The notes beneath the pieces are model-generated. The model was not told the DNA's origin and searched no databases. It was given only the letters and a program-made list of their open reading frames with translations. The translations under genes were made by a program, and so were the position numbers. Below are positions 1-64,000 of a stretch of 64,000 nucleotides of DNA, in pieces (positions within the stretch are counted from its first letter, which is position 1; every line of letters begins with the position of its first letter). Source of the DNA: Planctomycetaceae bacterium (GTDB lineage Bacteria > Planctomycetota > PLA2); the NCBI GenBank assembly GCA_011525755.1, contig WYBS01000033.1, positions 3,691 through 67,690 on the forward strand. Direction: 5' to 3'.

Positions 1-1776
1 CCCGAAGCCCCCCCAAGCACCTCCCCGGTACCGGCGCAGCATCGTCTGCTCCGACCGGTACCCGTGGTCGGCCTCGACGGCGAGCGAGACCGTGAAATCC
101 GGGCCCCGGATCATCGCGCCCCGGAGCCCGCGCGTGACCTCCCATCCCTCGGGGACCGGACCGAGCCGGATGCCCGAGTAGAGCTCGGGATCGGGCTTGT
201 CGTCGCCGTCGATCTCGAGCGTGCCGTCGTCGTAGACCGCGCGCCGGATGAGGATCGTCGTGCGCTCGGGCGTGATCCGGCCCGCCTCGACCGGCTCGTC
301 CGGCCGCGCGAGCAGGATGTACCGCGCGCGCGTGCCGACCTCGTTCGTCGTCGGGTCCACGCCGATCCAGCGGCCGACCCACACCTCGCACCAGCCGTGC
401 GCGCCCCAGTCGCTGCCGATGTTCACGTAGCCGCTGCACTGCCGCACCGGGATCCCGGCCGCGCGGCAGAGCCCGGTGAAGAGGAGCGCGTGCTCGCTGC
501 AGTCGCCGACCATCTCGTCGAGGATCTGGAGCATCGTCGGCTGGAGGAGCTTCGTGGGGCCCTTGTCGAGGTTCGAGAAGACCCAGTCCGCGATCCGGCG
601 CGCCGCCTCGCGCGCGTCCTTTGCGTCGCCCACGATCTCCTTCGCGAGCTCGCGGGCGCGCGGGGAGTCCACCTCCATGAGCGCGGTCGCCTTCAGGTGC
701 TCCTCGAACCCCTTCGGGTCGATCGGCAGCGGGCAGGTGGCCTCCGGATCGTCGTGGCTCTTGAGCAGGAGCGTCACCCGGTCGTCCGTCCGCTCCTTCA
801 CCTCGGTGAAGGGGCTCTCCGGGATCTTCGGGGGCTTCGCCGTCTCGTCGGTGCGGACGACGACGTCGACGAGCATCTCCCGCGTCGTGAAGATGCGCGG
901 GAGCTCGACGTTCGTCGGGAGCGTGATCCGGTACCGCGCCGGCCGCCGCGGGAGGTCGCCGTGGCGGACGTTGTCGTCGCGGCGGATGACGCGATCCACG
1001 ATGCGCAGCCGCACGACCGAGCCGTCCTCCGCGAACCACCAGAGCGTGTCGTTCCCCTCGACGGTCTCGACGACCTTGAGCCCGGGGCCCTCGTCGTCCG
1101 GCCCGACGACCCGGAGCTTCGCGGTGACCACGCGCTTGCCGCCGAGGAGCGGGATCTCGAACGTCGCGCCCGGCGTCGCCTCGCCCGCCCGGACCTTCTC
1201 CGCGAGGAAAGCCTCGGCATCGACCATGACGGGTTGCCCGGTCGCCACCTCGAAGTTCTCCTCGCTCGCGCCCGCGAGCACCCGGACCTTGTAGCCCGTG
1301 GGCGTGCGCTCGACCCACGACTTGTCGAGGCGCCCCGGCATCCTCGTCTGGGTCTCCTGCGAGATCAGCTCGCCGCCCTCGGTCCGGAGCGTGCGCGAGA
1401 CCGACGAGGAGTCGAACGCCTCGCGGAACCCCGCCATGTCGCGCTCCTCGCGGGAGACGGTCTCGGTGACGTCCTCGACGAGCCTTCTCCCGTCGCGCTC
1501 GACGGCCCTCCACTCGACGCGCATCGTCGCCGCGCGTTGGCCGTTGAGGAGGTGCTCGTAGGTGCGGAGCGCGATCCGCTCCCCGGCGGCGGGGGTGAGG
1601 GTGCCCGCGGGAGCGGGGGTGCGCCCGCCCGACTCGACGGTCGCGACCGCCTCGTAGGTCTTTCCCGCCTCCCGCGCCTCGCCTTCGGCCCCGGCCAGGG
1701 CCGGCGGCGGCGCGTGGGCCTTCCTGTCGTCCGAGCAGGCCGCGAACGCGAGCAGGAGGACGAGGAGGCGCCGCAT
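1..1776 (-). CDS. Transglutaminase-like (TGc) domain lipoprotein, 3'-truncated by window edge
   Basis: Minus-strand frame is the reverse complement of the junk + ORF 64..1896. ATG at 1776 gives MRRLLVLLLAFAACSDD, a signal peptide with a lipobox Cys. The core motif GDCSEHALLFTGLCRAAGIPVRQCSGYV was verified by hand translation of 421-540. The ORF runs past position 1, so it is absent from the ORF track. Confidence 0.7.
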   Translation of the reverse strand, partial: MRRLLVLLLAFAACSDDRKAHAPPPALAGAEGEAREAGKTYEAVATVESGGRTPAPAGTLTPAAGERIALRTYEHLLNGQRAATMRVEWRAVERDGRRLVEDVTETVSREERDMAGFREAFDSSSVSRTLRTEGGELISQETQTRMPGRLDKSWVERTPTGYKVRVLAGASEENFEVATGQPVMVDAEAFLAEKVRAGEATPGATFEIPLLGGKRVVTAKLRVVGPDDEGPGLKVVETVEGNDTLWWFAEDGSVVRLRIVDRVIRRDDNVRHGDLPRRPARYRITLPTNVELPRIFTTREMLVDVVVRTDETAKPPKIPESPFTEVKERTDDRVTLLLKSHDDPEATCPLPIDPKGFEEHLKATALMEVDSPRARELAKEIVGDAKDAREAARRIADWVFSNLDKGPTKLLQPTMLQILDEMVGDCSEHALLFTGLCRAAGIPVRQCSGYVNIGSDWGAHGWCEVWVGRWIGVDPTTNEVGTRARYILLARPDEPVEAGRITPERTTILIRRAVYDDGTLEIDGDDKPDPELYSGIRLGPVPEGWEVTRGLRGAMIRGPDFTVSLAVEADHGYRSEQTMLRRYRGGAWGGFG

Positions 1777-1850
1777 GGGCGCGATTCTACCCGTGTCGGA
1801 CGAACGCGCCGGGGCCGGCGCGGCCGGGCGCGCGGCCGGCCCTGCCCGCG

Positions 1851-3155
1851 CTACCCGAGGTCCGGCGGCATCACCTTCTTGATCCAGGCGCCGTAGTCGC
1901 CGCCGTAGCCCGCCTTCTCCTGGAGCGCCTTCACGCGCTTGCGGATCTCCGCGAGCCTGTCCGGATCGAGCGGCGTCCTCTTGGCGAGGTGGCCCTTCAC
2001 GACCTCGGCTCCCGCGGCGCCGATCGCGCCCGCGAAGTAGTTCTCGTTCAAGTACGTCGCGACCCTCTGCGCGTGGAGGAGCGAGGCGCGGATGTTGCCC
2101 TGCCCCGTGACCACGTTGCCGACGCCGAAGACGCCCTTCTCCGCGTCGTAGACGCCGAGGTCCCAGTCCTTGAAGTCGAACGTCTCGCCCTTCATCCGGA
2201 TCCCCTCGATGGGCTCCGGGATCGACCCGATCGACGAGAGGACGAGCTCCGTCGGGATCACCTCCTCCGAACCCGCGATCGGCGTCGCCTTTCTCCCTTC
2301 GACCTGCGTCCGGACGACCTTCACGCCGGTGACGCGGCCTCCCTGCGTGACGAGCCCGGTCGGCATCGTCCTGTCCTGGAAGCGGAAGAGGAACTTGCCC
2401 TGCGAGATCGAGAGGAGCTTCTCGCGCGCGGCGTAGGCCTTCTCGAGCTCCTCCGGGTCCTTCGCGCCGGACTGCGCGAGCGGCATGTCCTGCTTCCTGC
2501 GGCGGTAGACGAGGATCGCGCCCTTGAGGCCGAGCGATGCGGGGTCGATGCCCTTCGCCTTGCAGACGGCCGGGATCCCCTGCTTCTCCAGCTCGATCAT
2601 CGGGACGTCGATGCCCTTCTCCCTGAGCGCGCGGCCGTAGATCTCGAGCTGGCAGACCTTCACGACGTCGATCGACGCGAGGCCGCCGCCGAAGACGACG
2701 GCGCCGTCCGGCACGTCGATCTTCCGCCCCCGGAACCCCCCCTCCTCCTTGTGGTTGAACCAGTAGATGAACGGGTTCTGGTACTCGAGCCCCTTCCCCA
2801 CGTAGTCCTCGCAGCCGGGGATCCCGAGAGGCCGGTCGCGCCACGCGCCGTTCGCGAGGAGCACGGCGGAGAGGCCCCAGCGGTCGACGAGGTCCGCAAA
2901 GCCGACGTCCTTGCCGAGCTTCGTGCGCGGGAGGAAGTGGATGCGCTCCTTCGAGAGCCGCGCGTCGATCTTCTCGTACTCCTTCTTGCGCTGGTGCGCG
3001 TGCCAGCGCGGGAGGCCATCCTCGATCTTCCCGTAGGGGCGGTCGTTCATCTCGATGACGACGACCTCGGCGCCACCCTCGGCGAGGATCTCCGCGGCGA
3101 CCGATCCCGAGACGGCGCCTCCGACGACGGCAACGAAATGACGCGGCTGCTCCAT
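1851..3155 (-). CDS. FAD/NAD(P)-binding oxidoreductase (glutamate-synthase-small-subunit/FprA-like)
   Basis: 434-aa ORF with an N-terminal Rossmann motif VAVVGGAVSGSVAAEILAEGGAEVVVIE and DRPYGKIEDGLP, similar to the GltD/FprA dinucleotide-binding pattern. ATG at 3155. Confidence 0.75.
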   Translation of the reverse strand: MEQPRHFVAVVGGAVSGSVAAEILAEGGAEVVVIEMNDRPYGKIEDGLPRWHAHQRKKEYEKIDARLSKERIHFLPRTKLGKDVGFADLVDRWGLSAVLLANGAWRDRPLGIPGCEDYVGKGLEYQNPFIYWFNHKEEGGFRGRKIDVPDGAVVFGGGLASIDVVKVCQLEIYGRALREKGIDVPMIELEKQGIPAVCKAKGIDPASLGLKGAILVYRRRKQDMPLAQSGAKDPEELEKAYAAREKLLSISQGKFLFRFQDRTMPTGLVTQGGRVTGVKVVRTQVEGRKATPIAGSEEVIPTELVLSSIGSIPEPIEGIRMKGETFDFKDWDLGVYDAEKGVFGVGNVVTGQGNIRASLLHAQRVATYLNENYFAGAIGAAGAEVVKGHLAKRTPLDPDRLAEIRKRVKALQEKAGYGGDYGAWIKKVMPPDLG

Positions 3156-3178
3156 CCGACAAACGATACGGTACGGGG

Positions 3179-3207
3179 AGAGTTTTTACGAAACTCGTGA
3201 CATTGAC
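3179..3207. repeat. Left REP-like inverted repeat flanking Y1 transposase gene (gagtttttacgaaactcgtgacattgaca)
   Basis: Its reverse complement recurs at 4380-4404 (tgtcacgagtttcgcaaaaatc). About 22-24 bp imperfect match of the form ttttRcgaaactcgtgacaWt. Confidence 0.6.
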
Positions 3208-3313
3208 ACCTGCGCGCGACACATGCGCACGCCGGTTCGCGCGCCCCGAATTTGTGACACCTCCTCCCGACTAATAGATGTGGATTTCCGCGTACATTCC
3301 CCCGAGGCCTCCC

Positions 3314-4354
3314 ATGCCGCGCGCCGCTCGTCGTGACGAGGCGGGTGCGTGGCACCATGTCATGGGGCGCGGCATCGCGAAGCGCACCATCTTCGAGTGC
3401 CGCGAGGACTTCCGGTACTTCCAGTCGCTGCTCGCGCGGGTCATGCGGCGCGGGCTGCTCGAGGTTCACCTGTTCGCGCTTCTCCAGACCCACTTCCACC
3501 TGCTCGTCCGGAGCCCCGTGGGCACGCTCTCGCAGGCGATGGGGGACGTGCTTCGGCGCTACGCGCGCTGGTTCAACCGCCGCCGCGGGCGCGACGGGGC
3601 CCTCTTCAAGGAGCCGTTCAAGTCGAAGCTCGTGGACAGCGACGCCTACCGGTCCGTACTCGTGCGCTACATCGACCAGAACCCCGTGAAGGCGCGTCTG
3701 GCGTCGCGCGCGACCGGCTACCCCTACTGCAGCGCATTCCACTATGCGCGAGGCGGGGGGCCGCGCTGGCTCGAGCGCAGCTGGGTCGAGCAGGAGGTGA
3801 AGGGGGTCCGGGGGGTCGAGGCGTACGACCCGAGAGACTACGACGTGCGATTCCCCCCCAAGCTCCCGGCGCCGGTCGCGGACTGGATCGAGGACCAGCT
3901 CCTGCGGGGCCGGGACGCCGATCTCGTGGCTCCGTGCGAGGAGTCGCAGGTGGCTTGGATGGTCCGCAAGGCGCTGCTCGCGGACGGCACCGAGCCGTTC
4001 CGGCTACCGCTCCCTCCGGCGTTGGTCCAGGAGGAGTGGGAGCGTCTGCGGGCGCAAGAGGCGGAGTGGCCCGTGCGCGCCTCCCGACAGCCCGAGGGGC
4101 TCTGGTCCGCGCTTCACGCCGGCCTCCTGCGGCGCGCGTGCGGGCTATCGCTCCGGGAGATACGAGCGCGGACGGGCGAGGCGCTCTCGACCATCGCGAG
4201 CCGGGTCAGCCGCCACGACGCCTGCGTGCGGGAGTCCGACGAATACGCGCGCCGCGCGGCGCAGGTTGTCGTGTGCGTCCAGCGACGCCTGACCCGCGAG
4301 TCCCATCCGCATCGGTTCCTGCCGTCCGACGCGGACTCGGCCCTGACGGGCTGA
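3314..4354 (+). CDS. IS200-like / REP-associated tyrosine (Y1, HUH) transposase with about 190-aa C-terminal extension carrying an HTH-like segment
   Basis: HVMGRGIAKRTIF...LLEVHLFALLQTHFHLLVRSP contains the HuH motif, and RYIDQNPVKARL carries the catalytic Tyr region. This matches PF01797/COG1943. The C-terminal GLSLREIRARTGEALSTIASRVSRH resembles a sigma70-r4/LuxR-type HTH. ATG at 3314, or the frame could open at 3278. Confidence 0.7.
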   Translation: MPRAARRDEAGAWHHVMGRGIAKRTIFECREDFRYFQSLLARVMRRGLLEVHLFALLQTHFHLLVRSPVGTLSQAMGDVLRRYARWFNRRRGRDGALFKEPFKSKLVDSDAYRSVLVRYIDQNPVKARLASRATGYPYCSAFHYARGGGPRWLERSWVEQEVKGVRGVEAYDPRDYDVRFPPKLPAPVADWIEDQLLRGRDADLVAPCEESQVAWMVRKALLADGTEPFRLPLPPALVQEEWERLRAQEAEWPVRASRQPEGLWSALHAGLLRRACGLSLREIRARTGEALSTIASRVSRHDACVRESDEYARRAAQVVVCVQRRLTRESHPHRFLPSDADSALTG

Positions 4355-4379
4355 CACCTCCTCCGGGGGAGGGCCCGGC

Positions 4380-4404
4380 CTCGATTGTCACGAGTTTCGC
4401 AAAA
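4380..4404. repeat. Right REP-like inverted repeat
   Basis: Reverse complement matches the 3179-3207 repeat. Confidence 0.6.
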
Positions 4405-4421
4405 ATCCTCCCCGTACCGCA

Positions 4422-5486
4422 TCACTCCTGCACGAAGCGGCCGAAGCGGGCCTTGTCGCTCGCCTTCCGGTAGGCCTCCTCGCCCGAGATCATGCCCTCG
4501 CTCGCGAGGCGGAAGAGCGAGTCGTCCATCCGGTGCATGCCCTCGGCCCTGCCGGCCTGCAGCATCGACTCGATCTTGTGCGCCGCGCCCTCGCGGATCA
4601 CGCTCTTCAATGCCGTGGACGTGAAGAGCAGCTCGGTCGCGGGGATGCGCCCCTCGACGTCCGAGCGCCGGCAGAGGATCTGCGACAGCACGCCCTGGAG
4701 CGACTCCGCGAGCATCGAGCGGATCTGGAGCTGCTGCTCCTCCGGGAAGACCTCGACGATCCGGTCGATCGTCCGGCCCGCGCTGTTCGTGTGGAGCGTG
4801 CTGAAGACGAGCATGCCCATCTCGGCGAGCGTCAGCGCGGAGTGGATCGTCTCCCTGTCGCGCATCTCGCCGACGAGGAGGAGGTCGGGGTCCTGGCGCG
4901 CCGCGGACTTGAGCGCCGCCGCGAACGAGTCCGTGTCGCGGCCGACCTCGCGCTGCGTGAAGGTGGACTCGACGTCGATGTGCATGTACTCGATCGGGTC
5001 CTCGATCGTCACGATGTGCCGCTTCTCGCGCAGGTTGATCATCGCGAGGAGCGCGGCGAGCGTGCTGCTCTTGCCGCTGCCCGTCGGGCCGGTGACGAGC
5101 ACGAGCCCGCTCTGCACGTCCGCGAAGCGCGCGACCTCGGGCGGCAGGCTCAGCTCCTCGAGCGTCGGGATGCGCCGCGGGATCAGCCGGAACACGGCGC
5201 CGATCCCGCCCTGGTGGCGGAAGACGTTCACGCGGAAGCGCCCCGCCCCCTCGACCGCGTACGCGAGGTCGGTCTCGCCGAACCGCTCGAAGATCCCCCT
5301 GTGCCGCTCGTCGAGGACCGGCGCGATGAGCTTCTCGACCGGCGCCGTGGGCACGTCGAGCGGCTCGAGCGCGCCGTGGACGCGGACCTTCGGCGGGAGG
5401 CCGTCGAGGAGGTGCAGGTCGGAGCCCGACCTCTCGACCACCTGCCGGAGCAGGTCGTCCACGTGCGGCTTCGTGCTACCCGGCAT
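4422..5486 (-). CDS. pilT: Type IV pilus retraction ATPase PilT
   Basis: ASDLHL, Walker A GPTGSGKSST, Walker B DLLLVGEMRD, TLHTNSA. 354 aa, ATG at 5486. Confidence 0.9.
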   Translation of the reverse strand: MPGSTKPHVDDLLRQVVERSGSDLHLLDGLPPKVRVHGALEPLDVPTAPVEKLIAPVLDERHRGIFERFGETDLAYAVEGAGRFRVNVFRHQGGIGAVFRLIPRRIPTLEELSLPPEVARFADVQSGLVLVTGPTGSGKSSTLAALLAMINLREKRHIVTIEDPIEYMHIDVESTFTQREVGRDTDSFAAALKSAARQDPDLLLVGEMRDRETIHSALTLAEMGMLVFSTLHTNSAGRTIDRIVEVFPEEQQLQIRSMLAESLQGVLSQILCRRSDVEGRIPATELLFTSTALKSVIREGAAHKIESMLQAGRAEGMHRMDDSLFRLASEGMISGEEAYRKASDKARFGRFVQE

Positions 5487-6519
5487 CCTCGAACCTCTTC
5501 CGGTTTTTCGCGTGGCGCGCGGCCGTGGCGCGGTCGATGAGGCCCTCCGCGACCATCTCCTGGAGCCTCGCGTCGAGGTCGATCATCCCCTGGCGGCGGC
5601 CTGTCTGGAGCTGCGAGGCGATCTGGTGCGTGCGGCCGTCCCGGATGACGTGCGCGACCGCGGGGGTCACCTGCAGGATCTCGTACGCGGGCACGCGCCG
5701 GCCGCCGCCGAGCCGCGGCAGCAGGCGCTGCGAGATCACCGTGCGGAGCGACGCCGCGATCATCGTGCGGATCTGCTCCTGCTCGGCGGGGGGGAAGACG
5801 TCGATGAGCCGGCTCACGGTCGAGGCGGCGTCGCGCGTGTGCAGCGTGCCGAGGACGAGGTGGCCGGTCTCGGCGGCGACGACCGCGGTGCGGATCGTCT
5901 CGACGTCGCGCAGCTCGGAGACGAGGATCACGTTCGGGTCCTCGCGCAGCGCGGCGCGGAGCGCGCGCGAGAAGGAGCGCGTGTGCGGCCCGACCTGCCG
6001 CTGCGTCACGTTGCACCCCTCGCTCGGGAACACGAACTCGATCGGGTCCTCGATCGTGACGATGTGCTCCTTGCGCGAGCGGTTCACCTGCTGGAGCAGC
6101 GCCGCGAGCGTGCAGGTCTTGCCGCAGCCGGCCGGCCCCGTCGCGAGCACCATCCCCGTGCGGAACCACGTCGCCTCGTTCAAGGACTCCGGGAGACCGA
6201 GTTCCGCGAGCGGCTGGACCGCGACCGGGATGCACTTGATCGCGAGCGCCGCGCCGCGCGCGTGGCGGTGCAGGTTGACGCGGAAGCGGCCGAGATCCCC
6301 CGTCTCGAAGCAGAAGTCCACGTCGCTCCCGGGCGCGACGCCTCCGCGTTTCGCGCACGCGGCGCCGAGCGCGTCCGCCTCCTGCGTGTCGATCTCCTCC
6401 CGCGGGAGCCGCGCGATCTCGCCCTCGACGCGCACGTAGGGGACGGCGCCCGCGGAGATGTGGAGGTCCGACGCGCCGCGCCGCCGCGCCTCCGCGAGGA
6501 ACTCCTCGAGCGTGGTCAA
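5476..6519 (-). CDS. PilT/PilU-family hexameric ATPase paralogue
   Basis: ASDLHISAG, Walker A GPAGCGKTCT, ILVSELRD, TLHTRDA. Uses a TTG start at 6519 (ccccattgaccacg). Overlaps pilT by 11 nt. Confidence 0.85.
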   Translation of the reverse strand: MTTLEEFLAEARRRGASDLHISAGAVPYVRVEGEIARLPREEIDTQEADALGAACAKRGGVAPGSDVDFCFETGDLGRFRVNLHRHARGAALAIKCIPVAVQPLAELGLPESLNEATWFRTGMVLATGPAGCGKTCTLAALLQQVNRSRKEHIVTIEDPIEFVFPSEGCNVTQRQVGPHTRSFSRALRAALREDPNVILVSELRDVETIRTAVVAAETGHLVLGTLHTRDAASTVSRLIDVFPPAEQEQIRTMIAASLRTVISQRLLPRLGGGRRVPAYEILQVTPAVAHVIRDGRTHQIASQLQTGRRQGMIDLDARLQEMVAEGLIDRATAARHAKNRKRFEDAG

Positions 6520-6541
6520 TGGGGGGGCTCCGGGGGCGCGC

Positions 6542-6979
6542 TCAGCCTTTCAACCACTCGATCTTCCCGCCCGGCAGGAAGTAGATCATGAACATCGCGC
6601 CGCCAAGGACGTTCGCGGGGTGGGTCGTGCCCGGCGGGTAGACGATCCAGCCCGGCGGGTCGCCGTCGAAGGTCGGCGAGCCCTCGTAGGCGAAGCAGAA
6701 GTTGATCTCGCCCGCGGGGTGCGTGTGGCGCATCCCCTTGCCGCGGGAGAGGACGCAGTCGACCGAGAAGCCGCTGCGGTCCTTCGCGAGGCGGCCGAAG
6801 CGCGTCGATCCCGCCTCCTTCGGGCAGAGAGCGTCGGCGTGCTCCCGGCAGAGTTCCCGGAGCTCGGGCAGGTCGCCGAAGCGCGCTGCGAGGGAGCGCT
6901 CGGTCGCCGCCTTGTCGGCGAGGTCGCAGGTCCTCAGGTGGTCGAGGACCGGGTCGAGGTGCTTCCAGATCGCGTCCAT
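6542..6979 (-). CDS. Conserved hypothetical protein (DUF4863-like), about 145 aa
   Basis: ATG at 6979 is preceded by GAAGGAGG 10 nt upstream. Contains HTHPAGEINFCFAYEGSPTFDGDPPGWIVYPPGTTH. The family assignment is from memory and is tentative. Confidence 0.45.
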   Translation of the reverse strand: MDAIWKHLDPVLDHLRTCDLADKAATERSLAARFGDLPELRELCREHADALCPKEAGSTRFGRLAKDRSGFSVDCVLSRGKGMRHTHPAGEINFCFAYEGSPTFDGDPPGWIVYPPGTTHPANVLGGAMFMIYFLPGGKIEWLKG

Positions 6980-7002
6980 CGCTCCGCCGCCTCCTTCAAG
7001 CT

Positions 7003-7923
7003 TCACTCCACCGTGAAGGGCAGCTCGTTCGACTCGCCGTCGTCGAGCAGCTCGAAGATGTCCGTGCCGGGGTCCGTGTAGGGATCGACGACGGCGTAGG
7101 CCACGATCACGTCGCCGACGAGCGGGAAGTTGACGGTGCGGATGTTGAAGACCCGCGTTCCCCTCCGGTCGTTGATGCGCGGGATTGCGTCCTCCGAGAT
7201 GAGGATGCCCGCGACCGTGCAGACGGTCTCCACGGGGCCGCGCGACGGCGCGACGTAGAAGACCTGGGTGTCGGTCGGCTGCGGGAGCGGAGCGCCCGCG
7301 CCGTCGACGGGCAGGAAGGGCACGAGCCCGACCGCCGCGTCGGGGCCGACCGCGACGTGGAGGAGCCCCGGCACGGCGCCCGTGGGCACCGTGGCGGTGA
7401 TCGTCGTGTCGGTCGAGGAGACCACGGCCCCCTCCACCCCCCCGAAGAAGACGCGCAGGGCGCCCGCCGCGAAGCCGCTGCCGCCGATCGTCACCGTGGC
7501 GCCCTCCTGCGCGGTATCGGGCGTCACGCTCGCGAGCGTGGGCCCGGTGTAGGGCAGCGCCTCGTAGGTCGCGGTGTCGAGCACGTCGCCGCCCGTCTGG
7601 AGGTAGACCTCCGCGAGCTGCGGCACGCCGAGGGGCGGCGGGTCGAGCGTGAGGACCGCATACTCGCCGCCGATGGTCATGTCGGCCGTGCGGTCGACGC
7701 CGTTGACGACGAGGCGGAGGACGGTCGTCGGGTCGAAGTCCAGGGAGTCCGACGCCATCTTCACCGCGATCTGGAGCGCGGGCCCGTCGGAGACGACGAC
7801 CTGCCCGTCGCCGCGTTCGCCTTGGACCGCGAACCGCTCGGGCCGCACGAAGTCGAACTCCGGGCTGCAGGCGGGAAGGAGGAGGAGCGCGAGGAGGAGG
7901 GAGGATCGCCGCACGCGGGACAT
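7003..7923 (-). CDS. IPT/TIG-domain lipoprotein
   Basis: ATG at 7923 gives MSRVRRSSLLLALLLLPACSPEF (lipobox). TIG-like segment ASVTPDTAQEGATVTIGGSGFAAG...TTITATVP. Its ATG overlaps the TAA of the upstream permease (TAATG). Confidence 0.6.
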   Translation of the reverse strand: MSRVRRSSLLLALLLLPACSPEFDFVRPERFAVQGERGDGQVVVSDGPALQIAVKMASDSLDFDPTTVLRLVVNGVDRTADMTIGGEYAVLTLDPPPLGVPQLAEVYLQTGGDVLDTATYEALPYTGPTLASVTPDTAQEGATVTIGGSGFAAGALRVFFGGVEGAVVSSTDTTITATVPTGAVPGLLHVAVGPDAAVGLVPFLPVDGAGAPLPQPTDTQVFYVAPSRGPVETVCTVAGILISEDAIPRINDRRGTRVFNIRTVNFPLVGDVIVAYAVVDPYTDPGTDIFELLDDGESNELPFTVE

Positions 7924-9374
7924 TATTGCCGCAGTTTCGGGTCGAGGGCGTCTCGGAGCCCCTCGCCGACGAGATTGAGGATCGTGACCGTGAAGAAGAT
8001 CGCGAAGCCGGGCCCGTGGATGAGCCAGTGCTCCTTGGTCTGCCGCCCCTGCAGCAGCACCTGCCCCCAGGAGGGCACGTTGGGGTCGCCGAGACCGAGG
8101 AAGGCGAGGCCCGACTCCAGGAGGATCGCGGACGCCACGCCGAACGTCGCGGTCACGAAGATCGGGTGGATCGCGTTCGGCAGGATGTGCTTGAAGACGA
8201 TCCTCCGCTGCGGGATGCCGAGCGCGCGCGCCGCGAATACGTAGTCGAGGCCGCGCTCGGACAGGAACTGGCCGCGGATGAGGCGTGCCGCGCCCGTCCA
8301 CCCGATGATCCCGATCGCGAACATGATCATGAAGATGTTCTTCTTCCCGGTGACCGCGACGAGGATCAGGATGAAGGCGAAGCTCGGGAAGCAGAGCATG
8401 ATCTCGACGAGGCGCATGCCGAGGATATCGACCCAGCGGCCGAAGTACCCCATGAGCGAGCCGAGGATCGTCCCGATCGTGCAGTAGATCGAGACCGCGA
8501 CGACGCCGATCGTCAGCGACACGCGCGTCCCGTAGAGGAGCATCGCGAAGACGTCGCGGCCGTTGCGGTCCGTGCCGAGAGGGTGCCACGTCCCCCAGCC
8601 GCCCTTGAGCGTCGGCGCCTCGACGATGCGCTCCTCGTCGTTGTCGTCGTGGTGATAGCCGAAGGGGGGGAGCGCCATCGTGTAGCCGAGGGCCGGGTCC
8701 TCCTGCATCTCGAGCGCCCGTGCGCGCCGCTCCTTCCACTTGGCGATCTCGCGTTCCGCGGTGTCGGCGCGCTCGCGTGCGGCGAGGCGGTCCGCCTCCG
8801 CGTTCGACCGCGCGGACCCCGCGAGGGCTCCCTCGCCGAGGCGCGCCTCCACGCCCGCGATCACGCCCTGCGCCTCCCGCAGCTTCCTCTCGAAGCTTCG
8901 GAGCTTCACGTCGGAAAGGACGACGTCGAGATCGGGCGCACGGATGGCGAGGTAATCGATCTTCGGCCGCGAATAGTGGAAGGGGCCGGAGGGGAGCAGG
9001 ATGAGCATGTAGACGGCGACGAGCGCCGCCGCGCCGACCGTGACCATCGTGCGCCGCTGCCGGCCCCGCGTGGAGCGCCAGAGGAGGAGGCCGGGAACCA
9101 GCGCTACGAGCAGGAGGTTGAAGAAGAGGTCGACGCCGCTCGGGAACCGGTTCTGGTCGAAGAGATCCGAGAACCACGGGAAGCGCGGCGTGCGGGCCGC
9201 CTCGGGATGGCCCTCGGGCAGCGAGATGTAGAAGGGCGAGCTCGTGCAGAAGACCGGCGCGAGGATCGCGAGGACGAAGAGGACCGCGAGCATCCGCAGG
9301 CCCCAGACGGCCATGCGGTTCTTCGCGAACTGGGTCCGGACGATGTCCCAGTAGGTCTTTTCCGGGGCGATCAC
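7923..9374 (-). CDS. ABC transporter permease, OppC/DppC family, with about 180-aa insertion (2 extra TM helices + coiled coil)
   Basis: GTG start overlaps the upstream stop (GTGA) at 9374. Conserved HPLGTDRNGRDVFAMLLYGTRVSL and the C-terminal EAA-loop region are present. The insert VDLFFNLLLVALVPGLLLW...KLRSFERKLREAQ...EREIAKWKERRARALE lies between TM1 and the conserved core. Confidence 0.85.
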   Translation of the reverse strand: MIAPEKTYWDIVRTQFAKNRMAVWGLRMLAVLFVLAILAPVFCTSSPFYISLPEGHPEAARTPRFPWFSDLFDQNRFPSGVDLFFNLLLVALVPGLLLWRSTRGRQRRTMVTVGAAALVAVYMLILLPSGPFHYSRPKIDYLAIRAPDLDVVLSDVKLRSFERKLREAQGVIAGVEARLGEGALAGSARSNAEADRLAARERADTAEREIAKWKERRARALEMQEDPALGYTMALPPFGYHHDDNDEERIVEAPTLKGGWGTWHPLGTDRNGRDVFAMLLYGTRVSLTIGVVAVSIYCTIGTILGSLMGYFGRWVDILGMRLVEIMLCFPSFAFILILVAVTGKKNIFMIMFAIGIIGWTGAARLIRGQFLSERGLDYVFAARALGIPQRRIVFKHILPNAIHPIFVTATFGVASAILLESGLAFLGLGDPNVPSWGQVLLQGRQTKEHWLIHGPGFAIFFTVTILNLVGEGLRDALDPKLRQ

Positions 9375-11149
9375 GAGAAGCTGATCCTCGGGTCGACGAC
9401 CGCGTAGAGGAGATCCGAGAGCAGGATGCCGAGCATCGTGAGCACGGCCACGATGAGGTCGACCCCCACGATCACGTTGTAGTCCCGGGCGCCGATCGAC
9501 TCGATCGTCAGGAGGCCGAAACCCGGGATGGAGAAGATCCACTCGATGACGAAGCTGCCGCCGACGATCACCGGGAGCGTCGTGCCGAGCAGCGTGATGA
9601 TCGGGATGATGCCGTTCCGCGCCGCGTGCTTCACGGTGACCGCGAATTCGCCGACGCCCTTGGCGCGCGCCGTGCGGACGTAGTCGCTCCGGATCACGTG
9701 GAGGACGCCTGTTTTCGCGTAGCGGCTGAGCGCGGCGAACGAGGCGTAGGTCATGCAGAAGATGGGGGCGAGGACGTGCCACGCGATGTCCTTGACCCAC
9801 TCCCACGACGGAAGCGACCACGCCTCGAGGCTCTCGAACCGGTCGGGCGGGATGATCCCGAGGGAGCCGGGCTGGCCTTCCGCGAGGTAGCGCACGGCGA
9901 GCGTCGCGACGTAGAAGGACGGCAGCGAGTAGAGCGCGAAGAGGACGAAGCTGATGCCGCGCTCGGTCCGCGAGCCGTGGATCTTCGCGCTCGTGATGCC
10001 GAGGGGTACGGAGATGAGGTAGGCGAGGACGAGGGACGAGAGCGCGAGGGTGAGGCTGTATTTGAGACGCTCGAAGACGAGCGTCATCACCGGGACCTTG
10101 TGGACAAGGGAGTTCCCGAAATCGAAGCGCAGGAGGTTCCCCCAATAGGTGGCGAACTGCGTCTCGAGGAGGAGGACGCGCAGCCACCGGAGGCCGCCGT
10201 AGTCCCAGCGCGACTTCGCGCCCTCCCACCAGGTGCGGAAGGCAGCGGCGCCGCCCTCCTTCGTGAGAGGCGGGTCGGCGGGCGCCCACGCCAGGCGATC
10301 CAGGATCGTGTTCCGGAGCCGTGCGACCTCGCGTTGCGCCTCGTCGCCCTCCTCGGGGAGCCGCGCCGCCTTCGCGAACCACCGCACCGCGGCGTCGCGG
10401 ATCGCCTCGTCCTCGCCCAGGACGAGCGCGGCGAGCGCGGATGCCGCCGCGGCACCCAGCCGGTCCAGGGCCGCGCCGTCATTCGCGAGCAGCGCCTGCC
10501 GGACGGCGCCCTCGTCGGCGCCGGGCGGGTACTCCCGGCCCGCGCCGTCGTACCACGTGCGGACCGCCGCGATGCCCGCCCGCCTGCGCGCCTCGCTCGC
10601 GTCCGCCGGCCAGCCGCAGATCTCGAGGATCGCGTTCTCGCGCACGATCTCCGCGTTCTTCCGGGCGCGTGCCGGCCGGACCTTTCCCTCCTCCTCGCCC
10701 ACGGCGACGCGCTGCGCGCTCCGCACGAGCCATCCCATGGCCTGGTCGCGGAGGGGACCCTCCGTGTCGGCGACGATCGCGAGGAACGCCGGCGTCGCGT
10801 ACTCGCCCCACTTGATGAGCTGCTCCTGCGCCTCGCTCCGGACCTTGATCTCGCGCGACCGCTCGAGATCGACCGCGTCCTCGAGCGTGCGCCGGACCTC
10901 GTCGACGGGCAGGTCGTAGCAGGTATTGAGGATCGTCGGCTTGTCGAGCCCGTACTGGGCCCGGAAGACCTTGACCGCGCTCGGCACGCCGCCCGCCTGC
11001 TCCCGCGCGGTGCCGCCCTCGGCGGAAGTCGGCACCTGCTGCACGATGGGCGGCTCGGGCGCACCCGCCACCACGACCCAGACGACCAGGGAGACCCCGA
11101 AGAACGTCGGGATCATGAGGAGGAGCCGCTTGAGGAGATAGGTCCTCAC
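9371..11149 (-). CDS. ABC transporter permease, OppB/DppB family, with about 330-aa alpha-helical insertion after TM1
   Basis: GTG at 11149 overlaps the solute-binding-protein stop (GTGA). N-terminus VRTYLLKRLLLMIPTFFGVSL. Conserved TQFATYWGNLLRFDFGNS...IESIGARDYNVIVG. 592 aa, versus about 310 aa for a typical OppB. Confidence 0.85.
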   Translation of the reverse strand: MRTYLLKRLLLMIPTFFGVSLVVWVVVAGAPEPPIVQQVPTSAEGGTAREQAGGVPSAVKVFRAQYGLDKPTILNTCYDLPVDEVRRTLEDAVDLERSREIKVRSEAQEQLIKWGEYATPAFLAIVADTEGPLRDQAMGWLVRSAQRVAVGEEEGKVRPARARKNAEIVRENAILEICGWPADASEARRRAGIAAVRTWYDGAGREYPPGADEGAVRQALLANDGAALDRLGAAAASALAALVLGEDEAIRDAAVRWFAKAARLPEEGDEAQREVARLRNTILDRLAWAPADPPLTKEGGAAAFRTWWEGAKSRWDYGGLRWLRVLLLETQFATYWGNLLRFDFGNSLVHKVPVMTLVFERLKYSLTLALSSLVLAYLISVPLGITSAKIHGSRTERGISFVLFALYSLPSFYVATLAVRYLAEGQPGSLGIIPPDRFESLEAWSLPSWEWVKDIAWHVLAPIFCMTYASFAALSRYAKTGVLHVIRSDYVRTARAKGVGEFAVTVKHAARNGIIPIITLLGTTLPVIVGGSFVIEWIFSIPGFGLLTIESIGARDYNVIVGVDLIVAVLTMLGILLSDLLYAVVDPRISFS

Positions 11150-13260
11150 GGGCGCTTCTTCCAGCGGAACATGAGCCGTCGATCGAGCTGGGGGACCGGC
11201 AGCCGCGGCTCCGGGATGCGCCAATCCGCGTTCACGAAGATGGGCGAGACGATCGAGAAGATCCAGGTGTAGGGCTGCTCGTCGAACTCGATCTCGTACC
11301 ACTCGTGGAAGAGGGCCTTCCGGCGGTCCAGATCGAAGGTCGTGATCAGCTCGTCGAAGATCTGGTCGGCGCGCTGGCTGCGGAACCCGGGGTAGTTGTT
11401 GGACGAGGAGTCGTCCGCGCGCTTCGATTCCCAGAGCTGGCGCGGATCGTTGTCGAGGCTCGCCGTCCAGAAGATGATGAATCCGTCGAACGTCCGCTCG
11501 TGGATCGCCTTCGACCAGAGCGCGGACTCCGCGGGCAGCGCCTTGGCGCGGACTCCGCACTTGAGGAGATCCTCCCGGTACATGCGGACGATCGCGTCCT
11601 GGTCGGGCGAGGAGGCGGAGATGAGCAGCTCGAACTCGAAGTCGAGCTTCTTCCCGTCGACCACCTTCTCGCGGACCCCGTCCCCGTCGCCGTCCTTCCA
11701 GCCCGCCTCCTCGAGGAGTCGCTTCGCCTCCTCGATGTCGAAAGGCAGCGCCTTCAGCCCGGGATGGCTGTAGGGGCTGTAGACCGACTCGCCGACGGCG
11801 AGCAGCTCGCCGAGGCCGTAGAAGATGTTGTCGATCACGGCGCCGCGGTTGAGCGCGAGCGTCAGCGCCCTCCGCACGCGCTTGTCGGCGAAGAGCGGCT
11901 TGCGCATGTTCCAGCCGAAGCCGCCGTAGGTGGGACGCCTCCAGAGAAAGTACGTGTAATCCCAGGAGGCGGGGGAGGGCTTGCTGAACGGATCGAACTT
12001 GTAGACCTGGGCAGAGGCATCCCCCTCGAGGATGTACTTCCGGTACTGCTCCGGGTTCGGGATCACGACGACCATGTCCTTGTTCCAGAACCGCGCAAGG
12101 CGGGTCTCGTCGTCCCGGACGATGTGCATGTAGTAGTCCTTGCTGGGGAACCGGTCGCCGTAGTAGCTCTCGTTGCGCTCGCAACGCACGTACTCGCCGC
12201 GCTTGTACTCGACGAACCGCAAGGGCCCGGTGCCGCACATGCTCTTGCCGAACCAGTGCTTGCCGAACTGCGCGCCTACGTCCGCGTCGCTGTAGCGGAC
12301 CCCGTTCGGGTCGCTTCCCCAGATGTGCTCCGGGATCGGCTGGATCTCCATCGTGATCGCGCGGGCATAGAAGTTCGGCCGCTTCCAGACGACCTCGATC
12401 GCGAGCTCGTCCTTCACCGTGATGCTCTCGAGCTCGTCGAAGAGGTAGGCGAGCGGCGACCCCGCGTTGGGATCGCGCAGGATGTCGACCGAGAACTTCA
12501 CGTCCTGCGCCGTCAGGAACCGCGGCTCGGCGAGCCACGGGTGCTCCGCCAGCATCGCGGGCTCCGGGTCGTGCCAGCGGACCCCTTTCCTCAGATAGAT
12601 CATGTAGCGGCAGTGGTCGGGGCTCTCCTCGATCCGCTCGGCGAGGAGCGCGTTCCACTCGTTGTAGTCGGAGGTCTTCCGCTCCGATAGCGAGTCGAGG
12701 ATGTAGACGGAGAGACCGACGACCGTCGTCGTGCGATCCGTGCTGAACGGGTTCCACCCCTTCGGCTCCCCGGGCGTGTAGTCGTGGAGCGTCGCGCCCC
12801 AGTCGATCTGGTCGGCCGGGGGGAGCGCGCGCTTCGGGTCCTCGTTCGCCGACCTGTCGCACAGGACGGTCCAGCCGGGGTTGTAGGGATAGATGGTCTT
12901 CCCCGCGATCGTCGAGGGCTTGCTCGTCCGGTCCTCGCGCCGCGCGGTACCCTCCCCCGCGCCCCCTCCCGTCTCCCTCGGCCCGGCCCCGACCGCCCCC
13001 TTCGCGGCGAGATCGACCAGCGTGTCGACATGCTGCCTCGTCGCCTCGGCAGCCTCGCGCGTGGCGCGCAGCTCGTTCATCGCGCTGTCGAGCTTGCGGC
13101 CCTGCTCCGCGACCTGGCCGACGAGGTCGTCGACCTTCTCGCGCGTCTTCACGAACTTCACCTCTACCGACTGGTTCTGGACGAAGGTGAGGCCGAGCGC
13201 GATCGTGAAGGCGGCGATCACGATGATCTTCAGCGCCTGGAGCACGAAGTTCTGCTGCAT
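11146..13260 (-). CDS. Family-5 (peptide/nickel) ABC substrate-binding protein with N-terminal TM anchor and coiled-coil linker
   Basis: ATG at 13260 gives MQQNFVLQALKIIVIAAFTIALGLTFV (TM). A coiled-coil stretch LVGQVAEQGRKLDSAMNELRATREAAEATRQHVDTL follows, then an SBP_bac_5-like body to 11146. Confidence 0.85.
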   Translation of the reverse strand: MQQNFVLQALKIIVIAAFTIALGLTFVQNQSVEVKFVKTREKVDDLVGQVAEQGRKLDSAMNELRATREAAEATRQHVDTLVDLAAKGAVGAGPRETGGGAGEGTARREDRTSKPSTIAGKTIYPYNPGWTVLCDRSANEDPKRALPPADQIDWGATLHDYTPGEPKGWNPFSTDRTTTVVGLSVYILDSLSERKTSDYNEWNALLAERIEESPDHCRYMIYLRKGVRWHDPEPAMLAEHPWLAEPRFLTAQDVKFSVDILRDPNAGSPLAYLFDELESITVKDELAIEVVWKRPNFYARAITMEIQPIPEHIWGSDPNGVRYSDADVGAQFGKHWFGKSMCGTGPLRFVEYKRGEYVRCERNESYYGDRFPSKDYYMHIVRDDETRLARFWNKDMVVVIPNPEQYRKYILEGDASAQVYKFDPFSKPSPASWDYTYFLWRRPTYGGFGWNMRKPLFADKRVRRALTLALNRGAVIDNIFYGLGELLAVGESVYSPYSHPGLKALPFDIEEAKRLLEEAGWKDGDGDGVREKVVDGKKLDFEFELLISASSPDQDAIVRMYREDLLKCGVRAKALPAESALWSKAIHERTFDGFIIFWTASLDNDPRQLWESKRADDSSSNNYPGFRSQRADQIFDELITTFDLDRRKALFHEWYEIEFDEQPYTWIFSIVSPIFVNADWRIPEPRLPVPQLDRRLMFRWKKRP

Positions 13261-13338
13261 CGAGGCCCACGGTACCCCGGTCTTCGAACCCCCGTCAAGG
13301 CAACGCGGTTTGTGCGCCTTTGCGGTAGATTCCGCGGC

Positions 13339-14487
13339 GTGGCGTGCCTCACGCTCCACTACCACGAGCTGGCCCTGAAGGGGGCCAACCGGCCCCGCTT
13401 CGTGCGCGCGCTCGTGGGGAACGCGCGGCGTGCGCTCGGGGAGCTCGGCCCCTGCCGGGTCGAGTCCACGGGGGGACGGATCCTCGTCGAGACCGAGGCG
13501 GACATGGGGGCGGCCATCGCCCGCGCGCTCAAGGTCCCCGGGGTGGTCCACGTCATGCCCGTGATCCGGCTCCCGCGCGACCTCGACGCCGTCGCGTCCG
13601 CGGCGATCGCGGAGGTCCGGCGGCTCGCGCCCGCGTCGTTCCGCGTCTCCGCCCGCCGGAACGACAAGTCCTTCCCGATGACGTCGGTCGAGATCGACCG
13701 GGAGGTCGGCGCGCGCGTGCACCTCGCGCTGGGGACGCCGGTGCGGCTCAAGGGGGCCGACCGGGAGGTGCATCTCGCGGTCCTTCCGAAGGAGATCCTC
13801 CTCTCCGCGGAGAAGGTGGGGGGGCCCGGGGGCCTGCCCACGGGCACCGGCGGCCGCGTCGCCGCGCTCCTCTCCGGGGGGATGGACTCGCCGGTCGCCG
13901 CGTGGCGCATGATCAACCGCGGCTGCCGGTGCGACCTCGTCCACTTCCACTCGCACCCGCTCGTCGACCGGACGACGCAGGAGAAGGCGCGGGACCTCGC
14001 GGCCGTGCTCGCGCAGTGGCAGTTCCGCACCCGCCTCTGGCTCGTGCCGCTCGCGGAGATCCAGAAGGAGGTGCGGCTCAAGTGCCCCGAGGCGCTCCGC
14101 GTGATCCTCTACCGGCGCTTCATGGTGCGGATCGCCGAGCAGCTCGCGCGGCGGCGGCGCTGCCGGGCGCTCGTCACCGGCGAGAGCCTCGGGCAGGTGG
14201 CGTCGCAGACGCTCGAGAACATCGCGACCGTGGACGCGGTGGCCACGATGCCCGTGCTGCGGCCGCTCATCGGAACGGACAAGCGGGAGATCATCGCGCT
14301 TGCGGAGAAGCTCGGGACGTACCCGATTTCCGTACGGCCCGACCAGGACTGCTGCCAGCTGTTCGTGCCTCCGAAGCCGGCGACGAAGAGCTGGCCCTCG
14401 CAGGCGGAGGAGGCGGAGGCGGCGCTCGACGTGAAGGCGCTCGTCGACGACGCGGTCGCCCGCACCGAGAAGGCGGATATCGGCTGA
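13339..14487 (+). CDS. thiI: tRNA 4-thiouridine(8) synthase / sulfur carrier ThiI (no rhodanese domain)
   Basis: GTG at 13339. The THUMP-region start HYHELALKGANRPRFV and the PP-loop LLSGGMDSPVAAW are present. Divergent from the solute-binding-protein gene. Confidence 0.85.
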   Translation: MACLTLHYHELALKGANRPRFVRALVGNARRALGELGPCRVESTGGRILVETEADMGAAIARALKVPGVVHVMPVIRLPRDLDAVASAAIAEVRRLAPASFRVSARRNDKSFPMTSVEIDREVGARVHLALGTPVRLKGADREVHLAVLPKEILLSAEKVGGPGGLPTGTGGRVAALLSGGMDSPVAAWRMINRGCRCDLVHFHSHPLVDRTTQEKARDLAAVLAQWQFRTRLWLVPLAEIQKEVRLKCPEALRVILYRRFMVRIAEQLARRRRCRALVTGESLGQVASQTLENIATVDAVATMPVLRPLIGTDKREIIALAEKLGTYPISVRPDQDCCQLFVPPKPATKSWPSQAEEAEAALDVKALVDDAVARTEKADIG

Positions 14488-14882
14488 TGTTCGGGACGGA
14501 GGCCGGCCTCTTCGTCGACATCTTCCTGCTCGTGCAGCTCCTCGTGCTTCCGGCGCTGCTCTGGGCCGTGGCGGCGGTGCGGCGCGGGAAGGTCGGGCTC
14601 CACGCGCGGATCATGCAGGTCTCGTTCCTGGGCTTCCTGCTGAGCGTCGTCGCGTTCGAGCTCGAGGTGCGCCTCGGCCCGACGCCCCCGGTCCCCCTCT
14701 GGATCCTCGGGATCCACCTCTGCTTCGCGCTGCCGGCGCTCGGCCTCTGGGCGCTGCAGCTCGTGCGCGGCAAGCAGGCGTTCACGGACCCGGCGACCCA
14801 CCGCGGGCGCGGGCGGATCCTGCTCGGGCTCCTCTCGGCGACCGTCGCCACCGGCTTCTGGCTCTACGCCGCCACGTACTAG
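14487..14882 (+). CDS. Small integral membrane protein (about 131 aa, 4 predicted TM)
   Basis: ATG overlaps the thiI TGA by 1 nt. MFGTEAGLFVDIFLLVQLLVLPALLW. Confidence 0.55.
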   Translation: MFGTEAGLFVDIFLLVQLLVLPALLWAVAAVRRGKVGLHARIMQVSFLGFLLSVVAFELEVRLGPTPPVPLWILGIHLCFALPALGLWALQLVRGKQAFTDPATHRGRGRILLGLLSATVATGFWLYAATY

Positions 14883-15105
14883 GTACGCGCCTCGCCTCTC
14901 ATAAGTGCTTGCTGCGTAACAGCTTGCGCGTTACCGACCCGGACCCGGACCCTGCCGTCCGGGTGTCGCGCGCCCGAAGCGCTCGCCATGGGGCTTCCCG
15001 TCGGCTGGGCGTTGCCCGCGGGCCACAAGACCCGGACCCCGGCGTCCGGGGTGCGATGTCGTAACTCGCGATCCCAAAAGTACTTGCACCCGTCGAGGGG
15101 CGTAC

Positions 15106-16305
15106 CTAGTACCCGAGGTCCTTGCGGAAGTCGCGCATGGACGCCTGGCGGCGCTCGGGGTCCTTGTCGAGCGCCTTCGCCAGCGCCGCGCTCAACTTCT
15201 CCGGGATCTCGGGGCGGATCTCGCGCGCCAAGGGCGGCTGCTGCGACTGCACGGCCACGAGCCAGTCGTTCAGCCGCTTCGCCTCGATCGGATGACGGCC
15301 CGTGATCATCCGGTAGATCGTCGCGGCCGTCGAGTAGATGTCCGCCCTGAACGTCGCCTGCCCGCCGCCGAGCAGCTCCGGCGCCATGAAGAGCGGCGTC
15401 CCCGGCGTCCCCGTGCTCGTCTGCTGCGTGAACGCCGCATCGACGAGCCGCTTCGCGAGTCCGAAGTCCACGACCTTCACGCCGCCGTCGTCGGAAACGA
15501 GGATGTTCCCGGGCTTCACGTCGCGGTGCAGCACCTTCCGCTCGTGCGCGTACTCGAGCGCCGAGAGCACCTGCTTCGCGATCCCCTGCGCCTCGCTCCA
15601 CGGCAGGAACTGCCGTTCCTCGAGGATCTCGCGCAGGCTCTTCGACGGGAAGTACTCGAGGATCAGGAACCAGTGGCCCGCCTCGTGGCCCGAGTCGCCG
15701 AACCGCACGATGTTCTCGTGCTCGAGGCCCGCGGTCGCGTACGCCTCCTTCAGGAACTTCAAGACGACGTTCGGCTCCTCCGTGAACTCGACGTGCAGCA
15801 CCTTGAGCGCGACGTACGGGTTGCCGCGCCGGTGGCCGAGGTAGACCGAGCCGAAGGAGCCGGTCCCGAGCCCCTTCACGAGCCTCCGCTGGGCGAGCGT
15901 CGAGCCGAGGAGGGGGAACGCCCTCCGGCACTCGGTGCAGAAGGGGGCTTCGGGGGCGGCGGCGACGAGCGTGCGCAGGCACGAGCAGCAGCGGTACGCC
16001 TCGTCCTTCCCGGTGAACGCGAACTCCGCGTGGCCGATCCGCAGGTGGTCGCCGCGCGCGAGCTTCATCTCCCCCTTCACCTGAACGCCGTTCACCCACG
16101 TGCCGTTCTTGCTGTCGAGGTCCCGGAGGTACCACTCGCCGCTCCGGCAGTAGACGACCGCGTGCCGCCGCGAGCAGCGCGGGTCGGCGATCTTGATCCC
16201 CGTGCCGCCGGGGTCGCGGCCGAGCCCGAGCTCCTCGTTTGGCGGCAGGAGCACGAGCGGCGCGCCCGCGAGCCCGTGCAGGGGGAGCAGCCCGACGTCG
16301 CTCAC
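15106..16305 (-). CDS. FHA-domain Ser/Thr protein kinase
   Basis: GTG start at 16305. FHA region LGRDPGGTGIKIADPRCSRRHAVVY...GTWVNG. Kinase motifs HRDVKPGNILV, DFGLAK and APE. Confidence 0.85.
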   Translation of the reverse strand: MSDVGLLPLHGLAGAPLVLLPPNEELGLGRDPGGTGIKIADPRCSRRHAVVYCRSGEWYLRDLDSKNGTWVNGVQVKGEMKLARGDHLRIGHAEFAFTGKDEAYRCCSCLRTLVAAAPEAPFCTECRRAFPLLGSTLAQRRLVKGLGTGSFGSVYLGHRRGNPYVALKVLHVEFTEEPNVVLKFLKEAYATAGLEHENIVRFGDSGHEAGHWFLILEYFPSKSLREILEERQFLPWSEAQGIAKQVLSALEYAHERKVLHRDVKPGNILVSDDGGVKVVDFGLAKRLVDAAFTQQTSTGTPGTPLFMAPELLGGGQATFRADIYSTAATIYRMITGRHPIEAKRLNDWLVAVQSQQPPLAREIRPEIPEKLSAALAKALDKDPERRQASMRDFRKDLGY

Positions 16306-16348
16306 GGGCGGAACCCCGCCACGGCCGGCCGGGAGGGCGCGCGCGCCG

Positions 16349-17623
16349 TCACTTCTGGACCCGCTTCTTGCTCACCGGCGACGGGAGGACGAACTGCCCC
16401 GCCTCGGTGAACGTGGGTTTCGGGTAGCGCATGCGCGCGCGGTCGATCATCCGCTTCACGTCGCGGATGGCCGCGGGCCGCATCTCGGGCTGCGGCTGGA
16501 GGCAGGCCTGCACGATCTCGTCGAGCTCCGGGATCCCGCGCGCCTTCAGCTTCTCCGCGACCGACGGCATCGGCCCCTCGAGCTTCTTCTGCTGGATCTC
16601 GAGCGTGCTCGTGCCGCGGAACGGGTGCGTCCCCGTGAGCATGAAGTAGAGCGAGCCGCCGAGGCCGTAGATGTCGACCGCCGCGGCCATCGGATCCTGC
16701 CCGGGCCGCGGCTGCACCTGCTCCGGCGCGCAGAAGATGATCGTGCCCGCGGGCGCGCTCGCGAGGCCGCCCCCCTCCGTGAGCGCGAGGCTGAAGTCGA
16801 TGAGCACCGTGCGGTACGTCTTCTCCTCGACCATGACGTTGCTCGGCTTCACGTCGCGGTGGACCATGCCGCGCTTGTGGACGGCATCGAGCGCCGCGCA
16901 CATGTCGGCCCCGACCTGGAGCGCCTCGGGCACCCAGAGCCGGCCCGCCTTGCCGAGCTGCGTCGCGGTGAGCCCGTCCACGTAGTCCATGACGAGGAAG
17001 GACTCGCCGTTCTTCATCCGCCCGGTCGAGAGGATCCGGACGATGTTGTCGTGGTGGATCTGGGAGAGCGACTTCGCCTCCTCGACCGCCCGCGCGACGT
17101 TCGCCTCGGTCGCCCGGTCGGGCCTGAGGATCTTGAACGCGACCTTCGTCCCGCGATTCACGTCGCGCGCCTCGAAGAGAAGTCCCATGCCCGAGACGGC
17201 GACAAGCTTCGTGAGCGAGAACCCGAGATCCATCGCGGGGTCGGCGAACTGGATCCCCTCGGGCCCGAGGTCCTTGGTCGTGGTGTCGTTGACCTCCCCG
17301 CCCGGAAGGGGCCCGGCGAGGGGGCCGGCGGCCCGGCGCACGGTGACGACCGTCCGCCCCATCTTGACCTCGTCGCCGTCCGAGAGCTTCTGGTCCCCGA
17401 GGATCCGCTCCCCGTTCACGAAGATCCCGTTCCGGGCGCCTATGTCCTCGACGAAGAGGTCGCCGGCCCGCTCCAGGAACCGGCCGTGCTCGCGGGAGCA
17501 GTAGTCGTCCGGGAGCCGGACGGATGCGGTGGGGCCCCGGCCAAGGACGAGGGGCGCCTCGCCCACCGGAACCTCGCGTCGCAGGTTGCCGGAGCTCACG
17601 ACGAGGACGTACTTATGTGCCAT
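16349..17623 (-). CDS. FHA-domain Ser/Thr protein kinase (DFG to DFS variant)
   Basis: FHA region VLGRGPTASVRLPDDYCSREHGRF...GIFVNG. Kinase motifs VAFKIL, HRDVKPSNVMV and DFSLAL in place of DFG, plus FCAPE. Confidence 0.85.
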   Translation of the reverse strand: MAHKYVLVVSSGNLRREVPVGEAPLVLGRGPTASVRLPDDYCSREHGRFLERAGDLFVEDIGARNGIFVNGERILGDQKLSDGDEVKMGRTVVTVRRAAGPLAGPLPGGEVNDTTTKDLGPEGIQFADPAMDLGFSLTKLVAVSGMGLLFEARDVNRGTKVAFKILRPDRATEANVARAVEEAKSLSQIHHDNIVRILSTGRMKNGESFLVMDYVDGLTATQLGKAGRLWVPEALQVGADMCAALDAVHKRGMVHRDVKPSNVMVEEKTYRTVLIDFSLALTEGGGLASAPAGTIIFCAPEQVQPRPGQDPMAAAVDIYGLGGSLYFMLTGTHPFRGTSTLEIQQKKLEGPMPSVAEKLKARGIPELDEIVQACLQPQPEMRPAAIRDVKRMIDRARMRYPKPTFTEAGQFVLPSPVSKKRVQK

Positions 17624-17790
17624 CGGGCGCCTGGAGGATTATAGGAACGGCAGGGACCCGCCCCAACCTTGAGCCCGGCTTCGGCCGCCGCGAGGGGGGA
17701 AGGGAGGGTGCACGCGGGAGGGAGGGGGGCGCCCCGCCCCGAAGTTGATAGAGTGTCGGCCCGGCCCCGGGCCGGAGGAGAAAGCCGTCC

Positions 17791-18969
17791 TTGATCTTCT
17801 CGGGTGAAATCTGCGTCTACTGCGGCCGTCCGATCACCCTGGACGACGCCAACCCGCAGGTGGCGCGGTGCCGCAAATGCTCCGCGCCGCACCACACGCA
17901 GTGCTGGTTCGCGAGCAACGAGAAGTGCACGGTCGCGGGATGCGACGGCAAGGCGAGCGACATCGGCCCGCCGAAACTCAAGGAGCCGGTCGGCGAGATC
18001 TGCCCCTTCCTCCCCCCGGAGACCCCCCGCAAGGAAGGCGTCGACGCGGTCCCCGCGAAGTGCCTCCGCAGCCGCTGCATGCTCTACGACGGGATCGAGA
18101 AGCGCTGCGCGGTCGGCGAGATCGCCTACGTCCTCGCGACCGTCCGCCAGTCCGGCCGCGAGACGCGCCACCTCCTCAACCAGGCCGTCGGCAGCTCGAG
18201 CAAGCAGACGGTCCAGCTCCTCACGGGCCTCTCCCAGAGCTTCCGGAACTCGGAGGGGAGCCTGAAGGCGCTCCTTCCCCCGCAGGAGCGGAACACGAAG
18301 ACGCTCGAGGCCTCGGTCCTCGTGCTCGGCGAGATCAAGGCGGCGATCGAGGCGCTCTCCGGCGACCAGCAGGCGGCGGCCGAGGGTTTCGACCGGCTCG
18401 CGCGCGCGGTCGAGGCCTCGGGCACGGGGGAGCAGGTGCGCGGCCGCCGCGAGGCGCGCCTCGCCGCGCGCGCGGCACTTCGTGACGGCCGCCCGGGCGC
18501 CGCCGTGAGCCTGCTGCTCCAGGCGCAGAAGCGCGCCCCCGACGACGCGGTCGCGAACGACCTCGCCACGGCCTACGTCGCGGCGGGGCGCCTGAAGGAG
18601 GCGATCGAGCTGCTCGAGAAGGTGCTCGCCGAGAGCCCCGATTACACGCCCTGCCGGATCACGCTCGCGTCGCTGAAGCTCAGGGGGGGAGAGCCGCAGG
18701 CCGCGGAGGAGCTCCTCCGCGACGCCCCCCAGCCCCCCGACTCCATGCTCCGGGCGGAGCTCGCATACGCGAAGGCGTGCGCGGCCTACGCGGTCGGCCG
18801 CTCCGAGGACGCCGTCGATCTCCTGAACAAGGCGCTCGATGAGGACCCGTGGCACACGGCCGCCGCCGCCGCGCTCCTCGACCTGCGGGCGCGCCGCACC
18901 GGCACGCCGGTCCCCGAGGCCGCGACGCTCGCGCTCGAGGCCGCGGGCGTGGAGGCGCGGCATGGCTAG
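17791..18969 (+). CDS. Zinc-ribbon + TPR-repeat protein
   Basis: TTG start at 17791 with GGAGGAG 10 nt upstream. CVYCGRP...CRKCSAPHHTQCW Cys cluster. C-terminal TPR-like helices. Confidence 0.7.
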   Translation: MIFSGEICVYCGRPITLDDANPQVARCRKCSAPHHTQCWFASNEKCTVAGCDGKASDIGPPKLKEPVGEICPFLPPETPRKEGVDAVPAKCLRSRCMLYDGIEKRCAVGEIAYVLATVRQSGRETRHLLNQAVGSSSKQTVQLLTGLSQSFRNSEGSLKALLPPQERNTKTLEASVLVLGEIKAAIEALSGDQQAAAEGFDRLARAVEASGTGEQVRGRREARLAARAALRDGRPGAAVSLLLQAQKRAPDDAVANDLATAYVAAGRLKEAIELLEKVLAESPDYTPCRITLASLKLRGGEPQAAEELLRDAPQPPDSMLRAELAYAKACAAYAVGRSEDAVDLLNKALDEDPWHTAAAAALLDLRARRTGTPVPEAATLALEAAGVEARHG

Positions 18970-21900
18970 GACGCTCACGCAGTGGACGGGCGAGATCCGC
19001 GAGTACGTCCAGAAGGGCAAGCTCAAGGCGGCGCGGAAGACCCTCGAGAAGGCCCAGAAGTCGGGGGTCGCGGGGGGGCTGCTCGAGGAGGCGTCGCTCG
19101 AGTTGCTGCTCGCGGAAGGCGGCGGCGCCGCGGCCGCCGAGAAGCTCCGCACCATCGCGAGGGGCGAGGGCCGGCCCGCCGCCGCCGTGAAGCTCTCCGA
19201 GGTGCACCTGAAAGCGACGCCGGACGACCACGCGGTCCGCGACGCGCTGTGGGAGATCTGCCTCGGCATGGACGCCCCGGCCGCCGCCGTGCCGCACCTC
19301 GCCGAGCTGGTCGCGGCGGGCGCGATCGACGGCGCCGCGCGCGCGAAGGACATGCTCGCGCGGAAGGATGTCGCGGGCGCCACGGGCCTCTTCCTTCTCG
19401 CGACGCTCGGCGTCGTGAAGACGGACCGGATGAAGCTCGTGGATCGCCTGCTCGCCTCCCCGCAGGGCGCGCCGCTCCTCGCCGGCACGACGCAGGCGCT
19501 CCTCGATGCCGGCAAGGCGGACGGTCCCGTCCACTACGCGCTCGCGCAGATCGCGCAGAAGGAGGGGGACCGCGAGCGCTTCCTCGAGTTCGCGGGGAAG
19601 GCGTTCGGCGAGAACCCCGAGGAGGTGTGGACGTGGACGTCGGAGGGCGTCGCCGCGCGCGACCGACTCGAGATCGCGCTCCACAACGACTCGCTGCGGC
19701 ACCTCCTGCAGGCGGCGAAGGCGGCCCAGCCCGACGAGATCGTCGAGGTCGCGAAGCGCAGCGGGAGCGAGGGAACCTCGGCGAAGGTGCTGCGCGGCCT
19801 CGCGCTGCTGCTCACGGACAAGGCGCCCAACGCGTGCCGGATCCTCGAGGGCGTGGTCCAGGAGCAGTCCGCCGCGGCCACGCCCGTCGCGACGCTGCTC
19901 GCCGAGAAGACGCCCTCGTGGCGGGGCGCCGCCGAGGTCCGGGCCGCGGTCGTCGCGACCGCGCTCCGCGAGAGCGTCGCGGACGTCGCGGGCGCGATCG
20001 ACGGCCTCCTCGCCGTGCCCCTCGCGCAGCGCGCCGAGGCGTGGGGCCGCGCCGCGCCCCGCCTCCTCGACCGCGCGCCCGACCGCGACGACCTGCGGCG
20101 CGAGCTCGGCTTCTACCTGCTGAAGCAGGGCGACATCGACGCCGCGGCGGCGCTGCTCGATGCGGCGTCTCACCTCGACGCCGCGCGGGCATGGGCCGAG
20201 GCGGGGCTTGCGAAGGGGCCGGTGCTCCTCGCGGCCGCCCGGCTCGCGGAGTCGGAGGGCGCGCTCGCGGAGCACGCGGAGTGGCTGCTCCGAGCGAGCC
20301 GGGAGGATCCGTCGCTCCTCTCCGAGATCGGCAAGATCGTCTCCGCGGGCACCGTGACGCCCGAGACCGCGCTCGACGGCGCCGGCGCGCTCCTCAGGGA
20401 GGGCCAGAAGGAGGATGCCGCGGGACTCCTCGCGCGGCTCCCGCTCGACCCGGCGACGGGCCGGCGCGTCGACGACTTCCTCGCCGCCGAGCGGCTCCAC
20501 GACGACCGCGCGTTCCTCCCGGTGGCCTTCCGCTGCGCGCTCGCGCTCGGCGACGCGCCGCGCGCGCGCCGGCTCTTCCGGACCGTGTCGACGAACATGC
20601 AGCTTCTCGCGCGCGAGGCGAGCCGGCACGCCGACGCGGGGCGGGTGCTCGCCGACGTGCTCATCGCCCACGAGAAGGGCGAGGTGGCCGCGACGATCCT
20701 CGAGGCGCGGCGCGAGGCGGGCGACGAGGCGCGCGTCCTGCTGCCCCTCGCGGACGCGCTGCTCAAGGCGTCGCCGCGGCTTGCGATGGGGCGGCTCCTG
20801 CGCGGCCGCCTGCTCATGGCGCTCGGGCGGCACGCCGACGCCGTGCGCGACCTGCGCGCGATCCCCCCGAACGCGGCCGAGGTGGACGAGGCGTTCCGCC
20901 TGCTCGGCGATGCGACGAAGACCGATTCCGCGGCCGACGCGGCTCTCGGCCGCGCGGACATGCACTTCGCGCGTAAGGAGTACAAGAAGGCGGTCCAGGA
21001 GCTGATGGGCTCCGGGGCGCCGGCGCAGGAGCGCCTCGACCGGTTCACGGCGATCTGCCGGGAGAAGGGCGACCTCGAGGCGGCGCACAAGGGGCGAGCG
21101 ATCGCGCTGCTCGACCTCGGCCGCGTGCCGGACGCCGCCGACGCGCACCTGAAGCGGTTCAGCTGTCCCGACGCCGACCGCGCGCAGGTGGCGGCGGACC
21201 TCGAGGACGTCGCGGCGGCGGGGCTCAAGACGGGGGATCTCGCGACATCCGCGTCCGTCCTCGGCCAGCTCCCGGACCAGGTGAGCGACGGCGCCGAGCG
21301 CTCGATCCGCGTCATCGGCGCCGACCGGCGACCGCAGATGCTCGTCCTCCGCTCCCAGCTCCTCCTCCAGCTCCAGCGGACGAGCGAGGCGGTCTCGACG
21401 CTCGTCGACCTCGTCAAGACCGACGCGAACGCGCGCCCGCAGGCGGCGCAGGCGCTCGAGGCGATCGTGGACTCGGGGCAGGCGCGCCCCGAGGCGGACC
21501 TCGCGCTCGCGCAGGCGTTCGACGCGATGGACAGGACGCCCGACGCCCTGCGCGCGCTGAAGCGGCTCTACGAGGACGACATCACCGGCCGCGAGACGGT
21601 CGTCCAGGCGGCCGAGCGGCTCGTCGTCAAGGGCGACGACCCGCAGGTGCGCCTCTTCCTCGCGGGCGTCTGCCTCGACATGCGGAACCCCCTCGGGGCG
21701 ACGCAGCACGCGATCTATGCGCGGCGGCTCCAGCCCGCGTCGCGGCGCGACTGCGTGGAGCTGCTGCGCCGCGCGCTCGACCTCGACGCGTTCGCGCCCG
21801 ACACGCACTTCGCGCTGGCGGAGGCGCACCTCGCGGGGGACGAGGCGGACGACGCCGTCCGCCACTTCCGCGCCGCCGTCGAGGTGGACCGCGAGCGCGC

Positions 21901-22678
21901 GCGCCCCGCGATCGCGGCGATGGAGGAGGCGGCGCCGCGCTCGAAGCACCCGGCGCTCCTCTGGCTCGCCGTCGGCACGACCCACGCGGAGTTCCTGAAG
22001 GACCACGCGCACGCGGTCGAGGCCTTCACGAAGGGGCTCGCGGCGAACCCGACCATGGAGCTGAAGGTGCCGCTGCTCCTCGGCCGCGGCGACTCCTACG
22101 CGGCCCTGCGCGAGGACGACAAGGCATTCGACGACTTCGACGAGGCGTCCCGCCACGACCTGCTCGAGCGGCGCTACTACGAGTTCCTCCGCTCGCGTCA
22201 CCGGAAGCGGGTGCTCGAGACGGCGCACACCGCGGCGTCGAAGGCGACGAAGGAGTTCCCGCATGCGGTCGAGGCGGTCAGCCGCTACCTGTCGCTCGGG
22301 CAGGCGCAGGAGGCGGTCGATGTCGCGCAGGCGGCGCTCGCGGAGATGCCGAACGACCTCGGCGCCCGCTACCTCGTCGGCGTCGCGCTCCACGCAGCGG
22401 GCCGCTACGACGCCGCCGCGCAGGTGCTCGAGAAGGTCCGCGCCGCCTCGGGTCCCGAGACGGCGGTGGGCCGGGCCGCCCGGATGCTCCTTGCCGCCTC
22501 CCACCTCGACAGCGGGGACCGGGCGAGGGCCCGCGCCTGCCTGACCGAGATCGAGGCCGTGGACGCCGCCTACCCCGGTCTCGCCGCCCGGCGAGCGGCT
22601 TTGGCACCCCCTGCCGACGATCCTCATGCCCCTCCGCCGCTCTACCTGAGGCCCGAGTTCCCGCGTCCGACCGGGTAG
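18962..22678 (+). CDS. Large (1238 aa) all-alpha TPR-like repeat protein
   Basis: ATG at 18962 overlaps the upstream stop by 8 nt. Ala/Leu/Arg-rich helical repeats run throughout. The 1371-aa minus ORF covering the same span is antisense junk. Confidence 0.7.
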   Translation: MARTLTQWTGEIREYVQKGKLKAARKTLEKAQKSGVAGGLLEEASLELLLAEGGGAAAAEKLRTIARGEGRPAAAVKLSEVHLKATPDDHAVRDALWEICLGMDAPAAAVPHLAELVAAGAIDGAARAKDMLARKDVAGATGLFLLATLGVVKTDRMKLVDRLLASPQGAPLLAGTTQALLDAGKADGPVHYALAQIAQKEGDRERFLEFAGKAFGENPEEVWTWTSEGVAARDRLEIALHNDSLRHLLQAAKAAQPDEIVEVAKRSGSEGTSAKVLRGLALLLTDKAPNACRILEGVVQEQSAAATPVATLLAEKTPSWRGAAEVRAAVVATALRESVADVAGAIDGLLAVPLAQRAEAWGRAAPRLLDRAPDRDDLRRELGFYLLKQGDIDAAAALLDAASHLDAARAWAEAGLAKGPVLLAAARLAESEGALAEHAEWLLRASREDPSLLSEIGKIVSAGTVTPETALDGAGALLREGQKEDAAGLLARLPLDPATGRRVDDFLAAERLHDDRAFLPVAFRCALALGDAPRARRLFRTVSTNMQLLAREASRHADAGRVLADVLIAHEKGEVAATILEARREAGDEARVLLPLADALLKASPRLAMGRLLRGRLLMALGRHADAVRDLRAIPPNAAEVDEAFRLLGDATKTDSAADAALGRADMHFARKEYKKAVQELMGSGAPAQERLDRFTAICREKGDLEAAHKGRAIALLDLGRVPDAADAHLKRFSCPDADRAQVAADLEDVAAAGLKTGDLATSASVLGQLPDQVSDGAERSIRVIGADRRPQMLVLRSQLLLQLQRTSEAVSTLVDLVKTDANARPQAAQALEAIVDSGQARPEADLALAQAFDAMDRTPDALRALKRLYEDDITGRETVVQAAERLVVKGDDPQVRLFLAGVCLDMRNPLGATQHAIYARRLQPASRRDCVELLRRALDLDAFAPDTHFALAEAHLAGDEADDAVRHFRAAVEVDRERARPAIAAMEEAAPRSKHPALLWLAVGTTHAEFLKDHAHAVEAFTKGLAANPTMELKVPLLLGRGDSYAALREDDKAFDDFDEASRHDLLERRYYEFLRSRHRKRVLETAHTAASKATKEFPHAVEAVSRYLSLGQAQEAVDVAQAALAEMPNDLGARYLVGVALHAAGRYDAAAQVLEKVRAASGPETAVGRAARMLLAASHLDSGDRARARACLTEIEAVDAAYPGLAARRAALAPPADDPHAPPPLYLRPEFPRPTG

Positions 22679-22743
22679 GGGGGTCAGGGGGCCCGGGGGC
22701 AGGGGGGGCAGGCGCTCCCGGGGGGACCTTGACCGCGCTTGCG

Positions 22744-22790
22744 CCGTGGTATCCTCTTCGGACCCGGCGGATTGGCCGCCGGGATGACAT
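22744..22790 (+). promoter_or_regulatory. Candidate sigma70-type promoter (TTGACC-15-TATCCT) and long 5' leader of the RRM gene
   Basis: cttgaccgcgcttgcgccgtggtatcct lies upstream of the roughly 90-nt leader of the RRM gene. Confidence 0.3.
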
Positions 22791-22875
22791 AGCAAGCCGA
22801 GTTCGTGTGTAGCCCACGTTCGCCTCCGGGCCTATCGTGAGCGCCACCCCGGCCTGGAGAGTGAGTGATAGTGAT

Positions 22876-23229
22876 ATGAAGATCTTTGTGGGCAACCTCA
22901 GCTTCGACACGACCGAGGACACGCTCCGTTCGCTGTTCGCGGACAAGGGCGCGGTCGAAGAGGTTTCGATCGTGACGGACCGGGCGACCGGCCGTCCGCG
23001 CGGTTTCGCGTTCGTCACCATGGCGAACCACAACGAGGCGCGCGCCGCGATCGACACGCTGAACGGCGTCGAGCTCGACGGCCGGAAGCTGAACATTTCC
23101 GAGGCGCGCCCGAAGGCCGACTCGCCCCGTCGCGAGGGCGGCGGCGGTGGTGGCGGCTACGGTGGCGGCGGCGGCCGTGGCGGTCGCGGCGGCCGTGGTG
23201 GTGGCGGCGGCGGCGGCGGCCGCTGGTAG
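22876..23229 (+). CDS. RRM-type RNA-binding protein with Gly-rich C-terminal tail (cold-shock/Rbp-like)
   Basis: MKIFVGNLSF (RNP2), RGFAFVTM (RNP1), and a GGGGGGYGGGGGRGGRGGRG tail. Confidence 0.9.
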   Translation: MKIFVGNLSFDTTEDTLRSLFADKGAVEEVSIVTDRATGRPRGFAFVTMANHNEARAAIDTLNGVELDGRKLNISEARPKADSPRREGGGGGGGYGGGGGRGGRGGRGGGGGGGGRW

Positions 23230-23251
23230 TTCCGACCAGACAAGCCTGATT

Positions 23252-23284
23252 GCGGGGGAGGCACGGCCTCCCCCGCTTCGTTTT
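23252..23284 (+). terminator. Rho-independent terminator after RRM gene
   Basis: gcgggggaggc-acg-gcctcccccgc stem-loop followed by ttcgtttt. Confidence 0.6.
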
Positions 23285-23441
23285 CCGGGCGGCCTGCCGC
23301 GAACGGTTCCCGAAGCGTCCGCGGTTCCCGGGAGCCATCGCCACGACCTCGACGCCGTGCCGGGGGTCCGCCCGGTTTTCGTCCGTCCAAACTTGATCTT
23401 GCCCGCGCTCCCCCGGACACTGCGCCCGAGGGAGGAGCGTC

Positions 23442-25718
23442 ATGGCGAAGGCGTCGGCGAACGGCCACCACTGGAAGTTCTTCCGTGCGGGGGGCGTGGA
23501 CCAGGTCAAGCTCGCGAGCGGCGCGGACATCCTGCACCTGGGCGAGCTCGACCAGAAGCTCTGGGTCGCGCTCTCGTGCCCCACGAAGGGGCTCTTCTAC
23601 GACGAGCGCACGCTCGACCTCCTCGACAGCGACCGCGACGGTCGCGTGCGCGTCCCCGAGATCGTCAACGCGGCGAAGTGGCTCGGCGCCGTCCTCAAGG
23701 ACGCGGACGTCCTGCTCAAGGGCGAGGACGGCGTCGACCTGAGGAACATCCGCGAGGACACGCCGGAGGGCGCGCAGGTGCTCCGCGCCGCGCGCCACAT
23801 CCTCAAGAGCTTCGGGAAGGAGGGCGCGGCGAAGATCACGGTCGCCGACTCGACGCAGACGGCGGAGCTCTTCGCGAAGGCGAAGCTCAACGGCGACGGC
23901 ATCGTCGCGCCGGACACGGTCGACGACGAGGCGGCGAGACAGGTCGCGACGGAGATCGTGGACTGCCTCGGCGGCGCCATGGACCGCAGCGGGAAGCCCG
24001 GGTTCGACAAGGATCGCATCGAGCGCTTCTTCGACGAGTGCCGCGCGTTCACCGCGTGGTGGACCAAGGGCGAGGAGGACCGCGCGGTGACGTGGCCTCT
24101 CAAGGAGAAGACGGCGGACGGCGCGGCCGCGCTCGAGGCCGTGCGGAGGAAGATCGACGACTACTTCGCGCGCTGCCTGCTCGCGGAGTTCGACGCGCGC
24201 GCGCTCGCGGCGGTGAACCGGACGGAGACTGCCTACCTCGACGCCGCCGCGAAGGACATGTCGATCGACGCGCACGAGATCGACTTCTTCCCGATCGCGC
24301 TCGCGGAGCCGAAGAAGCCGCTCTCGCTCGTCCAGGGGATCAACCCCGCGTGGCGCGACGCGATCGACCGCTTCCGCACGCTCGTCGTGGCCCCGCTCCT
24401 CGGCAAGGACAAGACGTCGCTCGCGCGCGAGGAGTGGCTCGATCTCAGCGGGAAGTTCGCCGCCTACCGCGACTGGGCGGCGGGGAAGGCCGGCGCCGCC
24501 GTCGAGAAGCTCGGCATCAAGCGCGTGCGCGAGATCGTCGCCGGCCCGACGAAGCCCCTGCTCGAGAAGGCGGTCGCGGCCGACCTCGCCGTCGCGCCGG
24601 ACGTCGAGGCGATCTCCCATGTGGAGAAGCTCACGCGGCTCAACCGCGACTTCTACAAGCTGCTCATCAACTTCGTCTCCTTCGCCGACTTCTACGGCCG
24701 CCGGAAGGCGATCTTCCAGGCGGGCGTCCTCTACGTCGACGGGCGGAGCTGCGACCTCTGCATCCGCGTGACCGACCCCGCGAAGCACGGCGTGCTCGCC
24801 GTGATGTCGCAGAGCTACCTCGCCTACGTCGACTGCAAGCGGCCGTCGGGCGAGGCGATGACGATCGCCGCCGCGATGACGGCCGGCGACTCGGACAACC
24901 TCTTCGTCGGCCGGAACGGCCTCTTCTACGACCGGCAGGGGCGCGACTGGGACGCGACCGTGAGCAAGATCGTGAACAACCCGATCAGCATCGGCCAGGC
25001 CTTCTGGGCGCCGTACAAGAAGGTGCTGCGCTGGATCGAGGAGCAGGTCGCGAAGCGCGCGGCGGCGGCGGACGAGGCATCGACGGCCCGGCTCCAGACC
25101 GCCGCCACCACGGCGACGACCGCGCCGCCTGCCGCGGCGCCCGCGGCCCCCGGAGCCCCCCCGAAGAAGCTCGACATCGGCATCGTGGCGGCGATCGGCG
25201 TCGCGGTCAGCGGGTTCGTGGCGGCGTTCGGCGTGATGATGGAGGCCTTCTTCGGCCTCGGCATCTACATGCCGCTCGGCGTGCTCGGCATCATCCTCCT
25301 GATCTCGGGCCCGTCGATGCTGATCGCGTACCTGAAGCTGCGGCGGAGAAACCTCGGCCCGATCCTCGACGCGAACGGCTGGGCGGTGAACACGCTCACG
25401 AAGGTGAACCTGCCGCTCGGTCGGTCGCTGACCGCGGTCGCGCACCTGCCGCCGGGCGCCGAGCGCTCGCTCCAGGACCCGTTCGCGGAGAAGCGGAGCC
25501 CGTGGCCGCGGATCATCTTCACGCTGATCCTCCTCGGCGGGATCGCGTTCTGCCTCTGGAAGAGCGGCTACGCGACGCGCTGGTGGGGGAAGATCCCGGC
25601 GCCGCAGAAGACGTGGTTCAAGCAGCCCTACCAGGGGGAGCCCGCGCCGCCGGCCGCGCCGGAGAAGCCCGCGGAGGGGAAGCCTGCCGAGGAGAAGCCC
25701 GCGGAGGAAGGAAAGTAG
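23442..25718 (+). CDS. EF-hand-containing membrane protein, uncharacterised family (758 aa)
   Basis: Canonical EF-hand loop DSDRDGRVRVPE in the N-terminal soluble region. 3-4 C-terminal TM helices (IVAAIGVAVSGFVAAFGVMM, LGVLGIILLISGPSMLIAYL, IIFTLILLGGIAFCLW). Pro/Ala/Glu/Lys-rich tail. Confidence 0.7.
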   Translation: MAKASANGHHWKFFRAGGVDQVKLASGADILHLGELDQKLWVALSCPTKGLFYDERTLDLLDSDRDGRVRVPEIVNAAKWLGAVLKDADVLLKGEDGVDLRNIREDTPEGAQVLRAARHILKSFGKEGAAKITVADSTQTAELFAKAKLNGDGIVAPDTVDDEAARQVATEIVDCLGGAMDRSGKPGFDKDRIERFFDECRAFTAWWTKGEEDRAVTWPLKEKTADGAAALEAVRRKIDDYFARCLLAEFDARALAAVNRTETAYLDAAAKDMSIDAHEIDFFPIALAEPKKPLSLVQGINPAWRDAIDRFRTLVVAPLLGKDKTSLAREEWLDLSGKFAAYRDWAAGKAGAAVEKLGIKRVREIVAGPTKPLLEKAVAADLAVAPDVEAISHVEKLTRLNRDFYKLLINFVSFADFYGRRKAIFQAGVLYVDGRSCDLCIRVTDPAKHGVLAVMSQSYLAYVDCKRPSGEAMTIAAAMTAGDSDNLFVGRNGLFYDRQGRDWDATVSKIVNNPISIGQAFWAPYKKVLRWIEEQVAKRAAAADEASTARLQTAATTATTAPPAAAPAAPGAPPKKLDIGIVAAIGVAVSGFVAAFGVMMEAFFGLGIYMPLGVLGIILLISGPSMLIAYLKLRRRNLGPILDANGWAVNTLTKVNLPLGRSLTAVAHLPPGAERSLQDPFAEKRSPWPRIIFTLILLGGIAFCLWKSGYATRWWGKIPAPQKTWFKQPYQGEPAPPAAPEKPAEGKPAEEKPAEEGK

Positions 25719-25751
25719 GGGGGCCGGGGGGCGCCGTTTACTTTGGTCGGG

Positions 25752-26822
25752 ATGCGCTTCCTGCCCCTGCTCCTTCTCCTCGCCGCCGCGTGCGAGGAGC
25801 CGAAGTCCCCCGCCGTCGCGCACGAGCCGTTCCCCGGCGAGCGGCACCTGAAGAACCTCCGCCAACTCACGTTCGGAGGCCAGAACGCGGAGGCGTACTG
25901 GTCGTTCGCCGAGGACCGGCTGATCTTCCAGTCGACGCGGCCGCCCTTCACCGCGGACCAGATCTTCACGATGAAGGCGGACGGCAGCGACGTGAAGCTC
26001 GTATCGACGGGCAAGGGGCGGACGACGTGCGCGTACTTCCTGCCCGGCGACGAGCGGATCCTCTATGCGTCCACGCACGGCGGGGGCGACGCGCCGCCGC
26101 CGCCGCCGGACCACTCGAAGGGCTACGTCTGGGCGATCTACTCGACCTATGACATCTACACGGCGGACGCGGACGGGTCGAAACCCGCGCGGCTCACGGA
26201 CTCGCCGGGCTACGACGCCGAGGCGACGATCTCGCCGAAGGGCGACCGGATCGTGTTCACGTCGGTGCGAGACGGCGACATCGAGCTCTACTCGATGAAG
26301 CTCGACGGGAGCGACGTGAAGCGGCTCACGGAGCGACCCGGCTACGACGGGGGCGCGTTCTTCTCGTGGGACGGGACGAGGATCGTCTGGCGCGCGCCGG
26401 GCGAGGGCGACGACATCGGGGACGAGTACGGTCTTCTCCTCAAGGAGGGGCTCGTGAAGCCGACGCGGCTCGAGATCTGGGTGATGGACGCGGACGGCTC
26501 GAACAAGAAGCAGGTGACGCGGAACGGCGCCGCGAACTTCGCGCCGTTCTGGCACCCGGACGGGAAGCGCGTGATCTTCGCGTCGAACCACCACGACAAG
26601 AAGGGCGCGAACTTCGACCTCTTCCTCGCGGACGTGGAGAGCGGCGAGCTCGAGCGCGTGACGTTCTTCGAGCGGACGCGCGAGGGGGCGCGGCGGTCGG
26701 ACGACTTCGACGGCTTCCCGATGTTCACACGCGACGGCAAGCGGCTCGTCTTCTGCTCGAACCGCTGGAACGACAAGCCCAACGAGACGAACGTCTTCGT
26801 CGCCGACTGGACGGACCCGTAG
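25752..26822 (+). CDS. TolB-like / PD40 beta-propeller lipoprotein
   Basis: MRFLPLLLLLAAACEEP (lipobox). Repeated ...DGS...RLT...G.D..P..SPDG motifs. Confidence 0.75.
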   Translation: MRFLPLLLLLAAACEEPKSPAVAHEPFPGERHLKNLRQLTFGGQNAEAYWSFAEDRLIFQSTRPPFTADQIFTMKADGSDVKLVSTGKGRTTCAYFLPGDERILYASTHGGGDAPPPPPDHSKGYVWAIYSTYDIYTADADGSKPARLTDSPGYDAEATISPKGDRIVFTSVRDGDIELYSMKLDGSDVKRLTERPGYDGGAFFSWDGTRIVWRAPGEGDDIGDEYGLLLKEGLVKPTRLEIWVMDADGSNKKQVTRNGAANFAPFWHPDGKRVIFASNHHDKKGANFDLFLADVESGELERVTFFERTREGARRSDDFDGFPMFTRDGKRLVFCSNRWNDKPNETNVFVADWTDP

Positions 26823-26982
26823 TGTTGTCCATCACGGACGGTTCGCTTGTAAGTGCCTATAAGACCGTGAGTTGCGGTCGAGGGGTGCGGCATGAGTGCC
26901 GCAGGCGGCTGGGGGAGGTCGTAGGTCCTACGAGCGTGGAGCGGCGCACGACACTCGTTCCCTCGTCGCGGACCGGGGGGTG

Positions 26983-27507
26983 ATGGGGCTTGCCGTCGAG
27001 CTCCGCTTCGACGCCGGGGCGGAGCGGGCCGTGCGCGGCGTGTGGGAGGCGGTGCGCGCGGCGACCGGCAGCGGGCTCCTGTTCGACATCGAGACGAGGC
27101 CGCACGTCTCGCTGGCTGCGGATCCGGAGGGGGTTCGGGGGCCGCTGGACGGCGCGCTCGCGCGGTTCCGCGCGGCGCCGATCCCGTTCGCGCTCGCGAG
27201 CGCGGGGACGTTCCCCGGTGACGAGGGCGTCGTCTTCCTCGCTCCGGTGGTGGACGAGCCGCTGCTCCGAATGCACCGGGCGTGGCACTCCCTCGCGCCC
27301 GGCGGGCTCGCGCACTACGCGCCGGGCGCCTGGGTGCCGCACTGCACGGTCGGACTCCGGCTGCCGGACGTCGCGCCCGCGCTCGCCGCCGCGCGCGCCC
27401 TCCTGCCGATCCGCGGCCGCTACGAGTCGATCGCGCTCGTGGAGTTCGACCGGGACCTCTCCGCGCCGGTCCGCTGCCTCGTCGAGCGGCCGCTCGTCAC
27501 GGCGTGA
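26983..27507 (+). CDS. 2H phosphoesterase superfamily protein (LigT / 2'-5' RNA ligase-like)
   Basis: Two H-x-T/S motifs (RPHVSLA and VPHCTVG). About 174 aa. Confidence 0.65.
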   Translation: MGLAVELRFDAGAERAVRGVWEAVRAATGSGLLFDIETRPHVSLAADPEGVRGPLDGALARFRAAPIPFALASAGTFPGDEGVVFLAPVVDEPLLRMHRAWHSLAPGGLAHYAPGAWVPHCTVGLRLPDVAPALAAARALLPIRGRYESIALVEFDRDLSAPVRCLVERPLVTA

Positions 27508-28308
27508 GCCGCGCCTTGACCTCCGCGAGGTGGGCCAGGACGGCGCGTTCCGCCTCTTGGCGCGGGGCGAACGTCCCCGTCGCGAGCCGCCCCCGGAGCC
27601 CCCTGTAGATCCCGACCGCGTGCTCCAGCGCCTCGGCGTAGGCGCGCGCGTCGTGCTTCGAGAGCGTCGCCTCCATCTCGCTCGCGACCTCCGGCGCGTG
27701 GGTCTCGATCCGGCGCACGCCGGCCGGCCGCGCGCCCTTCTCGAGGAGGGCGAGCGGGCCGAGCACCCGCGCCCGCAAGAACGCGAGGCCGTCCGCGGCT
27801 TCGAAGAGCTCCCCGCGGCCGATCTTCGACGTCTGGTAGTGGACCCACGTCCAGAAACGGTCCTCGATCCACTGGAGATCCGGCTGCGGGTAACGTGCGA
27901 CGCCCTTCGCGAACGCCGCGGTCATGCGCCCCTCGCGCTCCCAGAGGATCTCCGGGTCCTCGACGCGGTCCGCCATCTCGTCCGCGCGGAGGAACTTGAG
28001 GTCCACGTGGAGGAGCGGCGGGCCGTAGAGGCAGATCACGAGGCGCGCGTCGCCGACGTGCTCGCCCGTGAAGGCGGAGAGGAGGTTCCCGAGGCCCTCC
28101 GCGATCCGCATGCGCTCGCGCGCGACCTCCTCGTGGGCGTCGTCCTCCACGCCGATCACGAGGTCGATGTCGCTATGCTCGTCCATCCTCCGGGAGAGGA
28201 AGGAGCCGCAGGCGCCGACGCCGAAGAGGCGGCGGTCCTTCCCGAGGATGCCGAGCGCCCTTTCGAGGAACGCCGCGTGCGCGGCGGGGACGCCCTTCTC
28301 GAATCGCA
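27497..28308 (-). CDS. Pol-beta-superfamily nucleotidyltransferase (KNTase/ANT-like)
   Basis: ATG at 28308. GSFLSRRMDEHSDIDLVIGVED is the GS...DxD nucleotidyltransferase motif. Helical C-terminal domain. Confidence 0.7.
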
Positions 28309-28347
28309 TTCCCCCATATAGCACACGCCGGGGCGCGCCGGACGGGC

Positions 28348-28998
28348 CTACCGGCGCAGGTCGTCGATGAGCGCGCCGAAGAGCCCCGCGAACCAGCGCG
28401 TGTAGCTCTCCATGCCGAACCCGTGGCGCTTCAGCGCGCCGCGGTTGTGCGGCGAGGGCACGAGCACCGTGAGCAGCTCGATGTCGCCGATCCGGCGGCG
28501 CTGCCCGTGCTCCTCGTCCATCACGACCGGCCTGCCGAGGACCGCCTCCGCGGCCTTTCCGCCGACGGCGAGGACGAGCTTCGGGTGGAGCGCCCTGAGC
28601 TCGAACGCGAGGTAGGGCCGGCACGCGCCGCACTCGCTGCGTTTCGGCGCGCGCGTCTTTCCCTTCGCCTTCGGATTCCCCGGGATGCACCGGACCGCGT
28701 GCGTGACGAAGAAGAGGTCCTCGAGCGTCCGATACTCCCCGTCGCGGGCCTGCGCGAGCGCCTCGCGCAGGACCGCCCCGGAGGCGTCGCGGAAGAGATC
28801 GCCCGAGGGGCCCGGGGCCTCGGCCACGAGCACGTATCCCGTCCGCGTGGTGCCGAAGGACTCCGCCGGCGGCTTCCGGAAGGGCTTCATGGCGGGGCAG
28901 AGGCGGCAGGAGGCGACTCCCGCGCGGATCCCATGCACGAGCCCCGCGATGCCCCCGGAGCCCCCCGGAACACGCAAACCGGCCGTGGCCGTTCCCAT
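28348..28998 (-). CDS. Uracil-DNA glycosylase superfamily protein (family 4-like)
   Basis: CRLC, VAEAPGPSGD (GEAPG-like) and VPSPHN (HPS-like). ATG at 28998. Confidence 0.7.
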   Translation of the reverse strand: MGTATAGLRVPGGSGGIAGLVHGIRAGVASCRLCPAMKPFRKPPAESFGTTRTGYVLVAEAPGPSGDLFRDASGAVLREALAQARDGEYRTLEDLFFVTHAVRCIPGNPKAKGKTRAPKRSECGACRPYLAFELRALHPKLVLAVGGKAAEAVLGRPVVMDEEHGQRRRIGDIELLTVLVPSPHNRGALKRHGFGMESYTRWFAGLFGALIDDLRR

Positions 28999-29102
28999 AT
29001 CCACTAAGGGATCGGCGGGGACACTGCGAATCGGCAGTCGGGCCGATTCACGATATTGGCGGGTACGGAGCCTCCCTCCCGCCGACGCCGGGCCGCGGGG
29101 GG

Positions 29103-29789
29103 TCAGACGACCGCTTCGTCGGGTTCGTGCTGCGGCTTGGCGGCCAACTCGCGGAGCCGCTCCGTATTCACGACGAGCCGCTTCGGCGTGTACTCCTCGG
29201 GCACCCAGCCGGAGCCCGCGACGAGGGCGAGCGACGCCGTCGCGACGAGCACGAGCGTCTTCACGGCGAGCCCCGCGAGGAGGCCGCTCGAGAAGGTCGA
29301 CGCGAGCGCGAGGAGGCCGATCGTCACGACGCCGAAGAAGACGATCAGCAGGAGCGACGCGAGCGTGCCGCCGAGGACCGACGCGACGAAGCGCTGCTGG
29401 CGCTCGGGCATCGGGTTCCCGGACGTGGCGGCGACGGTCACGAGGCAGCCGAAGGCGCCGGCGAGCAGGAGCCCGCCGAGCACGAGCAGGAGCGTCGAGG
29501 AGAGGAGGTAGCCGACGAGGAACGCGGGGCCCGCGCTGCGCCACGCGATCGAGCCGCCGAGCGCCGCCCGCTCCGCGACGCGCGGCCTCGGGGACGTGGA
29601 CGCCACGACGGGCCGGAGCGGCGCGTACTGGGCGAAGCCGTTGAGAAGCTCGCACACGAGCGAGAAGTTCATGCGGAGGGGCGAGACCCCCTTCGCCTGC
29701 ATCTCGCGCCGGTCCGCGAGCAGGTTGGCCGTGAAATCGCGACGGATGTCGCCCGGCACCACGAGCGTGAACGCCTTCACCCAGCTCAT
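29103..29789 (-). CDS. Hypothetical membrane protein (228 aa)
   Basis: ATG at 29789 with GGAGGT 6 nt upstream. Four hydrophobic helices follow a roughly 85-aa soluble N-terminus. Confidence 0.55.
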   Translation of the reverse strand: MSWVKAFTLVVPGDIRRDFTANLLADRREMQAKGVSPLRMNFSLVCELLNGFAQYAPLRPVVASTSPRPRVAERAALGGSIAWRSAGPAFLVGYLLSSTLLLVLGGLLLAGAFGCLVTVAATSGNPMPERQQRFVASVLGGTLASLLLIVFFGVVTIGLLALASTFSSGLLAGLAVKTLVLVATASLALVAGSGWVPEEYTPKRLVVNTERLRELAAKPQHEPDEAVV

Positions 29790-29970
29790 CGCATACCTCC
29801 AATGGGGAGAGTGACACTGCGCCGGCGCAAGGCAAACGGAGGCGTCCCGCTTCGAGGCAACGGCGACCAGTGCGGGGAGGGGAGGGGGCGCGGGGGAGGG
29901 GGGCGGCACGCGATCGCAAGAGCGCGCGCCGCGCGAGGATCGGCCGCGGCGGGGTGGTGGACCCGCGCGA

Positions 29971-30519
29971 TCACCGCGGGAGCCGCTTCGGATCGATCTC
30001 GCGCAGGCGCGGGGCCGCGGCGTCCTTCGGCGACAGCACCGGGTCGCGGACCGGCCAGTCGATCGCGAGATCCTCGTCGTCCCAGCGGACCGCCTGCTCG
30101 CTCGCCGGGTCGTAGGGTGCCGTACATTTGTACGCAAACAGCGCCCGGTCCGACAGCGCGAGGAAGCCGTGCGCGAAGCCCTCCGGGATCCAGAGCTGCG
30201 CGCGGTTCCCCGCGGAGAGCCGGTGGCCGTCCCACCGCCGGTACGTCGGCGAACCGGGCCGCACGTCCACCGCCACGTCGAACACCTCGCCCTGGAGCAC
30301 GTAGACGAGCTTCCCCTGCGCGCTCGGCCACTGGAAGTGGAGGCCGCGGAGCACGCCCCTCCGGCTCTCGCTCACGCTGTCCTGCGCGAAGCGCCCGGGG
30401 ATCCCGTGCTGCTCGTACCGCTCCGCGCGGAACGCCTCGAAGAAGCAGCCGCGCGCGTCCTCGAAGACGTCGGGCGTGATCTTCAGCACGCCCGGGAGCG
30501 CGGTCTCCTCGACCCTCAC
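29971..30519 (-). CDS. rmlC: dTDP-4-dehydrorhamnose 3,5-epimerase
   Basis: GTG at 30519 overlaps the rmlA TGA (GTGA). ARGCFFEAF...RGLHFQ motifs. Confidence 0.9.
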
Positions 30520-31403
30520 GGGCCCTCCCCCGGGCCCCCTCCCCTCGAGAGCCCGAGCAGGTACTCGCCGTACGCCGTGCCCTTGAGCTCCTCCGCGAGC
30601 CGCTTCAGCCGGACGCGGTCGATGAACCCGTTCTCGAAGGCGATCTCCTCCGGACACGCGATCTTCAGCCCCTGGCGCTCCTCGACCGCCTCGATGAAGT
30701 TCGTCGCCTGCCGGAGCGACTCCGGCGTGCCCATGTCGAGCCACGCCATCCCGCGGCCGAGCAGCTCCACGTGCAGCCGCCCGCGCTTCAGATATGCCTC
30801 GTTCACGTCCGTGATCTCGAGCTCGCCGCGCGCGCTCGGCCGGAGCGACTTCGCGATCCCGACCACGTCCCCGTCGTAGAAGTAGAGCCCCGTCACGGCA
30901 TTGCTCGACTTCGGCTCCCTCGGCTTCTCGACGATCGCGACCGGGCGGCCGCCCGCGTCCAGCTCGACCACGCCGTACCGCTGCGGGTTCCTCACGGGGT
31001 ACGCGAACACCGTCGCGCCCTCCTCCGGGATCCGCTGCAGGCGGTCGCGGAACCCGTGCCCGAAGAAGATGTTGTCGCCGAGGATCAGCGCGACCGGGTC
31101 GCCCTTCACGAACGACTCGCCCACGAGGAACGCCTGCGCGATGCCGCCCGGCTTCTCCTGGATCGCGTACGAGAGCCGGAGCCCCCACTGCGAGCCGTCC
31201 CCCAGGAGCTCCCGGAAGAGCGGCTGGTCGCGCGGCGTCGTGATCACGAGGATCTCGCGGATCCCCGCGAGCATCAGCACCGACAGCGGGTAGTACACCA
31301 TCGGCTTGTCGAAGACGGGGAGCAGCTGCTTGCTCACCGCCTTCGTGATCGGGTGGAGGCGGGTGCCGGAGCCGCCCGCGAGGACGATTCCCTTCCTGCT
31401 CAT
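30516..31403 (-). CDS. rmlA: Glucose-1-phosphate thymidylyltransferase
   Basis: [30 protein letters not shown]. Confidence 0.9.
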
Positions 31404-32428
31404 CGTGTGTGGGGGGGTGCGGGGGACCGGAGCCGGTCGCCGTAGTGGCGCTCGTAGTAGCCCATGTACTCGCCCGAGCGGACGCGGTCGAGCCACTCGC
31501 CGTTCTCGTCGTACCAGCGGATCGTCTCCGCCAGCGCCTGCTCGAACTTCGCGCGGGGCTTCCACTGCAGCTCGCGCGCCGCCTTCGCCGGGTCCGGGCC
31601 GTACCGCCGGTCGTGGCCGGGCCGGTCCTGCACGTGCCGGAGCAGGGACTCGGGCTTCCCGAGCGCCTTCAGGATGAACCGCGCGACGTCGAGGTTCTTC
31701 CGGTGGCACGAGCCCGCGAGGTTGTAGATCTCGCCCGGCCTGCCGCGCTCGAGGGCCGCGAGGATCCCCTCGCAGTGGTCGGTCACGTGGATCCAGTCGC
31801 GCTCGTAGAGGCCGTCGCCGTAGATCGGCAAGGGCTTCCCGTCCCGCGCGTTCGCGATGAGGAGCGGCACGAACTTCTCCGGGAACTGGTAGGGCCCGTA
31901 GTTGTTCGAGCCGCGCGTCACGATCACGGGGAGGCCGTGCGTGCGGTGCGCCGCCAGCGCGAGGTGGTCGCTCCCCGCCTTGCTCGCCGAGTAGGGGTTC
32001 GTCGGGCAGAGCCGCGCGTCCTCCGCGGCGAAGACGCCCGGCGCGAGCGGGCCGTAGACCTCGTCCGTCGAGACGTGGAGGAAGCGAAGGGCCCCGCGCT
32101 CGCGCGCGACGTCGAGGAGCACCTGCGTGCCGAGCACGTTCGTGCGGAGGAACGGGAACCCGTCCTCGATCGACCGGTCCACGTGGGTCTCCGCGGCGAA
32201 GTGCACGACGCTCACGGGCCCCTCCGCGGCGTCGAACGCGCGCCGGACGTCGCCCGGCTCGGCGATGTCGCCCTTCACGAAGACGTGGTCGGCCCCCGCG
32301 AGGTTCTCGAGGTTGCCGGCGTAGGTCAGCTTGTCGAGGACGACGACGCGGCGCTTCCCGGCGACGAGGCGCACGAAGTTCGAACCGATGAACCCGGCCC
32401 CGCCGGTGACGAGGAGCGTCTCTCCCAT
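31400..32428 (-). CDS. rmlB: dTDP-glucose 4,6-dehydratase
   Basis: [12 protein letters not shown] and YSASKA (YxxxK). Confidence 0.9.
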
Positions 32429-32435
32429 GGGAGCA

Positions 32436-33266
32436 TCATGCTACGAGAAACCGGCGGAGCGCGTCCCGCCAGTGGGGGAGGCGCTTGCCGCGGATCGCCG
32501 CGAGCTTCCCGCAGTCGAGCGCGCTCATCGCCGGCCGCTTCGCCGGCCGCGGGAACTCCGCCGTCGTGCACGGTACCACCTTCGGCCCCCCGGCCCCCCT
32601 CATTTCGAAGACCGCAAGCGCCATCTCGTGCCAGGTGCACGAGCCCTCGCAGGCGGCGTGGTAGACCCCCGGGACCCCCCGCAGCAGGAGCTCCCAGAGG
32701 ACCGGCGCGAGCTCGAGCGTGGACGTGGGGCAGCCGCGCTGGTCGTTCACGACCTTGATCTCCGGCCTCCCCGCCTGCTCGAGGATCGCGCCGACGAAGT
32801 GGCGGCCGCGGGGGCCGTAGAGCCAGGAGGAGCGGACGATGATCGCGTCCTTCGCCGCCTGCTCGGCCTCGAGCTTCGTCCGGCCGTAGATGTTCAGGGG
32901 GTGCGGGGGATCCTCCTCGCGGTAGGGGCGCTTCGAGGTCCCGTCGAACACGTAGTCCGTCGAGACGAGGAGCATCGGGATCCCGCGGCGGCGCGCGGCG
33001 GCGGCGACCGACCTCGTCGCCTCGACGTTGTCCGCGAACGCGGCCTCCTCCGCGACCTCCGCGCGGTCCACCTGCGTGAACCCGGCGCAGTGGAGCACGC
33101 CCGCGGGCTTCAGGCGCTCGAAGAGGAGCTCGACGTGCTCCGGCTCGGCGAGGTCGCAGTCGGCGCGGGTGACGGGGAGCGGACGGATGCCCTCGGGGGC
33201 GGCGCGCACGGCCTCGCTGCCGAGCATGCCCGCGGCCCCGGTTACGAGGATCTCTTTCGCCACCAC
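32436..33266 (-). CDS. rmlD: dTDP-4-dehydrorhamnose reductase
   Basis: GTG start (gtggtggcg) gives MVAKEILVTGAAGMLGS. Overlaps the 3' end of wecB by about 25 nt. Confidence 0.85.
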   Translation of the reverse strand: MVAKEILVTGAAGMLGSEAVRAAPEGIRPLPVTRADCDLAEPEHVELLFERLKPAGVLHCAGFTQVDRAEVAEEAAFADNVEATRSVAAAARRRGIPMLLVSTDYVFDGTSKRPYREEDPPHPLNIYGRTKLEAEQAAKDAIIVRSSWLYGPRGRHFVGAILEQAGRPEIKVVNDQRGCPTSTLELAPVLWELLLRGVPGVYHAACEGSCTWHEMALAVFEMRGAGGPKVVPCTTAEFPRPAKRPAMSALDCGKLAAIRGKRLPHWRDALRRFLVA

Positions 33267-34347
33267 GTCTCGAATACGTCCACGATCCTAGGCGCAGTGT
33301 GCCCGTCCCACAAATCCGGGACGCGCTTGGCCCCGGGGGGGGGGCCGTCGAGGGCCGCCCTGGCCGCCTTCCGGATCCGGGCGGGATCGCAGCCGGCGAG
33401 GACGTTGCTGCCCTCCGTGAGGGTGACCGGCCGCTCCGTGTTCTCGCGGATCGTGACGCAGGGGATCTGGAGGAAGGTCGTCTCCTCCTGGAGGCCGCCG
33501 GAGTCGGTGAGCGCGATCCGGCTCTGCGAGTAGAGGCGGAGGAAGTCGAGGTAGCCCAGGGGCTCAAGCACGCGGACGTCGCCCTTCTTCGCGAGCCGCT
33601 CGTAGGCGGGGATCGCCTTCAGCCGCTGCGCCGTGCGCGGGTGGCAGGAGAAGACGATCGGAAGCTGCTCGCTGATCTCGTGGATGACGTCCATGATGCC
33701 GAGGAGCGTCTTTTCGTCGTCCACGTTGCTCGGGCGGTGGAGCGTGAGGACCCCGAACCCCTTCGGCGCGAGGCCGAACCGGTCGAGGACGCTGCTTCCC
33801 TTCGCGCGCTCGAGGCTCGCGACGAGCGAGTCGATCATGATGTTGCCGACCCGGTGGATGCGATCCTCGGGCGTGCCCTCCTTGCGGAGGTTCTCGTCCG
33901 CGTCGGGCGACGGCGTGAGGAGGATCTCCGAGAGGCGGTCCGTGACCAGCCGGTTGATCTCCTCTGGCATCTTCCAGTCGAAGCTCCTGAGCCCCGCCTC
34001 GACGTGCGCGACCGGGATCCAGAGCTTGCTCGCGACGATGCTGCACGCGAGCGTCGAGTTGACGTCGCCGACGACCACGACGAGGTCCGGCTTCTCCTTC
34101 AGGCACACCTGCTCGAATCCGACCATCACCTTCGCGGTCTGCTCCGCGTGCGAGCCGGAGCCGACGCCCATGTAGATGTCGGGCTTCGGCATGCGGAGGT
34201 CCTCGAAGAAGACCTTCGACATGTTGTCGTCGTAGTGCTGCCCGGTGTGCAGGAGGAGCTGCGGGATGCCGCGCGCGTTGAGCGCGTGCACGAGCGGCGC
34301 CATCTTCATGAAGTTGGGTCGCGCGCCGACGACGTTGAGGATCCTCA
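33242..34347 (-). CDS. wecB: UDP-N-acetylglucosamine 2-epimerase (non-hydrolysing)
   Basis: GTG at 34347 with AAGAGG just upstream. VRILNVVGARPNFMKMAPL...HVEAGLRS. Confidence 0.85.
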
Positions 34348-34567
34348 CGAACCTCTTATCGGCCGGCCCGCCGCCGGCCCGCCATGGCGGGGCGCGCCGG
34401 ACGCCCCCCCCGCGGACGCCATGCGGGGCAAGGCCGGCGCGGGGCGCGTTCGCGGGCCGGGCCCGGGTTTGTCGACCGTTCTGGACGTCCGGCCGTTCCG
34501 ATCCGAAACAGGGGCGCTCTCCATGCGGTCCTTCCGTCTCATTGGGATACGCTCGCGCCCCATCGTC

Positions 34568-36325
34568 ATGGCCGGCCTCCTTGCGTTCGATCCCGTTCCC
34601 GGTTCCACCGCCTGCGGCCTCGCCGGCGCGAAGGCCTGGGTCGAGCGCGCGAAGGCGCTCGCCACGGAGTCGCCGGGGCCGCACGTCGTGAAGGTCTATC
34701 GCCGGAACGGCAGCGGGGCGCGGCCGGCCGTCGGGCCCCTCGGCTGGGTCGTGACGGCGGGGACGTGGCGCCACCCGGCCGCGGGCCGCGACGACAACGA
34801 GGCGCTCCTCGCGCGGCTCGGGGAGCGCGGCCCCGGGGTCCTCGACGAGCTCGACGGCTGCTACGCCGTCGCGTGGTGGGACCGCGCGTCGGGCACGCTC
34901 ACGGTGGCTCCCGACCACTTCGGCCGGCTCCACGTCTACGGGGCGGAGGCGCCCGAGGGGACCTACATCGGCACCTCGCCGGTCGCCGTCGCGCGCGCCG
35001 CGCGGTCGGTCGATCCCGACCCGGTCGCAACGTGGGAGATGCTCGCGACCGGCGTCATCTACGAGGACCGCTCGCCGTTCGCGGGCGTGAAGCGCCTCCT
35101 CGGGACGCATCGCTACCGCTTCCGGGACGGACGATCCGCCGGGGCCGACGACGCCCCGCTCCTCCCCCCGCGCGAGCCCGGCCCGAGCGCATCGGTCGCG
35201 GACCTCGCCGACGCCTGCCGCGAGGCCGTCTTCGAGTGGTTCGACCGCGGCACCAGGTTCCTGCCGGACCTCACCGGCGGCATGGACTCGCGCCTCGTCG
35301 CGGGCTTCCAGCTCGGGGCAGGGCTCGCGTTCGACGTGACCGTGACCGGCGATCCCGAGGAGCCGGACGCGCGCGTCGCGGGCGACCTCGCGCGTCGCCT
35401 CGGCCTCAACCTGCGGCGCGTGCCGCGCGCGCAGGGCGCCCACGCGCAGCGCTCGTGGGACGCGGTCCTCCGCGCGGCGTCGCGCGTCGAGGGGACCTAC
35501 GACGCCGCCGAGTACGCCGCGATCGCCGCCGTGCACGAGCCGAACTCCGCGATCGGCGAGTTCAGCGTGAACGGCTCGGGCGGCGAGGTGTACCGGAACT
35601 ACTGGTGGGACGAGCGCCACGTCGGCCGGACGGACGGGGACGCCGTCGGCGAGCTCGTGCGCCGCTTCGCGGCGGCGGCGATCGCCCCGCGGTTCGCGGA
35701 GCCGCGCGACGCGGGACGGCACTTCCGCGACGTGCTCGCCCGGACGCTCGAGGCGCGCGCGGGCGACCCCATGCCCGCGCTCTTCGACCACGCCTACCTC
35801 CACCTTCGGATGCAGTGCTGGCAGGGCGCGATCGCGAGCGCCACGAACCAGATCTGGCCGACGATCTCCCCGCTCCTGCTCGCGCGTCCCCTCTCGGTCC
35901 TCTACCGCGTGCCCGACCGGGAGCGGCTCCATGGCCGCCTCTTCCGTTCCCTCATGCGCTCCTTCCCGGGGCCCTTCCGCACCACGCCGCTCGTGACGGG
36001 GTTCCCCCCGATGGAGCCCGCGCTCACGAACTTCTGGCGCTTCGTGCCCGGGCTCTTCGGCCTGCCGGCGCAGTACTGGGGCCGCGCGCGCGAGCGGTTC
36101 CTGCGCGGCCGTCCGCGCCCCGACGACGGCGAGGCGGTGCGCGCGCTGATGGCGGCAGGTGCGGCCGACTTCCTGCGGCCGCGCGACCTCGTCCTGCGGC
36201 CGCTCCTCGATGCGAGGCGGCTCGACGAGTTCCTCGCGGTCGCGATCCGGGAAGGGACGGTGCCGCTCCGGTTCGTCGGCCGGCTCGTCGCGCTCGAGTG
36301 GGCGCTGCGCGAGGCGTCGGCGTAG
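34568..36325 (+). CDS. Asparagine-synthetase (AsnB) family protein with degenerate N-terminal glutaminase nucleophile (MAG instead of MCG)
   Basis: Intact PP-loop DLTGGMDSRLVAG. The N-terminal IVMAGLLAFDP places Ala where the class-II GATase Cys2 normally sits. An alternative ATG exists at 34523. Divergent from wecB. Confidence 0.65.
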   Translation: MAGLLAFDPVPGSTACGLAGAKAWVERAKALATESPGPHVVKVYRRNGSGARPAVGPLGWVVTAGTWRHPAAGRDDNEALLARLGERGPGVLDELDGCYAVAWWDRASGTLTVAPDHFGRLHVYGAEAPEGTYIGTSPVAVARAARSVDPDPVATWEMLATGVIYEDRSPFAGVKRLLGTHRYRFRDGRSAGADDAPLLPPREPGPSASVADLADACREAVFEWFDRGTRFLPDLTGGMDSRLVAGFQLGAGLAFDVTVTGDPEEPDARVAGDLARRLGLNLRRVPRAQGAHAQRSWDAVLRAASRVEGTYDAAEYAAIAAVHEPNSAIGEFSVNGSGGEVYRNYWWDERHVGRTDGDAVGELVRRFAAAAIAPRFAEPRDAGRHFRDVLARTLEARAGDPMPALFDHAYLHLRMQCWQGAIASATNQIWPTISPLLLARPLSVLYRVPDRERLHGRLFRSLMRSFPGPFRTTPLVTGFPPMEPALTNFWRFVPGLFGLPAQYWGRARERFLRGRPRPDDGEAVRALMAAGAADFLRPRDLVLRPLLDARRLDEFLAVAIREGTVPLRFVGRLVALEWALREASA

Positions 36326-36346
36326 CGGCCGCCCCCCGACCCCCTG

Positions 36347-37987
36347 CTATTCCTTCGCCGGAAGGACCTCGACCGCGGCGACGAGCACCGGGGTCCAGTT
36401 GCCGGCGGCGTCGCTCACGCGGGCGTAGACGACCTTGAGCCCGGGCTCGGCATTGCCGCCGTGGCGCGACAGGTCCCAGCCGGGGCGCAACGCTGCGAAC
36501 GGCTCGGGCTCCGTCCACGTCCTGCCGTCGTTGCTGAGGCGCATCTGCGCGCCTTCGCCCATCCCGCTCACGCCGTCGCCCGCCGTGAACGCGAGGTCGA
36601 CGACCAGGCCGGGCGCCGTCCCCTTGCCGTCCCCGATCCGGAACGACGCCGTCGGCGGCGTGCGGTCGTTGGCGGCGGGCGGCAGCTCGCCCTTCACGAG
36701 CGCGTCGAGTTGCCAGCCGGGGTTCTTGCCCTCGCCGGCGTAGGCGCCGCGGTAGGCGCCGTTCCCCTTGTCCGTGCCGTTGAAGTCGCGACCGGAATCG
36801 GTGTCGAGCGCGAAGGCCGAGAGGTCGACCGGGTCGCCCCTGCACTTGCCCGGGAGCGGATGGAAATCCATCTTGCCGAGGACGAGCGAGGGGTTCCTCA
36901 CGTACTTCCTCGCCTTGGAGACCGGCACGTGGAGGTTCCTCGACTCCTTCGTGCACCGGCCCGCGATCGCGTGGTCGGAGAACATCAGGTTGCCGACGAC
37001 GAGGTGGTCGTCCGTCGCGGGGTGGACGAAGCGGATCGCGGTCTCCACGCCGTAGAACGTGTTGTTGTAGACGTACGCGCGTTGCAGCTTGCCGTAGTGG
37101 TTCTGGAGGTGGATGCCGTCCCCCGTGCAGTCGACGAAGACGTTGTCGTGGATGGAGACGCGCCCCTCGGCCTGGAGGAGGGACTCGCGGTGGTTGTGGT
37201 AGAAGAGGTTCCCGTAGACCTCGTAGGCGTCCTCGCTGCCCGGGCCGCGGGTCGGCAGCGCGCCGAGCAGCAGGTTCGGGCGCTCCCCGCTGTCGTTCTC
37301 CAGCTCGCCCTTGAGGAAGACGTTGTGGCGGATGATCGTCTTCTGCGGCGTCGTCGGGAGCCCGGGGATCCCGGGGTCGCGCGGATTCTGGTGCTTGATC
37401 TGCATGTTGTAGCCGCGCGAATCGAGGAAGACGTTGTACTCGATGAGGCCGCCGATGAAGGGCTCCGTGCCGTCCGAGTCGCCGAGGTACGCGCCCGTCC
37501 CCGCGGCGACGATCGTGTTCCGGCGGATGACCCAGTTCCATGCGGGGGCCTTCGTCGAGATGGCGACCTGCGACTGGTCGTACCCGTGGCCGACGATGTT
37601 GCAGTTCTCGATCCGGATGTGATGGCTCGGTGCCGCCGACGCGCTGACGGCGAAGGCGCCTCCCCGGTCGCGGCCGTCGAGCGTGAGGTTCTCGATCGCG
37701 ACATAGCAGGAGCCGCGGATCTCGATCGTGTTCTGGCCGTCCTGCGCGAGGATGCGGGGCCGCTCGCCGCCCTCCGCGCCCCGGATCACGATCCATGCGT
37801 CGGGCCGGCCCTGGAGCCTTATCTCGGGCATGCCCGGGTAGTCCCCTTCCTCGAGGACCATCGTGTCGCCGGGCCCGAGCTGCTTCAGGATCCGGGCGTA
37901 GTCCCATGTGCCCGCCTTGTAGGTCTCGGCCCGGACCTCGAGCGCGAGCCACGGCAGGAGCAGGAGAGCGACCATGCATCTCATCAA
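36347..37987 (-). CDS. Secreted right-handed parallel beta-helix protein (pectate-lyase-fold; candidate polysaccharide lyase/hydrolase)
   Basis: Signal peptide MMRCMVALLLLPWLALEVRA. Repeated NxxVxG beta-helix rungs (IENCNIVGHG, NTIVAAGTGAYLG, HNVFLKG, HDNVFVDCTGDG). Confidence 0.75.
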   Translation of the reverse strand: MMRCMVALLLLPWLALEVRAETYKAGTWDYARILKQLGPGDTMVLEEGDYPGMPEIRLQGRPDAWIVIRGAEGGERPRILAQDGQNTIEIRGSCYVAIENLTLDGRDRGGAFAVSASAAPSHHIRIENCNIVGHGYDQSQVAISTKAPAWNWVIRRNTIVAAGTGAYLGDSDGTEPFIGGLIEYNVFLDSRGYNMQIKHQNPRDPGIPGLPTTPQKTIIRHNVFLKGELENDSGERPNLLLGALPTRGPGSEDAYEVYGNLFYHNHRESLLQAEGRVSIHDNVFVDCTGDGIHLQNHYGKLQRAYVYNNTFYGVETAIRFVHPATDDHLVVGNLMFSDHAIAGRCTKESRNLHVPVSKARKYVRNPSLVLGKMDFHPLPGKCRGDPVDLSAFALDTDSGRDFNGTDKGNGAYRGAYAGEGKNPGWQLDALVKGELPPAANDRTPPTASFRIGDGKGTAPGLVVDLAFTAGDGVSGMGEGAQMRLSNDGRTWTEPEPFAALRPGWDLSRHGGNAEPGLKVVYARVSDAAGNWTPVLVAAVEVLPAKE

Positions 37988-38239
37988 AGGGCCTCCGTGG
38001 CAGGCGGAGCCCGCGGCGCCGCGCGCGGCGGGGCTCCTGCCGTCCCGGATCGAGACACCCTATTCGCATGCCGGATACGCCGGCACCGCGCTACCTTAGC
38101 ACGACCCCGGCGAGCCGACGCCGCGGCGCGGAGGACGGCGTCTCATGACGAGGCGATCGCGCCGCCGAAGCGCCTTCCATCGGGACTTCTAAAGGTCCTC
38201 GACGCGAAAAGACGAAACGCAAGGGGAACCATGAGCGGC

Positions 38240-40087
38240 TTGTGCGGGTGGGCCGGATACACGGCCGACGAGGAGAGCCGGCGCAAGCTCCTCGCGCGGA
38301 TGGCGGAGGCGCTCTCGGCGCACGACGGGAGCGAGGTCTCCACGCGGGGCTCCGTCGGCTGCGGCCTCGCGGTCGCCGCGTTTCACGGGAACGCCGCGGT
38401 CCACGAGGAGGGGGACCTGCACGTGGCGATCGCCGGGCGCCCGGTCTGGAACGACCGGGAGCTCGCCGAGCTCGCCGCGCGCGCCGGCCACGGGAAGGCG
38501 CTCGCGGCCGCCTACGCCGCGAAGGGCGTGAAGCTCCTCGACCTCCTCGGCGGGGCGTTCGCGCTCGCGGTCCTGCGCGACGGGGACTGGCAGGCGCTCC
38601 TCGCGACCGACCGGCTGGGGACGATCCCGCTCGACTACGCCTTCCGCCACGGCTGCCTCGTGTTCGGCACGCACGGCGAGGCGCTCCAGGCGCACCCGCG
38701 CGCGGAGTCGGAGATCGACCCGCAGGGGCTCTTCTCCTATTTCTTCCAGTCCGCCGTCGCCGCGCCCGGGACGGTGCGGAAGCACCACCGGCGCCTGCTG
38801 CCGGGCCACCGCCTCCTCCTGAAGGGCGGGAAGATCGAGGTCGAGGCCTACTTCCGCCAGAAGATCACCGAGGAGCGACGGCCGCTCGCGGAGGCGGAGG
38901 AGGAGTTCCGCTCGCTCGTGCAGGCGGGTGTCGAGCTCGCGGCGAAGGGTGCGGAGGTGGGCGCGTTCCTGAGCGGCGGCACCGACAGCTCGACCGTCGC
39001 CGGGATGCTCACGAGGATCCTCGGGCGGCCCGCCCGCACCTACTCCATGGGTTTCGAGGCCGAGGGCTTCGACGAGATGGAGTATGCGCGGTGCGCCGCG
39101 AAGCACTTCGGCACCGACCACCACGAGTACTACGTGACGCCCGAGGACGTCCTCGAGGCGGTCCCGCGCATCGCCGAGGTGCACGGGGACCCCTTCGCCA
39201 ACGAGTCGGCCGTGCCGACGTTCTGCTGCGCGCGGCTCGCCGCGCAGGACGGCGTCACGCGCATGCTCGCGGGCGACGGCGGCGACGAGCTCTTCGGCGG
39301 CAACGAGCGCTACGCGAAGCAGGGCACCTTCGAGCGGTACGCGCGTGTCCCGGGCTTCCTGCGCGTCCCGCTCGAGGCGATCCTCGCCATGGTCCCCATG
39401 GGCGACCGGCTGTGGCCGTTCCGCAAGATGCGGAGCTACATCCGCCAGGCGAAGACGCCGCTGCCCGACCGGATGCACGAGTACAACCTCGTCCTCCGGC
39501 TCGGCGCCCGGAACATCTTCACGCCCGAGTTCCTGAAGCAGGTGGACGCCGAGGCGCCGATGCGTCTCGCGCGCCACGTCTGGACGAATGCGGGCGAGGC
39601 GAGCTACGTCAACAAGATGCTCGCGTACGACTGGAAGTTCACGCTGGCGGACAACGACCTGCCGAAGGTCTCGCGCTCGTGCGAGCTCGCGCGCATCGAC
39701 ATCGCCTACCCGTTCCTCACCGACGAGCTCGCGTCCTTCGCGGCGCGCCTGCCGACGGACTGGAAGGTGAAGGGCAAGGAGCTCCGCTGGTTCTTCAAGC
39801 GCGCGCTCAGGGACTTCCTGCCGGAGAAGATCCTCCGCAAGAAGAAGCACGGCTTCGGCCTGCCGTTCGGCCTCTGGCTGCGCACGCACAAGGGGCTCCA
39901 GCAGCTCTCCGGGGAGTCGCTCTCCGACCTGAAGCGGCGCGGCATCGTGCGGCCCGCGTTCGTGGACGAGGTCCTGAAGCTCCACCGGAGCGACCACGCG
40001 ACCTTCTACGGCGTCATGGTGTGGCGCCTGATCATGCTCGAGCAGTGGTTCAAGGTGCACGAGCGCCAGCCGGCGCAGGTGAAGTGA
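38240..40087 (+). CDS. Asparagine synthetase (glutamine-hydrolysing) family amidotransferase, paralogue 2
   Basis: A TTG at 38240 yields MCGWAGY, a proper Cys2 nucleophile. The track's ATG at 38231 would give MSGLCGW. PP-loop FLSGGTDSSTVAG. Confidence 0.8.
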   Translation: MCGWAGYTADEESRRKLLARMAEALSAHDGSEVSTRGSVGCGLAVAAFHGNAAVHEEGDLHVAIAGRPVWNDRELAELAARAGHGKALAAAYAAKGVKLLDLLGGAFALAVLRDGDWQALLATDRLGTIPLDYAFRHGCLVFGTHGEALQAHPRAESEIDPQGLFSYFFQSAVAAPGTVRKHHRRLLPGHRLLLKGGKIEVEAYFRQKITEERRPLAEAEEEFRSLVQAGVELAAKGAEVGAFLSGGTDSSTVAGMLTRILGRPARTYSMGFEAEGFDEMEYARCAAKHFGTDHHEYYVTPEDVLEAVPRIAEVHGDPFANESAVPTFCCARLAAQDGVTRMLAGDGGDELFGGNERYAKQGTFERYARVPGFLRVPLEAILAMVPMGDRLWPFRKMRSYIRQAKTPLPDRMHEYNLVLRLGARNIFTPEFLKQVDAEAPMRLARHVWTNAGEASYVNKMLAYDWKFTLADNDLPKVSRSCELARIDIAYPFLTDELASFAARLPTDWKVKGKELRWFFKRALRDFLPEKILRKKKHGFGLPFGLWLRTHKGLQQLSGESLSDLKRRGIVRPAFVDEVLKLHRSDHATFYGVMVWRLIMLEQWFKVHERQPAQVK

Positions 40088-40103
40088 GGGGGCTCCGGGG
40101 GCC

Positions 40104-42080
40104 ATGTGCGGCATCGCAGGGGTGTTCCACCGCGACGGGCGGCCGGTCGACGCGGACGTGCTCGTCCGGATGACGCGGTCGATCGTCCACCGCGGCCCGG
40201 ACGAGGAGGGCTACTTCCTCAACCGGCAGGACGCGGCCGGGTGCTGCCCGGGCGTGCCGATGCGCGGCCTCCTTCGCCGCGACGGCGACGGCCACGTCGG
40301 CTTCGGCCACCGCCGCCTCTCGATCATCGACCTGAAGACGGGCCAGCAGCCGCTCTCGAACGAGGACGGCACGGTCTGGATCACGTTCAACGGCGAGATC
40401 TACAACTTCGCGGAGCTCCGGCGCGAGCTCGAGGCGAAGGGGCACGTGTTCCGCACGAACTCGGACACCGAGATGATCGTGCACGCGTGGGAAGAGTGGG
40501 GGCCCGAGGCGGTGAAGCGCTTCCGGGGCATGTTCGCGTTCGCCGTCTGGGACGAGAGGAAGCGCACGCTCTGGCTCGGCCGCGACCGGCTCGGGAAAAA
40601 GCCGCTCTACTACTGCGACCACGAGGGCTCGTTCCTCTTCGGCTCGGAGCTGAAGACGATCCTCCAGGCCCCCGGAACCCCCCGCGATATCGATGTGGCG
40701 GCGCTGTCGGACTACCTGTCGTTCCAGTACGTGCCGGCGCCGAAGTCGATCTTCAAGCACATCCGGAAGCTCCCGCAGGCGCACTACGCGGTCGTGACGG
40801 AGCGCGAGGTGCGGATCGTGCCGTACTGGACGATCGACTTCACGCCCGTGCGCACCGAGAAGCCGGAGCAGCTCATGGAGGAGGTGCTCGAGGACCTCCG
40901 CGAGGCCGTGAAGATCCGGCTCATGAGCGAGGTGCCCTTGGGCGCGTTCCTCTCGGGCGGCGTGGACTCCTCGGCCGTGGTGGGGCTCATGGCCGGGCTC
41001 TCCTCGACGCCCGTGAAGACCTCGTCGATCTCGTTCGGCGAGGCGAAGTACGACGAGGCCGAGTACGCGCGGATGGTCGCGAAGAAGTTCGGCGCGGAGC
41101 ACCACGAGTACTCGGTGACGCCCGAGGCCGTGCCGGTCGTCGAGAAGCTCGCCTGGCACTATGACGAGCCGTTCGCGGACTCGTCGGCGGTGCCCACCTA
41201 CTACGTTTCGCGCACGGCGCGCGAGAACGTCACCGTGGCGCTCTCGGGCGACGGCGGCGACGAGAACTTCGCCGGCTACCGGCGCTACTGGTTCGACCTG
41301 CGCGAGAACGCGGTGCGGAACATGGTGCCGCGGTTCCTGCGGGGTGCCGTGTTCGGCACGCTCGGGAAGCTCTACCCGAAGGCGGACTACCTGCCGCAGA
41401 TCTTCCGCGGCAAGGCGTTCATCAGCAACGTCGCGCGCGACCCGGTCTCGGCCTACTTCTTCTCGATGACGTCGTTCAAGGAGGACCAGAAGCCGCAGCT
41501 GCTCCTGCCCGAGGTCTCGCGCGAGCTCCGAGGGTACTCCTCGCTCGACGGCTTCCGCGCGACCTACGAGGCGGCGAAAGCGGAGGACCACCTCTCGCGG
41601 CTCCTCTACCTCGACATCAAGACCTACCTCTGCGACGACATCCTCGTGAAGGTGGACCGGGCGAGCATGGCGGTGTCGCTCGAGGTGCGCTGCCCGGTGC
41701 TCGACCACGTGTTCATGGAGAAGGCGGCAAGGATCCCGTCGGCGATGAAGATCGTCGGGCGGGAGAAGAAGTGGATCTTCAAGAAGGCGCTCGAGAAGCT
41801 CCTGCCGAAGGAGATCCTCTACCGGCCGAAGATGGGGTTCGGGATGCCGGTCGAGGAGTGGCTGCGCGGCGACCTGAAGGAGTTCGCGGCGGAGCTCCTG
41901 CTCGAGGGCGAGGGGACGCGCGCGTTCTTCCGCCGCGAGTACGTGGAGAAGCTCTGGCAGAAGCACCAGTCGGGGCTCTCCAACTTCCAGGCGCCGCTCT
42001 GGATCCTGATGATGTTCAACCTGTGGCACCGCCGGTTCGCGGGCGCCGCCGTCCCCGCCGCCGCCGGGGCCGCGTCGTAG
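40104..42080 (+). CDS. asnB: Asparagine synthetase (glutamine-hydrolysing), exosortase-A-associated amidotransferase-like, paralogue 3
   Basis: MCGIAGVF, RLSIIDL, LSGGVDSSAVVG. 658 aa. Confidence 0.9.
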   Translation: MCGIAGVFHRDGRPVDADVLVRMTRSIVHRGPDEEGYFLNRQDAAGCCPGVPMRGLLRRDGDGHVGFGHRRLSIIDLKTGQQPLSNEDGTVWITFNGEIYNFAELRRELEAKGHVFRTNSDTEMIVHAWEEWGPEAVKRFRGMFAFAVWDERKRTLWLGRDRLGKKPLYYCDHEGSFLFGSELKTILQAPGTPRDIDVAALSDYLSFQYVPAPKSIFKHIRKLPQAHYAVVTEREVRIVPYWTIDFTPVRTEKPEQLMEEVLEDLREAVKIRLMSEVPLGAFLSGGVDSSAVVGLMAGLSSTPVKTSSISFGEAKYDEAEYARMVAKKFGAEHHEYSVTPEAVPVVEKLAWHYDEPFADSSAVPTYYVSRTARENVTVALSGDGGDENFAGYRRYWFDLRENAVRNMVPRFLRGAVFGTLGKLYPKADYLPQIFRGKAFISNVARDPVSAYFFSMTSFKEDQKPQLLLPEVSRELRGYSSLDGFRATYEAAKAEDHLSRLLYLDIKTYLCDDILVKVDRASMAVSLEVRCPVLDHVFMEKAARIPSAMKIVGREKKWIFKKALEKLLPKEILYRPKMGFGMPVEEWLRGDLKEFAAELLLEGEGTRAFFRREYVEKLWQKHQSGLSNFQAPLWILMMFNLWHRRFAGAAVPAAAGAAS

Positions 42081-42193
42081 GCCGCGAACGGCGTCGCTGT
42101 CAGGCTCGCCGTCCAGCGTGGCCAGGATGCGTTCCGCAGGCTTGATGCGGTCGGCGCCGGACAGGTGGGCGTTGTACCGACGACCGATGTCGG

Positions 42194-42718
42194 CTACTCG
42201 AACACCTTGGCCGCGGCCGCGGGCGGCGAGAAGACCGGGTGGTCGCGGTAGCGCTTCCAGATCACGCGCGTCTTCGCCATGCCGTCGCCCATCCGCGGGC
42301 CTTTGTTCATCGTGAGCGCGATGACGAGCGGCATGAAGGGGATCGCCGTTATCCAGTTCCGCAGGAAGGACCTGCCGAATCCGGCCGGCTCGCCGCTGTC
42401 CCTGTCCACGACCTGGACGCCGCAGATCCACTTGCCGAACGAATGGCCCGCGAAGCCGTCCTTGAAGAACAGCACGCCGTAGATCGCGGCGACGAGGATC
42501 AACCCGGGAGGCTCCCCGTCCCGCGCCATGAGGGCCGCGATGAAGCCGAGGACGAAGCCCACGACGAACTGGAGGAAGAAGACGTCGACGATCCAGGCGA
42601 GCTGCCGGCGCGTGATGAAGCCGGACCAGCAGCGGCGGCAGACCTGGTGGCCGTAGAGGACCCGCGGCCGCTTCATCTTCTGCGCGCTGCCGCAGAGGGG
42701 GCACGGCGTATCCGCCAT
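42194..42718 (-). CDS. RDD-family membrane protein with N-terminal zinc ribbon
   Basis: CPLCGS...CRRC, and an RDD-like segment RRQLAWIVDVFFLQFVVGFVLGFIAAL. Confidence 0.7.
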   Translation of the reverse strand: MADTPCPLCGSAQKMKRPRVLYGHQVCRRCWSGFITRRQLAWIVDVFFLQFVVGFVLGFIAALMARDGEPPGLILVAAIYGVLFFKDGFAGHSFGKWICGVQVVDRDSGEPAGFGRSFLRNWITAIPFMPLVIALTMNKGPRMGDGMAKTRVIWKRYRDHPVFSPPAAAAKVFE

Positions 42719-42863
42719 GCGTGCCTACCTACCGCAACAGCCGGATTGTCGCAAGGGGGGCTGTCCCTCCCGAAAGCACGAGCGCCCCGCGAGGGGTCCC
42801 GGCGCCAGCCGGAGCGGGATCAAAGCGAGGCGCCTCGTTGGGGGTCCGGTCTCGTCCCCGCGG

Positions 42864-44039
42864 TCAGGCGCGGTGGGACGCGACCGCGGCGGGGGCGCCG
42901 CACCGCTCCTCGAAGTAGGCGAGCACCTCGCGGCCCACGTCGGACCAGGTGCGCGCCGGGCGCGGCGTCTCGCTTCTCGCCTCGAGCACCGCTGCGAGCC
43001 CGCGGGCGAACGCCTCCGGCGTCCGCGGCGCGAGGATGCCCTCCGCGCGCGAGGGCAGAGCCTCGCGCATCTCCGGGATGTCGCTTGCGAGGCACCGCGT
43101 CCCGCACGCGAGCGACTCGAGGACCGCGTTCGGCGAGCCGGCCCACCGGCCCGGGTGCGCCGACGCGTCCGCCGCCGAGAACCAGAGCGGCACCTGCTGG
43201 GGCGGCACCGGGCCCATCACCCGCACGCGGTGCGAGAGCCCCATCTCCGTCGCGCGCCGGCGGAACGCCTCGAACTCCCCCTCGCCCACGACGTCGAGCA
43301 CGATGTCCATCGGCGCGTCCGGGTGCCGGAGCGCCTCGAGCAGGAGATCCTGCCCGTGCACGTCGTCCACGCGGCCCACGCACACCACGCGCCGCCCCTC
43401 GACCGGCAGCCCGAGCGCCCGGCGCGCCTGCGCGCGGTCGCGCGGATGAAAGACCGCGGCGTCCACGCCGTTCGGGATCACGCGGATGTCGCCCTCGGTG
43501 AAGGGGCGGAGCGCCGCCGCGAGATCCTTCGACATCGCGATGGTCCCCCGGGCCCCCCCCAATGCCTCGCGGATGCGGCGCGCGATCGCGGGGATCCTCG
43601 CGATCCGCTTCACGTCGCTCCCGCGCGCGGAGACGATGTACGGGATAGTGAGCTCCCTCGCCACGCGCGCGACCGCGCACGCGTCGGGATAGAGGTAGTG
43701 GACGTCGATCACGTCGGGGCGGAAGCGCGCCGCCTCCTCGCGCAGCGCCGGCCGGATCGCGCGCGCGTAGGCGCGGTCCTGGAACCACATCCCGATCTTC
43801 GGGAGCATGAGGTAGCGCGGGCGGCGCACCGCGACGCCCTCGATCTCCTCCGCCTTGGGCATCGCGCGCAGGTCCCGGTAGCCGGAAGGGAGGGGGCCCG
43901 GGGGAACCCACGGCTGGGGCGAGACCACCCGCACCTCCGCGCCCTCCGCGCGCATCGCCAGCACGCGGCGGAGCACGAAGACCCCGTTCGCCGGGAGCGG
44001 CCGGCCCGGGAAGAGGGACGTGACCGTCAGGATCCTCAT
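42864..44039 (-). CDS. Glycosyltransferase family 4
   Basis: ATG at 44039 gives MRILTVTSLFPG. C-terminal GT4 E-x7-E-like region. Confidence 0.8.
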   Translation of the reverse strand: MRILTVTSLFPGRPLPANGVFVLRRVLAMRAEGAEVRVVSPQPWVPPGPLPSGYRDLRAMPKAEEIEGVAVRRPRYLMLPKIGMWFQDRAYARAIRPALREEAARFRPDVIDVHYLYPDACAVARVARELTIPYIVSARGSDVKRIARIPAIARRIREALGGARGTIAMSKDLAAALRPFTEGDIRVIPNGVDAAVFHPRDRAQARRALGLPVEGRRVVCVGRVDDVHGQDLLLEALRHPDAPMDIVLDVVGEGEFEAFRRRATEMGLSHRVRVMGPVPPQQVPLWFSAADASAHPGRWAGSPNAVLESLACGTRCLASDIPEMREALPSRAEGILAPRTPEAFARGLAAVLEARSETPRPARTWSDVGREVLAYFEERCGAPAAVASHRA

Positions 44040-44049
44040 GGGGAGGCGG

Positions 44050-45351
44050 TCACGCGGCCTTGAGGCCGACCGCGACATTGTTCTGCTGCGGCCGCGGCGG
44101 CTGCGGCAGGATCTTCCCGGCGTCCACCGGCGTCGCGAGGAACGCCCCGATGAGGCCGATGATCGCCCACATGTACTCGGAGAGGAACTGGCTCGTGAAG
44201 GTGCCGGTCGCGAGGAACCCGAAGAGCGCGCAGTTGAGCGCCGTCGCCATCGCCTCGCCGTCCTTGTCGCCGAGCGCCCGGAAGAGGGCGGCGCGCTTGC
44301 GGAGGCGCATCAGGAGGAGGCCGACGACGAGCACGAAGAAGACGAGCATCGGCAGGCCGTACTCGGAGGAGCACTTCAGCCAGAGGCTGTGCGGCTCGGC
44401 CGTGAAGATCGAGTGGCGGTTGGAGACGACCGGGAAGTTGTCGGCGCCCACGCCCGTCAGCGGGTAGTCGAGCGTCATCTTGACGGCGACGGTCATGTGC
44501 TCCATGCGGTTCTTGGCGGAGCTCTCCGTCTGGTACTCGCTGGTCTCGATCGTGGACATGCGCTGCCAGACGAAGTCGGGCATGAGCAGGACCGCGACGA
44601 CCGCGATGACCGCGCCCAGCGCGACGCGCTTGAAGAACCGGCCCGTGAGGAACGAGTACCAGGCGAGCAGCATGGCGAACCCGACGACCGCGCCGCGGGA
44701 CAGGCTGAAGGCCACCGCGAAGACCGCGAAGACGGTGGCTGCCTTGATGGCCAGCCGGACCCACCGCCGCCACCGGCCCTCGTAGTGGAACGCCGCGTAG
44801 ATCATCATCGGGACGCAGGCCGTGCCGGCGACGAGGAAGTCGTTCCGGTCCGTCATCTGCCCGCCCGGGATCGCCATCTCGATGACGGGCTGCATGCGCA
44901 CGAACCCGAGGAGGCCGTGGTGCGCCATCCAGATCCCGACCGACCCGGCGAGCGTGTAGAGGAAGAGCCGCTGTGCCTCGCGCGTGCAGAGGGTCGCGGA
45001 GATGAACGCGAGCGGGATGAAGTACTTGGTGACCGTGATCGTCTTCGGGAGCGCCAGGTCGCGGTACTCCGCCGCCAGCGCGCAGATGAAGAACCAGCCG
45101 AGGGACACGAGGATGACCGTCGCGCCCATGTTCCACCGGCGCTTCCACGGCCGCAGGATGATCGACAGCGCGAGGACCGCGGTGCAGATGTGCACCGGGT
45201 GGATCGCCTCGAGGAGCGGGTGCCGGCGAGCGAACCACACCGGGCGGAAGATGTCGTTCCAGATGAAGAAGCAGCTCGCGTAGACCGCGTTGCCGAGGCC
45301 GAGCGTGGCTCCCGCGGCGAAGGCGGAGAGGACGAAGATCAGTCTGAACAT
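44050..45351 (-). CDS. O-antigen ligase / Wzy-like polymerase family membrane protein (exosortase-A-associated O-glycosylation-ligase-like)
   Basis: More than 10 predicted TM helices. Contains a Wzy_C-like periplasmic loop. Confidence 0.7.
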   Translation of the reverse strand: MFRLIFVLSAFAAGATLGLGNAVYASCFFIWNDIFRPVWFARRHPLLEAIHPVHICTAVLALSIILRPWKRRWNMGATVILVSLGWFFICALAAEYRDLALPKTITVTKYFIPLAFISATLCTREAQRLFLYTLAGSVGIWMAHHGLLGFVRMQPVIEMAIPGGQMTDRNDFLVAGTACVPMMIYAAFHYEGRWRRWVRLAIKAATVFAVFAVAFSLSRGAVVGFAMLLAWYSFLTGRFFKRVALGAVIAVVAVLLMPDFVWQRMSTIETSEYQTESSAKNRMEHMTVAVKMTLDYPLTGVGADNFPVVSNRHSIFTAEPHSLWLKCSSEYGLPMLVFFVLVVGLLLMRLRKRAALFRALGDKDGEAMATALNCALFGFLATGTFTSQFLSEYMWAIIGLIGAFLATPVDAGKILPQPPRPQQNNVAVGLKAA

Positions 45352-45373
45352 GCGGGGGTCCTCCGGGCGGGCG

Positions 45374-46441
45374 TCACGGGAAGTATCTGACCAGCTTGGG
45401 GCCGAGCGCCCGCGCCACCGGGGCGGGCAGGCGGTTCCATGCCTTGCGGAGCTTCGGGAAGAGGCCGCGGTTCGGGTCGGTGGCCCCGTTCCGCTCCGGG
45501 CCGTCGTACTGGTACGGAAGCGGCTCGGCTTCGAAGCCCTGGTTGCACTTGAACTGCACGACCCCCTCGTTCGAGAGGCGGCTCCTGCCGAAGTCGAAGC
45601 GCGTGAGACCGCGCTCGACCGCGTGCTCCATGAGGCGGAAGTACTTGTAGTTGTTCGCCTTGAGGCGGGTCGCGTCCGGGATCTCGCCGCTCCAGAGCGG
45701 CATCATGATCGACCGGAACACGACCGAGAGCACGCTCGCGACCGGGCGCCCCTCGTGGCGGACGACGAGCGTCGAGGTCGCGCCGGGGAAGCGGCGGATC
45801 ACGGACTCGAACATCCGCTTCGGGAAGACCGGCGTGCCGAGGCTCTGGTAGGAGGCGGCGAGCAGGGGGTAGAACGTGTCGACGTCGGCCGCGAAGTCGG
45901 CCTCGAGCTTCCACCGCTTCGTCGCCTGGTTGATCGCCTCGCGCGCCTTCTTCGGGAACGTGCGGTAGACCTCCGCGACGGTCGCGGGCAGCGCCTTCTC
46001 GAACGTCACGAACCCCTCGACGCGGGGAAGGTCGAGAAGCCCCGCGTAGCGGTTCCTGAGCTCGACGGGTCCGAGACCGAGGCCCTTGGCCGCCGAGAGG
46101 AGCGCCTCCTCCGTCGCGCGGTCCTCGCCGACCGCGCCGCCGTACACGGTGTGCGGCAGCGAGTAGAGCGCGCGCCTGCCCCTGAGCGACCGGCAGGCGA
46201 AGAGCGGCAGCACGCCGCAGACGCGGCCGTCGCGCCACGCCGAGAGGTAGAAGGGCTCGTAGCCGAACGTCTCCTCGAGGACGGCCTTCCACCCGGACTG
46301 GTGGAAGAAGGTCGCGCGCGGGTGGGCGAGGACGAACGCGTCCCAGCTCGCCGCGTCGGCGTCCCGCCACGGGCTCACGACGGGCGGCACGTCGCGCGCG
46401 CGCTCGTCGTCTGTCTTCACCGCTGTCTCACTGTGTTGCAT
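45374..46441 (-). CDS. FemAB-related (GNAT-fold) protein, PEP-CTERM-system-associated type
   Basis: ATG at 46441 (MQHSETAVKTDD). FemAB-like segment FFHQSGWKAVLEETFGYEPFYL. Confidence 0.75.
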   Translation of the reverse strand: MQHSETAVKTDDERARDVPPVVSPWRDADAASWDAFVLAHPRATFFHQSGWKAVLEETFGYEPFYLSAWRDGRVCGVLPLFACRSLRGRRALYSLPHTVYGGAVGEDRATEEALLSAAKGLGLGPVELRNRYAGLLDLPRVEGFVTFEKALPATVAEVYRTFPKKAREAINQATKRWKLEADFAADVDTFYPLLAASYQSLGTPVFPKRMFESVIRRFPGATSTLVVRHEGRPVASVLSVVFRSIMMPLWSGEIPDATRLKANNYKYFRLMEHAVERGLTRFDFGRSRLSNEGVVQFKCNQGFEAEPLPYQYDGPERNGATDPNRGLFPKLRKAWNRLPAPVARALGPKLVRYFP

Positions 46442-46532
46442 GCGTGGGAGGAATGTCGAGTGGGCGAAACGTCCGTCGGTCCCGCGTTCCAGACGCAAAG
46501 GCCGTACCTTTGGCCCCCGGAGCCCCCCCGGA

Positions 46533-47405
46533 TCACCGCGCGGGAGACGCGGTGAGCACGTCGGACATCGGCCCGAAGGGAAGCGCGGAGAGCAGCGCAT
46601 CGAGCTTCCCGAGGGCCTTCCCGATGCCCACGTAGTGGCGGAAGCGGTTGAGCGCCGGCAGCCCCGCGGGGCGCGGCTGGCCCGGGTCGAACTCCCAGGG
46701 GTGGAGGTAGATCGTCCCGGGCGTCCTGAGCGAGGCGAGGGCCTTTCGTGTCCAGCCGAGCGGCAGGAGCCGGAAGAAGCCGCCGCCGACCGGCAGGCGC
46801 AGGCCCATGAGCGAGCCGCAGGAGACCGGGAACTCCGTGATCGTGCCCCCGTTCCTCAGCCGGCGGAGGTGGGGGGCGCGGGGGGAGGAGGGGATCCCGT
46901 AGCGGTCGTGCCGCACGGGCGCGATCGAGGAGTCGTAGGAGAACCCCTCCTCGGCGAGGATGTCGAGCGCCCAGAGCGACCGCTCGACGATCGAGAACGT
47001 GGAGGCCCGGTAGCCGGTGACGGGCGCCCCCGCGATGTCCTCGAGGAACGCCTTCGCCCTGCGCGTCTCGTCCCGGAACATTTCGGGGGTCTGCCGGTAG
47101 ATGAGCTCGTGCGACCAGCCGTGGCAGGCGACCTCGTGTCCCTGCGCCGCGATCGCGCGCACGACCCCGGGCTCGCGCGCCGCCGCGTCGCCGAGGACGA
47201 AGAACGTCGCCTTCACGCCGCGGCGGTCGAGCAGATCGAGGAGCAGCTCCGTGCTCCGCGCCACGCGCGCCTCGAGGCCGTCCCAGGCCGAGCGCGGGGC
47301 CACGGGACGCAGGTTCTCCGCGTGGTACCAGCACTCGACGTCGATCGTCAGCGCGTGGCGCAGGGCTGCGGCCGTCGCCTGGCCGGTCGCGACGGTCGGG
47401 CTCAC
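46533..47405 (-). CDS. Polysaccharide deacetylase (NodB-fold), PEP-CTERM-locus subfamily-like
   Basis: GTG at 47405 overlaps the ugd TGA (GTGA). ALTIDVECWYH...ATFFVLG...HGWSHE. Confidence 0.8.
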   Translation of the reverse strand: MSPTVATGQATAAALRHALTIDVECWYHAENLRPVAPRSAWDGLEARVARSTELLLDLLDRRGVKATFFVLGDAAAREPGVVRAIAAQGHEVACHGWSHELIYRQTPEMFRDETRRAKAFLEDIAGAPVTGYRASTFSIVERSLWALDILAEEGFSYDSSIAPVRHDRYGIPSSPRAPHLRRLRNGGTITEFPVSCGSLMGLRLPVGGGFFRLLPLGWTRKALASLRTPGTIYLHPWEFDPGQPRPAGLPALNRFRHYVGIGKALGKLDALLSALPFGPMSDVLTASPAR

Positions 47406-48718
47406 CAGCAGACGCCCACGTACCGGCCGCGGAGCTTGTCGCGATCCGGGAGGTTCACGAGGTCGAGGACCACGTGGTCCTCCGTGAGGCAGCGCTGGAG
47501 CGCGGCGGTCAACTCGCGGGTCTTGAGGCCCACGACCACGATCCTCGAGCGCGCGATCAGGTCCTCGGCGCTCTCGACCATGAGGCTCCCGATGTGCGGG
47601 ATCACCTCCTCGATGTAGCGCCGGTTCGCGCCGACGAGGCGCGAGAGGCTCACCTCGGGGTCGTGGATCTTCAGGTCGAGCCCCTTGCCGAGGAAGCGCT
47701 CCGCCATCGTCACGAGCGGGCTCTCGCGCAGGTCGTCGGTGCCCGTCTTGAAGGCGAGGCCGATCATGCCGACACGCCGCTCGTTCTCGCCGAGCACCTT
47801 GTCGACGGCGTGGTCGATGTGCGCGCGGTTGCTCGCCATGACGCCCCGGAGCATCGGGATGTCGACGTCCTTGTGCTTCGCGACGTACGTGAGCGCCTTC
47901 AGGTCCTTCGGGAGGCACGAGCCGCCGAAGGCGAAGCCGGGCTTCAGGTAGGCCGTCGAGATGTTCAGGTGGGTGTCCTTGCAGAGCAGGTCCATCACCG
48001 GGTGCGGATCGACCCCGAGCGCCTGGCAGATGCGGCCGGCCTCGTTCGCGAACGTGATCTTCAGCGCGTGGAAGATGTTGCAGAAGTACTTGAGCATCTC
48101 GGCCACGCGGATCGACGTCTCGTGGAAGTGGCAGGGGAGGTGCCCGAAGACGCCGCGCACGGCCTCGACGGAGCGCGGCGAGTCGCCGCCCACGACGGTC
48201 ATCGGCGGGTGGTCGTAGTCCTTGATCGACGAGCCCTCGCGCATGAACTCCGGCTGGAAGCAGAGGCCGAAGCCCTCCCCGAGGCGCTTGCCGGAGTGCT
48301 CCTCGATCGCGCCCCGGACCATCCCCTCGACCGTGCCCGGCATGACCGTCGAGCGCACGACGAAGACGTGGTACCCGTCCTTGTCGCGCAGCGCCTTGCC
48401 GAGCTCGACGCAGAGGCGCTCCATGGCGGAGATGTCCTGGCTGCCGTTCGGGCGCGGCGGCGTGCCGACGCAGAGGAAGGAGAGGTCGGTCGCGCGGAGC
48501 GCCGCCGCCGCGTCGGTCGTGACCTCGACGCGCCCGCTCTTCACCGCCCCGGAGATCAGCTCCTGCATGCCGGCCTCGATCACCGGCGTCTGCCCGTTGC
48601 GGATCAAGTCGAGCTTCGTCGGGTCGATATCGACGCCGACGACGTGGTGGCCGTCCCGCGCGAGGCAGCCGAGCGAGACCGCCCCGACGTACCCGAGACC
48701 GAAGATGCTGATGCGCAT
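47402..48718 (-). CDS. ugd: UDP-glucose/nucleotide-sugar 6-dehydrogenase
   Basis: MRISIFGLGYVGAV. Catalytic Cys in GFAFGGSCLPKD. Confidence 0.9.
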   Translation of the reverse strand: MRISIFGLGYVGAVSLGCLARDGHHVVGVDIDPTKLDLIRNGQTPVIEAGMQELISGAVKSGRVEVTTDAAAALRATDLSFLCVGTPPRPNGSQDISAMERLCVELGKALRDKDGYHVFVVRSTVMPGTVEGMVRGAIEEHSGKRLGEGFGLCFQPEFMREGSSIKDYDHPPMTVVGGDSPRSVEAVRGVFGHLPCHFHETSIRVAEMLKYFCNIFHALKITFANEAGRICQALGVDPHPVMDLLCKDTHLNISTAYLKPGFAFGGSCLPKDLKALTYVAKHKDVDIPMLRGVMASNRAHIDHAVDKVLGENERRVGMIGLAFKTGTDDLRESPLVTMAERFLGKGLDLKIHDPEVSLSRLVGANRRYIEEVIPHIGSLMVESAEDLIARSRIVVVGLKTRELTAALQRCLTEDHVVLDLVNLPDRDKLRGRYVGVCW

Positions 48719-48720
48719 GC

Positions 48721-49974
48721 CTAATCCCTTTCGTCCCTTTCCGTGCTGCTTCGTGAAACCCCGGCGGCGACCGCCGTCGCGGCGGGACCATCGGCGCGTG
48801 TCACGCGCCGGACGATCTCGCCGAAGCGGCGCATCGCGCGGCTCCATGTGTGATGCGAGAGGATGCGGGCGCGCCCCGCCTCGGCGAAGCGCCGCCGTTC
48901 CGCCGGGTCCTCCAGGAGCCGGAGGATCGCGTCCGCGTTGCCCTCGGGCGTCGATGCCACGAGGATGTGCTCGCCCGCGACGCAGTCCACCCCCCTCGCC
49001 GCGACCTCGCTCGAGACGACGGGAACGCCCATCGCCAGCGACTCGAGGATCTTGTTCTGCGTGCCGCGCGCGATCGAGAGGGGCGCGACGGAGGCCGCCG
49101 ACCGGACGACGTACGGCCGCACGTCCTTGACCGCGCCCGTCACCGTGACGCCCGGGATGCGCGCGAGGCGCCGCACGGCGGGCGTCGGGTCGGAGCCGAC
49201 GATCAGGAGCCGGATCCCGGGCCGGCGCGCGCGCAGGAGCGGGAGCGTCCGCGCGCAGAAGTCGACCATGCAATCGCTGTTCGGGAAGTAGTCCATCTTC
49301 CCGACGAAGCAGATCGTGTCGGGGTCGTAGGGCTCCGCCGAGGGGCGGAAGTACTCGACATCCGCGCCGTTCGGAAACCACTCCGCGGGCACCCCCGTGC
49401 CGTAGCTCTCGAGCGTCTGCGCCTCGAAGGGCGTCGCGCACGTGCACGCGTCGAACTTCCGTGCCAGCTCCTCCTCCGCGCGGCGGAGCTTCGTTCCCTC
49501 GATCCGGTAGCCGAGGGAGAGGGGGAAGGGCCGGACCTTCGCGTACTCGAGCCACTTCTGCGAGTCCATGTCGACGAAGTCGAGGATCTTCGCGGGCCCG
49601 CGGACGTCCGCGACGTAGGGCGCGACCGAGGAGCTGTGCGCGAGGACGAGGTCGTATGTCCTCGCGGCGAGCTCCTCCCGCACGCGGTGGAGAAGCCTCG
49701 GCGACAGGAAGTAGCCCATCGACGAAGGCGTCCGGTTCATGAGGTTCCCGATCATCCGGAGCCGTGCCGCCAGCGGCGGGATCTCCTCGGCAAGCACGCG
49801 GTGGCACTGGTCCTCGATTCCCCGGCCCTCCTCCCGCTCCTGCGGAGAGCGGAAGGGCGCGGCGAGCGTGACCTCGTGCTCCTGCGCGAGGTGCTTCAGG
49901 ATGTGGTAGGACCGGATCTTCGCACCGCTCGAGGGAGGGTACGGGAACCGGTGGCAGAGAAGCATCACCCGCAT
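48721..49974 (-). CDS. Glycosyltransferase family 4
   Basis: ATG at 49974 with GGAG 7 nt upstream. MRVMLLCHRFPYPPSSGAKIR. Confidence 0.8.
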   Translation of the reverse strand: MRVMLLCHRFPYPPSSGAKIRSYHILKHLAQEHEVTLAAPFRSPQEREEGRGIEDQCHRVLAEEIPPLAARLRMIGNLMNRTPSSMGYFLSPRLLHRVREELAARTYDLVLAHSSSVAPYVADVRGPAKILDFVDMDSQKWLEYAKVRPFPLSLGYRIEGTKLRRAEEELARKFDACTCATPFEAQTLESYGTGVPAEWFPNGADVEYFRPSAEPYDPDTICFVGKMDYFPNSDCMVDFCARTLPLLRARRPGIRLLIVGSDPTPAVRRLARIPGVTVTGAVKDVRPYVVRSAASVAPLSIARGTQNKILESLAMGVPVVSSEVAARGVDCVAGEHILVASTPEGNADAILRLLEDPAERRRFAEAGRARILSHHTWSRAMRRFGEIVRRVTRADGPAATAVAAGVSRSSTERDERD

Positions 49975-50179
49975 GAGGACTCCGTGCCGATGGGCGGCGC
50001 GACGGCGTGGGACGAGAGGAAGGTGCGGCGCATGGGAGGGCGTCTCAGCGCGGGACGACGGTGTCGATGGACAATGCCATGGCCAAGCCGGCAACGAGCA
50101 AGCCCCGGGCCACACGCGGCCGCGGCGTTCCCCGTGCCGGGCATCGCGTCCCCCGGAGCCCCCCCGCGATGGTCTGCGT

Positions 50180-51406
50180 TCACGAGGCGCGACGCTCCGT
50201 GTGCGCGCGGCGCACCAGCCGCTCGTAGACGGGAAGGTAGCGCGAGACGCTCCTCCTCCAGTTCCGCTCCTCCTCGACGTAGCGGCGCGCCGACTCCCGC
50301 AGCGCGGGCCAGCGCGCGGGGGAGGCGAGGAGCGCCCCCACGGCGTGCGCGAGCGACTTCGGGTCGTTCGCGCGGAAGAGGATGCCGGTCCCGTCGTCCC
50401 GGATCATCTCGCGGTGGCCGCCGATGTCGCTCGCCGCGACGACGCATCCCTGCGCCATCGCCTCGAGCGGCTTCAGGGGCGTCACGATGCGGGTCAGGCG
50501 CAGGTCGAGGCGCGGGTAGACCATCACGTCGCAGACGGAGTAGTAGTCCGCGACGCGCTCGTGCGGGACCCGGCCGACGAAGCGGACCGACTCGCCGAGC
50601 CCGAGCCGCTCCGCCTGCTCGCGGAGCCGCTTCTCCTCGTAGCCTCCCCCGACGAGGAGCAGGCGCACGTCGGGGTTCGTCGCCGTGATGCGCGTCATGG
50701 CGTCGAGCAGGACATGCAGCCCCTCGTAGGCGTAGAACGAGCCGATGAAGCCGAGGACCCGCTTGCCCCGGAGCCCGAGGCCGTCGACGAGCGCCGGATC
50801 CGCGGCGCGGCCGTAGGCGAACGCCTCGGGATCGACCGCGTTCGGGATGACCGTGATGCGCTCCGGGGGGATGCCGCGGGCCTCGATCTCCTCGCGGAGG
50901 CCCTCGCAGATGGTCATGATCGCGTCCGCCTGGCGCAGGATGCGCGTCTCGAGCAGCCGCGTCACGCGGTAGCGCAGGTCGCCCTCGCGGCAGGTGCCGT
51001 GATCGACCGCGGCATCCTCCCAGGAGGCGCGCATCTCGTAGACGAACGGGATGCCGAGGCTCCGCGCGACGGGCAGCGCGGCGATCGCGGTGAGGCACGG
51101 CGAGTGGGCGTGGATGATGTCCGGCTTCGTCACGCGGGCGACCTCGGCCGTGCGGCGTCGCAGGTCGCGTACGATCGCCAGGTTGCGCAGCACGGCGGGG
51201 CGCGAGAGGAACCTGCGCGGCGGCGCGGTCCGGTGGAAGCGGAATCCGTCGACTTCCTGATCGACGGCGTTCCCCTGCTTCCCGCTCGTGAGCTGGTCCG
51301 TCTCGATGCCCATCGCGCGCTGCTGGCGGAGGATCGACCGCGTGCGGAAGCTGTAGCCGCTGTGCAGCGGGATCGAATGGTCGAGGATGTGGAGGACCCG
51401 GGTCAC
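50180..51406 (-). CDS. Glycosyltransferase family 4 (PEP-CTERM/EpsH1-associated sugar-transferase-like)
   Basis: MTRVLHILDHSIPLHSGYSFRTRSIL N-terminus, typical of the exosortase-system GT4 subfamily. Confidence 0.8.
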   Translation of the reverse strand: MTRVLHILDHSIPLHSGYSFRTRSILRQQRAMGIETDQLTSGKQGNAVDQEVDGFRFHRTAPPRRFLSRPAVLRNLAIVRDLRRRTAEVARVTKPDIIHAHSPCLTAIAALPVARSLGIPFVYEMRASWEDAAVDHGTCREGDLRYRVTRLLETRILRQADAIMTICEGLREEIEARGIPPERITVIPNAVDPEAFAYGRAADPALVDGLGLRGKRVLGFIGSFYAYEGLHVLLDAMTRITATNPDVRLLLVGGGYEEKRLREQAERLGLGESVRFVGRVPHERVADYYSVCDVMVYPRLDLRLTRIVTPLKPLEAMAQGCVVAASDIGGHREMIRDDGTGILFRANDPKSLAHAVGALLASPARWPALRESARRYVEEERNWRRSVSRYLPVYERLVRRAHTERRAS

Positions 51407-51651
51407 GGCCGGCCCCCCCGGAGCCCCCCCCGGATCCCTGCGCGGGGCGCGTTCGCACGGTCAGGGCACGATGTCCCTTCGATGTTGCGCGCGGACCACA
51501 CGATCATGAGGTCGGGGCAGGTATGCAAGCCATGGGCCATCGGGCGCCCGCCGGCGCGTACGGGCTCCCACCCTGTCCCGCGGCATGGCGCTTGCGCGGA
51601 TCCGCATCCCGTCGGGAACTCGTCCACAACCGGCAACATGAGGGAACACCG

Positions 51652-52917
51652 TTGAATCTCGCATCCGTCGACAGGGAGGGCTCGCGCGCCGTCCCCGCCG
51701 CCCCGCCTCCGGCCAGGAGCGCCGCCGCGCGCCTCCTCGGGATCCTCGCGCGCCGCAACCGCGCGTTCCGCCGGCTCGTCGTCGCGGACCAGATCCGCTT
51801 CATGACCGGCATGATCCGCCCGGTCGAGGGCGAGATCCGCGAGCGCGCCGACGCCGCGATCGCGTGGCTCCTCCGCGCGCAGGACGGGAGCGAGGACCGC
51901 GGCGTGTCGATGGGCTACTACCCGCTCGACCCCGAGGCGGCCGCGCGCGGCGGCTGGATGCCCTCGTACCCCGAGACCACGGGGTACATCATGCAGACGC
52001 TCCTCGCGTACGCCGAGCGGCACGGCCGCGGCGATCTCGTGGAGCGCGCGATGGAGATGGCGCGCTGGGAGATCGGGATCCAGATGTCCGACGGCGCCGT
52101 GATGGGCGGGCATCTCCGCCCGCCGGAGCAGCGGAGGGCCGCCGCGTTCAACACCGGCATGGTCCTCCAGGGCTGGACCGCCGCGTACCGGGCGACCGGG
52201 GATGCGGCCGTCCTCGGCGCCGCCCGGCGCGCCGCCGACTGGCTCGTCGCCGACCAGGGCGAGGACGGGCACTACCGCACCCACGGCACGCTCGTCCCGG
52301 ACGCGCGGGTCAAGACCTACAACAGCCTCTGCTCGTGGGCGCTCTACCGCTTCGGCGAGGACACCGGCGAGCAGCGCTACAAGGACGCGGCCGTCCGGAA
52401 CATCACGGCGACGGTCGGCGAGCAGCGGCCGAGCGGCTGGTTCGCGAACAACTGCCTCACGCACCCCGCGACGCCGCTCCTCCACACGATCGGCTACACG
52501 CTGCAGGGCGTGCTCGAAGTGGGGATCCTCTCGGGCGAGAAGCGGTTCGTCGAGGCGGCGCGCCGCGGCACGCTGCCGCTGCTCCCGCTCATCTCGCGGA
52601 AGGGTTTCATCCGCGGCCGCTTCCGCGAGGACTGGACGGCCGCCGCGCGCTGGTCCTGCCTCACGGGCAACGCGCAGCTCGCGGTCGTCTGCTTCCGGCT
52701 CCACGAGGTGACGGGCGAGAAGGCCTTCCTCGACGCCGCGAACCGGCTCACGAACCTCCTGAAGGCGCTCCAGAGCCTCCGCACCGGCGACCCGGGGATC
52801 GACGGCGCGATCCCGGGCTCGTTCCCGATCTTCGGCGGCTACATGACCGCGGGTTTCCCGAACTGGGCGACGAAGTACTACCTCGACGCCCTGCTCGCGC
52901 AGGAGCGTGCGGGTTGA
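51652..52917 (+). CDS. Hypothetical Trp-rich alpha-helical protein (possible alpha/alpha-toroid fold)
   Basis: TTG at 51652 with GAGGGA 7 nt upstream. No confident family. The start is uncertain, and the track opens this frame at 51523. Confidence 0.45.
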   Translation: MNLASVDREGSRAVPAAPPPARSAAARLLGILARRNRAFRRLVVADQIRFMTGMIRPVEGEIRERADAAIAWLLRAQDGSEDRGVSMGYYPLDPEAAARGGWMPSYPETTGYIMQTLLAYAERHGRGDLVERAMEMARWEIGIQMSDGAVMGGHLRPPEQRRAAAFNTGMVLQGWTAAYRATGDAAVLGAARRAADWLVADQGEDGHYRTHGTLVPDARVKTYNSLCSWALYRFGEDTGEQRYKDAAVRNITATVGEQRPSGWFANNCLTHPATPLLHTIGYTLQGVLEVGILSGEKRFVEAARRGTLPLLPLISRKGFIRGRFREDWTAAARWSCLTGNAQLAVVCFRLHEVTGEKAFLDAANRLTNLLKALQSLRTGDPGIDGAIPGSFPIFGGYMTAGFPNWATKYYLDALLAQERAG

Positions 52918-53963
52918 CGACCAAGGCGGGCGACGTGCTCCGCACCCGGGCCGCCGATCCGTCCGAGGCGGGCATCCGCGCGGTCCTTTCGCGCAACCTG
53001 CCCGACGCCGCGCCGGCCGAGCGGATCGCCTGGCTCTACGGGGAGAATCCCTGCGGGCCGGCGCTCGTCTGGGTCGCGGAGCGGGAGGGGTCCGGGGAGC
53101 CCGTGGCGACCTCCGCGGCGCACCGCAGGGCCTTCCGGATCGACGGCAAGGAGGCGCTCGCGCTCAACCTCTCCGACTTCGCGATCGACGCGGGCTACCG
53201 TACGCTGGGCCCGGCGCTCGGGCTCCTCCGCGCGACGCTCGCGGCGGTCGCGGAGAGGGGCTTCGCGATGAGCTACGACGTGCCGAGCGAGTCGATGCTC
53301 GCGCTCTACAGGCGCCTCGGCTACGTCGAGCTCGGCCGGATGGAGCGGCACGTGCGCCCGCTCTCGCTCGCGCCGGCGCTCGGGCGTCGTGTCGGCGGCA
53401 TGGCGCGTCTTCTCGCCCCGCCGCTCGACTGGCTGCTGCGCGCGCGCGACGCGTTCACCGCCGTGCCTCGGGGCGTGCGCGTGGAGCCGCTCGAGGGCGC
53501 GTTCGGCGCGGAGTTCGACGCGCTCGAGGCGAGGGAGGCGTCGCGCCACCGCGTGCGCGGCGTCCGCTCGGCCGCCTACCTCGACTGGCGCTACCGGCGA
53601 CACACGATGTGGAAGCACGGCGTCCTCTGCGCCCGCCGCGGCGGGGATCTCGTGGGCTTCGCCGTCTGGCGCGAGGCGGGCGACGTCCTCGGGATCGCGG
53701 AGCTCGTGGACGGCCAGGACCTGGGCGTCGCGCGGGCGCTCGTGAAGGCGCTCGCGTCGCTCGGCCGCAAGCGGGGTGCGGCGGCGCTGTCGGCGGAGAC
53801 GCTCGCCGGGAGCCCGTCGGCGGCGCGCTTCCGGGACCTCGGGTTCGTGAAGAGGGGCGACGGCCCCGGGCCCGTCGTCTACGTACCGCCGGGCTCGCCG
53901 GTCGGGCCGGAGCTCCTCGATGCGCGCCACTGGTGGTTCCTCGGCGGCGACCGCGACATCTGA
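52913..53963 (+). CDS. GNAT-family acetyltransferase-like protein (about 350 aa)
   Basis: TTG start overlaps the upstream TGA (TTGA). Acetyltransferase-like segment AERGFAMSYDVPSESMLALYRRLGYVELG. Confidence 0.6.
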
Positions 53964-54015
53964 GAGCGAGGGTGGAGCGGGGCCGTGTCCGGCGCGGTTG
54001 AGCCGTAGCCGGCCG

Positions 54016-54259
54016 GTGTGCGAACATCCGGCGGTCGCCGTCCCTCGCGGATCGGCCGCAGGAGCGCCGCAGCCGACCGTGTGCGAACGTCTGGCGCCGG
54101 CTTGCCGAGGGTATTGCCGCCCGCCGTTCCGGGGCGAACCGCGAACACCTGCCGCCTCTCTCCCGGATGCGCGGGGCCGTTCTCCTCGCGAGCGGCCGAC
54201 GGGCAAGCACCGGAAGCTGCGGACTTCGCCTGCCGGGAAGGCGAACATCCGGCGCCCGG
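54016..54259 (+). promoter_or_regulatory. Four direct repeats of about 17 bp (GYGCGAACRTCYGGCGSC) in the 640-bp leader upstream of the ACP operon
   Basis: Copies at about 54016-54034, 54078-54097, 54131-54155 (degenerate) and 54235-54259. Spacing is about 62, 62 and 100 bp. Confidence 0.55.
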
Positions 54260-54603
54260 CCGAGTGGCCGGGTCGATGTCACGCGGGCGCCGGCACGGGC
54301 GGGCCCCGGGGCCAGCGCAGGACGTGGATCCTGTGCATTCCGTACATCCATACTGAACAGGGGGGACAGGATCCAGGGTCGTCCGGTCGCCGGTCCGCCG
54401 GAGCCCCTCGCCGCGTCGTCCGCGAGCCGTCCCGCGCCCTCGAACCCGCCCCTGGAAGCGCCGCACAACCGCGGGGCGCCCCGCCCCCCGGGTGTCGCGC
54501 GCATCCGACGCCCCGGCCCCCGCGCGTCGCGCCGGATCGACGCGATCCGCCCCCCGGGCCCCCCTTCTTCCGTGGTCCGTGATTTGCCGGTAGGCTTCCC
54601 CTG

Positions 54604-54873
54604 ATGCCCGAATCGCGAGCCCATGCCACGCCCGGAACGACGGACGAGATCCGGGCCTTCATCCGCCGCCGGTTCCCCCTTGCGGTCACGGCGGCCGTGA
54701 CGGATGAGGACTCGCTCCTCGACTCCGGCATCATCGACTCGCTCGGGATCCTCGATCTCGTCGCGTTCCTCGAGAAGACCTACGCCATCCGGGTCGGCGA
54801 CGAGGAGCTGAACCCCGGGAACTTCGACAGCATCGCGAGCGTGGCCCGCTTCGTCGCGACGAAGAAGGCCTAG
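54604..54873 (+). CDS. Acyl carrier protein
   Basis: 89 aa with the phosphopantetheine-attachment motif GIIDSLGILDL. Confidence 0.85.
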   Translation: MPESRAHATPGTTDEIRAFIRRRFPLAVTAAVTDEDSLLDSGIIDSLGILDLVAFLEKTYAIRVGDEELNPGNFDSIASVARFVATKKA

Positions 54874-54881
54874 GAGGGGGC

Positions 54882-56453
54882 GTGGCCTACCTTCTCCATC
54901 ACCTCCTCGAGGCGACGGCGGAGCGCCTCCCGCGCAAGGAGGCGGTCGTCGACAAGGAGCGGCGCTTCGACTACGGCGAGCTGCTCGCGGCCGCCTCGAC
55001 CTGCGCCGGGATGCTCAAGGACCTGTCCCTCGCGCGCCGCGACCGCGTCGCGATCTTTCTCGACAAGTCCTTCGAGGAGGCTGCGTCGATCTTCGGGATC
55101 AGCCGCGCGGGCGGCGTCTTCGTCCCCATCAACGCGCTCCTGAAGCCGCCGCAGGTCGCGCACATCGTGAACGACTGCGGCGTCCGTGTCCTCATCACGA
55201 GCGGGCTCCGGTGGAAGATGCTCGAGGAGGCCTTGAAGGACGCACCGTCGCTCGAGCGCGTGCTCCTCGTGGACGACCCGCGCGGCGCGGCCGACCCGCG
55301 CGTGGTCGCGCGCCTCTTCGACGAGCCGCGCGCCCCGGGCGCCCCGAGCCCCTGCATCGGCGAGGATCTCGCCGCGATCCTCTACACCTCGGGCTCCACC
55401 GGGCGCCCGAAGGGCGTGATGCTCTCGCACAGGAACCTCCTCGCGGGCTCGCGGATCGTCCGCACGTATCTCGGGATCCGGGAGGAGGAGCGGATCCTCT
55501 CCGTGCTCCCGTTCAGCTTCGACTACGGGCTCAACCAGCTCGTCACGGCGGTCGAGAAGGGCGCGACCACGGTGCTCCTGTCCTTCCGCTTCGGCGACGA
55601 GATCGTCCGCGCGTGCGCGAACGAGCGGATCACGGGCCTCGCCGGCGTGCCGACCGTGTGGGCGCTGCTCGCGGGCGCCGCGCCCTCGCTGCCGAAGACG
55701 CAGCTCCCGCACCTCCGCTACCTGACGAACAGCGGCGGCGCGGTGCCGACGGAGACCGTGAGGAAGATCCGCACGCTGCTCCCTGGCACGGACTTCGTCC
55801 TCATGTACGGGCTCACGGAGGCGTTCCGCTCGACCTACCTGCCGCCGTCGGAGATCGACAGGCGCCCGGGCTCGATGGGGAAGGCGATCCCCGAGACGGA
55901 GATCATGGTCGTGAACGAGAAGGGCGAGCGCTGCCGGCCGGGCGAGGTGGGCATCCTCGTCCACCGCGGCCCGACCGTCTCGCTCGGCTACTGGAACCGG
56001 CCGGAGGACACGGCGCGCGTGCTGCGTCCGAACCCGCTCGTGGCGCCGAACGAGGGGGCCGACGTCGTCTGCTACTCCGGCGACCTCGTGCGGATGGACG
56101 AGGAGGGGTACCTCTACTTCCTCGGCCGCGGCGACGCGATGATCAAGTCGAGCGGCTACCGCATCAGCCCCTCCGAGGTCGAGGAGGTGCTGATGGCGAC
56201 GGGGCTCCTCGCGCAGGTCGCGGTGATCGGCGTGCCCGACCCCGCGGTGGGCGAGCGCGTGCACGCGGTCGCGGTCGCGGCCGAGGGCAAGGCGAAGGAC
56301 ACCGAGTCGATCCTCGCGCGCTGCGCGAAAGACCTCCCGGCGCACATGGTGCCGCGCGAGATCGAGTACGTGGACGAGCTTCCGCGCTCCCCGAACGGCA
56401 AGGTGGACTACAAGCTCCTGAAGGCGCAGCGCGCCGCGGGGCAAGTGGCATAG
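54882..56453 (+). CDS. AMP-forming acyl-CoA/ACP ligase (exosortase-A-system-associated type)
   Basis: GTG at 54882 with GGAGG 6 nt upstream. AMP-binding motif YTSGSTGRPKGV. 523 aa. Confidence 0.9.
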   Translation: MAYLLHHLLEATAERLPRKEAVVDKERRFDYGELLAAASTCAGMLKDLSLARRDRVAIFLDKSFEEAASIFGISRAGGVFVPINALLKPPQVAHIVNDCGVRVLITSGLRWKMLEEALKDAPSLERVLLVDDPRGAADPRVVARLFDEPRAPGAPSPCIGEDLAAILYTSGSTGRPKGVMLSHRNLLAGSRIVRTYLGIREEERILSVLPFSFDYGLNQLVTAVEKGATTVLLSFRFGDEIVRACANERITGLAGVPTVWALLAGAAPSLPKTQLPHLRYLTNSGGAVPTETVRKIRTLLPGTDFVLMYGLTEAFRSTYLPPSEIDRRPGSMGKAIPETEIMVVNEKGERCRPGEVGILVHRGPTVSLGYWNRPEDTARVLRPNPLVAPNEGADVVCYSGDLVRMDEEGYLYFLGRGDAMIKSSGYRISPSEVEEVLMATGLLAQVAVIGVPDPAVGERVHAVAVAAEGKAKDTESILARCAKDLPAHMVPREIEYVDELPRSPNGKVDYKLLKAQRAAGQVA

Positions 56454-56455
56454 GG

Positions 56456-57742
56456 ATGCACCCGCACCCCCTCCTGCCCTCGCTGCTCCCTCACTTCCCC
56501 CCGGAGCGCGGCGAGATGACGGTGGGGGGGATCCCCGTCTCCGACCTCGCCCGCGAGTTCGGCACGCCGCTCTACGTCTACGACGCGGCGATCCTCCGGG
56601 CGCGGCTCGATCTCCTGCGCGCGGCGGTGCCGAAGGCGGATGTCTACTACTCGGTCAAGGCGAACCCGAACCCCGCGGTCGTCTCCGTCTTCGCGAAGGC
56701 GGGCGCGGGGCTCGAGGTGGCGTCGGCGGCCGAGTACCTGCGCGCGCGCGCGGGCGGCGGGAAGCCGGAGCGGATCCTCTTCGCCGGTCCCGGCAAGGGC
56801 GAGGAGGAGCTGCGGCTCGTGGTCGAGCGGGGGATCGGCGAGATCCACGTCGAGTCCCGCGAGGAGATCTCCTTCCTCTCGAAGCTGGGGGGCTCCGGGG
56901 GCAGGCCGGTGCCCGTGTCCCTTCGCGTGAACCCGAAGGCGGACGTCTCCGGCGGCGCGATGCGGATGGGCGGGCAGCCCGCCGCGTTCGGTTTCGACGA
57001 GGAGATCCTCGACGATGTCGTTCGCGATATCTGCGCGCGGCCGGGGCTCGCGTTCCAGGGGATCCACATCTTCGCGGGGACGCAGATCCTCGACGCGAAG
57101 GTGCTGCTCGCGCAGTGGGGGCGCGCTCTGGACGTCGCGCGCCGCGCCGGCGCGGTCGCCGGGAGGCCCGTGAGGACGATCGACCTCGGCGGCGGCCTCG
57201 GCGTGCCGTACTTCGGGAACGAGACGGAGCTCGACCTCGCCGCGGTGAAGGCGGGCGCGGCGGAGCTCTTCCGGGGCGTCGACGCGCGCGTGATCCTCGA
57301 GCCCGGGCGCTTCCTCGCGGGGCCCGCGGGGGTCTACCTCGCGCGCACGCGGACCGTGAAGGAGTCGCGCGGGAAGACGTTCGTCGTCCTCGACGGCGGG
57401 ATGAACCATCATCTCGCGGCGTCGGGCAACCTCGGCCAGGTGATCAAGCGCGACTACCCGGTCGTGAACGCGTCTCGCGTGGGGGAAGCTGCCTCGCAGG
57501 CCGCCGCGGTGGTCGGTCCCCTCTGCACCCCCCTGGATACTCTCGCGAGGGACGCCTCGCTCGCGCCCGTGCGCGCGGGCGACCTGCTCGCCGTGCTGCA
57601 GTCGGGCGCCTACGGCCTCTCCGCGAGCCCGGTCGGGTTCCTGTCGCACCCGATGCCCGCGGAGGTGCTCGTGGACGGCGGGAACGCGACGCTGATCCGG
57701 CCGCGCGGGACGTTCGAGAAGCCGATCACGGAGCTGCCGTGA
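56456..57742 (+). CDS. PLP-dependent decarboxylase, fold III (DapDC/ODC-like), exosortase-A-system-associated type
   Basis: YYSVKANPN carries the PLP Lys. GTPLYVYD. An alternative start exists at the MTVGG Met (about 56516). Confidence 0.85.
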   Translation: MHPHPLLPSLLPHFPPERGEMTVGGIPVSDLAREFGTPLYVYDAAILRARLDLLRAAVPKADVYYSVKANPNPAVVSVFAKAGAGLEVASAAEYLRARAGGGKPERILFAGPGKGEEELRLVVERGIGEIHVESREEISFLSKLGGSGGRPVPVSLRVNPKADVSGGAMRMGGQPAAFGFDEEILDDVVRDICARPGLAFQGIHIFAGTQILDAKVLLAQWGRALDVARRAGAVAGRPVRTIDLGGGLGVPYFGNETELDLAAVKAGAAELFRGVDARVILEPGRFLAGPAGVYLARTRTVKESRGKTFVVLDGGMNHHLAASGNLGQVIKRDYPVVNASRVGEAASQAAAVVGPLCTPLDTLARDASLAPVRAGDLLAVLQSGAYGLSASPVGFLSHPMPAEVLVDGGNATLIRPRGTFEKPITELP

Positions 57743-59004
57743 GCCCGCGCGTCCTGATGGTCGCGTACCACTATCCGCCGTGCACGGGGAGCAGCGGGAT
57801 CCAGCGCGCGCTCACGTTCTCGCGCTATCTGCCGGAGCGCGGGTGGGACCCGGTCGTGCTGTCCGCGCACCCGCGCGCGTACGAGGCGAGGTCGGACGAC
57901 CAGCTGAAGGACATCCCCCTTGGCGTGCCGGTGCACCGCGCGTTCGCGCTCGACGCGAAGCGGCACCTGTCGATCGGCGGGCGCTACCCGGGGTTCCTCG
58001 CGCGGCCCGACCGGTGGGCGACTTGGGCGCTCGGCGCGGTCCCGCTCGGGATGAAGCTCGTGCGGCGGTACCGCCCCGCGGCGATCTGGACCACGTACCC
58101 GATCGCGACGGCGCACCTGATCGGGCACCGGCTCCAGCGGAGGACCGGCCTCCCGTGGATCGCGGACTTCCGCGACTCGATGACGGAGGAGGGGTATCCC
58201 TCGGACCCGCGGCAGTTCCGGGCGTTCCGGGAGATCGAGCGGCGCGCGATGGAGCACGCGGCGCGGGTCGTCTTCACGACGCCCGGCGCCGTGCGCATGT
58301 ACCGCGAGCGGTACCCGTCGGCGCCCGCGGAGAAGTTCGTGGTGCTGCCGAACGGGTACGACGAGGCCCCGTTCGCGGAGGCCGAGCGCGGATTGGAAGT
58401 GGGGGGGCGCGGGGGGCCGGTGACGCTCGTGCACAGCGGGATCCTCTACCCGTCGGAGCGGGACCCGCGGCCGTTCTTCGACGCGCTTGCGGAGCTGAAG
58501 CGCTCGGGCGCGGTGGACGCGGCGCGGCTGCGGATCGTGCTCCGCGCGACGGGCCACGACGCGACCCACGGCGCGGAGATCGAGAAGCGCGGGATCGGCG
58601 ACATCGTGAAGCTCGAGCCGCAGGTGCCGTACCGCGATGCGCTGAAGGAGATGCTCCGCGCGGACGGGCTCCTGCTCTTCCAGGCGAGCAACTGCAACCA
58701 CCAGGTGCCGGCGAAGGTATACGAGTACTTCCGCGCGCGGCGTCCGATCCTCGCGCTGACGGACGCAAGCGGCGACACGGCGGCGGTGCTGCGGGACGCA
58801 GGCGTCGGCACGATCGTGCCCTTGGACGACGCGGCGGCGATCGCGAGGGGCCTCGTGGAGTTCCTCGCGCGGGTGCGCGCGGGCGAGGCGCCGGTCGCGA
58901 GCGACGTGGAGCGCCACTCCCGCCGCGGCCGCACCGAGGAGCTCGCGGATGTGCTCGCCGCCGCGTCGCGCGCCGCGCAGCCGAAGGCGGTCGCGGCGCT
59001 CTAG
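57739..59004 (+). CDS. Glycosyltransferase (exosortase-A-associated HYPP-motif family)
   Basis: GTG overlaps the upstream TGA (GTGA). VLMVAYHYPPCTGSSGIQR. Confidence 0.8.
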   Translation: MSPRVLMVAYHYPPCTGSSGIQRALTFSRYLPERGWDPVVLSAHPRAYEARSDDQLKDIPLGVPVHRAFALDAKRHLSIGGRYPGFLARPDRWATWALGAVPLGMKLVRRYRPAAIWTTYPIATAHLIGHRLQRRTGLPWIADFRDSMTEEGYPSDPRQFRAFREIERRAMEHAARVVFTTPGAVRMYRERYPSAPAEKFVVLPNGYDEAPFAEAERGLEVGGRGGPVTLVHSGILYPSERDPRPFFDALAELKRSGAVDAARLRIVLRATGHDATHGAEIEKRGIGDIVKLEPQVPYRDALKEMLRADGLLLFQASNCNHQVPAKVYEYFRARRPILALTDASGDTAAVLRDAGVGTIVPLDDAAAIARGLVEFLARVRAGEAPVASDVERHSRRGRTEELADVLAAASRAAQPKAVAAL

Positions 59005-59231
59005 CGCTGGGCCAAGCTGCCCCGAGTAGGTCTAGCGGGAGGGTCCGGACGGCCGGATGCTCGTGCGCGCCGGCGCAAGCGAGGTCGTGTTCGTGAAGCG
59101 GCTCAGCGAGCGATGGACGCCGTTCGGGGCGGTCCGGAGGCGGGCGGGCGAGGTCGGCAGGCGCCGCTCCGCGAGCGCGGACAGAGCTCCGCCGCGGTGC
59201 GGACGGCGAAAAGCGTGATGTGCGAAGAGGG

Positions 59232-60377
59232 CTACGCCGCGTGACGCAGGCGGAGCACGGGCAGGCGGCTGTCGCCCGAGACGAATCGGACGGCGAGGAC
59301 GCCACGCGTCAGATTGCGCGGTCGCCGTCGGGGTCGGCCATGGTGGACGTCGTCGGGCGTTCGGAACCCGAGCGACGTGTGCGGCCTCTCGGCGTTGAAC
59401 CAGAGCGCGAACGACCGCATCTGCCGCTCGATCCTCGCGATCGGCCGGTAGAGGAAGAGGCCACGCGCGTACTCGTCCTTCATCGAGCGCCAGAACCGCT
59501 CGACGAGCGCGACGGAGCCCGTTCTGCCGATCGCGCCGAAGCGGCGGCGGATGCGGCGGCGGGCGAGCGCGCGCGCGAACGCCGCGGAGGTGAACTGTCG
59601 GCGGTGGTCGGTGATCAGGTGGCGCGGCGCCCCGTGGCCGAGGACGGCCTCGCGCAGGAGCCTGACGGCGAACGCGGCCGTGGGCTCCTTGGCGCAGACG
59701 CGGAGCGCGAGCACCTTCCTCGAGAACGCGTCGACCACAGCCCCGACGAAGACCGAGCGGAAGAGGCCGCCGACCCGGGTGAAGTCCACAAGCCAGACGT
59801 GGTTCGGTCGCTTCGCGAGGAGCTCGCCGGCGCGGCGCGGGAGGACGCGCGCGCCGGTGGCGGGCCGAGGCCCGGGCTCGCGCAGCGCGCGCTGGACGGT
59901 CGAGCGCGACGCCTTCATGCCGAGCCGTGCGAGGATCCCGGCGATCCGGCGCGTGCCCCAGCGCGGCCACTCGCCCTTGAGGCGGTGCGCGATCTCGCGG
60001 ACGAGGTCGGGGAGCTTGTTCACGGGCGACTTCGCCTGGACGAGGTTCGCGCGTCCGGACCCGACGTCGCGGTTCCAGTTGATGATCGTCTGCGCCGAGA
60101 GTACGAAGGCGCGGGCCGTGGCGGACACGGAGAGCCCGTACCGGGCGCGGTGCCACAGGATCGCGAGGCGCTCCCATGCGCGGTAGCGCGGGCGGCGGCG
60201 CGGGTCGAGACGAAGGAGCCTCGCCCGCAGGAGCTCGATCTGCGCCCGCTGCCGCTCGACCGCCTCGCGCAGCGCGGCGATCTCCGCGACGAGCGGCCGG
60301 CGCCGGACGAGCTGCGCGAGCCAGCGGTCGTGGGCAAGGGCGATCTCGCGGGCGATGAGGAGCAGGGCGCGGAGCAT
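59232..60377 (-). CDS. DDE transposase (rve integrase core) with N-terminal leucine-zipper/HTH, IS481/IS3-like
   Basis: NHVWLVDFT, ITDHRRQFTS and VERFWRSMKDE form the D-D-E triad regions. Coiled coil plus HTH (SVSATARAFVLSAQTIINW) at the N-terminus. Confidence 0.8.
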   Translation of the reverse strand: MLRALLLIAREIALAHDRWLAQLVRRRPLVAEIAALREAVERQRAQIELLRARLLRLDPRRRPRYRAWERLAILWHRARYGLSVSATARAFVLSAQTIINWNRDVGSGRANLVQAKSPVNKLPDLVREIAHRLKGEWPRWGTRRIAGILARLGMKASRSTVQRALREPGPRPATGARVLPRRAGELLAKRPNHVWLVDFTRVGGLFRSVFVGAVVDAFSRKVLALRVCAKEPTAAFAVRLLREAVLGHGAPRHLITDHRRQFTSAAFARALARRRIRRRFGAIGRTGSVALVERFWRSMKDEYARGLFLYRPIARIERQMRSFALWFNAERPHTSLGFRTPDDVHHGRPRRRPRNLTRGVLAVRFVSGDSRLPVLRLRHAA

Positions 60378-60460
60378 CCCGGAAGCGTAGGTGGCGTGCC
60401 GCCGCGCGGCAACGCGGCCGTGCCCCCGGACCCCCTACGCTTCCTGCCACGCGGCGTCCG
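59234..60460 (-). mobile_element. IS element (about 1.23 kb) with about 16-bp imperfect terminal inverted repeats (ACGCCGCGTG[AC]GCAGG)
   Basis: Left repeat at 59234-59250 overlaps the transposase stop codon. Right repeat is cctgccacgcggcgt at 60446-60460. An 11-bp hairpin (ggaagcgtagg ... cctacgcttcc) lies in the 5' leader. Confidence 0.55.
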
Positions 60461-60478
60461 AGATGCCGTGCTCTGGCG

Positions 60479-60685
60479 TCAGCTTGAGCTTGCGCCGCAG
60501 CGCGCGGACGACGCTGTCAGGTCCGCGTTGCTCCCGTGGAACTGGATCGGATAGGAGAGCGTGCGCGTCGGCATCTCCGGGTCCCGGCGCCTGAGCAGGC
60601 GGTGCCCGCCCTTCCCGCGACCCTCGTCCTCCCAGCCGCCGAAATGGCGGACCTTCCGGACGATGTCCCGCCGCTTCGTCGGCAC
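60479..60685 (-). CDS. hicA: HicA-like mRNA interferase toxin (divergent C-terminus)
   Basis: FGGWEDEGRGKGGHRLLRRRDPE resembles the HicA GSHxxF catalytic-His region. Lies 9 nt downstream of hicB. The C-terminus is atypical and a +2 frame also looks HicA-like, so a frameshift is possible. Confidence 0.4.
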   Translation of the reverse strand: MPTKRRDIVRKVRHFGGWEDEGRGKGGHRLLRRRDPEMPTRTLSYPIQFHGSNADLTASSARCGASSS

Positions 60686-60694
60686 CGGCCTCGC

Positions 60695-61021
60695 TCACGC
60701 GACGCCCGCGAGGACGTGCTCCTTCAGATCGACGCGCTGCGGCCCGGGGACGCGGAACGTCCCGACGACGTAGAGGTGGCGCTCGGCGTCCGCGATCTTG
60801 TCCCAGAGCTCGTCCGGCGCGCGCAGGGCGTAGACGCGCTGCGGATCCCCGTCTTCGACCGCGCTCCGGATCTCGAGCTCGAGTGCCGCGCGAAGCTCCT
60901 CCCGCGCCGATGCGACATCCTTCCCGAACGCCGCCGTGTCCGTCTGGAGGCAGTGCGCGACCACAGCGTCGCCGTCTTGGTAGTAGAGGAAGTCGAAGTC
61001 GAAGCGCAGCGTCGGGGTCAT
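60695..61021 (-). CDS. hicB: HicB-family antitoxin
   Basis: FDFLYYQDGDAVVAHCLQTDTAAFGKDVASAREELRAALEL matches the HicB N-terminal RNase-H-like fold pattern. Confidence 0.6.
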   Translation of the reverse strand: MTPTLRFDFDFLYYQDGDAVVAHCLQTDTAAFGKDVASAREELRAALELEIRSAVEDGDPQRVYALRAPDELWDKIADAERHLYVVGTFRVPGPQRVDLKEHVLAGVA

Positions 61022-61025
61022 CGGC

Positions 61026-61226
61026 TCAAACCTCGCGCGTGCTGCCGGCCGTGCGCTCCGTTCGCGCCTCGGAGACGAGCGCGTCCAGCTTGCCCGCCTT
61101 CGAGTCGGCCTCGATCTGCTCGTCCCAGGCGCGGGCGTCGAACTCCGCGAACCACTCCCGGAACTTCCGCAGCTCCTCGGGGGTGAGCCCGCGCACGTGC
61201 TTCTCCAGCTTCTCGAGGTTGGTCAT
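61026..61226 (-). CDS. Small addiction-module antitoxin-like protein (orphan)
   Basis: MTNLEKLEKHVRGLTPEELRKFREWFAEFDARAWDEQIEADSKAGKLDAL is a conserved antitoxin-component pattern. No cognate toxin is adjacent. Confidence 0.5.
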   Translation of the reverse strand: MTNLEKLEKHVRGLTPEELRKFREWFAEFDARAWDEQIEADSKAGKLDALVSEARTERTAGSTREV

Positions 61227-61313
61227 GACGCTGCCTCGATCCTACCGCGCCGGGCACCCCCGGCTTGATGCGCTTCCGCAATTCTCCAGGCACGATGCAC
61301 CTCTTTGTACTCG

Positions 61314-61619
61314 TTAGACGGTGTGGACAGGCGCGTCCGCGCCCGCCGCGGATCGGGGTTTCCGTAACTCTTTGCGGCGACCGGGCTTCCGTCGGGACCT
61401 TTCCCGGAGGCGGGCGAGTTCATCCTCGGTGACGCAGACTACCTGCCTGCCCAGCGGGCCGTCCAGATCGCGCGCGCGGACCCGGCCGCGGGCGATCATC
61501 TTGTAGATCGCGTGCACCGTGTACCCGAGTTCGCGCGCCAGGTCGGGTACCCACCACCGACCGCGATCACGTGGGGCGGAAGACCGCCGATCGGGGCCTT
61601 CGCCAAGGGTCCCTCCCAC
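61314..61619 (-). CDS. Excisionase/AlpA-family HTH DNA-binding protein
   Basis: LARELGYTVHAIYKMIARGRVRARDL...VVCVTEDELARLR. GTG start; the true N-terminus is uncertain because the ORF overlaps the WD40 ORF tail. Confidence 0.5.
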   Translation of the reverse strand: MGGTLGEGPDRRSSAPRDRGRWWVPDLARELGYTVHAIYKMIARGRVRARDLDGPLGRQVVCVTEDELARLRERSRRKPGRRKELRKPRSAAGADAPVHTV

Positions 61620-62287
61620 TCCTCACCGGCGTAGGCCCCGGTCGCGATCTCCCCGTCTAGCGTCGCCTTCTTCTCCTCGGACGCCACGTCCCAGACATCA
61701 ACCACTTCGGGTCGCGCGCTCGTGTAGAGCCGGAGCCCATCCGGGCTGAAGGCGAGATCGAAGAAACGGTTCCTCGATCTTGGCAGCGTGAGCGTTGCGC
61801 GGCCCGTCCACGGGTCCCAGAGCACGACCTCGTCGGCGCCGGCCGTCGCCACCCGCTGCCCGTCGGGGCTCCACGTTAGGGCGTCTACCGACCCCGCGTG
61901 CGCGGCGAAGCTACGCACGAGACGCGACGACGCGGCCCCGATCTCCCAGACCACGACGGATCCGTCCTCGTGCCCGGCGACGACGGTCATCCCGTCGGGA
62001 CTCACACACACCTCGCCGGCGGCGTGCTCGGGGCCGACTGGTTCCCCTAGGATCTCGAGCAAGGCAAGATGACCGCCTCGCGACACGGCGATGGCGGTTT
62101 CCGGCCATGCCTCGGCAGCGCCCGGGACCGCGACATCCGACCGGTCAGGCGAGGCCGGAGCGACGCTCTCCTCGTTGCCCTGATGCGGTTCTGCCCTCGG
62201 CCAGATCGCCCGGCGCCATCCCCAGGACGCCAGGACTACGACCGCGAGCACGGCAACCACGGAGAGAGGGCGCAGAGCTCGCCGCAT
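61496..62287 (-). CDS. WD40-repeat protein with N-terminal membrane anchor (3' end overlaps/abuts island genes)
   Basis: MRRALRPLSVVAVLAVVVLASWGW (TM). WD repeats SPDGQRVATAG...VVLWD and AFSPDGLRLYTS. The last about 40 codons overlap the excisionase ORF in another frame. Confidence 0.55.
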   Translation of the reverse strand: MRRALRPLSVVAVLAVVVLASWGWRRAIWPRAEPHQGNEESVAPASPDRSDVAVPGAAEAWPETAIAVSRGGHLALLEILGEPVGPEHAAGEVCVSPDGMTVVAGHEDGSVVVWEIGAASSRLVRSFAAHAGSVDALTWSPDGQRVATAGADEVVLWDPWTGRATLTLPRSRNRFFDLAFSPDGLRLYTSARPEVVDVWDVASEEKKATLDGEIATGAYAGEEWEGPLAKAPIGGLPPHVIAVGGGYPTWRANSGTRCTRSTR

Positions 62288-62339
62288 GGGAATCCCGCGA
62301 CGATTCTATAGCGGCGACGCGCGGCACCGCCGCAGTAGG

Positions 62340-62785
62340 ATGAACGCGGTGCCCCTCCTCCTGAAGTTCCTCGGATGCGCGGTGGTCGTCCTCGGTGTGG
62401 CCGGTTGCGCCCGAGCGGCGGTCCACGTCGCGCCCGCGCAGTTTCCCGAGGATTTCACCACCCTCGGGGCCGAGTGGGAGCAGAGAGTCCAGATCACGCG
62501 CTTCACGGGATACGGCCCGGACGAGTTCTTCGTGATCTCGGAGATCAGCGACCGCACGCCGACGATTCGCTACGCCATCGCGATCCGTGTTGCCTCGCTC
62601 GGGGTCAACCGAACGGTACTTTCTACCACCTGTACATGCACAACTGCACGACGTGGGCGTTCCGTGTAGCTCAAGCCGGCGGCGTGGATGTCCGCAGGTA
62701 TGGGCTCGGTTCCACTATGCCCCACGCCGCAGCGCTCGCGCTTGCCGGCGACAACGGCACTCCAAATCCACAGAGGCAAAAGTGA
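62340..62785 (+). pseudogene. Lipoprotein with LRAT/NlpC-P60-like motif (YHLYMHNCTTWAF), apparently frameshifted near 62600-62640
   Basis: Frame 1: MNAVPLLLKFLGCAVVVLGVAGC (lipobox) ... stops at 62669. Frame 2 (ORF 62375..62785) continues with ...GTFYHLYMHNCTTWAFRVAQAGGVDV. Confidence 0.35.
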
Positions 62786-63984
62786 GACGCGTCATCGTGC
62801 TGGCCAGCGTGTGCGTCCTGTGCGCAGCCGACGAAGATCTGTCGGCCGTGGCCGCAGCGGAGGCCGTCGTTGAAGACGACAAGGGTGGCACCCGAACAGT
62901 CGCGCAAGCCGTCAGGCATGGCGACAAGATCTGGGAGCCGCTCCGGATTGCCTCCGACAACTACGCCCGCGTGACGCCACATACTGCCACGCGGATTGTC
63001 GATGTTCTGGTGGGAGTCCGCACGGAAGCCGCCATCATCGAGGCGGAGCTGCTGTTTCGGCGCAAGGATCCACTCCTGAAGGCTGTCGGCGCAACCGCGC
63101 TGGCTCGCCTCGGCGCACCGAACAAGGCCGAAGTACGCACGTTTGTGATTCGACTTCTCCGGGAGAGGGTCCGCACAGGCGTCGTTGGAGCGATTCGAGG
63201 GGAGACGGAGATTCGACTCGCGCTGCAGGCCGCTTCGGCCGTGGGAGACGAGGAGATGGTCGATGTGCTCGCGGATGTTGTCGCGAGCGACGTTAGGAGG
63301 GTCTTTCACGTGGACGTCTGTTCCGCAATGGCGAGCGTAGGATCGACCAAGGCCCTCGACCGGTTGCGCGGATACCTCTCCGAGTGGGACTTGGAATACG
63401 CGGCCGCAGCAATGCACGCGCTGGTGTATTGCGAGCGGGCGGATGCGATACCGCTCGCCATTGAGAGATTGCCGGCACTTCCGACGGCACGTGCCGACGC
63501 CATTGCCCGCGAGCTGCAGCTCGCGACAGGGCAGCTCTATGGGCCAGATCGGCGCGCGTGGAACGGCTGGTGGGAGAGCGTCGGGACGCGGTTCGACATC
63601 AGGAGTGGTGTGAGTGCGGGAGTCGCGCGACAGAAGGACAGGGAACACCTGCGGATGCTCGCGACCGCGATGGCGATGAGCGGAGACGTGCCGCGGGCAG
63701 GAGGCGCTGTCGATGTGTACGCGGTGGCAGGTCGGGTGCCGCTGTCGTCATTTCGGAGTGAGCGCCTCGGTACCGGCCCAACGGAGACACAAGTTCGCGA
63801 AGGTGACTACAGCACGTTTCCCTGGGAGCGCTACAAGGGGACGCGCCAGCTGAAGCAACCAGAACCACTTCCGCTACTTTGGGAGACCAAGCCGGACGAC
63901 GGGGGCATGCGCCTTGTGGCGATGAGCGACGGGACTGTTCGGTACTGGGACACGCCGACCTTGGAGGCCGCGCTGCGCGATTAG
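62782..63984 (+). CDS. Secreted alpha-helical repeat (HEAT/ARM-like) hypothetical protein
   Basis: GTG at 62782 with AGAGG 8 nt upstream. Signal-like VRRVIVLASVCVLCAADEDL. Lies in the lower-GC region. Confidence 0.5.
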   Translation: MRRVIVLASVCVLCAADEDLSAVAAAEAVVEDDKGGTRTVAQAVRHGDKIWEPLRIASDNYARVTPHTATRIVDVLVGVRTEAAIIEAELLFRRKDPLLKAVGATALARLGAPNKAEVRTFVIRLLRERVRTGVVGAIRGETEIRLALQAASAVGDEEMVDVLADVVASDVRRVFHVDVCSAMASVGSTKALDRLRGYLSEWDLEYAAAAMHALVYCERADAIPLAIERLPALPTARADAIARELQLATGQLYGPDRRAWNGWWESVGTRFDIRSGVSAGVARQKDREHLRMLATAMAMSGDVPRAGGAVDVYAVAGRVPLSSFRSERLGTGPTETQVREGDYSTFPWERYKGTRQLKQPEPLPLLWETKPDDGGMRLVAMSDGTVRYWDTPTLEAALRD

Positions 63985-64000
63985 AATGAGTGAAGCGGCT

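Follow-up and report, generated by a model that had tools for sequence, protein, structure and literature searches.

The 64-kb stretch of DNA analysed here (the window) carries, between a minus-strand oxidoreductase gene and a minus-strand pilT-like gene, a gene for a Y1/HUH transposase bracketed by inverted repeats. This locus raises the question to which kind of system such an arrangement belongs: a RAYT with its REP repeats, which was the preferred reading of an earlier note on this DNA, a mobile insertion sequence, a domesticated regulator or a class apart from these. Judged by its sequence features, the arrangement matches the TIRYT/TIRtron class, named by Di Nocera, De Gregorio and Rocco (2013, BMC Genomics 14:522; PMC3733652), is like subclass 2.1 of the TnpA-Y1 enzymes (Quentin, Siguier, Chandler and Fichant 2018; PMC6006769), and is not that of a REP-generating RAYT. 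The region is probably a TIRtron, consisting of one TIRYT gene and its two cognate 38-nt terminal inverted repeats (TIRs), resident and present in low copy number. The gene is a new member of this already named kind, a well-documented but fairly ordinary example and no new system. TIRYTs, corresponding to RAYT group 1 and to TnpA-Y1 subclass 2.1, form the largest RAYT-like group.

The transposase gene and its product

The gene was found to be a single ORF encoding a protein of the length given in the earlier note (Table 1). An alternative upstream ATG at 3278 would yield a protein of 358 aa; the start at 3314 was retained because the N-terminus of the family reads MPRxxRxD. The Y1/HUH transposase domain recognised earlier from THFHLLV and YIDQNP was confirmed, with the HUH histidines (H60, H62) and the catalytic tyrosine (Y119) intact. 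H60, H62, Y119 and N123 are invariant in an alignment of 32 diverse family members; within the Tyr motif, I120 and D121 do not vary in the family alignment either, like Y119 and N123, and S140 of the catalytic core forms another invariant column. The Pfam model Y1_Tnp (E 1.7e-4, 22.1 bits against a gathering cut-off of 23) and the NCBIfam model REP_Tyr_transpos (NF047646; 52.3 bits, below its equivalog cut-off of 80) both match aa 15–139. The AF2 model of the core has a pLDDT above 90, and its best Foldseek match is 4er8_A (E. coli TnpA-REP; E 4.6e-6, TM 0.69), followed by the TnpA proteins of IS608 and ISDra2, with 2a6o and 2f4f among the fold matches. The Y---NP motif and the first place of 4er8 support a Y1/HUH protein closer to RAYTs than to IS200 TnpA.

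The middle helical region carries two family-specific motifs, GPxWLERxWxE and W215-xRKAxLADG, and W152, E159, Y176, W215 and D224 are conserved or invariant columns of the family alignment. No Pfam or PDB match was found for this region (aa 151–235), and the confidence of the AF2 model is low at aa 200–230.

Hundreds of homologues share the conserved C-terminal 190 aa, at the end of which lies an HTH domain, as had been proposed. A profile of this part matched 952 cluster representatives; in each case the match either followed a Y1 core or came from a fragment. Sigma70_r4_2 was matched by six of the 32 family members (best E 1.1e-6) and HTH_23 by five (best E 6.5e-7). A PDB profile search with the C-terminal 206 aa returned sigma-E region 4 (E 0.038), TetR and DnaA domain IV (E 0.4–0.7), none of them significant. 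The C-terminal model reaches a pLDDT of 91–97 over the HTH domain; its top Foldseek matches, 3pvp_A and 1j1v_A, are both DnaA DNA-binding domains, with TM values of 0.69–0.75 when normalised to the target but non-significant E values of 0.19–0.32. The HTH is real, and its modelled fold resembles DnaA domain IV or sigma region 4. The extension is not an independent ORF: the same single-ORF architecture, with a coverage above 90%, was present in all of the best 120 homologues listed. Conservation of the full 346-aa architecture was shown in hundreds of lineages, mostly Planctomycetota MAGs. For annotation, this means one gene and no fusion artefact.

Table 1. Positions of the gene, its domains and the surrounding intergenic elements in the window.
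Feature	Position	Strand	Details
Left TIR	3165..3202	+	38-nt inverted-repeat match
Left TIR outer box	3165-3178	+	GATACGGTACGGGG
Left TIR A/T-rich spacer	3179-3188	+	
Left TIR inner box	3189-3202	+	CGAAACTCGTGACA
Repeat outer box plus spacer			GATRCGGTACGGGGAG..TTTTTRCGAAACTCGTGACA
Window-specific insert between left TIR and promoter-proximal region	3204..3271	+	
Conserved upstream motif	3268..3280	+	CGACTAATAGATG; conserved alignment columns; relatives CG(A/T)CGTATAGG
TIRYT gene ORF	3314-4354	+	single 346-aa protein
N-terminal Y1/HUH catalytic core	3314..3763	+	aa 1-150
HuH motif H60-F-H62	3491-3499 (codons)	+	within THFHLLV, aa 59-65
Catalytic Y119	3668-3670	+	in YIDQNP
Middle helical region	3764..4018	+	aa 151-235
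C-terminal HTH domain, short tail and stop codon	4019..4354	+	domain aa about 236-335
HTH	4142-4216	+	GLSLREIRARTGEALSTIASRVSRH; aa 277-301
Short spacer after the TIRYT stop codon	4352..4385	+	
Right TIR	4386..4423	-	minus-strand reading GATGCGGTACGGGGAGGATTTTTGCGAAACTCGTGACA

Terminal inverted repeats and intergenic sequence

The flanking inverted repeat reported earlier is real, but its size and position had to be corrected, from 22–24 bp at 3179–3207 and 4380–4404 to 38 nt, 89% matched, at 3165–3202 and 4386–4423. A distance of 9 nt separates the outer end of the left TIR from the oxidoreductase gene (1851–3155, minus strand, with its start codon at 3155), and the outer end of the right TIR overlaps the stop codon (4422–4424) of the pilT-like gene; the element spans the entire gap between its two neighbours. 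Because of the short distance on the left side, transcription of the oxidoreductase gene probably starts inside the element or passes through it. The 20-nt core TTTTTRCGAAACTCGTGACA has exactly two occurrences in the window at up to three mismatches, with none expected from 100 shuffles, and no extra copy of the repeat was found in the 64 kb at this threshold. A scan of a contig collection without the source genome, using TTTTNCGAAACTCGTGACA, gave only nine single chance matches in unrelated genomes.

The earlier term 'REP-like' did not withstand folding of the arms. Hairpin z-scores in the window are -0.58 for the left arm and +0.37 for the right, and 85 folded arms have a mean z of -0.13, with 4.7% below -2. 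The GTAG/CGTC foot is absent from the repeat arms, which start with R-TAC-S-G. A hairpin with covariation, seen by eye in single arms (GAGTTT/AAACTC in the window, GTCC/GGAC at locus L008), was rejected on the basis of the 85-arm folding. As regards the GGGGWSAS motif, the left arm of the window carries GGGGAGAG (3175–3182) and the right arm GGGGAGGA; relatives have CCGGGTC or CCGGGAA instead. A likeness of the inner box to a DnaA box was left out of the evidence, because only five to six of nine positions match by eye.

At each edge of the insert next to the left TIR lies one copy of a diverged 17-nt direct repeat, TGACACCTGCGCGCGAC (3204–3220) and TGACACCTCCTCCCGAC (3255–3271), and an insertion of 48 nt is unique to the window in an alignment with seven related upstream regions. 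From its conservation in the alignment, the upstream motif might serve the TIRYT gene as a -10-like promoter element. Scans of positions 3000–4600 found no sigma-70 consensus promoters and no intrinsic terminators. The spacer behind the stop codon contains a 13-nt exact copy of TGACACCTCCTCC, which is also present at 3255–3267, and a self-complementary stretch CCTCC/GGAGG. The GC content of 0.59 at 3101–3300, compared to about 0.70 in the surroundings, agrees with the AT-richer intergenic pocket described before, but not with a special feature: it is an ordinary intergenic dip, because a similar one occurs at 8301–8500.

Inverted repeats with a common outer box flank nearly every homologue examined. 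Across loci, the consensus of this 13-nt box is R-TAC-S-G-W-G-Y-C-A-G-G, and the inner part of the repeat is lineage-specific. The repeats are low-copy, with 11 distant copies in 215 kb of flanks, at six out of 44 loci, and palindromic repeat doublets adjoin the gene on one or both flanks at about eight of the 44. Tandem partial duplications of the terminal 6–16 nt were observed at L005, L006, L046, L052, L061, L075 and L089. At L062, truncated copies are joined exactly before GTACGG and after CCGTAC, natural junctions that mark the ends of the element, and the nested and truncated copies at this locus include gene segments. With four assumed offsets of the ends, neither a target-site duplication nor a conserved target motif was detected. 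Together with roughly 80 relatives, the locus offers a clean and testable substrate definition for TIRYTs, namely a conserved outer box at the exact repeat ends and a lineage-specific inner part. The two arms of the window and those of L100, a relative discussed below, are more alike within than between loci; concerted evolution of the arms was rejected as a general rule because, in the L008/L102 lineage, the left arm plainly differs from the right one.

Classification and proposed mechanism

The family profile (A1) was scored on six long TIRYTs and two RAYTs, with sequences taken from Additional file 5 of PMC3733652. The TIRYTs gave 126 bits (sml_4509), 126 bits (sml_1152), 102 bits (pfs_148A), 100 bits (rba_2408), 94 bits (gsu_2396) and 88 bits (aba_2776), with matches covering positions 1–150. 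These scores are four to five times higher than those of the E. coli and P. putida RAYTs (21–27 bits) and, together with the missing REP hairpins, speak against the RAYT/REP arrangement that had been assumed.

In common with TIRtrons, the locus has a RAYT-like Y1/HUH protein longer than RAYTs, encoded between terminal inverted repeats that are not REPs, and repeats that in most genomes are low-copy or confined to the flanks of the gene, with dimers or clusters at some loci. It differs in the length of the protein (346 aa, against about 216–238 aa in the published TIRYTs), in its C-terminal 190 aa, which cannot be aligned to the TIRYTs of Di Nocera and colleagues, and in its outer box, where the published motif is GGGGWSAS, represented here only by the sequence in the left arm of the window. 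This motif occurs in many, but not all, published TIRs (PMC3733652).

Subclass 2.1 is RAYT group 1 in the scheme of Bertels et al. (2017; PMC5581495), and the family resembles it, especially 2.1.2, in the class 2 signature Y---NP (YIDQNP in the window), in a conserved serine after the Tyr helix, and in a long C-terminal extension with HTH_23 / Bac_DnaA_C-like similarity, a C-terminal HTH/DnaA_C-like domain being a trait of the subclass (PMC6006769). No REP adjoins the gene, copy number is low and distribution patchy, as in subclass 2.1. Differences, taken from a comparison with Table 1 of PMC6006769 for the first two motifs, concern the HuH motif, N-H-[VYF]-H in the subclass but T-H-F-H in most of the family (a few members have N); the W[EQ]/FQ motif, in whose place F-[KR] stands (the window has PFKS, the family RF[RK]S); the Tyr motif, YIDxNP instead of YIELNP or Y[IV]HLNP; and the median length, which is about 340 aa here and 238 aa in the subclass. 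MAGs of Planctomycetota and Acidobacteriota, scarce in the data set of that study (PMC6006769), form the centre of the family.

The core fold, the Y---NP motif, a single-copy gene and inverted repeats on both sides are shared with E. coli TnpA-REP (RAYT, YafM; 4er8), but that protein has about 165 aa and no HTH, whereas an HTH tail is present here. IS200/IS605 TnpA proteins (IS608, ISDra2) have the same HUH/Tyr fold and make no target-site duplication. Their Y---Q motif and the different subterminal hairpins at the two ends are absent here, and these elements, unlike the present one, are without inverted repeats, have multiple identical copies and frequently a tnpB partner. The name advised for annotation is TIR-associated tyrosine transposase, not 'RayT' or 'IS200-like'.

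No biochemical study of a TIRYT turned up in non-exhaustive literature searches, and the mechanism proposed here, including the cleavage site and the task of the HTH, is an inference. In each repeat, the double-stranded inner portion would be bound by the HTH domain, which would thereby anchor the enzyme. The HUH/Tyr core, which is probably dimeric by likeness to other Y1 enzymes, would nick and rejoin one strand at the outer box, with the cut at, or adjoining, the boundary between R and TAC. In this way, the unit between the repeats, or a repeat doublet, may now and then be copied or moved. The two ends carry identical sequences, but on opposite strands, which is at variance with the 'peel and paste' excision of a single strand by IS200/IS605.

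A bolder reading takes the 340-aa family as a distinct, undescribed repeat-bounded Y1/HUH lineage. The universal 13-nt terminal box would then be the nick site, and a DnaA-IV-like tail would take the place of hairpin recognition. Whole units or one-ended fragments would be copied by a nick-and-replicate (rolling-circle-like) route, and the copies would land in tiny gaps at gene boundaries and replace the promoters of their neighbours, as at the pilT / oxidoreductase slot. As a package of all these steps, this seems unlikely, and a TIRtron of the named kind is preferred.

Locus history and competing readings

In the closest relatives, L104 and L105, the slot between pilT and the oxidoreductase gene is occupied by a gene of 471/472 aa instead of the element, while in L100, a more distant relative (70% protein identity), the element is present at identical junctions. 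Between the window and L100 the TIRYT gene has a dN/dS of 0.27, equal to that of the neighbouring pilT; in this one comparison, the gene has been inherited vertically, and purifying selection acts on it. Among the window, L100, L104 and L105, the end of the pilT product reads RFVQE, RFVEGM or RFAREE. Its dS is higher than that of the flanks (0.72 versus 0.33–0.45). Homologues of 55–63% identity occupy unrelated loci, in one case a position within a MoxR-DUF58 operon. The identical protein was found on eight contigs, all with the same locus; identical copies elsewhere were not seen, and in the window the element is single-copy.

The presence in the window and L100 and the absence from L104 and L105 could result from exchange of the slot by homologous recombination instead of transposition. 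The element behaves as a resident, single-copy cassette in a variable pilT-oxidoreductase slot, with no proliferation seen in 64 kb. Its presence or absence at one chromosomal slot among close relatives bears on the choice between domesticated and mobile posed in the earlier note, and the answer is mixed: retention at the L100 junctions with a low dN/dS stands on one side, absence from L104/L105 and the unrelated loci elsewhere on the other.

If the 1.26-kb repeat-bounded unit were an autonomous insertion sequence, transposing whole, it would have inserted recently between pilT and the oxidoreductase gene. The close abutment of the repeats on both coding sequences would suit this, as would the use of unrelated loci by different clades, in one case inside an operon, a slot that the closest relatives have either vacant or filled by something else, the raised dS of the gene and the nested and truncated copies at L062; group 1 RAYTs are, moreover, the most IS-like group (Bertels et al. 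2017; PMC5581495). At odds with it are the junctions kept in L100 under a dN/dS of 0.27, the one copy in 64 kb, the same locus on 8/8 contigs with no identical copies seen at different loci, and the lack of a target-site duplication or conserved target. No Y1 enzyme is known to move a TIR-bounded double-stranded unit. An autonomous insertion sequence is for these reasons improbable, and the resident TIRtron remains the preferred reading.

Two roles had been suggested earlier for the protein, that of a REP-generating enzyme and that of a domesticated transposase-regulator fusion; the first is made improbable by arms that form no hairpins and by the lack of further copies in the 64 kb, and for domestication the signals are mixed, purifying selection standing against variable loci. 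In a canonical REPtron, a domesticated RAYT would disperse an abundant REP/REPIN family throughout the genome. Its appeal lies in the best solved-structure match, which is the E. coli RAYT in complex with a REP hairpin, in the JGI product name of homologues, 'REP element-mobilizing transposase RayT', in the inverted repeats bracketing the gene, and in the palindromic doublets and few dispersed copies at some homologous loci, which recall REPINs. RAYT repeats, however, are GTAG-footed hairpins in hundreds of copies, and REP-rich genomes contain roughly one REP per 5–10 kb. The arms here are non-palindromic and lack the GTAG/CGTC foot, and a search of the 64 kb that allowed three mismatches gave no further copy. 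With the NCBIfam RAYT model well short of its cut-off (52 bits against 80) and a family profile favouring TIRYTs four- to fivefold over RAYTs, a REPtron is highly improbable.

That the gene has become a domesticated regulator, its HTH binding the repeats as operators of the oxidoreductase gene and/or pilT and its HUH domain no longer processing DNA, is hardly credible: the HTH domain itself, the purifying selection, a left repeat overlapping the only possible promoter region of the oxidoreductase gene and the absence here of the promoter-like CCTAGACT of relatives would agree with it, but none of the catalytic residues (His, His, Tyr and Asn) varies among the 32 diverse members, homologues retain their own repeats beside unrelated neighbours, and both the terminal duplications and the junctions of truncated copies indicate that DNA is cut and joined.

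The transposase and its C-terminal tail

The element in the gap at 3156-4421, which is the entire interval separating two minus-strand genes of the window, is best labelled a TIRtron, i.e. a gene for a TIR-associated tyrosine transposase (TIRYT) with its cognate terminal inverted repeats (TIRs). Such elements have already been described; worth following are the terminal box found family-wide, the footprints at end junctions and the polymorphism of the slot.

Features of the element and its surroundings (window positions unless a locus or aa is named)
Feature	Position	Strand	Remark
NAD(P)/FAD oxidoreductase, 434 aa	1851-3155	minus	
Left TIR arm, 38 nt	3165-3202		89% complementary to right arm
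TIRYT ORF, 346 aa	3314-4354	plus	the one plus-strand ORF of the gap
Motif THFHLLV	aa 59-65		
Motif YIDQNP			carries Y119
Motif GLSLREIRARTGEALSTIASRVSRH	aa 277-301		
Right TIR arm, 38 nt	4386-4423		89% complementary to left arm
PilT-type ATPase	4422-5486	minus	
Direct repeat TGACACCTCCTCC, exact, 13 nt	3255-3267 and 4352-4364		upstream of TIRYT gene; overlapping its stop codon
Direct repeat, diverged, 17 nt	3204-3220 and 3255-3271		bounds a 48-nt insertion absent from relatives
Slot between pilT and oxidoreductase gene	3156-4421		compared with L104:1699-3891, L105:2480-3898 and L107:1062-4004

The start of the ORF (MPRAARRD...) agrees with the family N-terminus MPRxxRxD, which makes a 358-aa version starting at 3278 unlikely. 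The GC content of 3101-3300 is 0.59 vs about 0.70 elsewhere. The AT-richer intergenic stretch reported in the earlier note thus exists, but it is ordinary rather than conspicuous, as a comparable dip is present in another intergenic region. Long overlapping ORFs (300-800 aa) are numerous on both strands and in several frames of 64-9400 (e.g. 64-1896, 1989-3200, 4492-6591 and 7923-10382); typical for a 70% GC genome and easily mis-annotated, these are mostly non-genes.

All motifs quoted in the earlier note were found in the ORF. As a single sequence, the protein scored 22.1 bits with Pfam Y1_Tnp (cut-off 23) and 52.3 bits with NCBIfam REP_Tyr_transpos (cut-off 80). A search of 5.8 billion proteins yielded 471 relatives, labelled ‘REP element-mobilizing transposase RayT’ by JGI. 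The best 120 of the 471 are all about 320-400 aa long with 40-75% identity and a query coverage of mostly 84-100% (about 70% in two), and stem chiefly from Planctomycetota MAGs, also from Thermoanaerobaculia. In an alignment of 32 sequences, H60, H62, Y119, I120, D121, N123 and S140 were invariant, the middle region showed the motifs GPxWLERxWxE and W215-xRKAxLADG, and a helix-turn-helix (HTH)-like pattern was present at the C-terminus. The top structural match of the AlphaFold model (pLDDT 81.7) was E. coli TnpA-REP in complex with a REP hairpin (4er8_A, E 4.6e-6, TM 0.69), followed by the TnpA proteins of IS608, ISDra2 and IS200.

The possibility that the C-terminal extension is an independent ORF was refuted by a profile search among 1.84 billion representatives of 50%-identity clusters. 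The 206-aa C-terminal profile gave 952 matches, 376 of them at E <= 1e-30, beginning at residue ~125-141 in every full-length protein, the remaining matches being fragments; the extension thus belongs to a single protein and is an integral, conserved portion of it. Its predicted HTH is real, with Sigma70_r4_2 matched in six of the 32 members (best E 1.1e-6) and HTH_23 in five (best E 6.5e-7). The subtype is DnaA-IV/sigma-4-like: a separate model of the C-terminus matched DnaA domain IV best (3pvp_A, TM 0.75; 1j1v_A, TM 0.69), at non-significant E values of 0.19-0.32, with sigma-factor region 4 as second-best fold.

The names TIRYT and TIRtron were introduced for RAYT-like genes with terminal inverted repeats in place of REPs, the repeats being often gene-confined or moderately repeated and sometimes arranged in dimers or clusters (Di Nocera et al. 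2013, PMC3733652). Most TIRYTs fall in TnpA-Y1 subclass 2.1, long proteins with a C-terminal HTH (Bac_DnaA_C, HTH_23, HTH_28) and no REPs (Quentin et al. 2018, PMC6006769). Its counterpart, RAYT group 1, is the most IS-like RAYT group, with duplicates in ~6%, a few members on plasmids and flanking 16-mers occurring ~12 times per replicon (Bertels et al. 2017, PMC5581495). When the family profile was scored on eleven sequences from Di Nocera Additional file 5, long TIRYTs reached 88-126 bits over the first ~150 profile positions, the Acidobacteria-type TIRYT 39 bits and the E. coli and P. putida RAYTs 21-27 bits. Given this difference between long TIRYTs and RAYTs, the core of the window protein appears TIRYT/subclass 2.1-like, a placement by family profile. 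Differences are present as well: the HuH motif is T-H-F-H in the window protein and N-H-[VYF]-H in subclass 2.1, F-[KR] stands in place of the subclass's W[EQ]/FQ motif, the window protein is ~100 aa longer, and its C-terminal 190 aa are not alignable with the Di Nocera TIRYTs. Literature searches, though not exhaustive, turned up no biochemical work on a TIRYT.

Inverted repeats of the element and its relatives

The inverted repeat claimed to flank the gene is real, but its length and position had to be revised, the arms being longer than supposed. A stretch of 9 nt separates the left arm from the start codon of the oxidoreductase gene, and the right arm extends into the stop codon of pilT. 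With up to three mismatches allowed, the 64-kb window contains exactly two occurrences of the 20-nt repeat core, where shuffles predict none; the outer 12-mer has one extra match, probably by chance. A repeat scan of a genome-contig collection, which did not include the source genome, gave chance matches only.

The repeats of relatives were compared in 80 metagenomic loci and 15 further distinct loci found by exact-protein look-up (L numbers). An inverted repeat brackets almost every homologue for which both flanks were available. With arms stacked on their outer ends, the conserved sequence has a purine and then TAC as its exact start, and no sequence is conserved beyond this R-TAC boundary. 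The conserved outer box of 13 nt, R-TAC-S-G-W-G-Y-C-A-G-G (ATACGGTACCGGG in the window clade), gives way to A/T-rich sequence and then to an inner part specific to the lineage. This outer box differs from the GGGGWSAS motif of published TIRtron repeats; the likeness of GGGGAGAG in the left arm to that motif looks coincidental, as relatives do not have it. No target-site duplication was found at the repeat-flanked loci examined.

The RAYT/REP interpretation of the earlier note holds for the core of the protein, which has a RAYT-like fold, but not for the repeats. Single arms fold no better than shuffled sequences (mean z -0.13 over 85 arms; -0.58 and +0.37 for the window arms), so the arms are terminal inverted repeats and their identity as REPs was rejected.

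Few copies are remote from the gene: 215 kb of flanks contained 11, spread over six of 44 loci. At ~8 of the 44 loci one or both flanks carry a palindromic doublet of two inverted copies (e.g. L013, L063, L078, L083 and L088), and tandem partial duplications of the terminal 6-16 nt occur in L005, L006, L046, L052, L061, L075 and L089. In L062 (contig Ga0163148_10001106, 2740-4770), a single complete copy lies amid arrays of end fragments, the left-end ones 3'-truncated and the right-end ones 5'-truncated, with precise junctions (...CAGAA|GTACGG... and ...CCGTAC|...). These junctions may record events in which DNA was cut and joined at the outer box, and the arrays resemble one-ended or abortive copying. 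One L062 fragment includes the 243 nt with which the gene begins, here joined to a fresh left end. About 7 kb from the L062 copy is a second member of the family, L055.

One protein combines an intact Y1/HUH site with an HTH tail, and the repeats are bipartite, the outer box being common to the family and the inner part specific to the lineage. The HTH domain may dock on the double-stranded inner part, and the HUH/Tyr core would nick and religate one strand at the R|TAC boundary, resulting in occasional copying of the unit, one-ended fragments or repeat doublets. Since the two ends carry identical sequence on opposite strands, the whole unit is not expected to leave by a simple IS608-type single-strand excision. 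To our knowledge, all solved Y1 enzymes are dimers.

Occupancy of the slot between pilT and the oxidoreductase gene

The earlier note had raised the question of whether homologues share one locus or occupy variable ones, and both situations were observed. The element is single-copy in the window, and the identical protein is found at one and the same locus in eight of eight assemblies. A homologue of 70% identity (P0005, GCA_964401975.1, L100) occupies the window's locus with identical junctions, between flanking proteins 83-89% identical to those of the window. Unrelated loci were seen for homologues of 55-63% identity, which lie between an epimerase gene and a gene of no known function, between a pstS-like gene and FTCD, beside OEP/MacB and within a MoxR-DUF58-VWA operon. 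In such an operon, the family member of L006 (5834-7118) and its repeats lie between the MoxR AAA+ stop codon and the DUF58 start, and outer repeat duplicates touch both coding sequences.

By flanking genes, the closest relatives are L104 (93.5-94.7% identity) and L105 (90-92%), and both lack the element in the slot. They contain a secreted (signal-peptide) protein of 471/472 aa instead, with an additional methyltransferase in L104; L107 has a 980-aa ORF. The gap is thus a variable slot, occupied by the element in the more distant L100 yet not in the closest relatives. Between the window and L100, dN/dS is 0.27 for the TIRYT gene and 0.27-0.29 for the pilT genes, and dS is 0.72 for the TIRYT gene vs 0.33-0.45 for its flanks. 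As an accessory cassette of this variable slot, the element arrived either through insertion or through homologous exchange of the slot and has since been kept under purifying selection.

A promoter-like GGAATCCCTTTG..CCTAGACT precedes the oxidoreductase ATG in L104, L105 and L106 (each 3960-4003). In the window (3153-3165) CCTAGACT is missing and the left repeat stands in its place. This loss of the ancestral promoter and the 9-nt spacing suggest that transcription of the oxidoreductase gene probably starts in the element or passes through it.

The PilT C-terminus is ..RFVQE* in the window and L100, ..RFVEGM* in L104 and ..RFAREE* in L105, the last three residues co-varying with the slot occupant. 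Two PilT/PilU-type ATPase genes form a tandem on the minus strand (4422-6519; 354 and 347 aa, 11-nt overlap); their products are ~42% identical to one another, and the gene order is kept in L100, L104 and L105.

Follow-up and report, generated by a model that had tools for sequence, protein, structure and literature searches.

Importer genes and a tandem PilT pair in one planctomycete gene cluster: probably two ordinary modules rather than one new machine

Introduction

The EAA loops of ABC importer permeases serve as docking sites for the ABC nucleotide-binding domains. Some importers use an ATPase that is encoded elsewhere or shared, such as MsiK of Streptomyces or MsmK of streptococci, and the shared ATPases known so far belong to sugar (CUT1-type) importers. 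In type IVa pilus systems, e.g., that of Pseudomonas aeruginosa, the retraction genes occur in tandem pilT-pilU order. The closest described systems to the locus studied here are the Opp/Dpp (PepT-family) importers, represented by E. coli DppBCDF/OppBCDF (8z1v, 8z21) and M. tuberculosis OppABCD/DppABCD (8j5q, 8wd9), and the Bindosome assembly system (Bas) of Sulfolobus solfataricus, where binding proteins of ABC transporters require a type IV pilus-like ATPase to function (PMC3047682). No other described case of binding proteins depending on a pilus-like ATPase was found in the literature. Also among the closest known systems is GspP (DR_1364), an IPT/TIG lipoprotein that forms a belt around the secretin of Deinococcus radiodurans (PMC10828601, 8co1).

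Here, we analyzed a 64-kb stretch of DNA (the window) from an uncultured high-GC Planctomycetota bacterium, in which genes for an Opp-like importer are followed by a lipoprotein gene and two PilT-family ATPase genes. The initial annotation regarded an association of PilT with an Opp-like permease as undescribed, and we likewise found no paper reporting one. It offered two readings: a new machine whose PilT motors act on an Opp-like scaffold, and an operon that combines unrelated functions. The evidence below favors the latter, and we consider it reasonably probable that the locus combines two ordinary modules, which probably share a transcript, rather than encoding one new machine.

Results

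Gene organization of the locus

Gene calls placed seven genes on the minus strand, encoding a cluster-C solute-binding protein (SBP; 11146-13260, 704 aa), an OppB/DppB-type permease (OppB-like; 9371-11149, 592 aa, GTG start), an OppC/DppC-type permease (OppC-like; 7923-9374, 483 aa, GTG start), a TIG lipoprotein (7003-7923, 306 aa), a PnbB/DUF4863-like protein (6542-7006 or 6542-6979, 145-154 aa), PilT1 (5476-6519, 347 aa, TTG start) and PilT2 (4422-5486, 354 aa). Coordinates, overlaps and domain calls all agreed with the packed arrangement described initially: the GTGA overlaps at 11146-11149 and 9371-9374 and the TAATG at 7921-7925 were seen directly in the sequence, in which PnbB and PilT1 are 22 nt apart and PilT1 and PilT2 overlap by 11 nt. 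The annotated limit of 22 nt for all gaps down to the second pilT gene held at the PnbB/PilT1 junction, but at the TIG/PnbB junction it depends on the start codon, as GTG at 7006 produces a GTGA overlap and ATG at 6979 a 23-nt gap. From OppC through PilT2, genes overlapped or were separated by at most 37 nt in the window and in L003, L004, L005 and L090. All seven genes are probably co-transcribed as one operon. Its promoter may lie in the 78 nt (13261-13338, from gene calls) that separate the divergently oriented SBP and thiI genes, where no sigma-70-like consensus was found, so that this placement is tentative.

The importer proteins

The SBP contains an SBP_bac_5 domain (residues 204-614, nt 11419-12651; Pfam, 2.9e-61), and its closest solved relative is B. 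subtilis AppA. As annotated, it is tethered by an N-terminal transmembrane (TM) helix: hydropathy identified a single TM anchor at residues 9-27 (nt 13180-13236), followed by an amphipathic helical stalk (residues ~28-88, nt 12997-13179) with a significant 3.5-residue hydrophobic periodicity (reached by 2 per 1000 shuffles) and a low-complexity linker leading to the SBP_bac_5 domain. No prepilin motif was found in the SBP.

The OppB-like permease matched BPD_transp_1 (Pfam, 6.4e-33), with Opp4B as its best NCBIfam match at a score below the cut-off for that family, and its membrane domain matched E. coli and M. tuberculosis DppB/OppB in Foldseek searches (E 3e-8 to 2e-5). TM1 extends to about residue 29, and a second TM helix follows only from about residue 354; the stretch between them (residues ~30-353, nt 10091-11062), which is predicted to be periplasmic, was modeled by AlphaFold2 as all-helical with pLDDT of about 85-94. 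A helical insert of ~330 aa after TM1 had been proposed; the helical domain is present, but the net gain over canonical OppB is about 260 aa. This insert is confined to OppB-like proteins.

The OppC-like permease matched OppC_N and BPD_transp_1 (Pfam) and scored 284 bits on Opp4C (NCBIfam). It had been assigned two extra TM helices and a coiled coil. Both helices were recovered by hydropathy, at residues 80-98 and 109-127 (region 80-127, nt 8994-9137), but an Ala/Glu/Arg-rich, predicted periplasmic stretch at residues 140-236 (nt 8667-8957) showed no heptad periodicity when this was looked for, leaving the coiled-coil label there unverified. In alignment A3, which left out L094 (also group I), the extra TM helices with their VDLFFNL motif were invariant, the oppDF-linked L007 and L008 included, and a helical stretch of roughly 90 aa was seen in the window, L003, L004 and L005.

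The SBP, OppB-like and OppC-like proteins belong to an undescribed, widespread subfamily of Opp/Dpp-type ABC importers, marked by an anchored, stalked SBP, a periplasmic helical OppB domain and two extra OppC TM helices. Members of the same subfamily lie beside canonical oppDF in L007-L012 and L017. In such relatives of the same architecture, from Eremiobacterota (L007, L008), Myxococcales (L010, L011), Bradymonadales (L012) and Sedimentisphaerales (L017), canonical oppD-oppF (ABC_tran and oligo_HPY) directly follow OppC; these relatives share the SBP anchor with its adjoining helix, the extra OppC TM helices and an OppB insert, which measures about 170 aa in them.

EAA loops and the missing ABC ATPases

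The EAA coupling loops were located at residues 485-516 of OppB (IRSDYVRTARAKG...RNGIIP; nt 9602-9697, from alignment A1 and EAA motifs) and residues 375-404 of OppC (nt 8163-8252). Neither the OppB loop (IRSDY[VI]RTARAKG..KH..RNGI[IL]P) nor the OppC loop (DY..AA.ALG....I.F.HIL.N...P) differed between PilT-linked and oppDF-linked proteins, and this identity extends to each of the three Opp subgroups that occur at the locus. As both permeases keep their EAA loops, we infer that the importer runs on OppD/OppF-type ABC ATPases, the genes for which probably lie elsewhere in the genome.

The absence of an ABC nucleotide-binding gene, noted initially for the operon, extended to the whole 64 kb: no called gene matched ABC_tran (Pfam), LSGGQ did not occur in an ABC context, and the only Walker A motifs within called genes belonged to the two PilTs. 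The 10-kb flanks from seven relatives were, like the window, devoid of oppDF. Across diverse bacteria, 14 of 64 informative Opp-type loci had no oppDF within about 9 kb, and a planctomycete Opp triad (L006) stands alone. A PilT gene was absent from all 80 fetched Opp-type loci.

These data bear on whether a PilT1/PilT2 hexamer replaces the ABC ATPases and drives or gates OppB-OppC, as a new importer, exporter or retraction device. The position of the PilT genes, which sit where relatives have oppDF, the 64 kb free of ABC ATPases and the conserved atypical motifs of both PilT paralogues would fit such a replacement. However, the EAA loops are conserved residue for residue, and there is no new cytoplasmic domain for hexamer binding. 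Based on hydropathy and canonical OppB/OppC topology, the inserts of both permeases are predicted to be periplasmic and are thus not expected to be docking sites for a cytoplasmic ATPase such as PilT; on the cytoplasmic side, the only predicted addition is the short loop (about 10 residues) that links the two extra helices of OppC. Furthermore, the lipoprotein gene, sometimes together with the PnbB gene, separates the permease and PilT genes, the same PilT pair exists elsewhere without Opp genes, and Opp loci lacking ATPase genes are common. We find this explanation barely credible, and physical coupling between the importer and the PilT pair is presumably absent.

Alternatively, the Opp-like triad could be a non-transporting, ATPase-free sensor or scaffold that spans the periplasm and, e.g., signals substrate to a pilus system. 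Such a role would agree with the lack of adjacent ATPase genes, with the very large periplasmic additions and tethered SBP, and with the fast evolution of the SBP (29-70% identity, compared to 65-88% for PilT). Nevertheless, the membrane domains and EAA loops show as much conservation as those of oppDF-linked transporters, and no signaling domain was detected in the SBP, OppB-like or OppC-like proteins (Pfam, NCBIfam), and we regard a sensor or scaffold as highly improbable.

The PilT pair and its neighbors

Both ATPases exceeded the TIGR01420 PilT/PilU cut-off of 319 (PilT1, 385 bits; PilT2, 411 bits; NCBIfam), in agreement with their annotation as PilT/PilU-type hexameric ATPases, and both matched BasE weakly in NCBIfam. 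Full-length, end-to-end alignments were obtained to P. aeruginosa PilT (3jvu), the closest match of either protein, and among solved structures both are nearer PilT than PilU. The TTG start and atypical Walker A GPAGCGKTCT ascribed to one ATPase were found in PilT1 (GPAGCGKT, nt 6115-6138, minus strand), and the Cys-bearing Walker A is kept across the subfamily. PilT1 also has a Ser before the Walker B Glu (DPNVILVSELRD), and its His box (AETGHLVLGTLHT) is intact. PilT2 has a canonical Walker A (GPTGSGKSST; nt 5067-5090, minus strand) and Walker B, and the first His of its His box is replaced (AEMGMLVFSTLHT), a change kept in all orthologues examined. PilT1-PilT2 pairs with these signature motifs also occur without Opp or TIG genes (L091, L105); in L105, the pair lies 28 nt after a thiolase gene in a beta-oxidation cluster.

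Pfam supported the annotation of the remaining two proteins as a TIG lipoprotein and a DUF4863-like (now PnbB; PF16155, 65.7 bits) protein. The lipoprotein, with its lipobox Cys19 at nt 7867-7869 (minus strand), comprises three Ig-like beta-sandwich domains, the middle one being IPT/TIG (residues 127-192). Its family was found in this arrangement only, and its fold matches were those expected of any Ig-like domain (TM-score about 0.22). The SGBP-B proteins of Bacteroides, which bind glycans, are among the known tandem-Ig lipoproteins. The PnbB-like protein has no signal peptide and no solved relative, and its gene is optional, being present in the window, L003, L004, L089 and L104 and missing from L005, L090 and L093-L097.

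Linkage in related genomes

The tight operon is conserved within its lineage, with OppC-to-TIG and TIG-to-PilT1 adjacencies each recurring in 12 loci. The PilT-linked loci were all from one Planctomycetota lineage with about 25 kb of shared synteny. The eight long PilT-linked loci all fall within a common syntenic block, the conserved members of which are FHA kinases (the L104 flank stops short of these), DUF420, ThiI, the Opp triad, TIG and the two PilTs; it also includes, where flanks reach, two upstream TPR genes and, downstream, PyrRedox and a transglutaminase-like gene. As all eight are syntenic, the Opp-PilT linkage is no better conserved than its surroundings. Two loci depart from the tight layout: in L104, TIG and PnbB are 275 nt apart, and in L089 the Opp triad is inverted relative to TIG-PnbB-PilT-PilT, the two groups being divergently oriented and 95 nt apart. 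The Opp triad at the locus falls into three deeply split subgroups with a tree that conflicts with the flank tree, and it is always present despite this apparent exchange, which could reflect selection for linkage.

Discussion

Under the two-module reading, Module 1 (SBP, OppB-like, OppC-like) would supply the membrane components of an Opp/Dpp (PepT-family) ABC importer, with parts extending far into the periplasm through the stalked SBP, a repeat-like helical OppB domain and the OppC additions. Module 2 would comprise the three-Ig-domain lipoprotein, the optional PnbB-like protein, PilT1 and PilT2, i.e., conserved tandem type IVa retraction ATPases joined by a lineage-specific envelope lipoprotein, and it may serve the pilus machinery, with pilus retraction as the likely role of the PilT pair. 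Points against such a separation are the very tight operon and recurrent OppC-TIG and TIG-PilT1 adjacencies, the constancy of the Opp triad despite exchange, and the lack of oppDF in the 64 kb or flanks.

A rival reading is functional cooperation without direct energy coupling, in which the operon co-expresses a pilus-retraction unit and a periplasm-spanning importer whose ABC ATPases are encoded elsewhere. The retraction unit would consist of PilT1, PilT2 and the TIG lipoprotein at the outer membrane or a secretin, and substrates caught by pili would be pulled to or through the outer membrane, passed to the stalked SBP and imported. This idea draws on the translationally coupled operon kept in at least 12 loci, a triad that stays beside TIG-PilT though apparently exchanged, the restriction of the TIG lipoprotein family to this arrangement, and the precedents of SGBP-B and the D. 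radiodurans secretin belt. In cultured planctomycetes, moreover, dextran is bound by pili-like fibres and later internalized (PMC5394234). On the other hand, every linked locus comes from a single syntenic lineage, and the association may thus reflect one origin followed by persistence through inertia; the PilT pair and the Opp triad are each found alone elsewhere; the L089 inversion shows that co-transcription is dispensable; and the TIG fold matches are generic. Cooperation is therefore possible but rather unlikely, and two modules without a joint mechanism remain our preferred reading, which is consistent with the EAA loops, the insert topology and the separability of the modules.

Module 1 resembles Opp/Dpp importers in its cluster-C SBP, two BPD_transp_1 permeases and intact EAA loops, but differs in having no oppD/oppF beside the permeases or within 64 kb, an SBP anchored by a TM helix on a helical stalk instead of carrying a lipobox or being free in the periplasm, a first periplasmic loop of OppB that is longer by ~260 helical residues, and an OppC enlarged by a helical stretch and two TM helices. 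With the MsiK/MsmK-type importers it shares clustered binding-protein and permease genes without an ATPase gene. In Bas, the ATPase (BasE) is of assembly type, BasF provides a PilC-like platform, and the signal peptides of the binding proteins are prepilin-like, whereas the ATPases here are of retraction type, a platform gene is lacking and the SBP bears no prepilin motif. For the TIG lipoprotein, the partner for comparison is GspP. Finally, tandem pilT-pilU loci of type IVa pilus systems likewise contain two adjacent, overlapping PilT-family genes; here, in contrast, the pair is preceded, in what is probably one operon, by genes for an ABC importer and a lipoprotein, PilT1 carries a Cys in Walker A and a Ser before the Walker B Glu, and PilT2 lacks the first His of the His box.

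Operon structure and gene junctions

Seven genes lie in series on the minus strand at 4422-13260, as first proposed, in a window with a G+C content of ~70%, and homologues with a source name came from Planctomycetota. As read from the sequence, the solute-binding protein (SBP) and OppB-like genes share a GTGA overlap (11146-11149, minus strand), as do the OppB-like and OppC-like genes (9371-9374, minus strand), and a TAATG overlap (7921-7925, minus strand) joins the OppC-like gene to that of the TIG lipoprotein. The next junction, to PnbB, is either a further GTGA overlap or, if translation starts at the ATG at 6979, a 23-nt gap. On the same strand, 22 nt separate PnbB from the TTG start of PilT1, and PilT1 and PilT2 overlap by 11 nt. 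Searches of Pfam and NCBIfam placed PnbB in PF16155 (previously DUF4863) and confirmed the IPT/TIG domain of the lipoprotein (7003-7923), which was modeled as three Ig domains (pLDDT 93.6) and belongs to a family with 69 detectable members.

Consensus scans, which are uninformative for a high-GC phylum, returned no promoter-like sites and three terminator-like sites (2.8 in shuffled sequence), all three within coding regions. Rfam and tRNA scans of the window gave no matches. A role in defence was ruled out, as the seven proteins produced only weak P-loop matches (≤29 bits) in PADLOC.

Family membership and periplasmic additions of the Opp triad

The first three genes encode recognizable parts of an Opp-type importer. 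The SBP scored 208 bits against SBP_bac_5 (cut-off 32), which makes it a cluster-C (family 5) solute-binding protein, with AppA, DppA and NikA as its closest solved relatives. Both permeases are BPD_transp_1 proteins with six-helix cores, the second also carrying OppC_N (Pfam); their best NCBIfam matches were Opp4B and Opp4C, each scoring under the equivalog cut-off, and the membrane core of the OppB homologue resembled DppB/OppB of E. coli and M. tuberculosis in Foldseek. Every Opp/Dpp importer feature tested was found in the triad save linkage to the ABC ATPase genes oppD and oppF (oppDF).

This core carries large additions. Tethering of the SBP by an N-terminal transmembrane (TM) helix and a coiled coil, as suggested in the initial annotation, was supported by hydropathy, which gave one such helix, and by a significant 3.5-residue periodicity in the stalk. 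The helical insert described after TM1 of the OppB homologue was also recovered, as hydropathy placed ~325 residues between TM1 and TM2, and an AlphaFold2 model built with 21 homologues showed the insert to be all-helical with pLDDT values of ~85-94. For the OppC homologue, the two extra hydrophobic helices were found by hydropathy, but a periodicity test gave no support for the proposed coiled coil, the stretch concerned being rich in Ala, Glu and Arg with no significant 3.5-residue periodicity. Comparison of the OppB insert with solved structures yielded only armadillo/HEAT-like matches, all non-significant (Foldseek), and when 1.8 billion representative proteins were searched, all 33 matches lay at the same position in OppB-like proteins. 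Taking hydropathy and the OppB model together with the known canonical topology of OppB and OppC, the additions to both permeases are predicted to lie on the periplasmic side, and the sole exception would be the ~10-residue loop connecting the extra OppC helices.

Relatives with ABC ATPase genes

Searches with the OppB homologue identified ~36 proteins in the range of 576-599 aa, and a considerably larger set of 470-499 aa with a shorter insert. Among related loci fetched with their flanks (L numbers), members of the shorter class are directly followed by oppD and oppF in Eremiobacterota (L007), L008, Myxococcales (L010), Bradymonadales (L012) and Sedimentisphaerales (L017). Like the window, these oppDF-linked relatives encode an SBP with a membrane anchor and stalk, an OppB homologue with the initial portion of the insert, and an OppC homologue with both extra helices, in which a VDLFFNL motif is invariant. 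On sequence comparison, the permease additions are thus family traits and not adaptations to PilT. The family extends across Planctomycetota, Verrucomicrobiota, Bacteroidota, Myxococcota, Bdellovibrionota-type and Eremiobacterota genomes, and we regard this undescribed, periplasm-extended Opp subfamily as the most solid new item of the analysis. A possible role of the extensions is to suit import via binding proteins to periplasms that are wide or crowded.

In ABC importers the EAA loop, a cytoplasmic loop of each permease, is the docking site of the nucleotide-binding domains. The EAA loops of both permeases follow an identical pattern in oppDF-linked and PilT-linked proteins, and this strict conservation argues that the window permeases still use ABC ATPases. 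The absence of ABC ATPase genes from the operon, those of OppD/OppF type (ABC_tran plus oligo_HPY) included, had been remarked on initially and was found to extend to the whole 64-kb window; it would suit an arrangement in which PilT directly energises the Opp complex. Conserved EAA loops, however, speak against a replacement of ABC ATPases by PilT, and we consider direct energization extremely improbable.

Missing linkage to oppDF is also seen elsewhere. As a statement about linkage only, oppD/oppF-type genes were absent from the 10-kb flanks of seven PilT-associated relatives (L003-L005, L089, L090, L094 and L104). As background, a genome collection (one genome per species) was scanned with patterns taken from motifs of the OppB alignment (EAA and TM3) that are universally conserved; the matches listed include no close relatives of the window. 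Among these, oppD/F genes were near 50 of 64 Opp-type loci and absent near the other 14 (≥5 kb of sequence on either side), and PilT genes were found at none of the 80 loci fetched from the matches listed. The unlinked planctomycete triad L006 also has no neighbouring ATPase genes. Together with the 14 background loci, this makes the ATPase-less Opp triad a minority pattern, not a rare one.

Conservation of the Opp-PilT linkage

The linkage itself is recurrent in related genomes, as the order SBP-OppB-OppC-TIG-(PnbB)-PilT1-PilT2 was found in L003, L004, L005, L090, L094 and L104, and partially on six short metagenome contigs. PnbB is carried by only some of the linked loci. OppC is followed by TIG in 12 loci and TIG by PilT1 in 12 loci, and a PilT gene adjoins the TIG gene in every fetched homologous locus that extends past its downstream end. 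Overlaps or short gaps mark the junctions, with the exception of a 275-nt gap in L104. In L089, the triad is encoded on the opposite strand and diverges over 95 nt from TIG-PnbB-PilT-PilT; the TIG lipoprotein is therefore part of the PilT unit, which need not be co-transcribed with the triad.

All eight long loci share a larger syntenic block around the Opp-TIG-PilT genes. Upstream, this comprises both FHA-kinase genes (the fetched flank of L104 being too short for these), DUF420 and thiI, and, where flanks reach, two TPR genes; downstream, again where flanks reach, it includes a PyrRedox gene and a transglutaminase-like gene. With this synteny common to all eight, the Opp-PilT association is most simply explained as a single event in one lineage, and its conservation does not exceed that of the surrounding genes.

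The triads and their surroundings gave conflicting trees. Flanks and PilT genes gave a star-like tree (57-76% identity), whereas the triads fell into three groups with 100% bootstrap, namely group I (window, L003-L005 and L094), L089 alone, and group III (L090 and L104). L090 groups by its flanks with L005 and L094, in conflict with the triad tree, and the inverted L089 triad is the sister of the unlinked L006 triad. This split indicates either a strong rate acceleration, by which the triad would evolve far faster than its surroundings, or a cassette-like exchange in which an Opp triad would always have been retained at this position.

The constant presence of a triad despite apparent exchange favours a functional link in which pilus retraction and import cooperate; with the modules separable in relatives, we consider such cooperation unlikely, though not markedly so. 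It is quite unlikely that the whole operon works as a single unit for nutrient capture across the envelope and that the adjacency of its genes has been selected, a reading that would explain why the Opp triad was kept in position even after exchange. In such a unit, the PilT1/PilT2 pair would retract pili, the three-Ig lipoprotein would be sited at the outer membrane or secretin, and pair and lipoprotein would hand a polymeric substrate to an Opp-like importer that spans the periplasm, its stalked SBP and permease extensions reaching towards the outer membrane. Should the linkage be functional, it would offer a genetic handle on planctomycete uptake of material caught on surface fibres. Dextran uptake has been observed in planctomycetes, and how fibre-caught material enters the cell has been a question since then (PMC5394234).

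The PilT1-PilT2 pair

Both ATPases exceeded the TIGR01420 PilT/PilU cut-off of 319 bits (PilT1, 385; PilT2, 411) and align over their full length with P. aeruginosa PilT. Motifs were compared between the window and L003-L005, L089-L091, L094, L104 and L105. PilT1 has all four of Walker A, Asp box, Walker B and His box. Its Walker A, initially noted as atypical, contains a Cys that is common to PilT1 orthologues (GxxGCGK[ST]), and these also share VSELRD as Walker B, with a Ser before the Walker B Glu. In PilT2, Walker A and B are canonical, and the first His of the His box is missing in every orthologue examined. The AIRNLIRE motif of PilT proper reads AVAHVIRD in PilT1 and ALKSVIRE in PilT2, with only the IR[DE] end kept. 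Since orthologues share the Walker A, Walker B and His-box features, PilT1 and PilT2 are a conserved two-paralogue unit. Their complementary peculiarities suggest that the two either divide the work between them or assemble into a mixed hexamer.

No pilB, pilC, pilMNOPQ or pilin genes were found within the 64-kb window. The same pair occurs without Opp or TIG genes in L091 and L105. In these loci, from another lineage, it is preceded by beta-oxidation genes encoding a 3-hydroxyacyl-CoA dehydrogenase/enoyl-CoA hydratase and a thiolase (L105, 8773-12200; L091, 192-12192). As PilT1 of L105 begins 28 nt past the thiolase gene, the pair can be carried as the last genes of an otherwise unrelated operon.

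The proposal of a novel machine, in which PilT motors work on an Opp-like scaffold, is therefore unsupported, given that the additions are family traits, the EAA loops are intact and the modules come apart in relatives. The alternative offered with it, that separable functions have been joined in one operon, is the best-supported reading and probably the correct one. If the operon does consist of two such modules, the PilT association would be a local quirk of gene order, and the interest would lie in a widespread, uncharacterised Opp/Dpp subfamily with large periplasmic extensions.

Genomic surroundings

The remaining window contains thiI, DUF420, FHA-kinase and TPR genes and a large polysaccharide-synthesis island. 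Convergent to PilT2 lies an IS200-like Y1 transposase gene (3278-4354, plus strand; weak Pfam match, 22 bits). Relatives carry other genes at this position (ThiS, a BNR-repeat protein and a ~965-aa protein), so the downstream flank has been remodelled in the window. The region 15106-22678 contains a pair of neighbouring genes for FHA-domain Ser/Thr kinases together with two TPR genes, whose products measure 392 and 1238 aa; a prokaryotic RING-like N-terminus is present in the 392-aa protein. Synteny of the kinase genes is kept in all relatives whose flank reaches that far, and that of the TPR genes in L003, L004 and L005, no other flank being long enough. A 758-aa protein (23442-25718, plus strand) has a strong coding signal and no Pfam match, and is followed by a gene for a PD40 beta-propeller protein.

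The polysaccharide-synthesis island (27500-59000) includes rmlC/A/B/D (29971-33266), three asparagine-synthase-like genes (34568-42080), a Wzy_C polymerase/ligase (44050-45351) and a polysaccharide deacetylase with DUF3473 (46533-47405). It also encodes a WecB-type 2-epimerase, several GT4 glycosyltransferases, a FemAB-like acetyltransferase, a UDP-glucose dehydrogenase and an AMP-ligase and PLP-decarboxylase pair. At its far end lies an rve-type integrase of an IS element (59232-60377, minus strand).

Comparison with known systems

Literature searches gave no paper linking PilT to an Opp-type transporter, in agreement with the initial annotation, which had called the association undescribed. 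The only case found in which a pilus-type ATPase is described as working for ABC binding proteins is the archaeal bindosome (Bas) (PMC3047682). A bindosome-like reading was ruled out on three counts. First, bindosome SBPs have class III (prepilin) signals, whereas the N-terminus of the window SBP (MQQNFVLQALKIIV) lacks both a Gly at -1 and a Glu at +5; the signal is likewise absent from the SBPs of eight relatives. Second, the bindosome has a PilC-like platform, for which the operon holds no gene. Third, PilB, GspE and BasE models scored far under their cut-offs for both window ATPases, which are of the retraction type, whereas the bindosome relies on an assembly ATPase.

What the first reader, a model, noticed from the sequence alone, without database searches (positions are those of the whole stretch)
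29971..59004. Exosortase-A/PEP-CTERM-type polysaccharide locus with the unexplained ACP / AMP-ligase / PLP-decarboxylase triad, but no exosortase in the window
The locus combines rmlDBAC, wecB, ugd, four GT4 genes (two with the characteristic HILDHS and HYPP N-termini), a Wzy/O-antigen-ligase-like gene, FemAB-like, NodB deacetylase, GNAT, three AsnB paralogues and the ACP (DSL) / AMP-ligase (YTSGSTGRPKGV) / fold-III PLP decarboxylase (YYSVKAN) operon. That triad is a signature of exosortase-A EPS loci, and its biochemical product is still unknown. With FemAB-like and GNAT genes present, it plausibly installs an amino-acid- or acyl-derived decoration on the polymer. Neither xrtA/epsH nor the export genes (wza/wzc/wzx) are inside 29.9-59.0 kb. 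The right end abuts an IS and toxin-antitoxin island.
Basis: partly seen in the sequence, partly recalled or inferred. Interest (0 to 1): 0.7.

Follow-up and report, generated by a model that had tools for sequence, protein, structure and literature searches.

The report
Polysaccharide locus with amino-acyl decoration module
This 29-kb gene cluster builds and decorates a surface polysaccharide, and its three long-unexplained genes (carrier protein, ligase, decarboxylase) most likely make a carrier-bound beta-alanine or GABA unit that puts a free amino group on the sugar chain.

Summary
Five proteins pass the curated cutoffs of exosortase-A-associated models (TIGR03098, 03019, 03006, 03087, 04063). 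Three fall below them (TIGR03099, 03097, 03108). The 64-kb window has no exosortase, PEP-CTERM protein, PrsK/R regulator, priming transferase, flippase or exporter.

That absence is normal. In 80 related genome loci the ligase-decarboxylase pair always sits among glycan genes, and I found no exosortase within 10 kb of it.

The triad can be explained. The decarboxylase groups with BtrK, which decarboxylates glutamate tethered to a carrier protein, and it has lost the diaminopimelate-binding motifs. The ligase's best single-domain structural relative is VinN. It keeps VinN's Asp, Ser/Thr and Arg determinants in 73 of 73 relatives. The predicted product is beta-alanyl- or gamma-aminobutyryl-S-carrier protein. 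A conserved upstream tandem GNAT probably transfers it to the glycan.

The deacetylase, FemAB (VimA-like) and AsnB genes parallel the T9SS linking-sugar pathway. An amine handle for protein attachment is therefore a plausible but unproven purpose. The toxin-antitoxin claim is not confirmed.

The parts
29971..33266 (-). rmlC (29971-30519), rmlA (30516-31403), rmlB (31400-32428) and rmlD (32436-33266): dTDP-L-rhamnose synthesis
   Evidence: TIGR01221 234 vs 156, TIGR01207 462 vs 361, TIGR01181 405 vs 365, TIGR01214 280 vs 224 bits
33242..34348 (-). wecB, non-hydrolysing UDP-GlcNAc 2-epimerase (makes UDP-ManNAc)
   Evidence: TIGR00236 323 vs 210. The start at GTG 34348 has an AAGAGG Shine-Dalgarno
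34421..36325 (+). Degenerate AsnB-like protein, with only a weak glutamine-amidotransferase domain
   Evidence: Pfam GATase_7 30.6 bits; TIGR01536 35 vs 267
36347..37987 (-). Secreted right-handed beta-helix protein, probably a glycan lyase, hydrolase or epimerase
   Evidence: Pfam Beta_helix and NosD. The N-terminus looks like a signal peptide. A similar gene lies in the Noviherbaspirillum PEP-CTERM locus
38240..40087 (+). AsnB paralogue 2, a divergent amidotransferase. The likely start at TTG 38240 gives MCGWAG
   Evidence: TIGR03108 262 vs 817; TIGR01536 224 vs 267. Start codon and Shine-Dalgarno spacing
40104..42080 (+). AsnB paralogue 3, a glutamine-hydrolysing amidotransferase (begins MCGIAG). 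WbpS-like, a candidate for converting a uronic acid to a uronamide
   Evidence: TIGR01536 523 vs 267; TIGR03108 790 vs 817. N-terminus. WbpS precedent in PMC7468200
42194..42718 (-). RDD-family small membrane protein
   Evidence: Pfam RDD 50 vs 24; two TM-like segments
42864..44078 (-). GT4 glycosyltransferase (TuaC-like)
   Evidence: Best NCBIfam hit NF047684 141 bits, below its cutoff. Conserved next to Wzy_C in L006, L007 and L089
44050..45351 (-). Wzy_C / O-antigen-ligase-like polytopic membrane protein
   Evidence: Pfam Wzy_C 69 vs 31.7; TIGR03097 98 vs 188, fails; 7 TM-like segments
45374..46441 (-). FemAB-family XrtA-associated protein, the same family as T9SS VimA, which transfers an amino acid onto a sugar
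   Evidence: TIGR03019 266.3 vs 260.35; Pfam Acetyltransf_6 and FemAB. VimA matches TIGR03019 according to PMC7468200
46533..47405 (-). XrtA-system polysaccharide deacetylase (CE4, analogous to VimE)
   Evidence: TIGR03006 319 vs 276
47402..48718 (-). Nucleotide-sugar 6-dehydrogenase (ugd-like)
   Evidence: TIGR03026 380 vs 190
48721..49974 (-). GT4 'stp1' XrtA-system glycosyltransferase
   Evidence: TIGR03087 436 vs 317
50180..51406 (-). GT4 'stp3' XrtA-system glycosyltransferase (HILDHS N-terminus)
   Evidence: TIGR04063 586 vs 442; motif verified
51652..52917 (+). GH127-like (alpha/alpha)6 protein of unknown role. Its stop overlaps the GNAT start
   Evidence: Pfam Beta-AFase-like_GH127_cat 43 vs 25. 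Also present in close relatives L001, L002 and L089
52914..53963 (+). Tandem-GNAT N-acyltransferase, the proposed off-loading enzyme for the carrier protein
   Evidence: Pfam Acetyltransf_1, _7 and _9. AF2 pLDDT 93.6. Foldseek top hits are Eis-type acetyltransferases and N-myristoyltransferases. It lies directly upstream of the carrier gene, with overlapping stop and start, in L006 and L007. It is present in 13 of 80 surveyed loci
53964..54603 (.). 640-nt non-coding gap upstream of the carrier-protein operon. It contains four same-strand copies of GCGAAC(A/G)(T/C)C(C/T)G(G/C)CG at 54020-54254, possibly regulator binding sites
   Evidence: No coding signal in the frame plot. Repeats. All four window matches lie here. 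No Rfam hit
54604..54873 (+). Stand-alone carrier protein (aminoacyl/peptidyl-carrier type), with Ser46 in IIDSLG
   Evidence: Pfam PP-binding. Best PDB matches are peptidyl carrier proteins, PigG and HitD
54882..56453 (+). Adenylating ligase (ANL/A-domain type) that loads the carrier protein. The predicted substrate is L-Asp or L-Glu, attached through its side-chain carboxyl
   Evidence: TIGR03098 642 vs 592. Best single-domain PDB match is VinN at 203 bits. D214, S/T284, R316 and K507 are invariant in 73 of 73 relatives
56456..57742 (+). Fold-III PLP decarboxylase of the BtrK type, predicted to act on the carrier-tethered amino acid
   Evidence: BtrK 270 bits against the best DAP decarboxylase at 224 bits. 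Shared derived motifs. Tree and motif table. TIGR03099 409 vs 478. PLP Lys68, the GGGLG loop, EPGR and Cys357 are invariant
57739..59004 (+). GT4d, a highly conserved GT-B glycosyltransferase translationally coupled to the decarboxylase (4-nt overlap, HYPP N-terminus)
   Evidence: Pfam Glyco_trans_4_4. No NCBIfam model and no PDB sequence hit. AF2 pLDDT 85.6; top Foldseek hits are MshA, GlgM, BshA and PimA. Next to the pair in 22 of 80 surveyed loci in both tiers. 58-63% identical across phyla
59232..60377 (-). DDE (rve) transposase marking the right boundary of the locus
   Evidence: Pfam rve 54 vs 33. IS3 141 vs 160 and IS481 127 vs 224, both below cutoff. No clear terminal inverted repeats

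Best explanation
The region 29971-59004 is the sugar-synthesis and decoration part of a surface polysaccharide pathway of the kind first catalogued around exosortase A. It comes from a roughly 71%-GC genome whose closest relatives are MAGs labelled Planctomycetota.

Shown by family membership:
- rmlABCD, wecB and ugd supply dTDP-rhamnose, UDP-ManNAc and a UDP-uronic acid.
- Four GT4 enzymes and a Wzy_C protein assemble the repeat.
- A CE4 deacetylase, a FemAB/VimA-family transferase and AsnB amidotransferases modify it.

Inferred from homology, conserved determinants and operon structure:
1. The ligase adenylates an acidic amino acid at its side-chain carboxyl and thioesters it to the 89-aa carrier protein. 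L-Asp is most likely, and L-Glu is the alternative.
2. The BtrK-type PLP decarboxylase removes the free alpha-carboxyl while the substrate stays on the carrier. This gives beta-alanyl-S-carrier or gamma-aminobutyryl-S-carrier.
3. The tandem GNAT encoded just upstream transfers this omega-aminoacyl group to a nucleophile on the glycan or its lipid- or nucleotide-linked precursor. A sugar amine exposed by the deacetylase is the most plausible acceptor.
4. The translationally coupled GT4d handles the sugar involved.

The net result would be a polysaccharide carrying a flexible primary-amine side group.

Priming, flipping, export and any exosortase must be encoded elsewhere in the genome.
For: Gene content and curated-cutoff passes.

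Decarboxylase:
- The top PDB hit is BtrK, the L-glutamyl-[BtrI ACP] decarboxylase, at 270 bits. The best DAP decarboxylase scores 224 bits.
- With BtrK it shares DGGM(N/H)HH-AAS in place of the DAP-decarboxylase MNDLIRPxLY, and GAYGLSxSPxxFLxHP in place of GAYGxxMSS-YNxRP.
- A neighbour-joining tree puts BtrK with the whole polysaccharide-linked family, with three DAP decarboxylases outside. The motifs hold in 29 of 29 family members.

Ligase:
- It resembles amino-acid adenylation domains. The best single-domain PDB match is VinN, which loads 3-methyl-Asp or Asp through the beta-carboxyl.
- VinN's determinants are Asp230 for the alpha-amino group and Ser299/Arg331 for the alpha-carboxyl group (PMC7756342; PMC11253843).
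- These correspond to D214, S/T284 and a loop Arg, R316. All are invariant in 73 of 73 relatives.

Carrier protein: the best matches are aminoacyl/peptidyl carrier proteins.

The same three-enzyme logic is biochemically established in the butirosin, fluvirucin, closthioamide, vicenistatin and bolagladin pathways (PMC11350588; PMC11284099; PMC7756342).

Context:
- Ligase and decarboxylase are adjacent in 73 of 80 surveyed genome loci, always among glycan genes.
- The order GNAT-carrier-ligase-decarboxylase-GT4d recurs in Planctomycetota, Acidobacteriota, Nitrospirota, Binatia and delta-proteobacterial genomes.
- The GNAT model is a tandem-GNAT amine N-acyltransferase fold.
Against: - No biochemistry exists for any member of this family. 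Everything about substrate and product is inference.
- The decarboxylase scores below the TIGR03099 cutoff (409 vs 478) and nominally above the LysA cutoff (299.5 vs 297.9).
- The register of R316 relative to VinN K330/R331 rests on sequence alignment through LgrA and GrsA numbering, not on a structure.
- Asp and Glu cannot be told apart. No sequences of VinO, FlvO, CtaF or BolN were available for comparison.
- The GNAT is absent from most classical-tier loci, which carry alpha/beta hydrolases instead. In the window it is separated from the carrier gene by 640 nt.
- The acceptor is unknown.
- I found no report of a beta-alanyl- or GABA-substituted polysaccharide from any organism carrying these genes.
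- The Foldseek matches of the GNAT and of GT4d are generic for their folds.
Confidence: 0.62

Rival explanations
1. Dlt-like aminoacylation. The ligase activates the alpha-carboxyl of an ordinary amino acid and loads it on the carrier protein for ester or amide decoration of the polymer, as DltA and DltC do for D-alanine. The decarboxylase is a separate LysA-type enzyme that supplies the free amino acid, for example lysine from diaminopimelate.
For: The ligase has A-domain motifs and the amino-binding Asp. D-alanyl carrier proteins appear among the weaker matches of the carrier protein. The decarboxylase nominally passes the LysA model, 299.5 vs 297.9, and public sources name it diaminopimelate decarboxylase.
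Against: The DAP-decarboxylase motifs MNDLIRPxLY and MSS-YNxRP are replaced by the BtrK-type motifs in all family members. I recall from the literature, without checking here, that these motifs bind the distal carboxylate of the substrate. BtrK outscores every DAP decarboxylase. The invariant Ser/Thr284 and Arg316 match VinN's recognition of a free alpha-carboxyl, which is not expected if the alpha-carboxyl is the group being activated. Strict ligase-decarboxylase adjacency in 73 of 80 loci suggests consecutive steps on one intermediate.
Confidence: 0.12
2. Lipid or acyl route. The ligase is a fatty-acyl or other acyl-AMP ligase, as its 'acyl-CoA ligase' name suggests. The module would then make an acyl-carrier intermediate for an N-acyl amino acid, a lipid anchor or an O-acyl decoration, in line with the reported link between N-acyl amino acid synthases and PEP-CTERM systems.
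For: The TIGR03098 model is named an acyl-CoA ligase, and long-chain and malonyl-CoA ligases score 190-350 bits. A FeeM-type N-acyl amino acid synthase lies in the Noviherbaspirillum PEP-CTERM locus near a GT4d homologue. The GNAT model also resembles N-myristoyltransferases. Craig et al. 2011 was seen cited, but the paper itself could not be read.
Against: The invariant FD motif (Asp235 equivalent) is characteristic of amino-acid-activating enzymes. An obligatorily adjacent BtrK-type amino-acid decarboxylase has no role on a fatty acyl chain. The carrier protein resembles aminoacyl/peptidyl carriers more than fatty-acid ACPs.
Confidence: 0.1
3. Decayed or orphan fragment. The locus is an incomplete remnant, cut off from its exosortase and export genes by the IS and island at its right end, and no longer makes a polymer.
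For: A transposase lies 228 nt after GT4d, followed by a lower-GC island. There is no priming transferase, flippase or exporter in 64 kb. One AsnB paralogue is degenerate. In the 86%-identical relative, more sugar-modification genes follow GT4d where the window has the IS.
Against: All 23 ORFs are intact, with strong coding GC3 of 0.90-0.99, and key catalytic residues are conserved. Identical operon copies occur in three independent sequencing runs. Relatives without the IS also lack an exosortase or exporter across about 41 kb, so the split layout is ancestral to this lineage and was not caused by the IS.
Confidence: 0.08

Closest known systems
VinN-VinL-VinO (vicenistatin), with FlvN/L/O (fluvirucin), CtaD/E/F (closthioamide) and BolO/C/N (bolagladin)
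   Same: A stand-alone ANL/A-domain ligase, a stand-alone carrier protein and a fold-III PLP decarboxylase. Asp or 3-methyl-Asp is loaded through the side-chain carboxyl and then decarboxylated on the carrier to a beta-alanyl-type thioester. The window ligase keeps VinN's Asp, Ser and Arg determinants, and VinN is its best single-domain PDB match.
   Different: Those modules feed polyketide or non-ribosomal assembly lines in secondary metabolism. Here there is no PKS, NRPS, VinM-type protecting ligase or VinK-type acyltransferase. The neighbours are glycosyltransferases, a deacetylase and a tandem GNAT. No sequences of VinO, FlvO, CtaF or BolN were available for direct comparison.
BtrI-BtrJ-BtrK of butirosin biosynthesis
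   Same: The decarboxylase is closest to BtrK among all solved structures and shares its derived active-site motifs. In that pathway too, the product ends up as an N-acyl group on an amino sugar.
   Different: BtrJ is an ATP-grasp ligase, not an ANL enzyme. The substrate there is Glu, giving GABA that is then hydroxylated. Transfer uses BtrH, with BtrG for deprotection, and neither has a counterpart here.
Exosortase A (XrtA) / PEP-CTERM polysaccharide systems (NCBIfam TIGR03098, 03099, 03019, 03006, 03087, 04063, 03108, 03097, 03100)
   Same: Five proteins pass these curated models. The ligase-decarboxylase pair and GT4d have orthologues in Zoogloea, Thauera, Accumulibacter and other floc formers, next to hydrolase 1 (TIGR03100) or the priming transferase TIGR03013.
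   Different: The window has no XrtA, EpsI, PEP-CTERM substrate, PrsK/R/T or export genes. The decarboxylase, the Wzy-like protein and AsnB fall below their cutoffs. A tandem GNAT takes the place of the hydrolase pair. The lineage is probably Planctomycetota, not Proteobacteria.
Wbp/Vim 'linking sugar' pathway of type IX secretion (Porphyromonas, Tannerella)
   Same: A CE4 deacetylase (VimE), a TIGR03019-family amino-acid transferase (VimA) and an AsnB-like amidotransferase (WbpS) make a 2-N-aminoacyl uronamide sugar. Its free amine receives a protein C-terminus. The window has the matching trio plus ugd and wecB.
   Different: There are no WbpA/B/E/D 2,3-diamino-sugar genes and no aminotransferase in the window, and no T9SS. 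The amino acid there is Ser or Gly, presumably not carrier-protein-borne. Here a dedicated carrier-protein route would supply an omega-amino acid.
Mycothiol and bacillithiol pathways (MshA/BshA GT4, MshB/BshB deacetylase, MshC ligase, MshD tandem GNAT). This comparison rests on my own knowledge of those pathways
   Same: The chemical logic is the same: a GT4 installs GlcNAc, a deacetylase frees the amine, an ATP-dependent ligase brings an amino acid, and a tandem GNAT acylates. MshA is the top Foldseek hit of GT4d.
   Different: This is an analogy only. The deacetylase and ligase belong to different families, no carrier protein or decarboxylase is involved there, and the products are small thiols, not polymers.

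Membership tests
Exosortase A (XrtA)/PEP-CTERM system | An exosortase XrtA/EpsH gene | tested here: not met
   No called gene in the 64-kb window matches any exosortase model at E<=1e-5. None was found within 10 kb of the triad in relatives. The rest of the source genome could not be examined.
Exosortase A (XrtA)/PEP-CTERM system | PEP-CTERM-tagged substrate proteins | tested here: not met
   A heuristic scan of all ORF C-termini in the window found none. No TIGR02595 hit was seen, though my E-value filter was strict for such a short domain.
Exosortase A (XrtA)/PEP-CTERM system | PrsK/PrsR two-component regulators and the PrsT TPR lipoprotein | tested here: not met
   The only hits are generic TPR similarity to PrsT, 45 and 33 bits against a cutoff of 312.
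Exosortase A (XrtA)/PEP-CTERM system | XrtA-associated glycan enzymes scoring above their curated cutoffs | tested here: met
   Pass: TIGR03098 642 vs 592, TIGR03019 266.3 vs 260.35, TIGR03006 319 vs 276, TIGR03087 436 vs 317, TIGR04063 586 vs 442. Fail: TIGR03099 409 vs 478, TIGR03097 98 vs 188, TIGR03108 790 vs 817.
Exosortase A (XrtA)/PEP-CTERM system | Priming transferase (TIGR03013) and export/chain-length machinery | tested here: not met
   Absent from the window. TIGR03013 is present next to the pair in Rhodocyclaceae loci, 518 vs 393.
Carrier-tethered amino-acid decarboxylation module (Btr/Vin/Flv/Cta/Bol type) | A stand-alone carrier protein with a phosphopantetheine-attachment serine, encoded next to the ligase | tested here: met
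   89-aa PP-binding protein with IIDSLG. Found directly upstream of the ligase in 29 of 35 window-type loci.
Carrier-tethered amino-acid decarboxylation module (Btr/Vin/Flv/Cta/Bol type) | An adenylating enzyme with determinants for a free alpha-amino and alpha-carboxyl group (VinN D230, S299, R331) | tested here: inconclusive
   D214, S/T284 and R316 are invariant in 73 of 73 relatives. However, the Arg register was set by sequence alignment only, and no direct VinN alignment could be obtained.
Carrier-tethered amino-acid decarboxylation module (Btr/Vin/Flv/Cta/Bol type) | A fold-III PLP decarboxylase of the BtrK lineage, not a diaminopimelate decarboxylase | tested here: met
   BtrK is the top PDB hit. 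Derived motifs are shared. BtrK groups with the family, and DAP decarboxylases fall outside.
Carrier-tethered amino-acid decarboxylation module (Btr/Vin/Flv/Cta/Bol type) | Demonstrated loading through the side-chain carboxyl and decarboxylation on the carrier | not testable with these tools
   This needs enzyme assays and intact-protein mass spectrometry.
Diaminopimelate decarboxylase LysA (TIGR01048) | The motifs MNDLIRPxLY and MSS-YNxRP conserved in the three solved DAP decarboxylases compared. Their role in binding the distal carboxylate is my recollection from the literature and was not checked here | tested here: not met
   The model score is nominally above cutoff, 299.5 vs 297.9, but both motifs are replaced in the window enzyme and in all 29 family members examined.
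Wbp/Vim linking-sugar pathway | A CE4 deacetylase, a TIGR03019-family amino-acid transferase and an AsnB-type amidotransferase | tested here: met
   TIGR03006 and TIGR03019 pass. AsnB3 scores TIGR03108 790 vs 817 and TIGR01536 523 vs 267. The pathway definition comes from PMC7468200.
Wbp/Vim linking-sugar pathway | WbpA/B/E/D enzymes that make a 2,3-diamino uronic acid | tested here: not met
   There is no aminotransferase, WbpB-type oxidase or WbpD acetyltransferase in the window. A DegT aminotransferase does occur in relative L004.
Wzx/Wzy-dependent polysaccharide assembly | Wzy polymerase, Wzx flippase and a polyprenyl-phosphate priming transferase | tested here: inconclusive
   A Wzy_C protein is present. 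Wzx and a priming transferase are absent from the window, though they occur near the pair in some relatives.

The most novel reading that the evidence does not exclude
The carrier-ligase-decarboxylase module, working with the GNAT, GT4d, deacetylase, FemAB/VimA and AsnB genes, builds a 'linking sugar' that ends in a flexible beta-alanyl or GABA primary amine. That amine would be the long-sought acceptor nucleophile onto which exosortase-type enzymes transfer the C-terminus of sorted proteins. This would parallel the pentaglycine bridge used by sortase A and the seryl/glycyl linking sugar used in type IX secretion. In this lineage the cassette would serve the same purpose with an exosortase encoded elsewhere or with a different transpeptidase.
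Probability: 0.2. Interest if true: 0.85.

Novelty: new variant of a known kind. Interest (0 to 1): 0.58.

Why it matters
To my knowledge, the exosortase-A-associated ligase, decarboxylase and carrier protein have been catalogued for years without a proposed reaction, and public sources label the decarboxylase as LysA. Matching all three parts to the Btr/Vin-type 'load by the side chain, decarboxylate on the carrier' module gives a specific product that can be tested by mass spectrometry. It would also extend a secondary-metabolite trick to polysaccharide decoration, which I found nowhere in the searchable literature.

These span wastewater floc formers, soil Acidobacteriota, Nitrospira and Planctomycetota, so the prediction bears on biofilm and floc matrix chemistry.

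If the installed amine proves to be the attachment point for sorted proteins, it would answer what exosortases attach their substrates to.

On the other hand, this particular window is an ordinary member of a widespread cassette, and the missing exosortase is not an anomaly.

Tried and rejected
- Source genome and flanks. The exact ligase is found only on Logan contigs of 9 kb or less. The best genome contigs match is 62% identical. An exact 49-mer from the right end has no match in metagenome contigs. So I could not test whether the source genome has XrtA.
- Direct alignment to VinN. This was not obtainable because five two-domain LgrA entries fill the top alignment slots. My first reading of LgrA as the best hit was wrong: its 281 bits is the sum of two domains.
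- My first hand-numbering of ligase positions 278, 299 and 301 was off by ten residues. I corrected it.
- Sequence searches of the GNAT, GT4d and FemAB-like proteins against the PDB gave nothing significant.
- Foldseek on the GNAT and GT4d models gave only fold-level answers.
- Rfam on 29-64 kb gave no hits, so there is no riboswitch in the 640-nt gap.
- The promoter and terminator scan was uninformative.
- The IS has no clear terminal inverted repeats in this GC-rich DNA.
- Toxin-antitoxin genes were not confirmed by Pfam.
- The exosortase seed search among membrane proteins of the 80 loci found none in ten cluster representatives. Singletons were not all checked and gene calling is rough below 60% GC, so this negative result is incomplete.
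- Literature. TIGR03098 and TIGR03099 are not mentioned in any held paper. Haft 2006 does not mention the triad. Craig 2011 and Miyanaga 2014 are not held.
- The idea that the E1/E2-like genes seen in Zoogloea are a general part of the module was rejected. They occur in only 1-2 loci.

Full report
**1. What is there**

The window is about 71% GC, so raw ORF lists are dominated by spurious frames. I called genes from frame-specific GC3 and scanned every called gene with NCBIfam and Pfam.

- Precursor genes: rmlC, rmlA, rmlB, rmlD and wecB are all above their curated cutoffs.
- Sugar dehydrogenase: ugd.
- Four GT4 genes. Two pass the XrtA-system models TIGR03087 (436 vs 317) and TIGR04063 (586 vs 442).
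- A Wzy_C protein.
- A FemAB-family protein (TIGR03019, 266.3 vs 260.35).
- A CE4 deacetylase (TIGR03006, 319 vs 276).
- A tandem GNAT.
- Three AsnB-like genes.
- The carrier protein, ligase and decarboxylase.

All quoted motifs are present.

Corrections and additions:
- TIGR03099 (409 vs 478), TIGR03097 (98 vs 188) and TIGR03108 (790 vs 817) are below cutoff.
- One AsnB paralogue is degenerate.
- Another AsnB paralogue probably starts at TTG 38240, which restores the catalytic MCG.
- The locus also holds a secreted beta-helix protein, an RDD protein, a GH127-like protein and a 640-nt non-coding gap.

The right end abuts an rve transposase. The toxin-antitoxin reading is not supported by Pfam.

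**2. The missing exosortase**

None of the 52 called genes in the window matches an exosortase, PrsK/R, priming transferase, flippase or exporter. No ORF ends in a PEP-CTERM-like tail. The left flank is housekeeping and motility genes.

The source genome could not be recovered. By the names that public sources give the closest homologues (85-94% identity), it is a Planctomycetota-type MAG lineage.

Relatives show that this layout is normal.
- In an 86%-identical relative, about 41 kb around the operon has the same gene set and no exosortase.
- Two more distant contexts (60-67% identity) have GT4, Wzy_C, FemAB-like, deacetylase and GT4 on one strand, and GNAT, carrier, ligase, decarboxylase and GT4 on the other.
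- A Geminicoccales genome has the pair among a priming transferase, deacetylases, GTs, AsnB and an ABC exporter.

A scan of the species-representative genome collection with family-specific peptides returned at least 595 confirmed stretches, of which 80 loci were kept.
- The ligase and decarboxylase are adjacent in 73 of the 80. Four of the seven exceptions are contig ends.
- Even in Zoogloea the pair lies in a satellite operon next to nuo genes.
- Ten representative membrane-protein clusters from these loci include a MOP flippase and the XrtA-system priming transferase TIGR03013, but no exosortase. This negative result is incomplete.

So the 'exosortase A' in the model names reflects genome-level co-occurrence, not adjacency.

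**3. The triad**

*Decarboxylase.*
- Its best solved relative is BtrK, the L-glutamyl-[BtrI carrier protein] decarboxylase, at 270 bits. The best diaminopimelate decarboxylase scores 224 bits.
- Residue by residue, the window enzyme and BtrK share DGGM(N/H)HH-AAS where DAP decarboxylases have MNDLIRPxLY.
- They also share GAYGLSxSPxxFLxHP where DAP decarboxylases have GAYGxxMSS-YNxRP.
- In a tree of 29 family members from both identity tiers, BtrK joins the family and three DAP decarboxylases stay outside. The motifs hold in every member.
- The PLP lysine and other catalytic residues are invariant.

*Ligase.*
- It has NRPS-type core motifs.
- LgrA's 281 bits is the sum of two domains. The best single-domain PDB match is therefore VinN at 203 bits.
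- The 3WV4/3WV5/3WVN entries are VinN, identified from PMC11253843. VinN adenylates the beta-carboxyl of 3-methyl-Asp or Asp and loads the carrier protein VinL.
- VinN's determinants are D230 for the alpha-amino group and S299/R331 for the alpha-carboxyl group (PMC7756342).
- The corresponding window residues are D214, S284 and a specificity-loop Arg, R316. Across 73 relatives these are invariant as Asp, Ser/Thr and Arg.

*Carrier protein.* It resembles aminoacyl/peptidyl carriers.

*Precedent.* The same three-step logic is established for the butirosin, fluvirucin, closthioamide, vicenistatin and bolagladin pathways. The acidic amino acid is loaded through its side chain and its alpha-carboxyl is removed on the carrier, which gives a beta-alanyl or GABA thioester.

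I therefore predict beta-alanyl-S-carrier from Asp, favoured by the VinN-like ligase. The alternative is gamma-aminobutyryl-S-carrier from Glu, as with BtrK.

**4. Where the product goes**

Two genes travel with the pair.
- A roughly 350-aa tandem GNAT directly precedes the carrier gene in many window-type loci, with overlapping stop and start in two of them.
- Its confident model (pLDDT 93.6) is closest to Eis-type acetyltransferases, which N-acylate aminoglycoside amines, and to N-myristoyltransferases. Both take an acyl group from a pantetheine thioester and put it on an amine.
- The GT4 after the decarboxylase (GT4d) overlaps it by 4 nt. It recurs next to the pair in 22 of 80 loci in both tiers.
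- GT4d is 58-63% identical across phyla, has no NCBIfam model and folds as a standard GT-B enzyme nearest MshA.
- Classical proteobacterial loci carry alpha/beta hydrolases (TIGR03100) where the window type has the GNAT. This looks like replacement of the off-loading enzyme by a non-homologous one.

That the GNAT transfers the omega-aminoacyl group to a sugar amine freed by the deacetylase is an inference, not a demonstrated step.

**5. Link to known protein-to-glycan attachment**

Veith et al. 2020 (PMC7468200) worked out how the type IX secretion 'linking sugar' is made.
- The enzymes are a CE4 deacetylase (VimE), VimA and an AsnB-like amidotransferase (WbpS).
- VimA matches TIGR03019, the same family as the window's FemAB-like protein.
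- The cargo C-terminus is amide-bonded to the amine of the installed amino acid.
- The authors speculated that XrtA systems make an analogous compound.

The window has the matching trio plus ugd and wecB. In addition it has a dedicated route to an omega-amino acid donor. The most novel reading my evidence does not exclude is that the cassette makes an amine-terminated linking sugar for exosortase-type transpeptidation. I put this at about 0.2, because no exosortase or PEP-CTERM protein is in evidence for this lineage.

**6. Novelty and verdict**

I found no paper connecting the exosortase-associated triad to the Btr/Vin logic, and Haft 2006 does not mention it. The library is incomplete, so this is absence of evidence only.

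The locus itself is an ordinary member of a widespread cassette. The mechanistic assignment is new and testable: a known secondary-metabolite module deployed for polysaccharide decoration. I classify it as a new variant of a known kind, with interest 0.58.

Noticed in passing
window 53964-54603 (motif copies at 54020, 54083, 54141, 54241): A 640-nt non-coding gap upstream of the carrier-protein operon holds four same-strand copies of GCGAAC(A/G)(T/C)C(C/T)G(G/C)CG within 235 nt. These are the only matches in the 64-kb window, although the window-wide count is not above chance. They may be regulator binding sites. Gene callers on Logan contigs placed a 224-aa ORF here that has no coding GC3 signal.
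   Followed up: partly
window 56456-57742: The decarboxylase nominally passes the LysA equivalog model (299.5 vs 297.9 bits), and JGI labels it and its relatives 'diaminopimelate decarboxylase'. It lacks the DAP-decarboxylase motifs, so this looks like a systematic misannotation across the family.
   Followed up: yes
window 57739-59004; L090 10001-11296: GT4d is more conserved across phyla (58-63% identity) than the ligase or decarboxylase, yet it has no NCBIfam model and no PDB sequence match. In Noviherbaspirillum denitrificans it occurs without the triad, next to ugd, a beta-helix protein, a PEP-CTERM-domain protein and a FeeM-type N-acyl amino acid synthase.
   Followed up: partly
window 38231-38242: AsnB paralogue 2 is usually called from ATG 38231 (MSGLCG...). 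TTG 38240 lies about 11 nt after an AAGGGG Shine-Dalgarno and would give MCGWAG, restoring the catalytic N-terminal cysteine.
   Followed up: partly
L004 13840-20056: In the 86%-identical relative, the genes after GT4d are a FemAB-like protein, a DegT aminotransferase, a formyltransferase, a luciferase-like monooxygenase, and a second AMP-ligase with a second carrier protein. This is a second acyl-decoration module that the window lacks; the window has an IS at that point.
   Followed up: no
L066 938-4354: In Zoogloea sp. LCSB751, a fused E1 alpha/beta-like protein and an E2-like (lipoyl/acyltransferase) protein of the 2-oxoacid dehydrogenase type, plus an 89-aa ORF, precede hydrolase 1, GT4d, the ligase and the decarboxylase. 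This arrangement is rare among the 80 loci.
   Followed up: partly
window 4422-6519 and 15106-17623: The left flank has two tandem PilT/PilU ATPase paralogues and two tandem FHA-domain Ser/Thr kinases. It also has a 1279-aa TPR protein (18839-22678) and a REP-associated tyrosine-transposase-like gene (3278-4354).
   Followed up: no
window 7923-13551: The Opp/Nik-type ABC transporter components are unusually long: permeases of 483 and 592 aa and a binding protein of 801 aa. The family match covers only the C-terminal part of each.
   Followed up: no
window 60400-64000: This is a lower-GC island (0.66 against 0.71-0.75). It holds small minus-strand ORFs with only sub-threshold hints (UPF0150/HicB-like, HTH_17), a truncated WD40-repeat protein (61496-62260) and a 465-aa ORF with no family match that ends near the window end (stop at 63984).
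   Followed up: partly
window 51652-52917: A GH127-like (alpha/alpha)6 protein with a weak C5-epimerase-like hit overlaps the GNAT start by 4 nt. It is conserved only in the closest relatives, and its role in the pathway is unknown.
   Followed up: no
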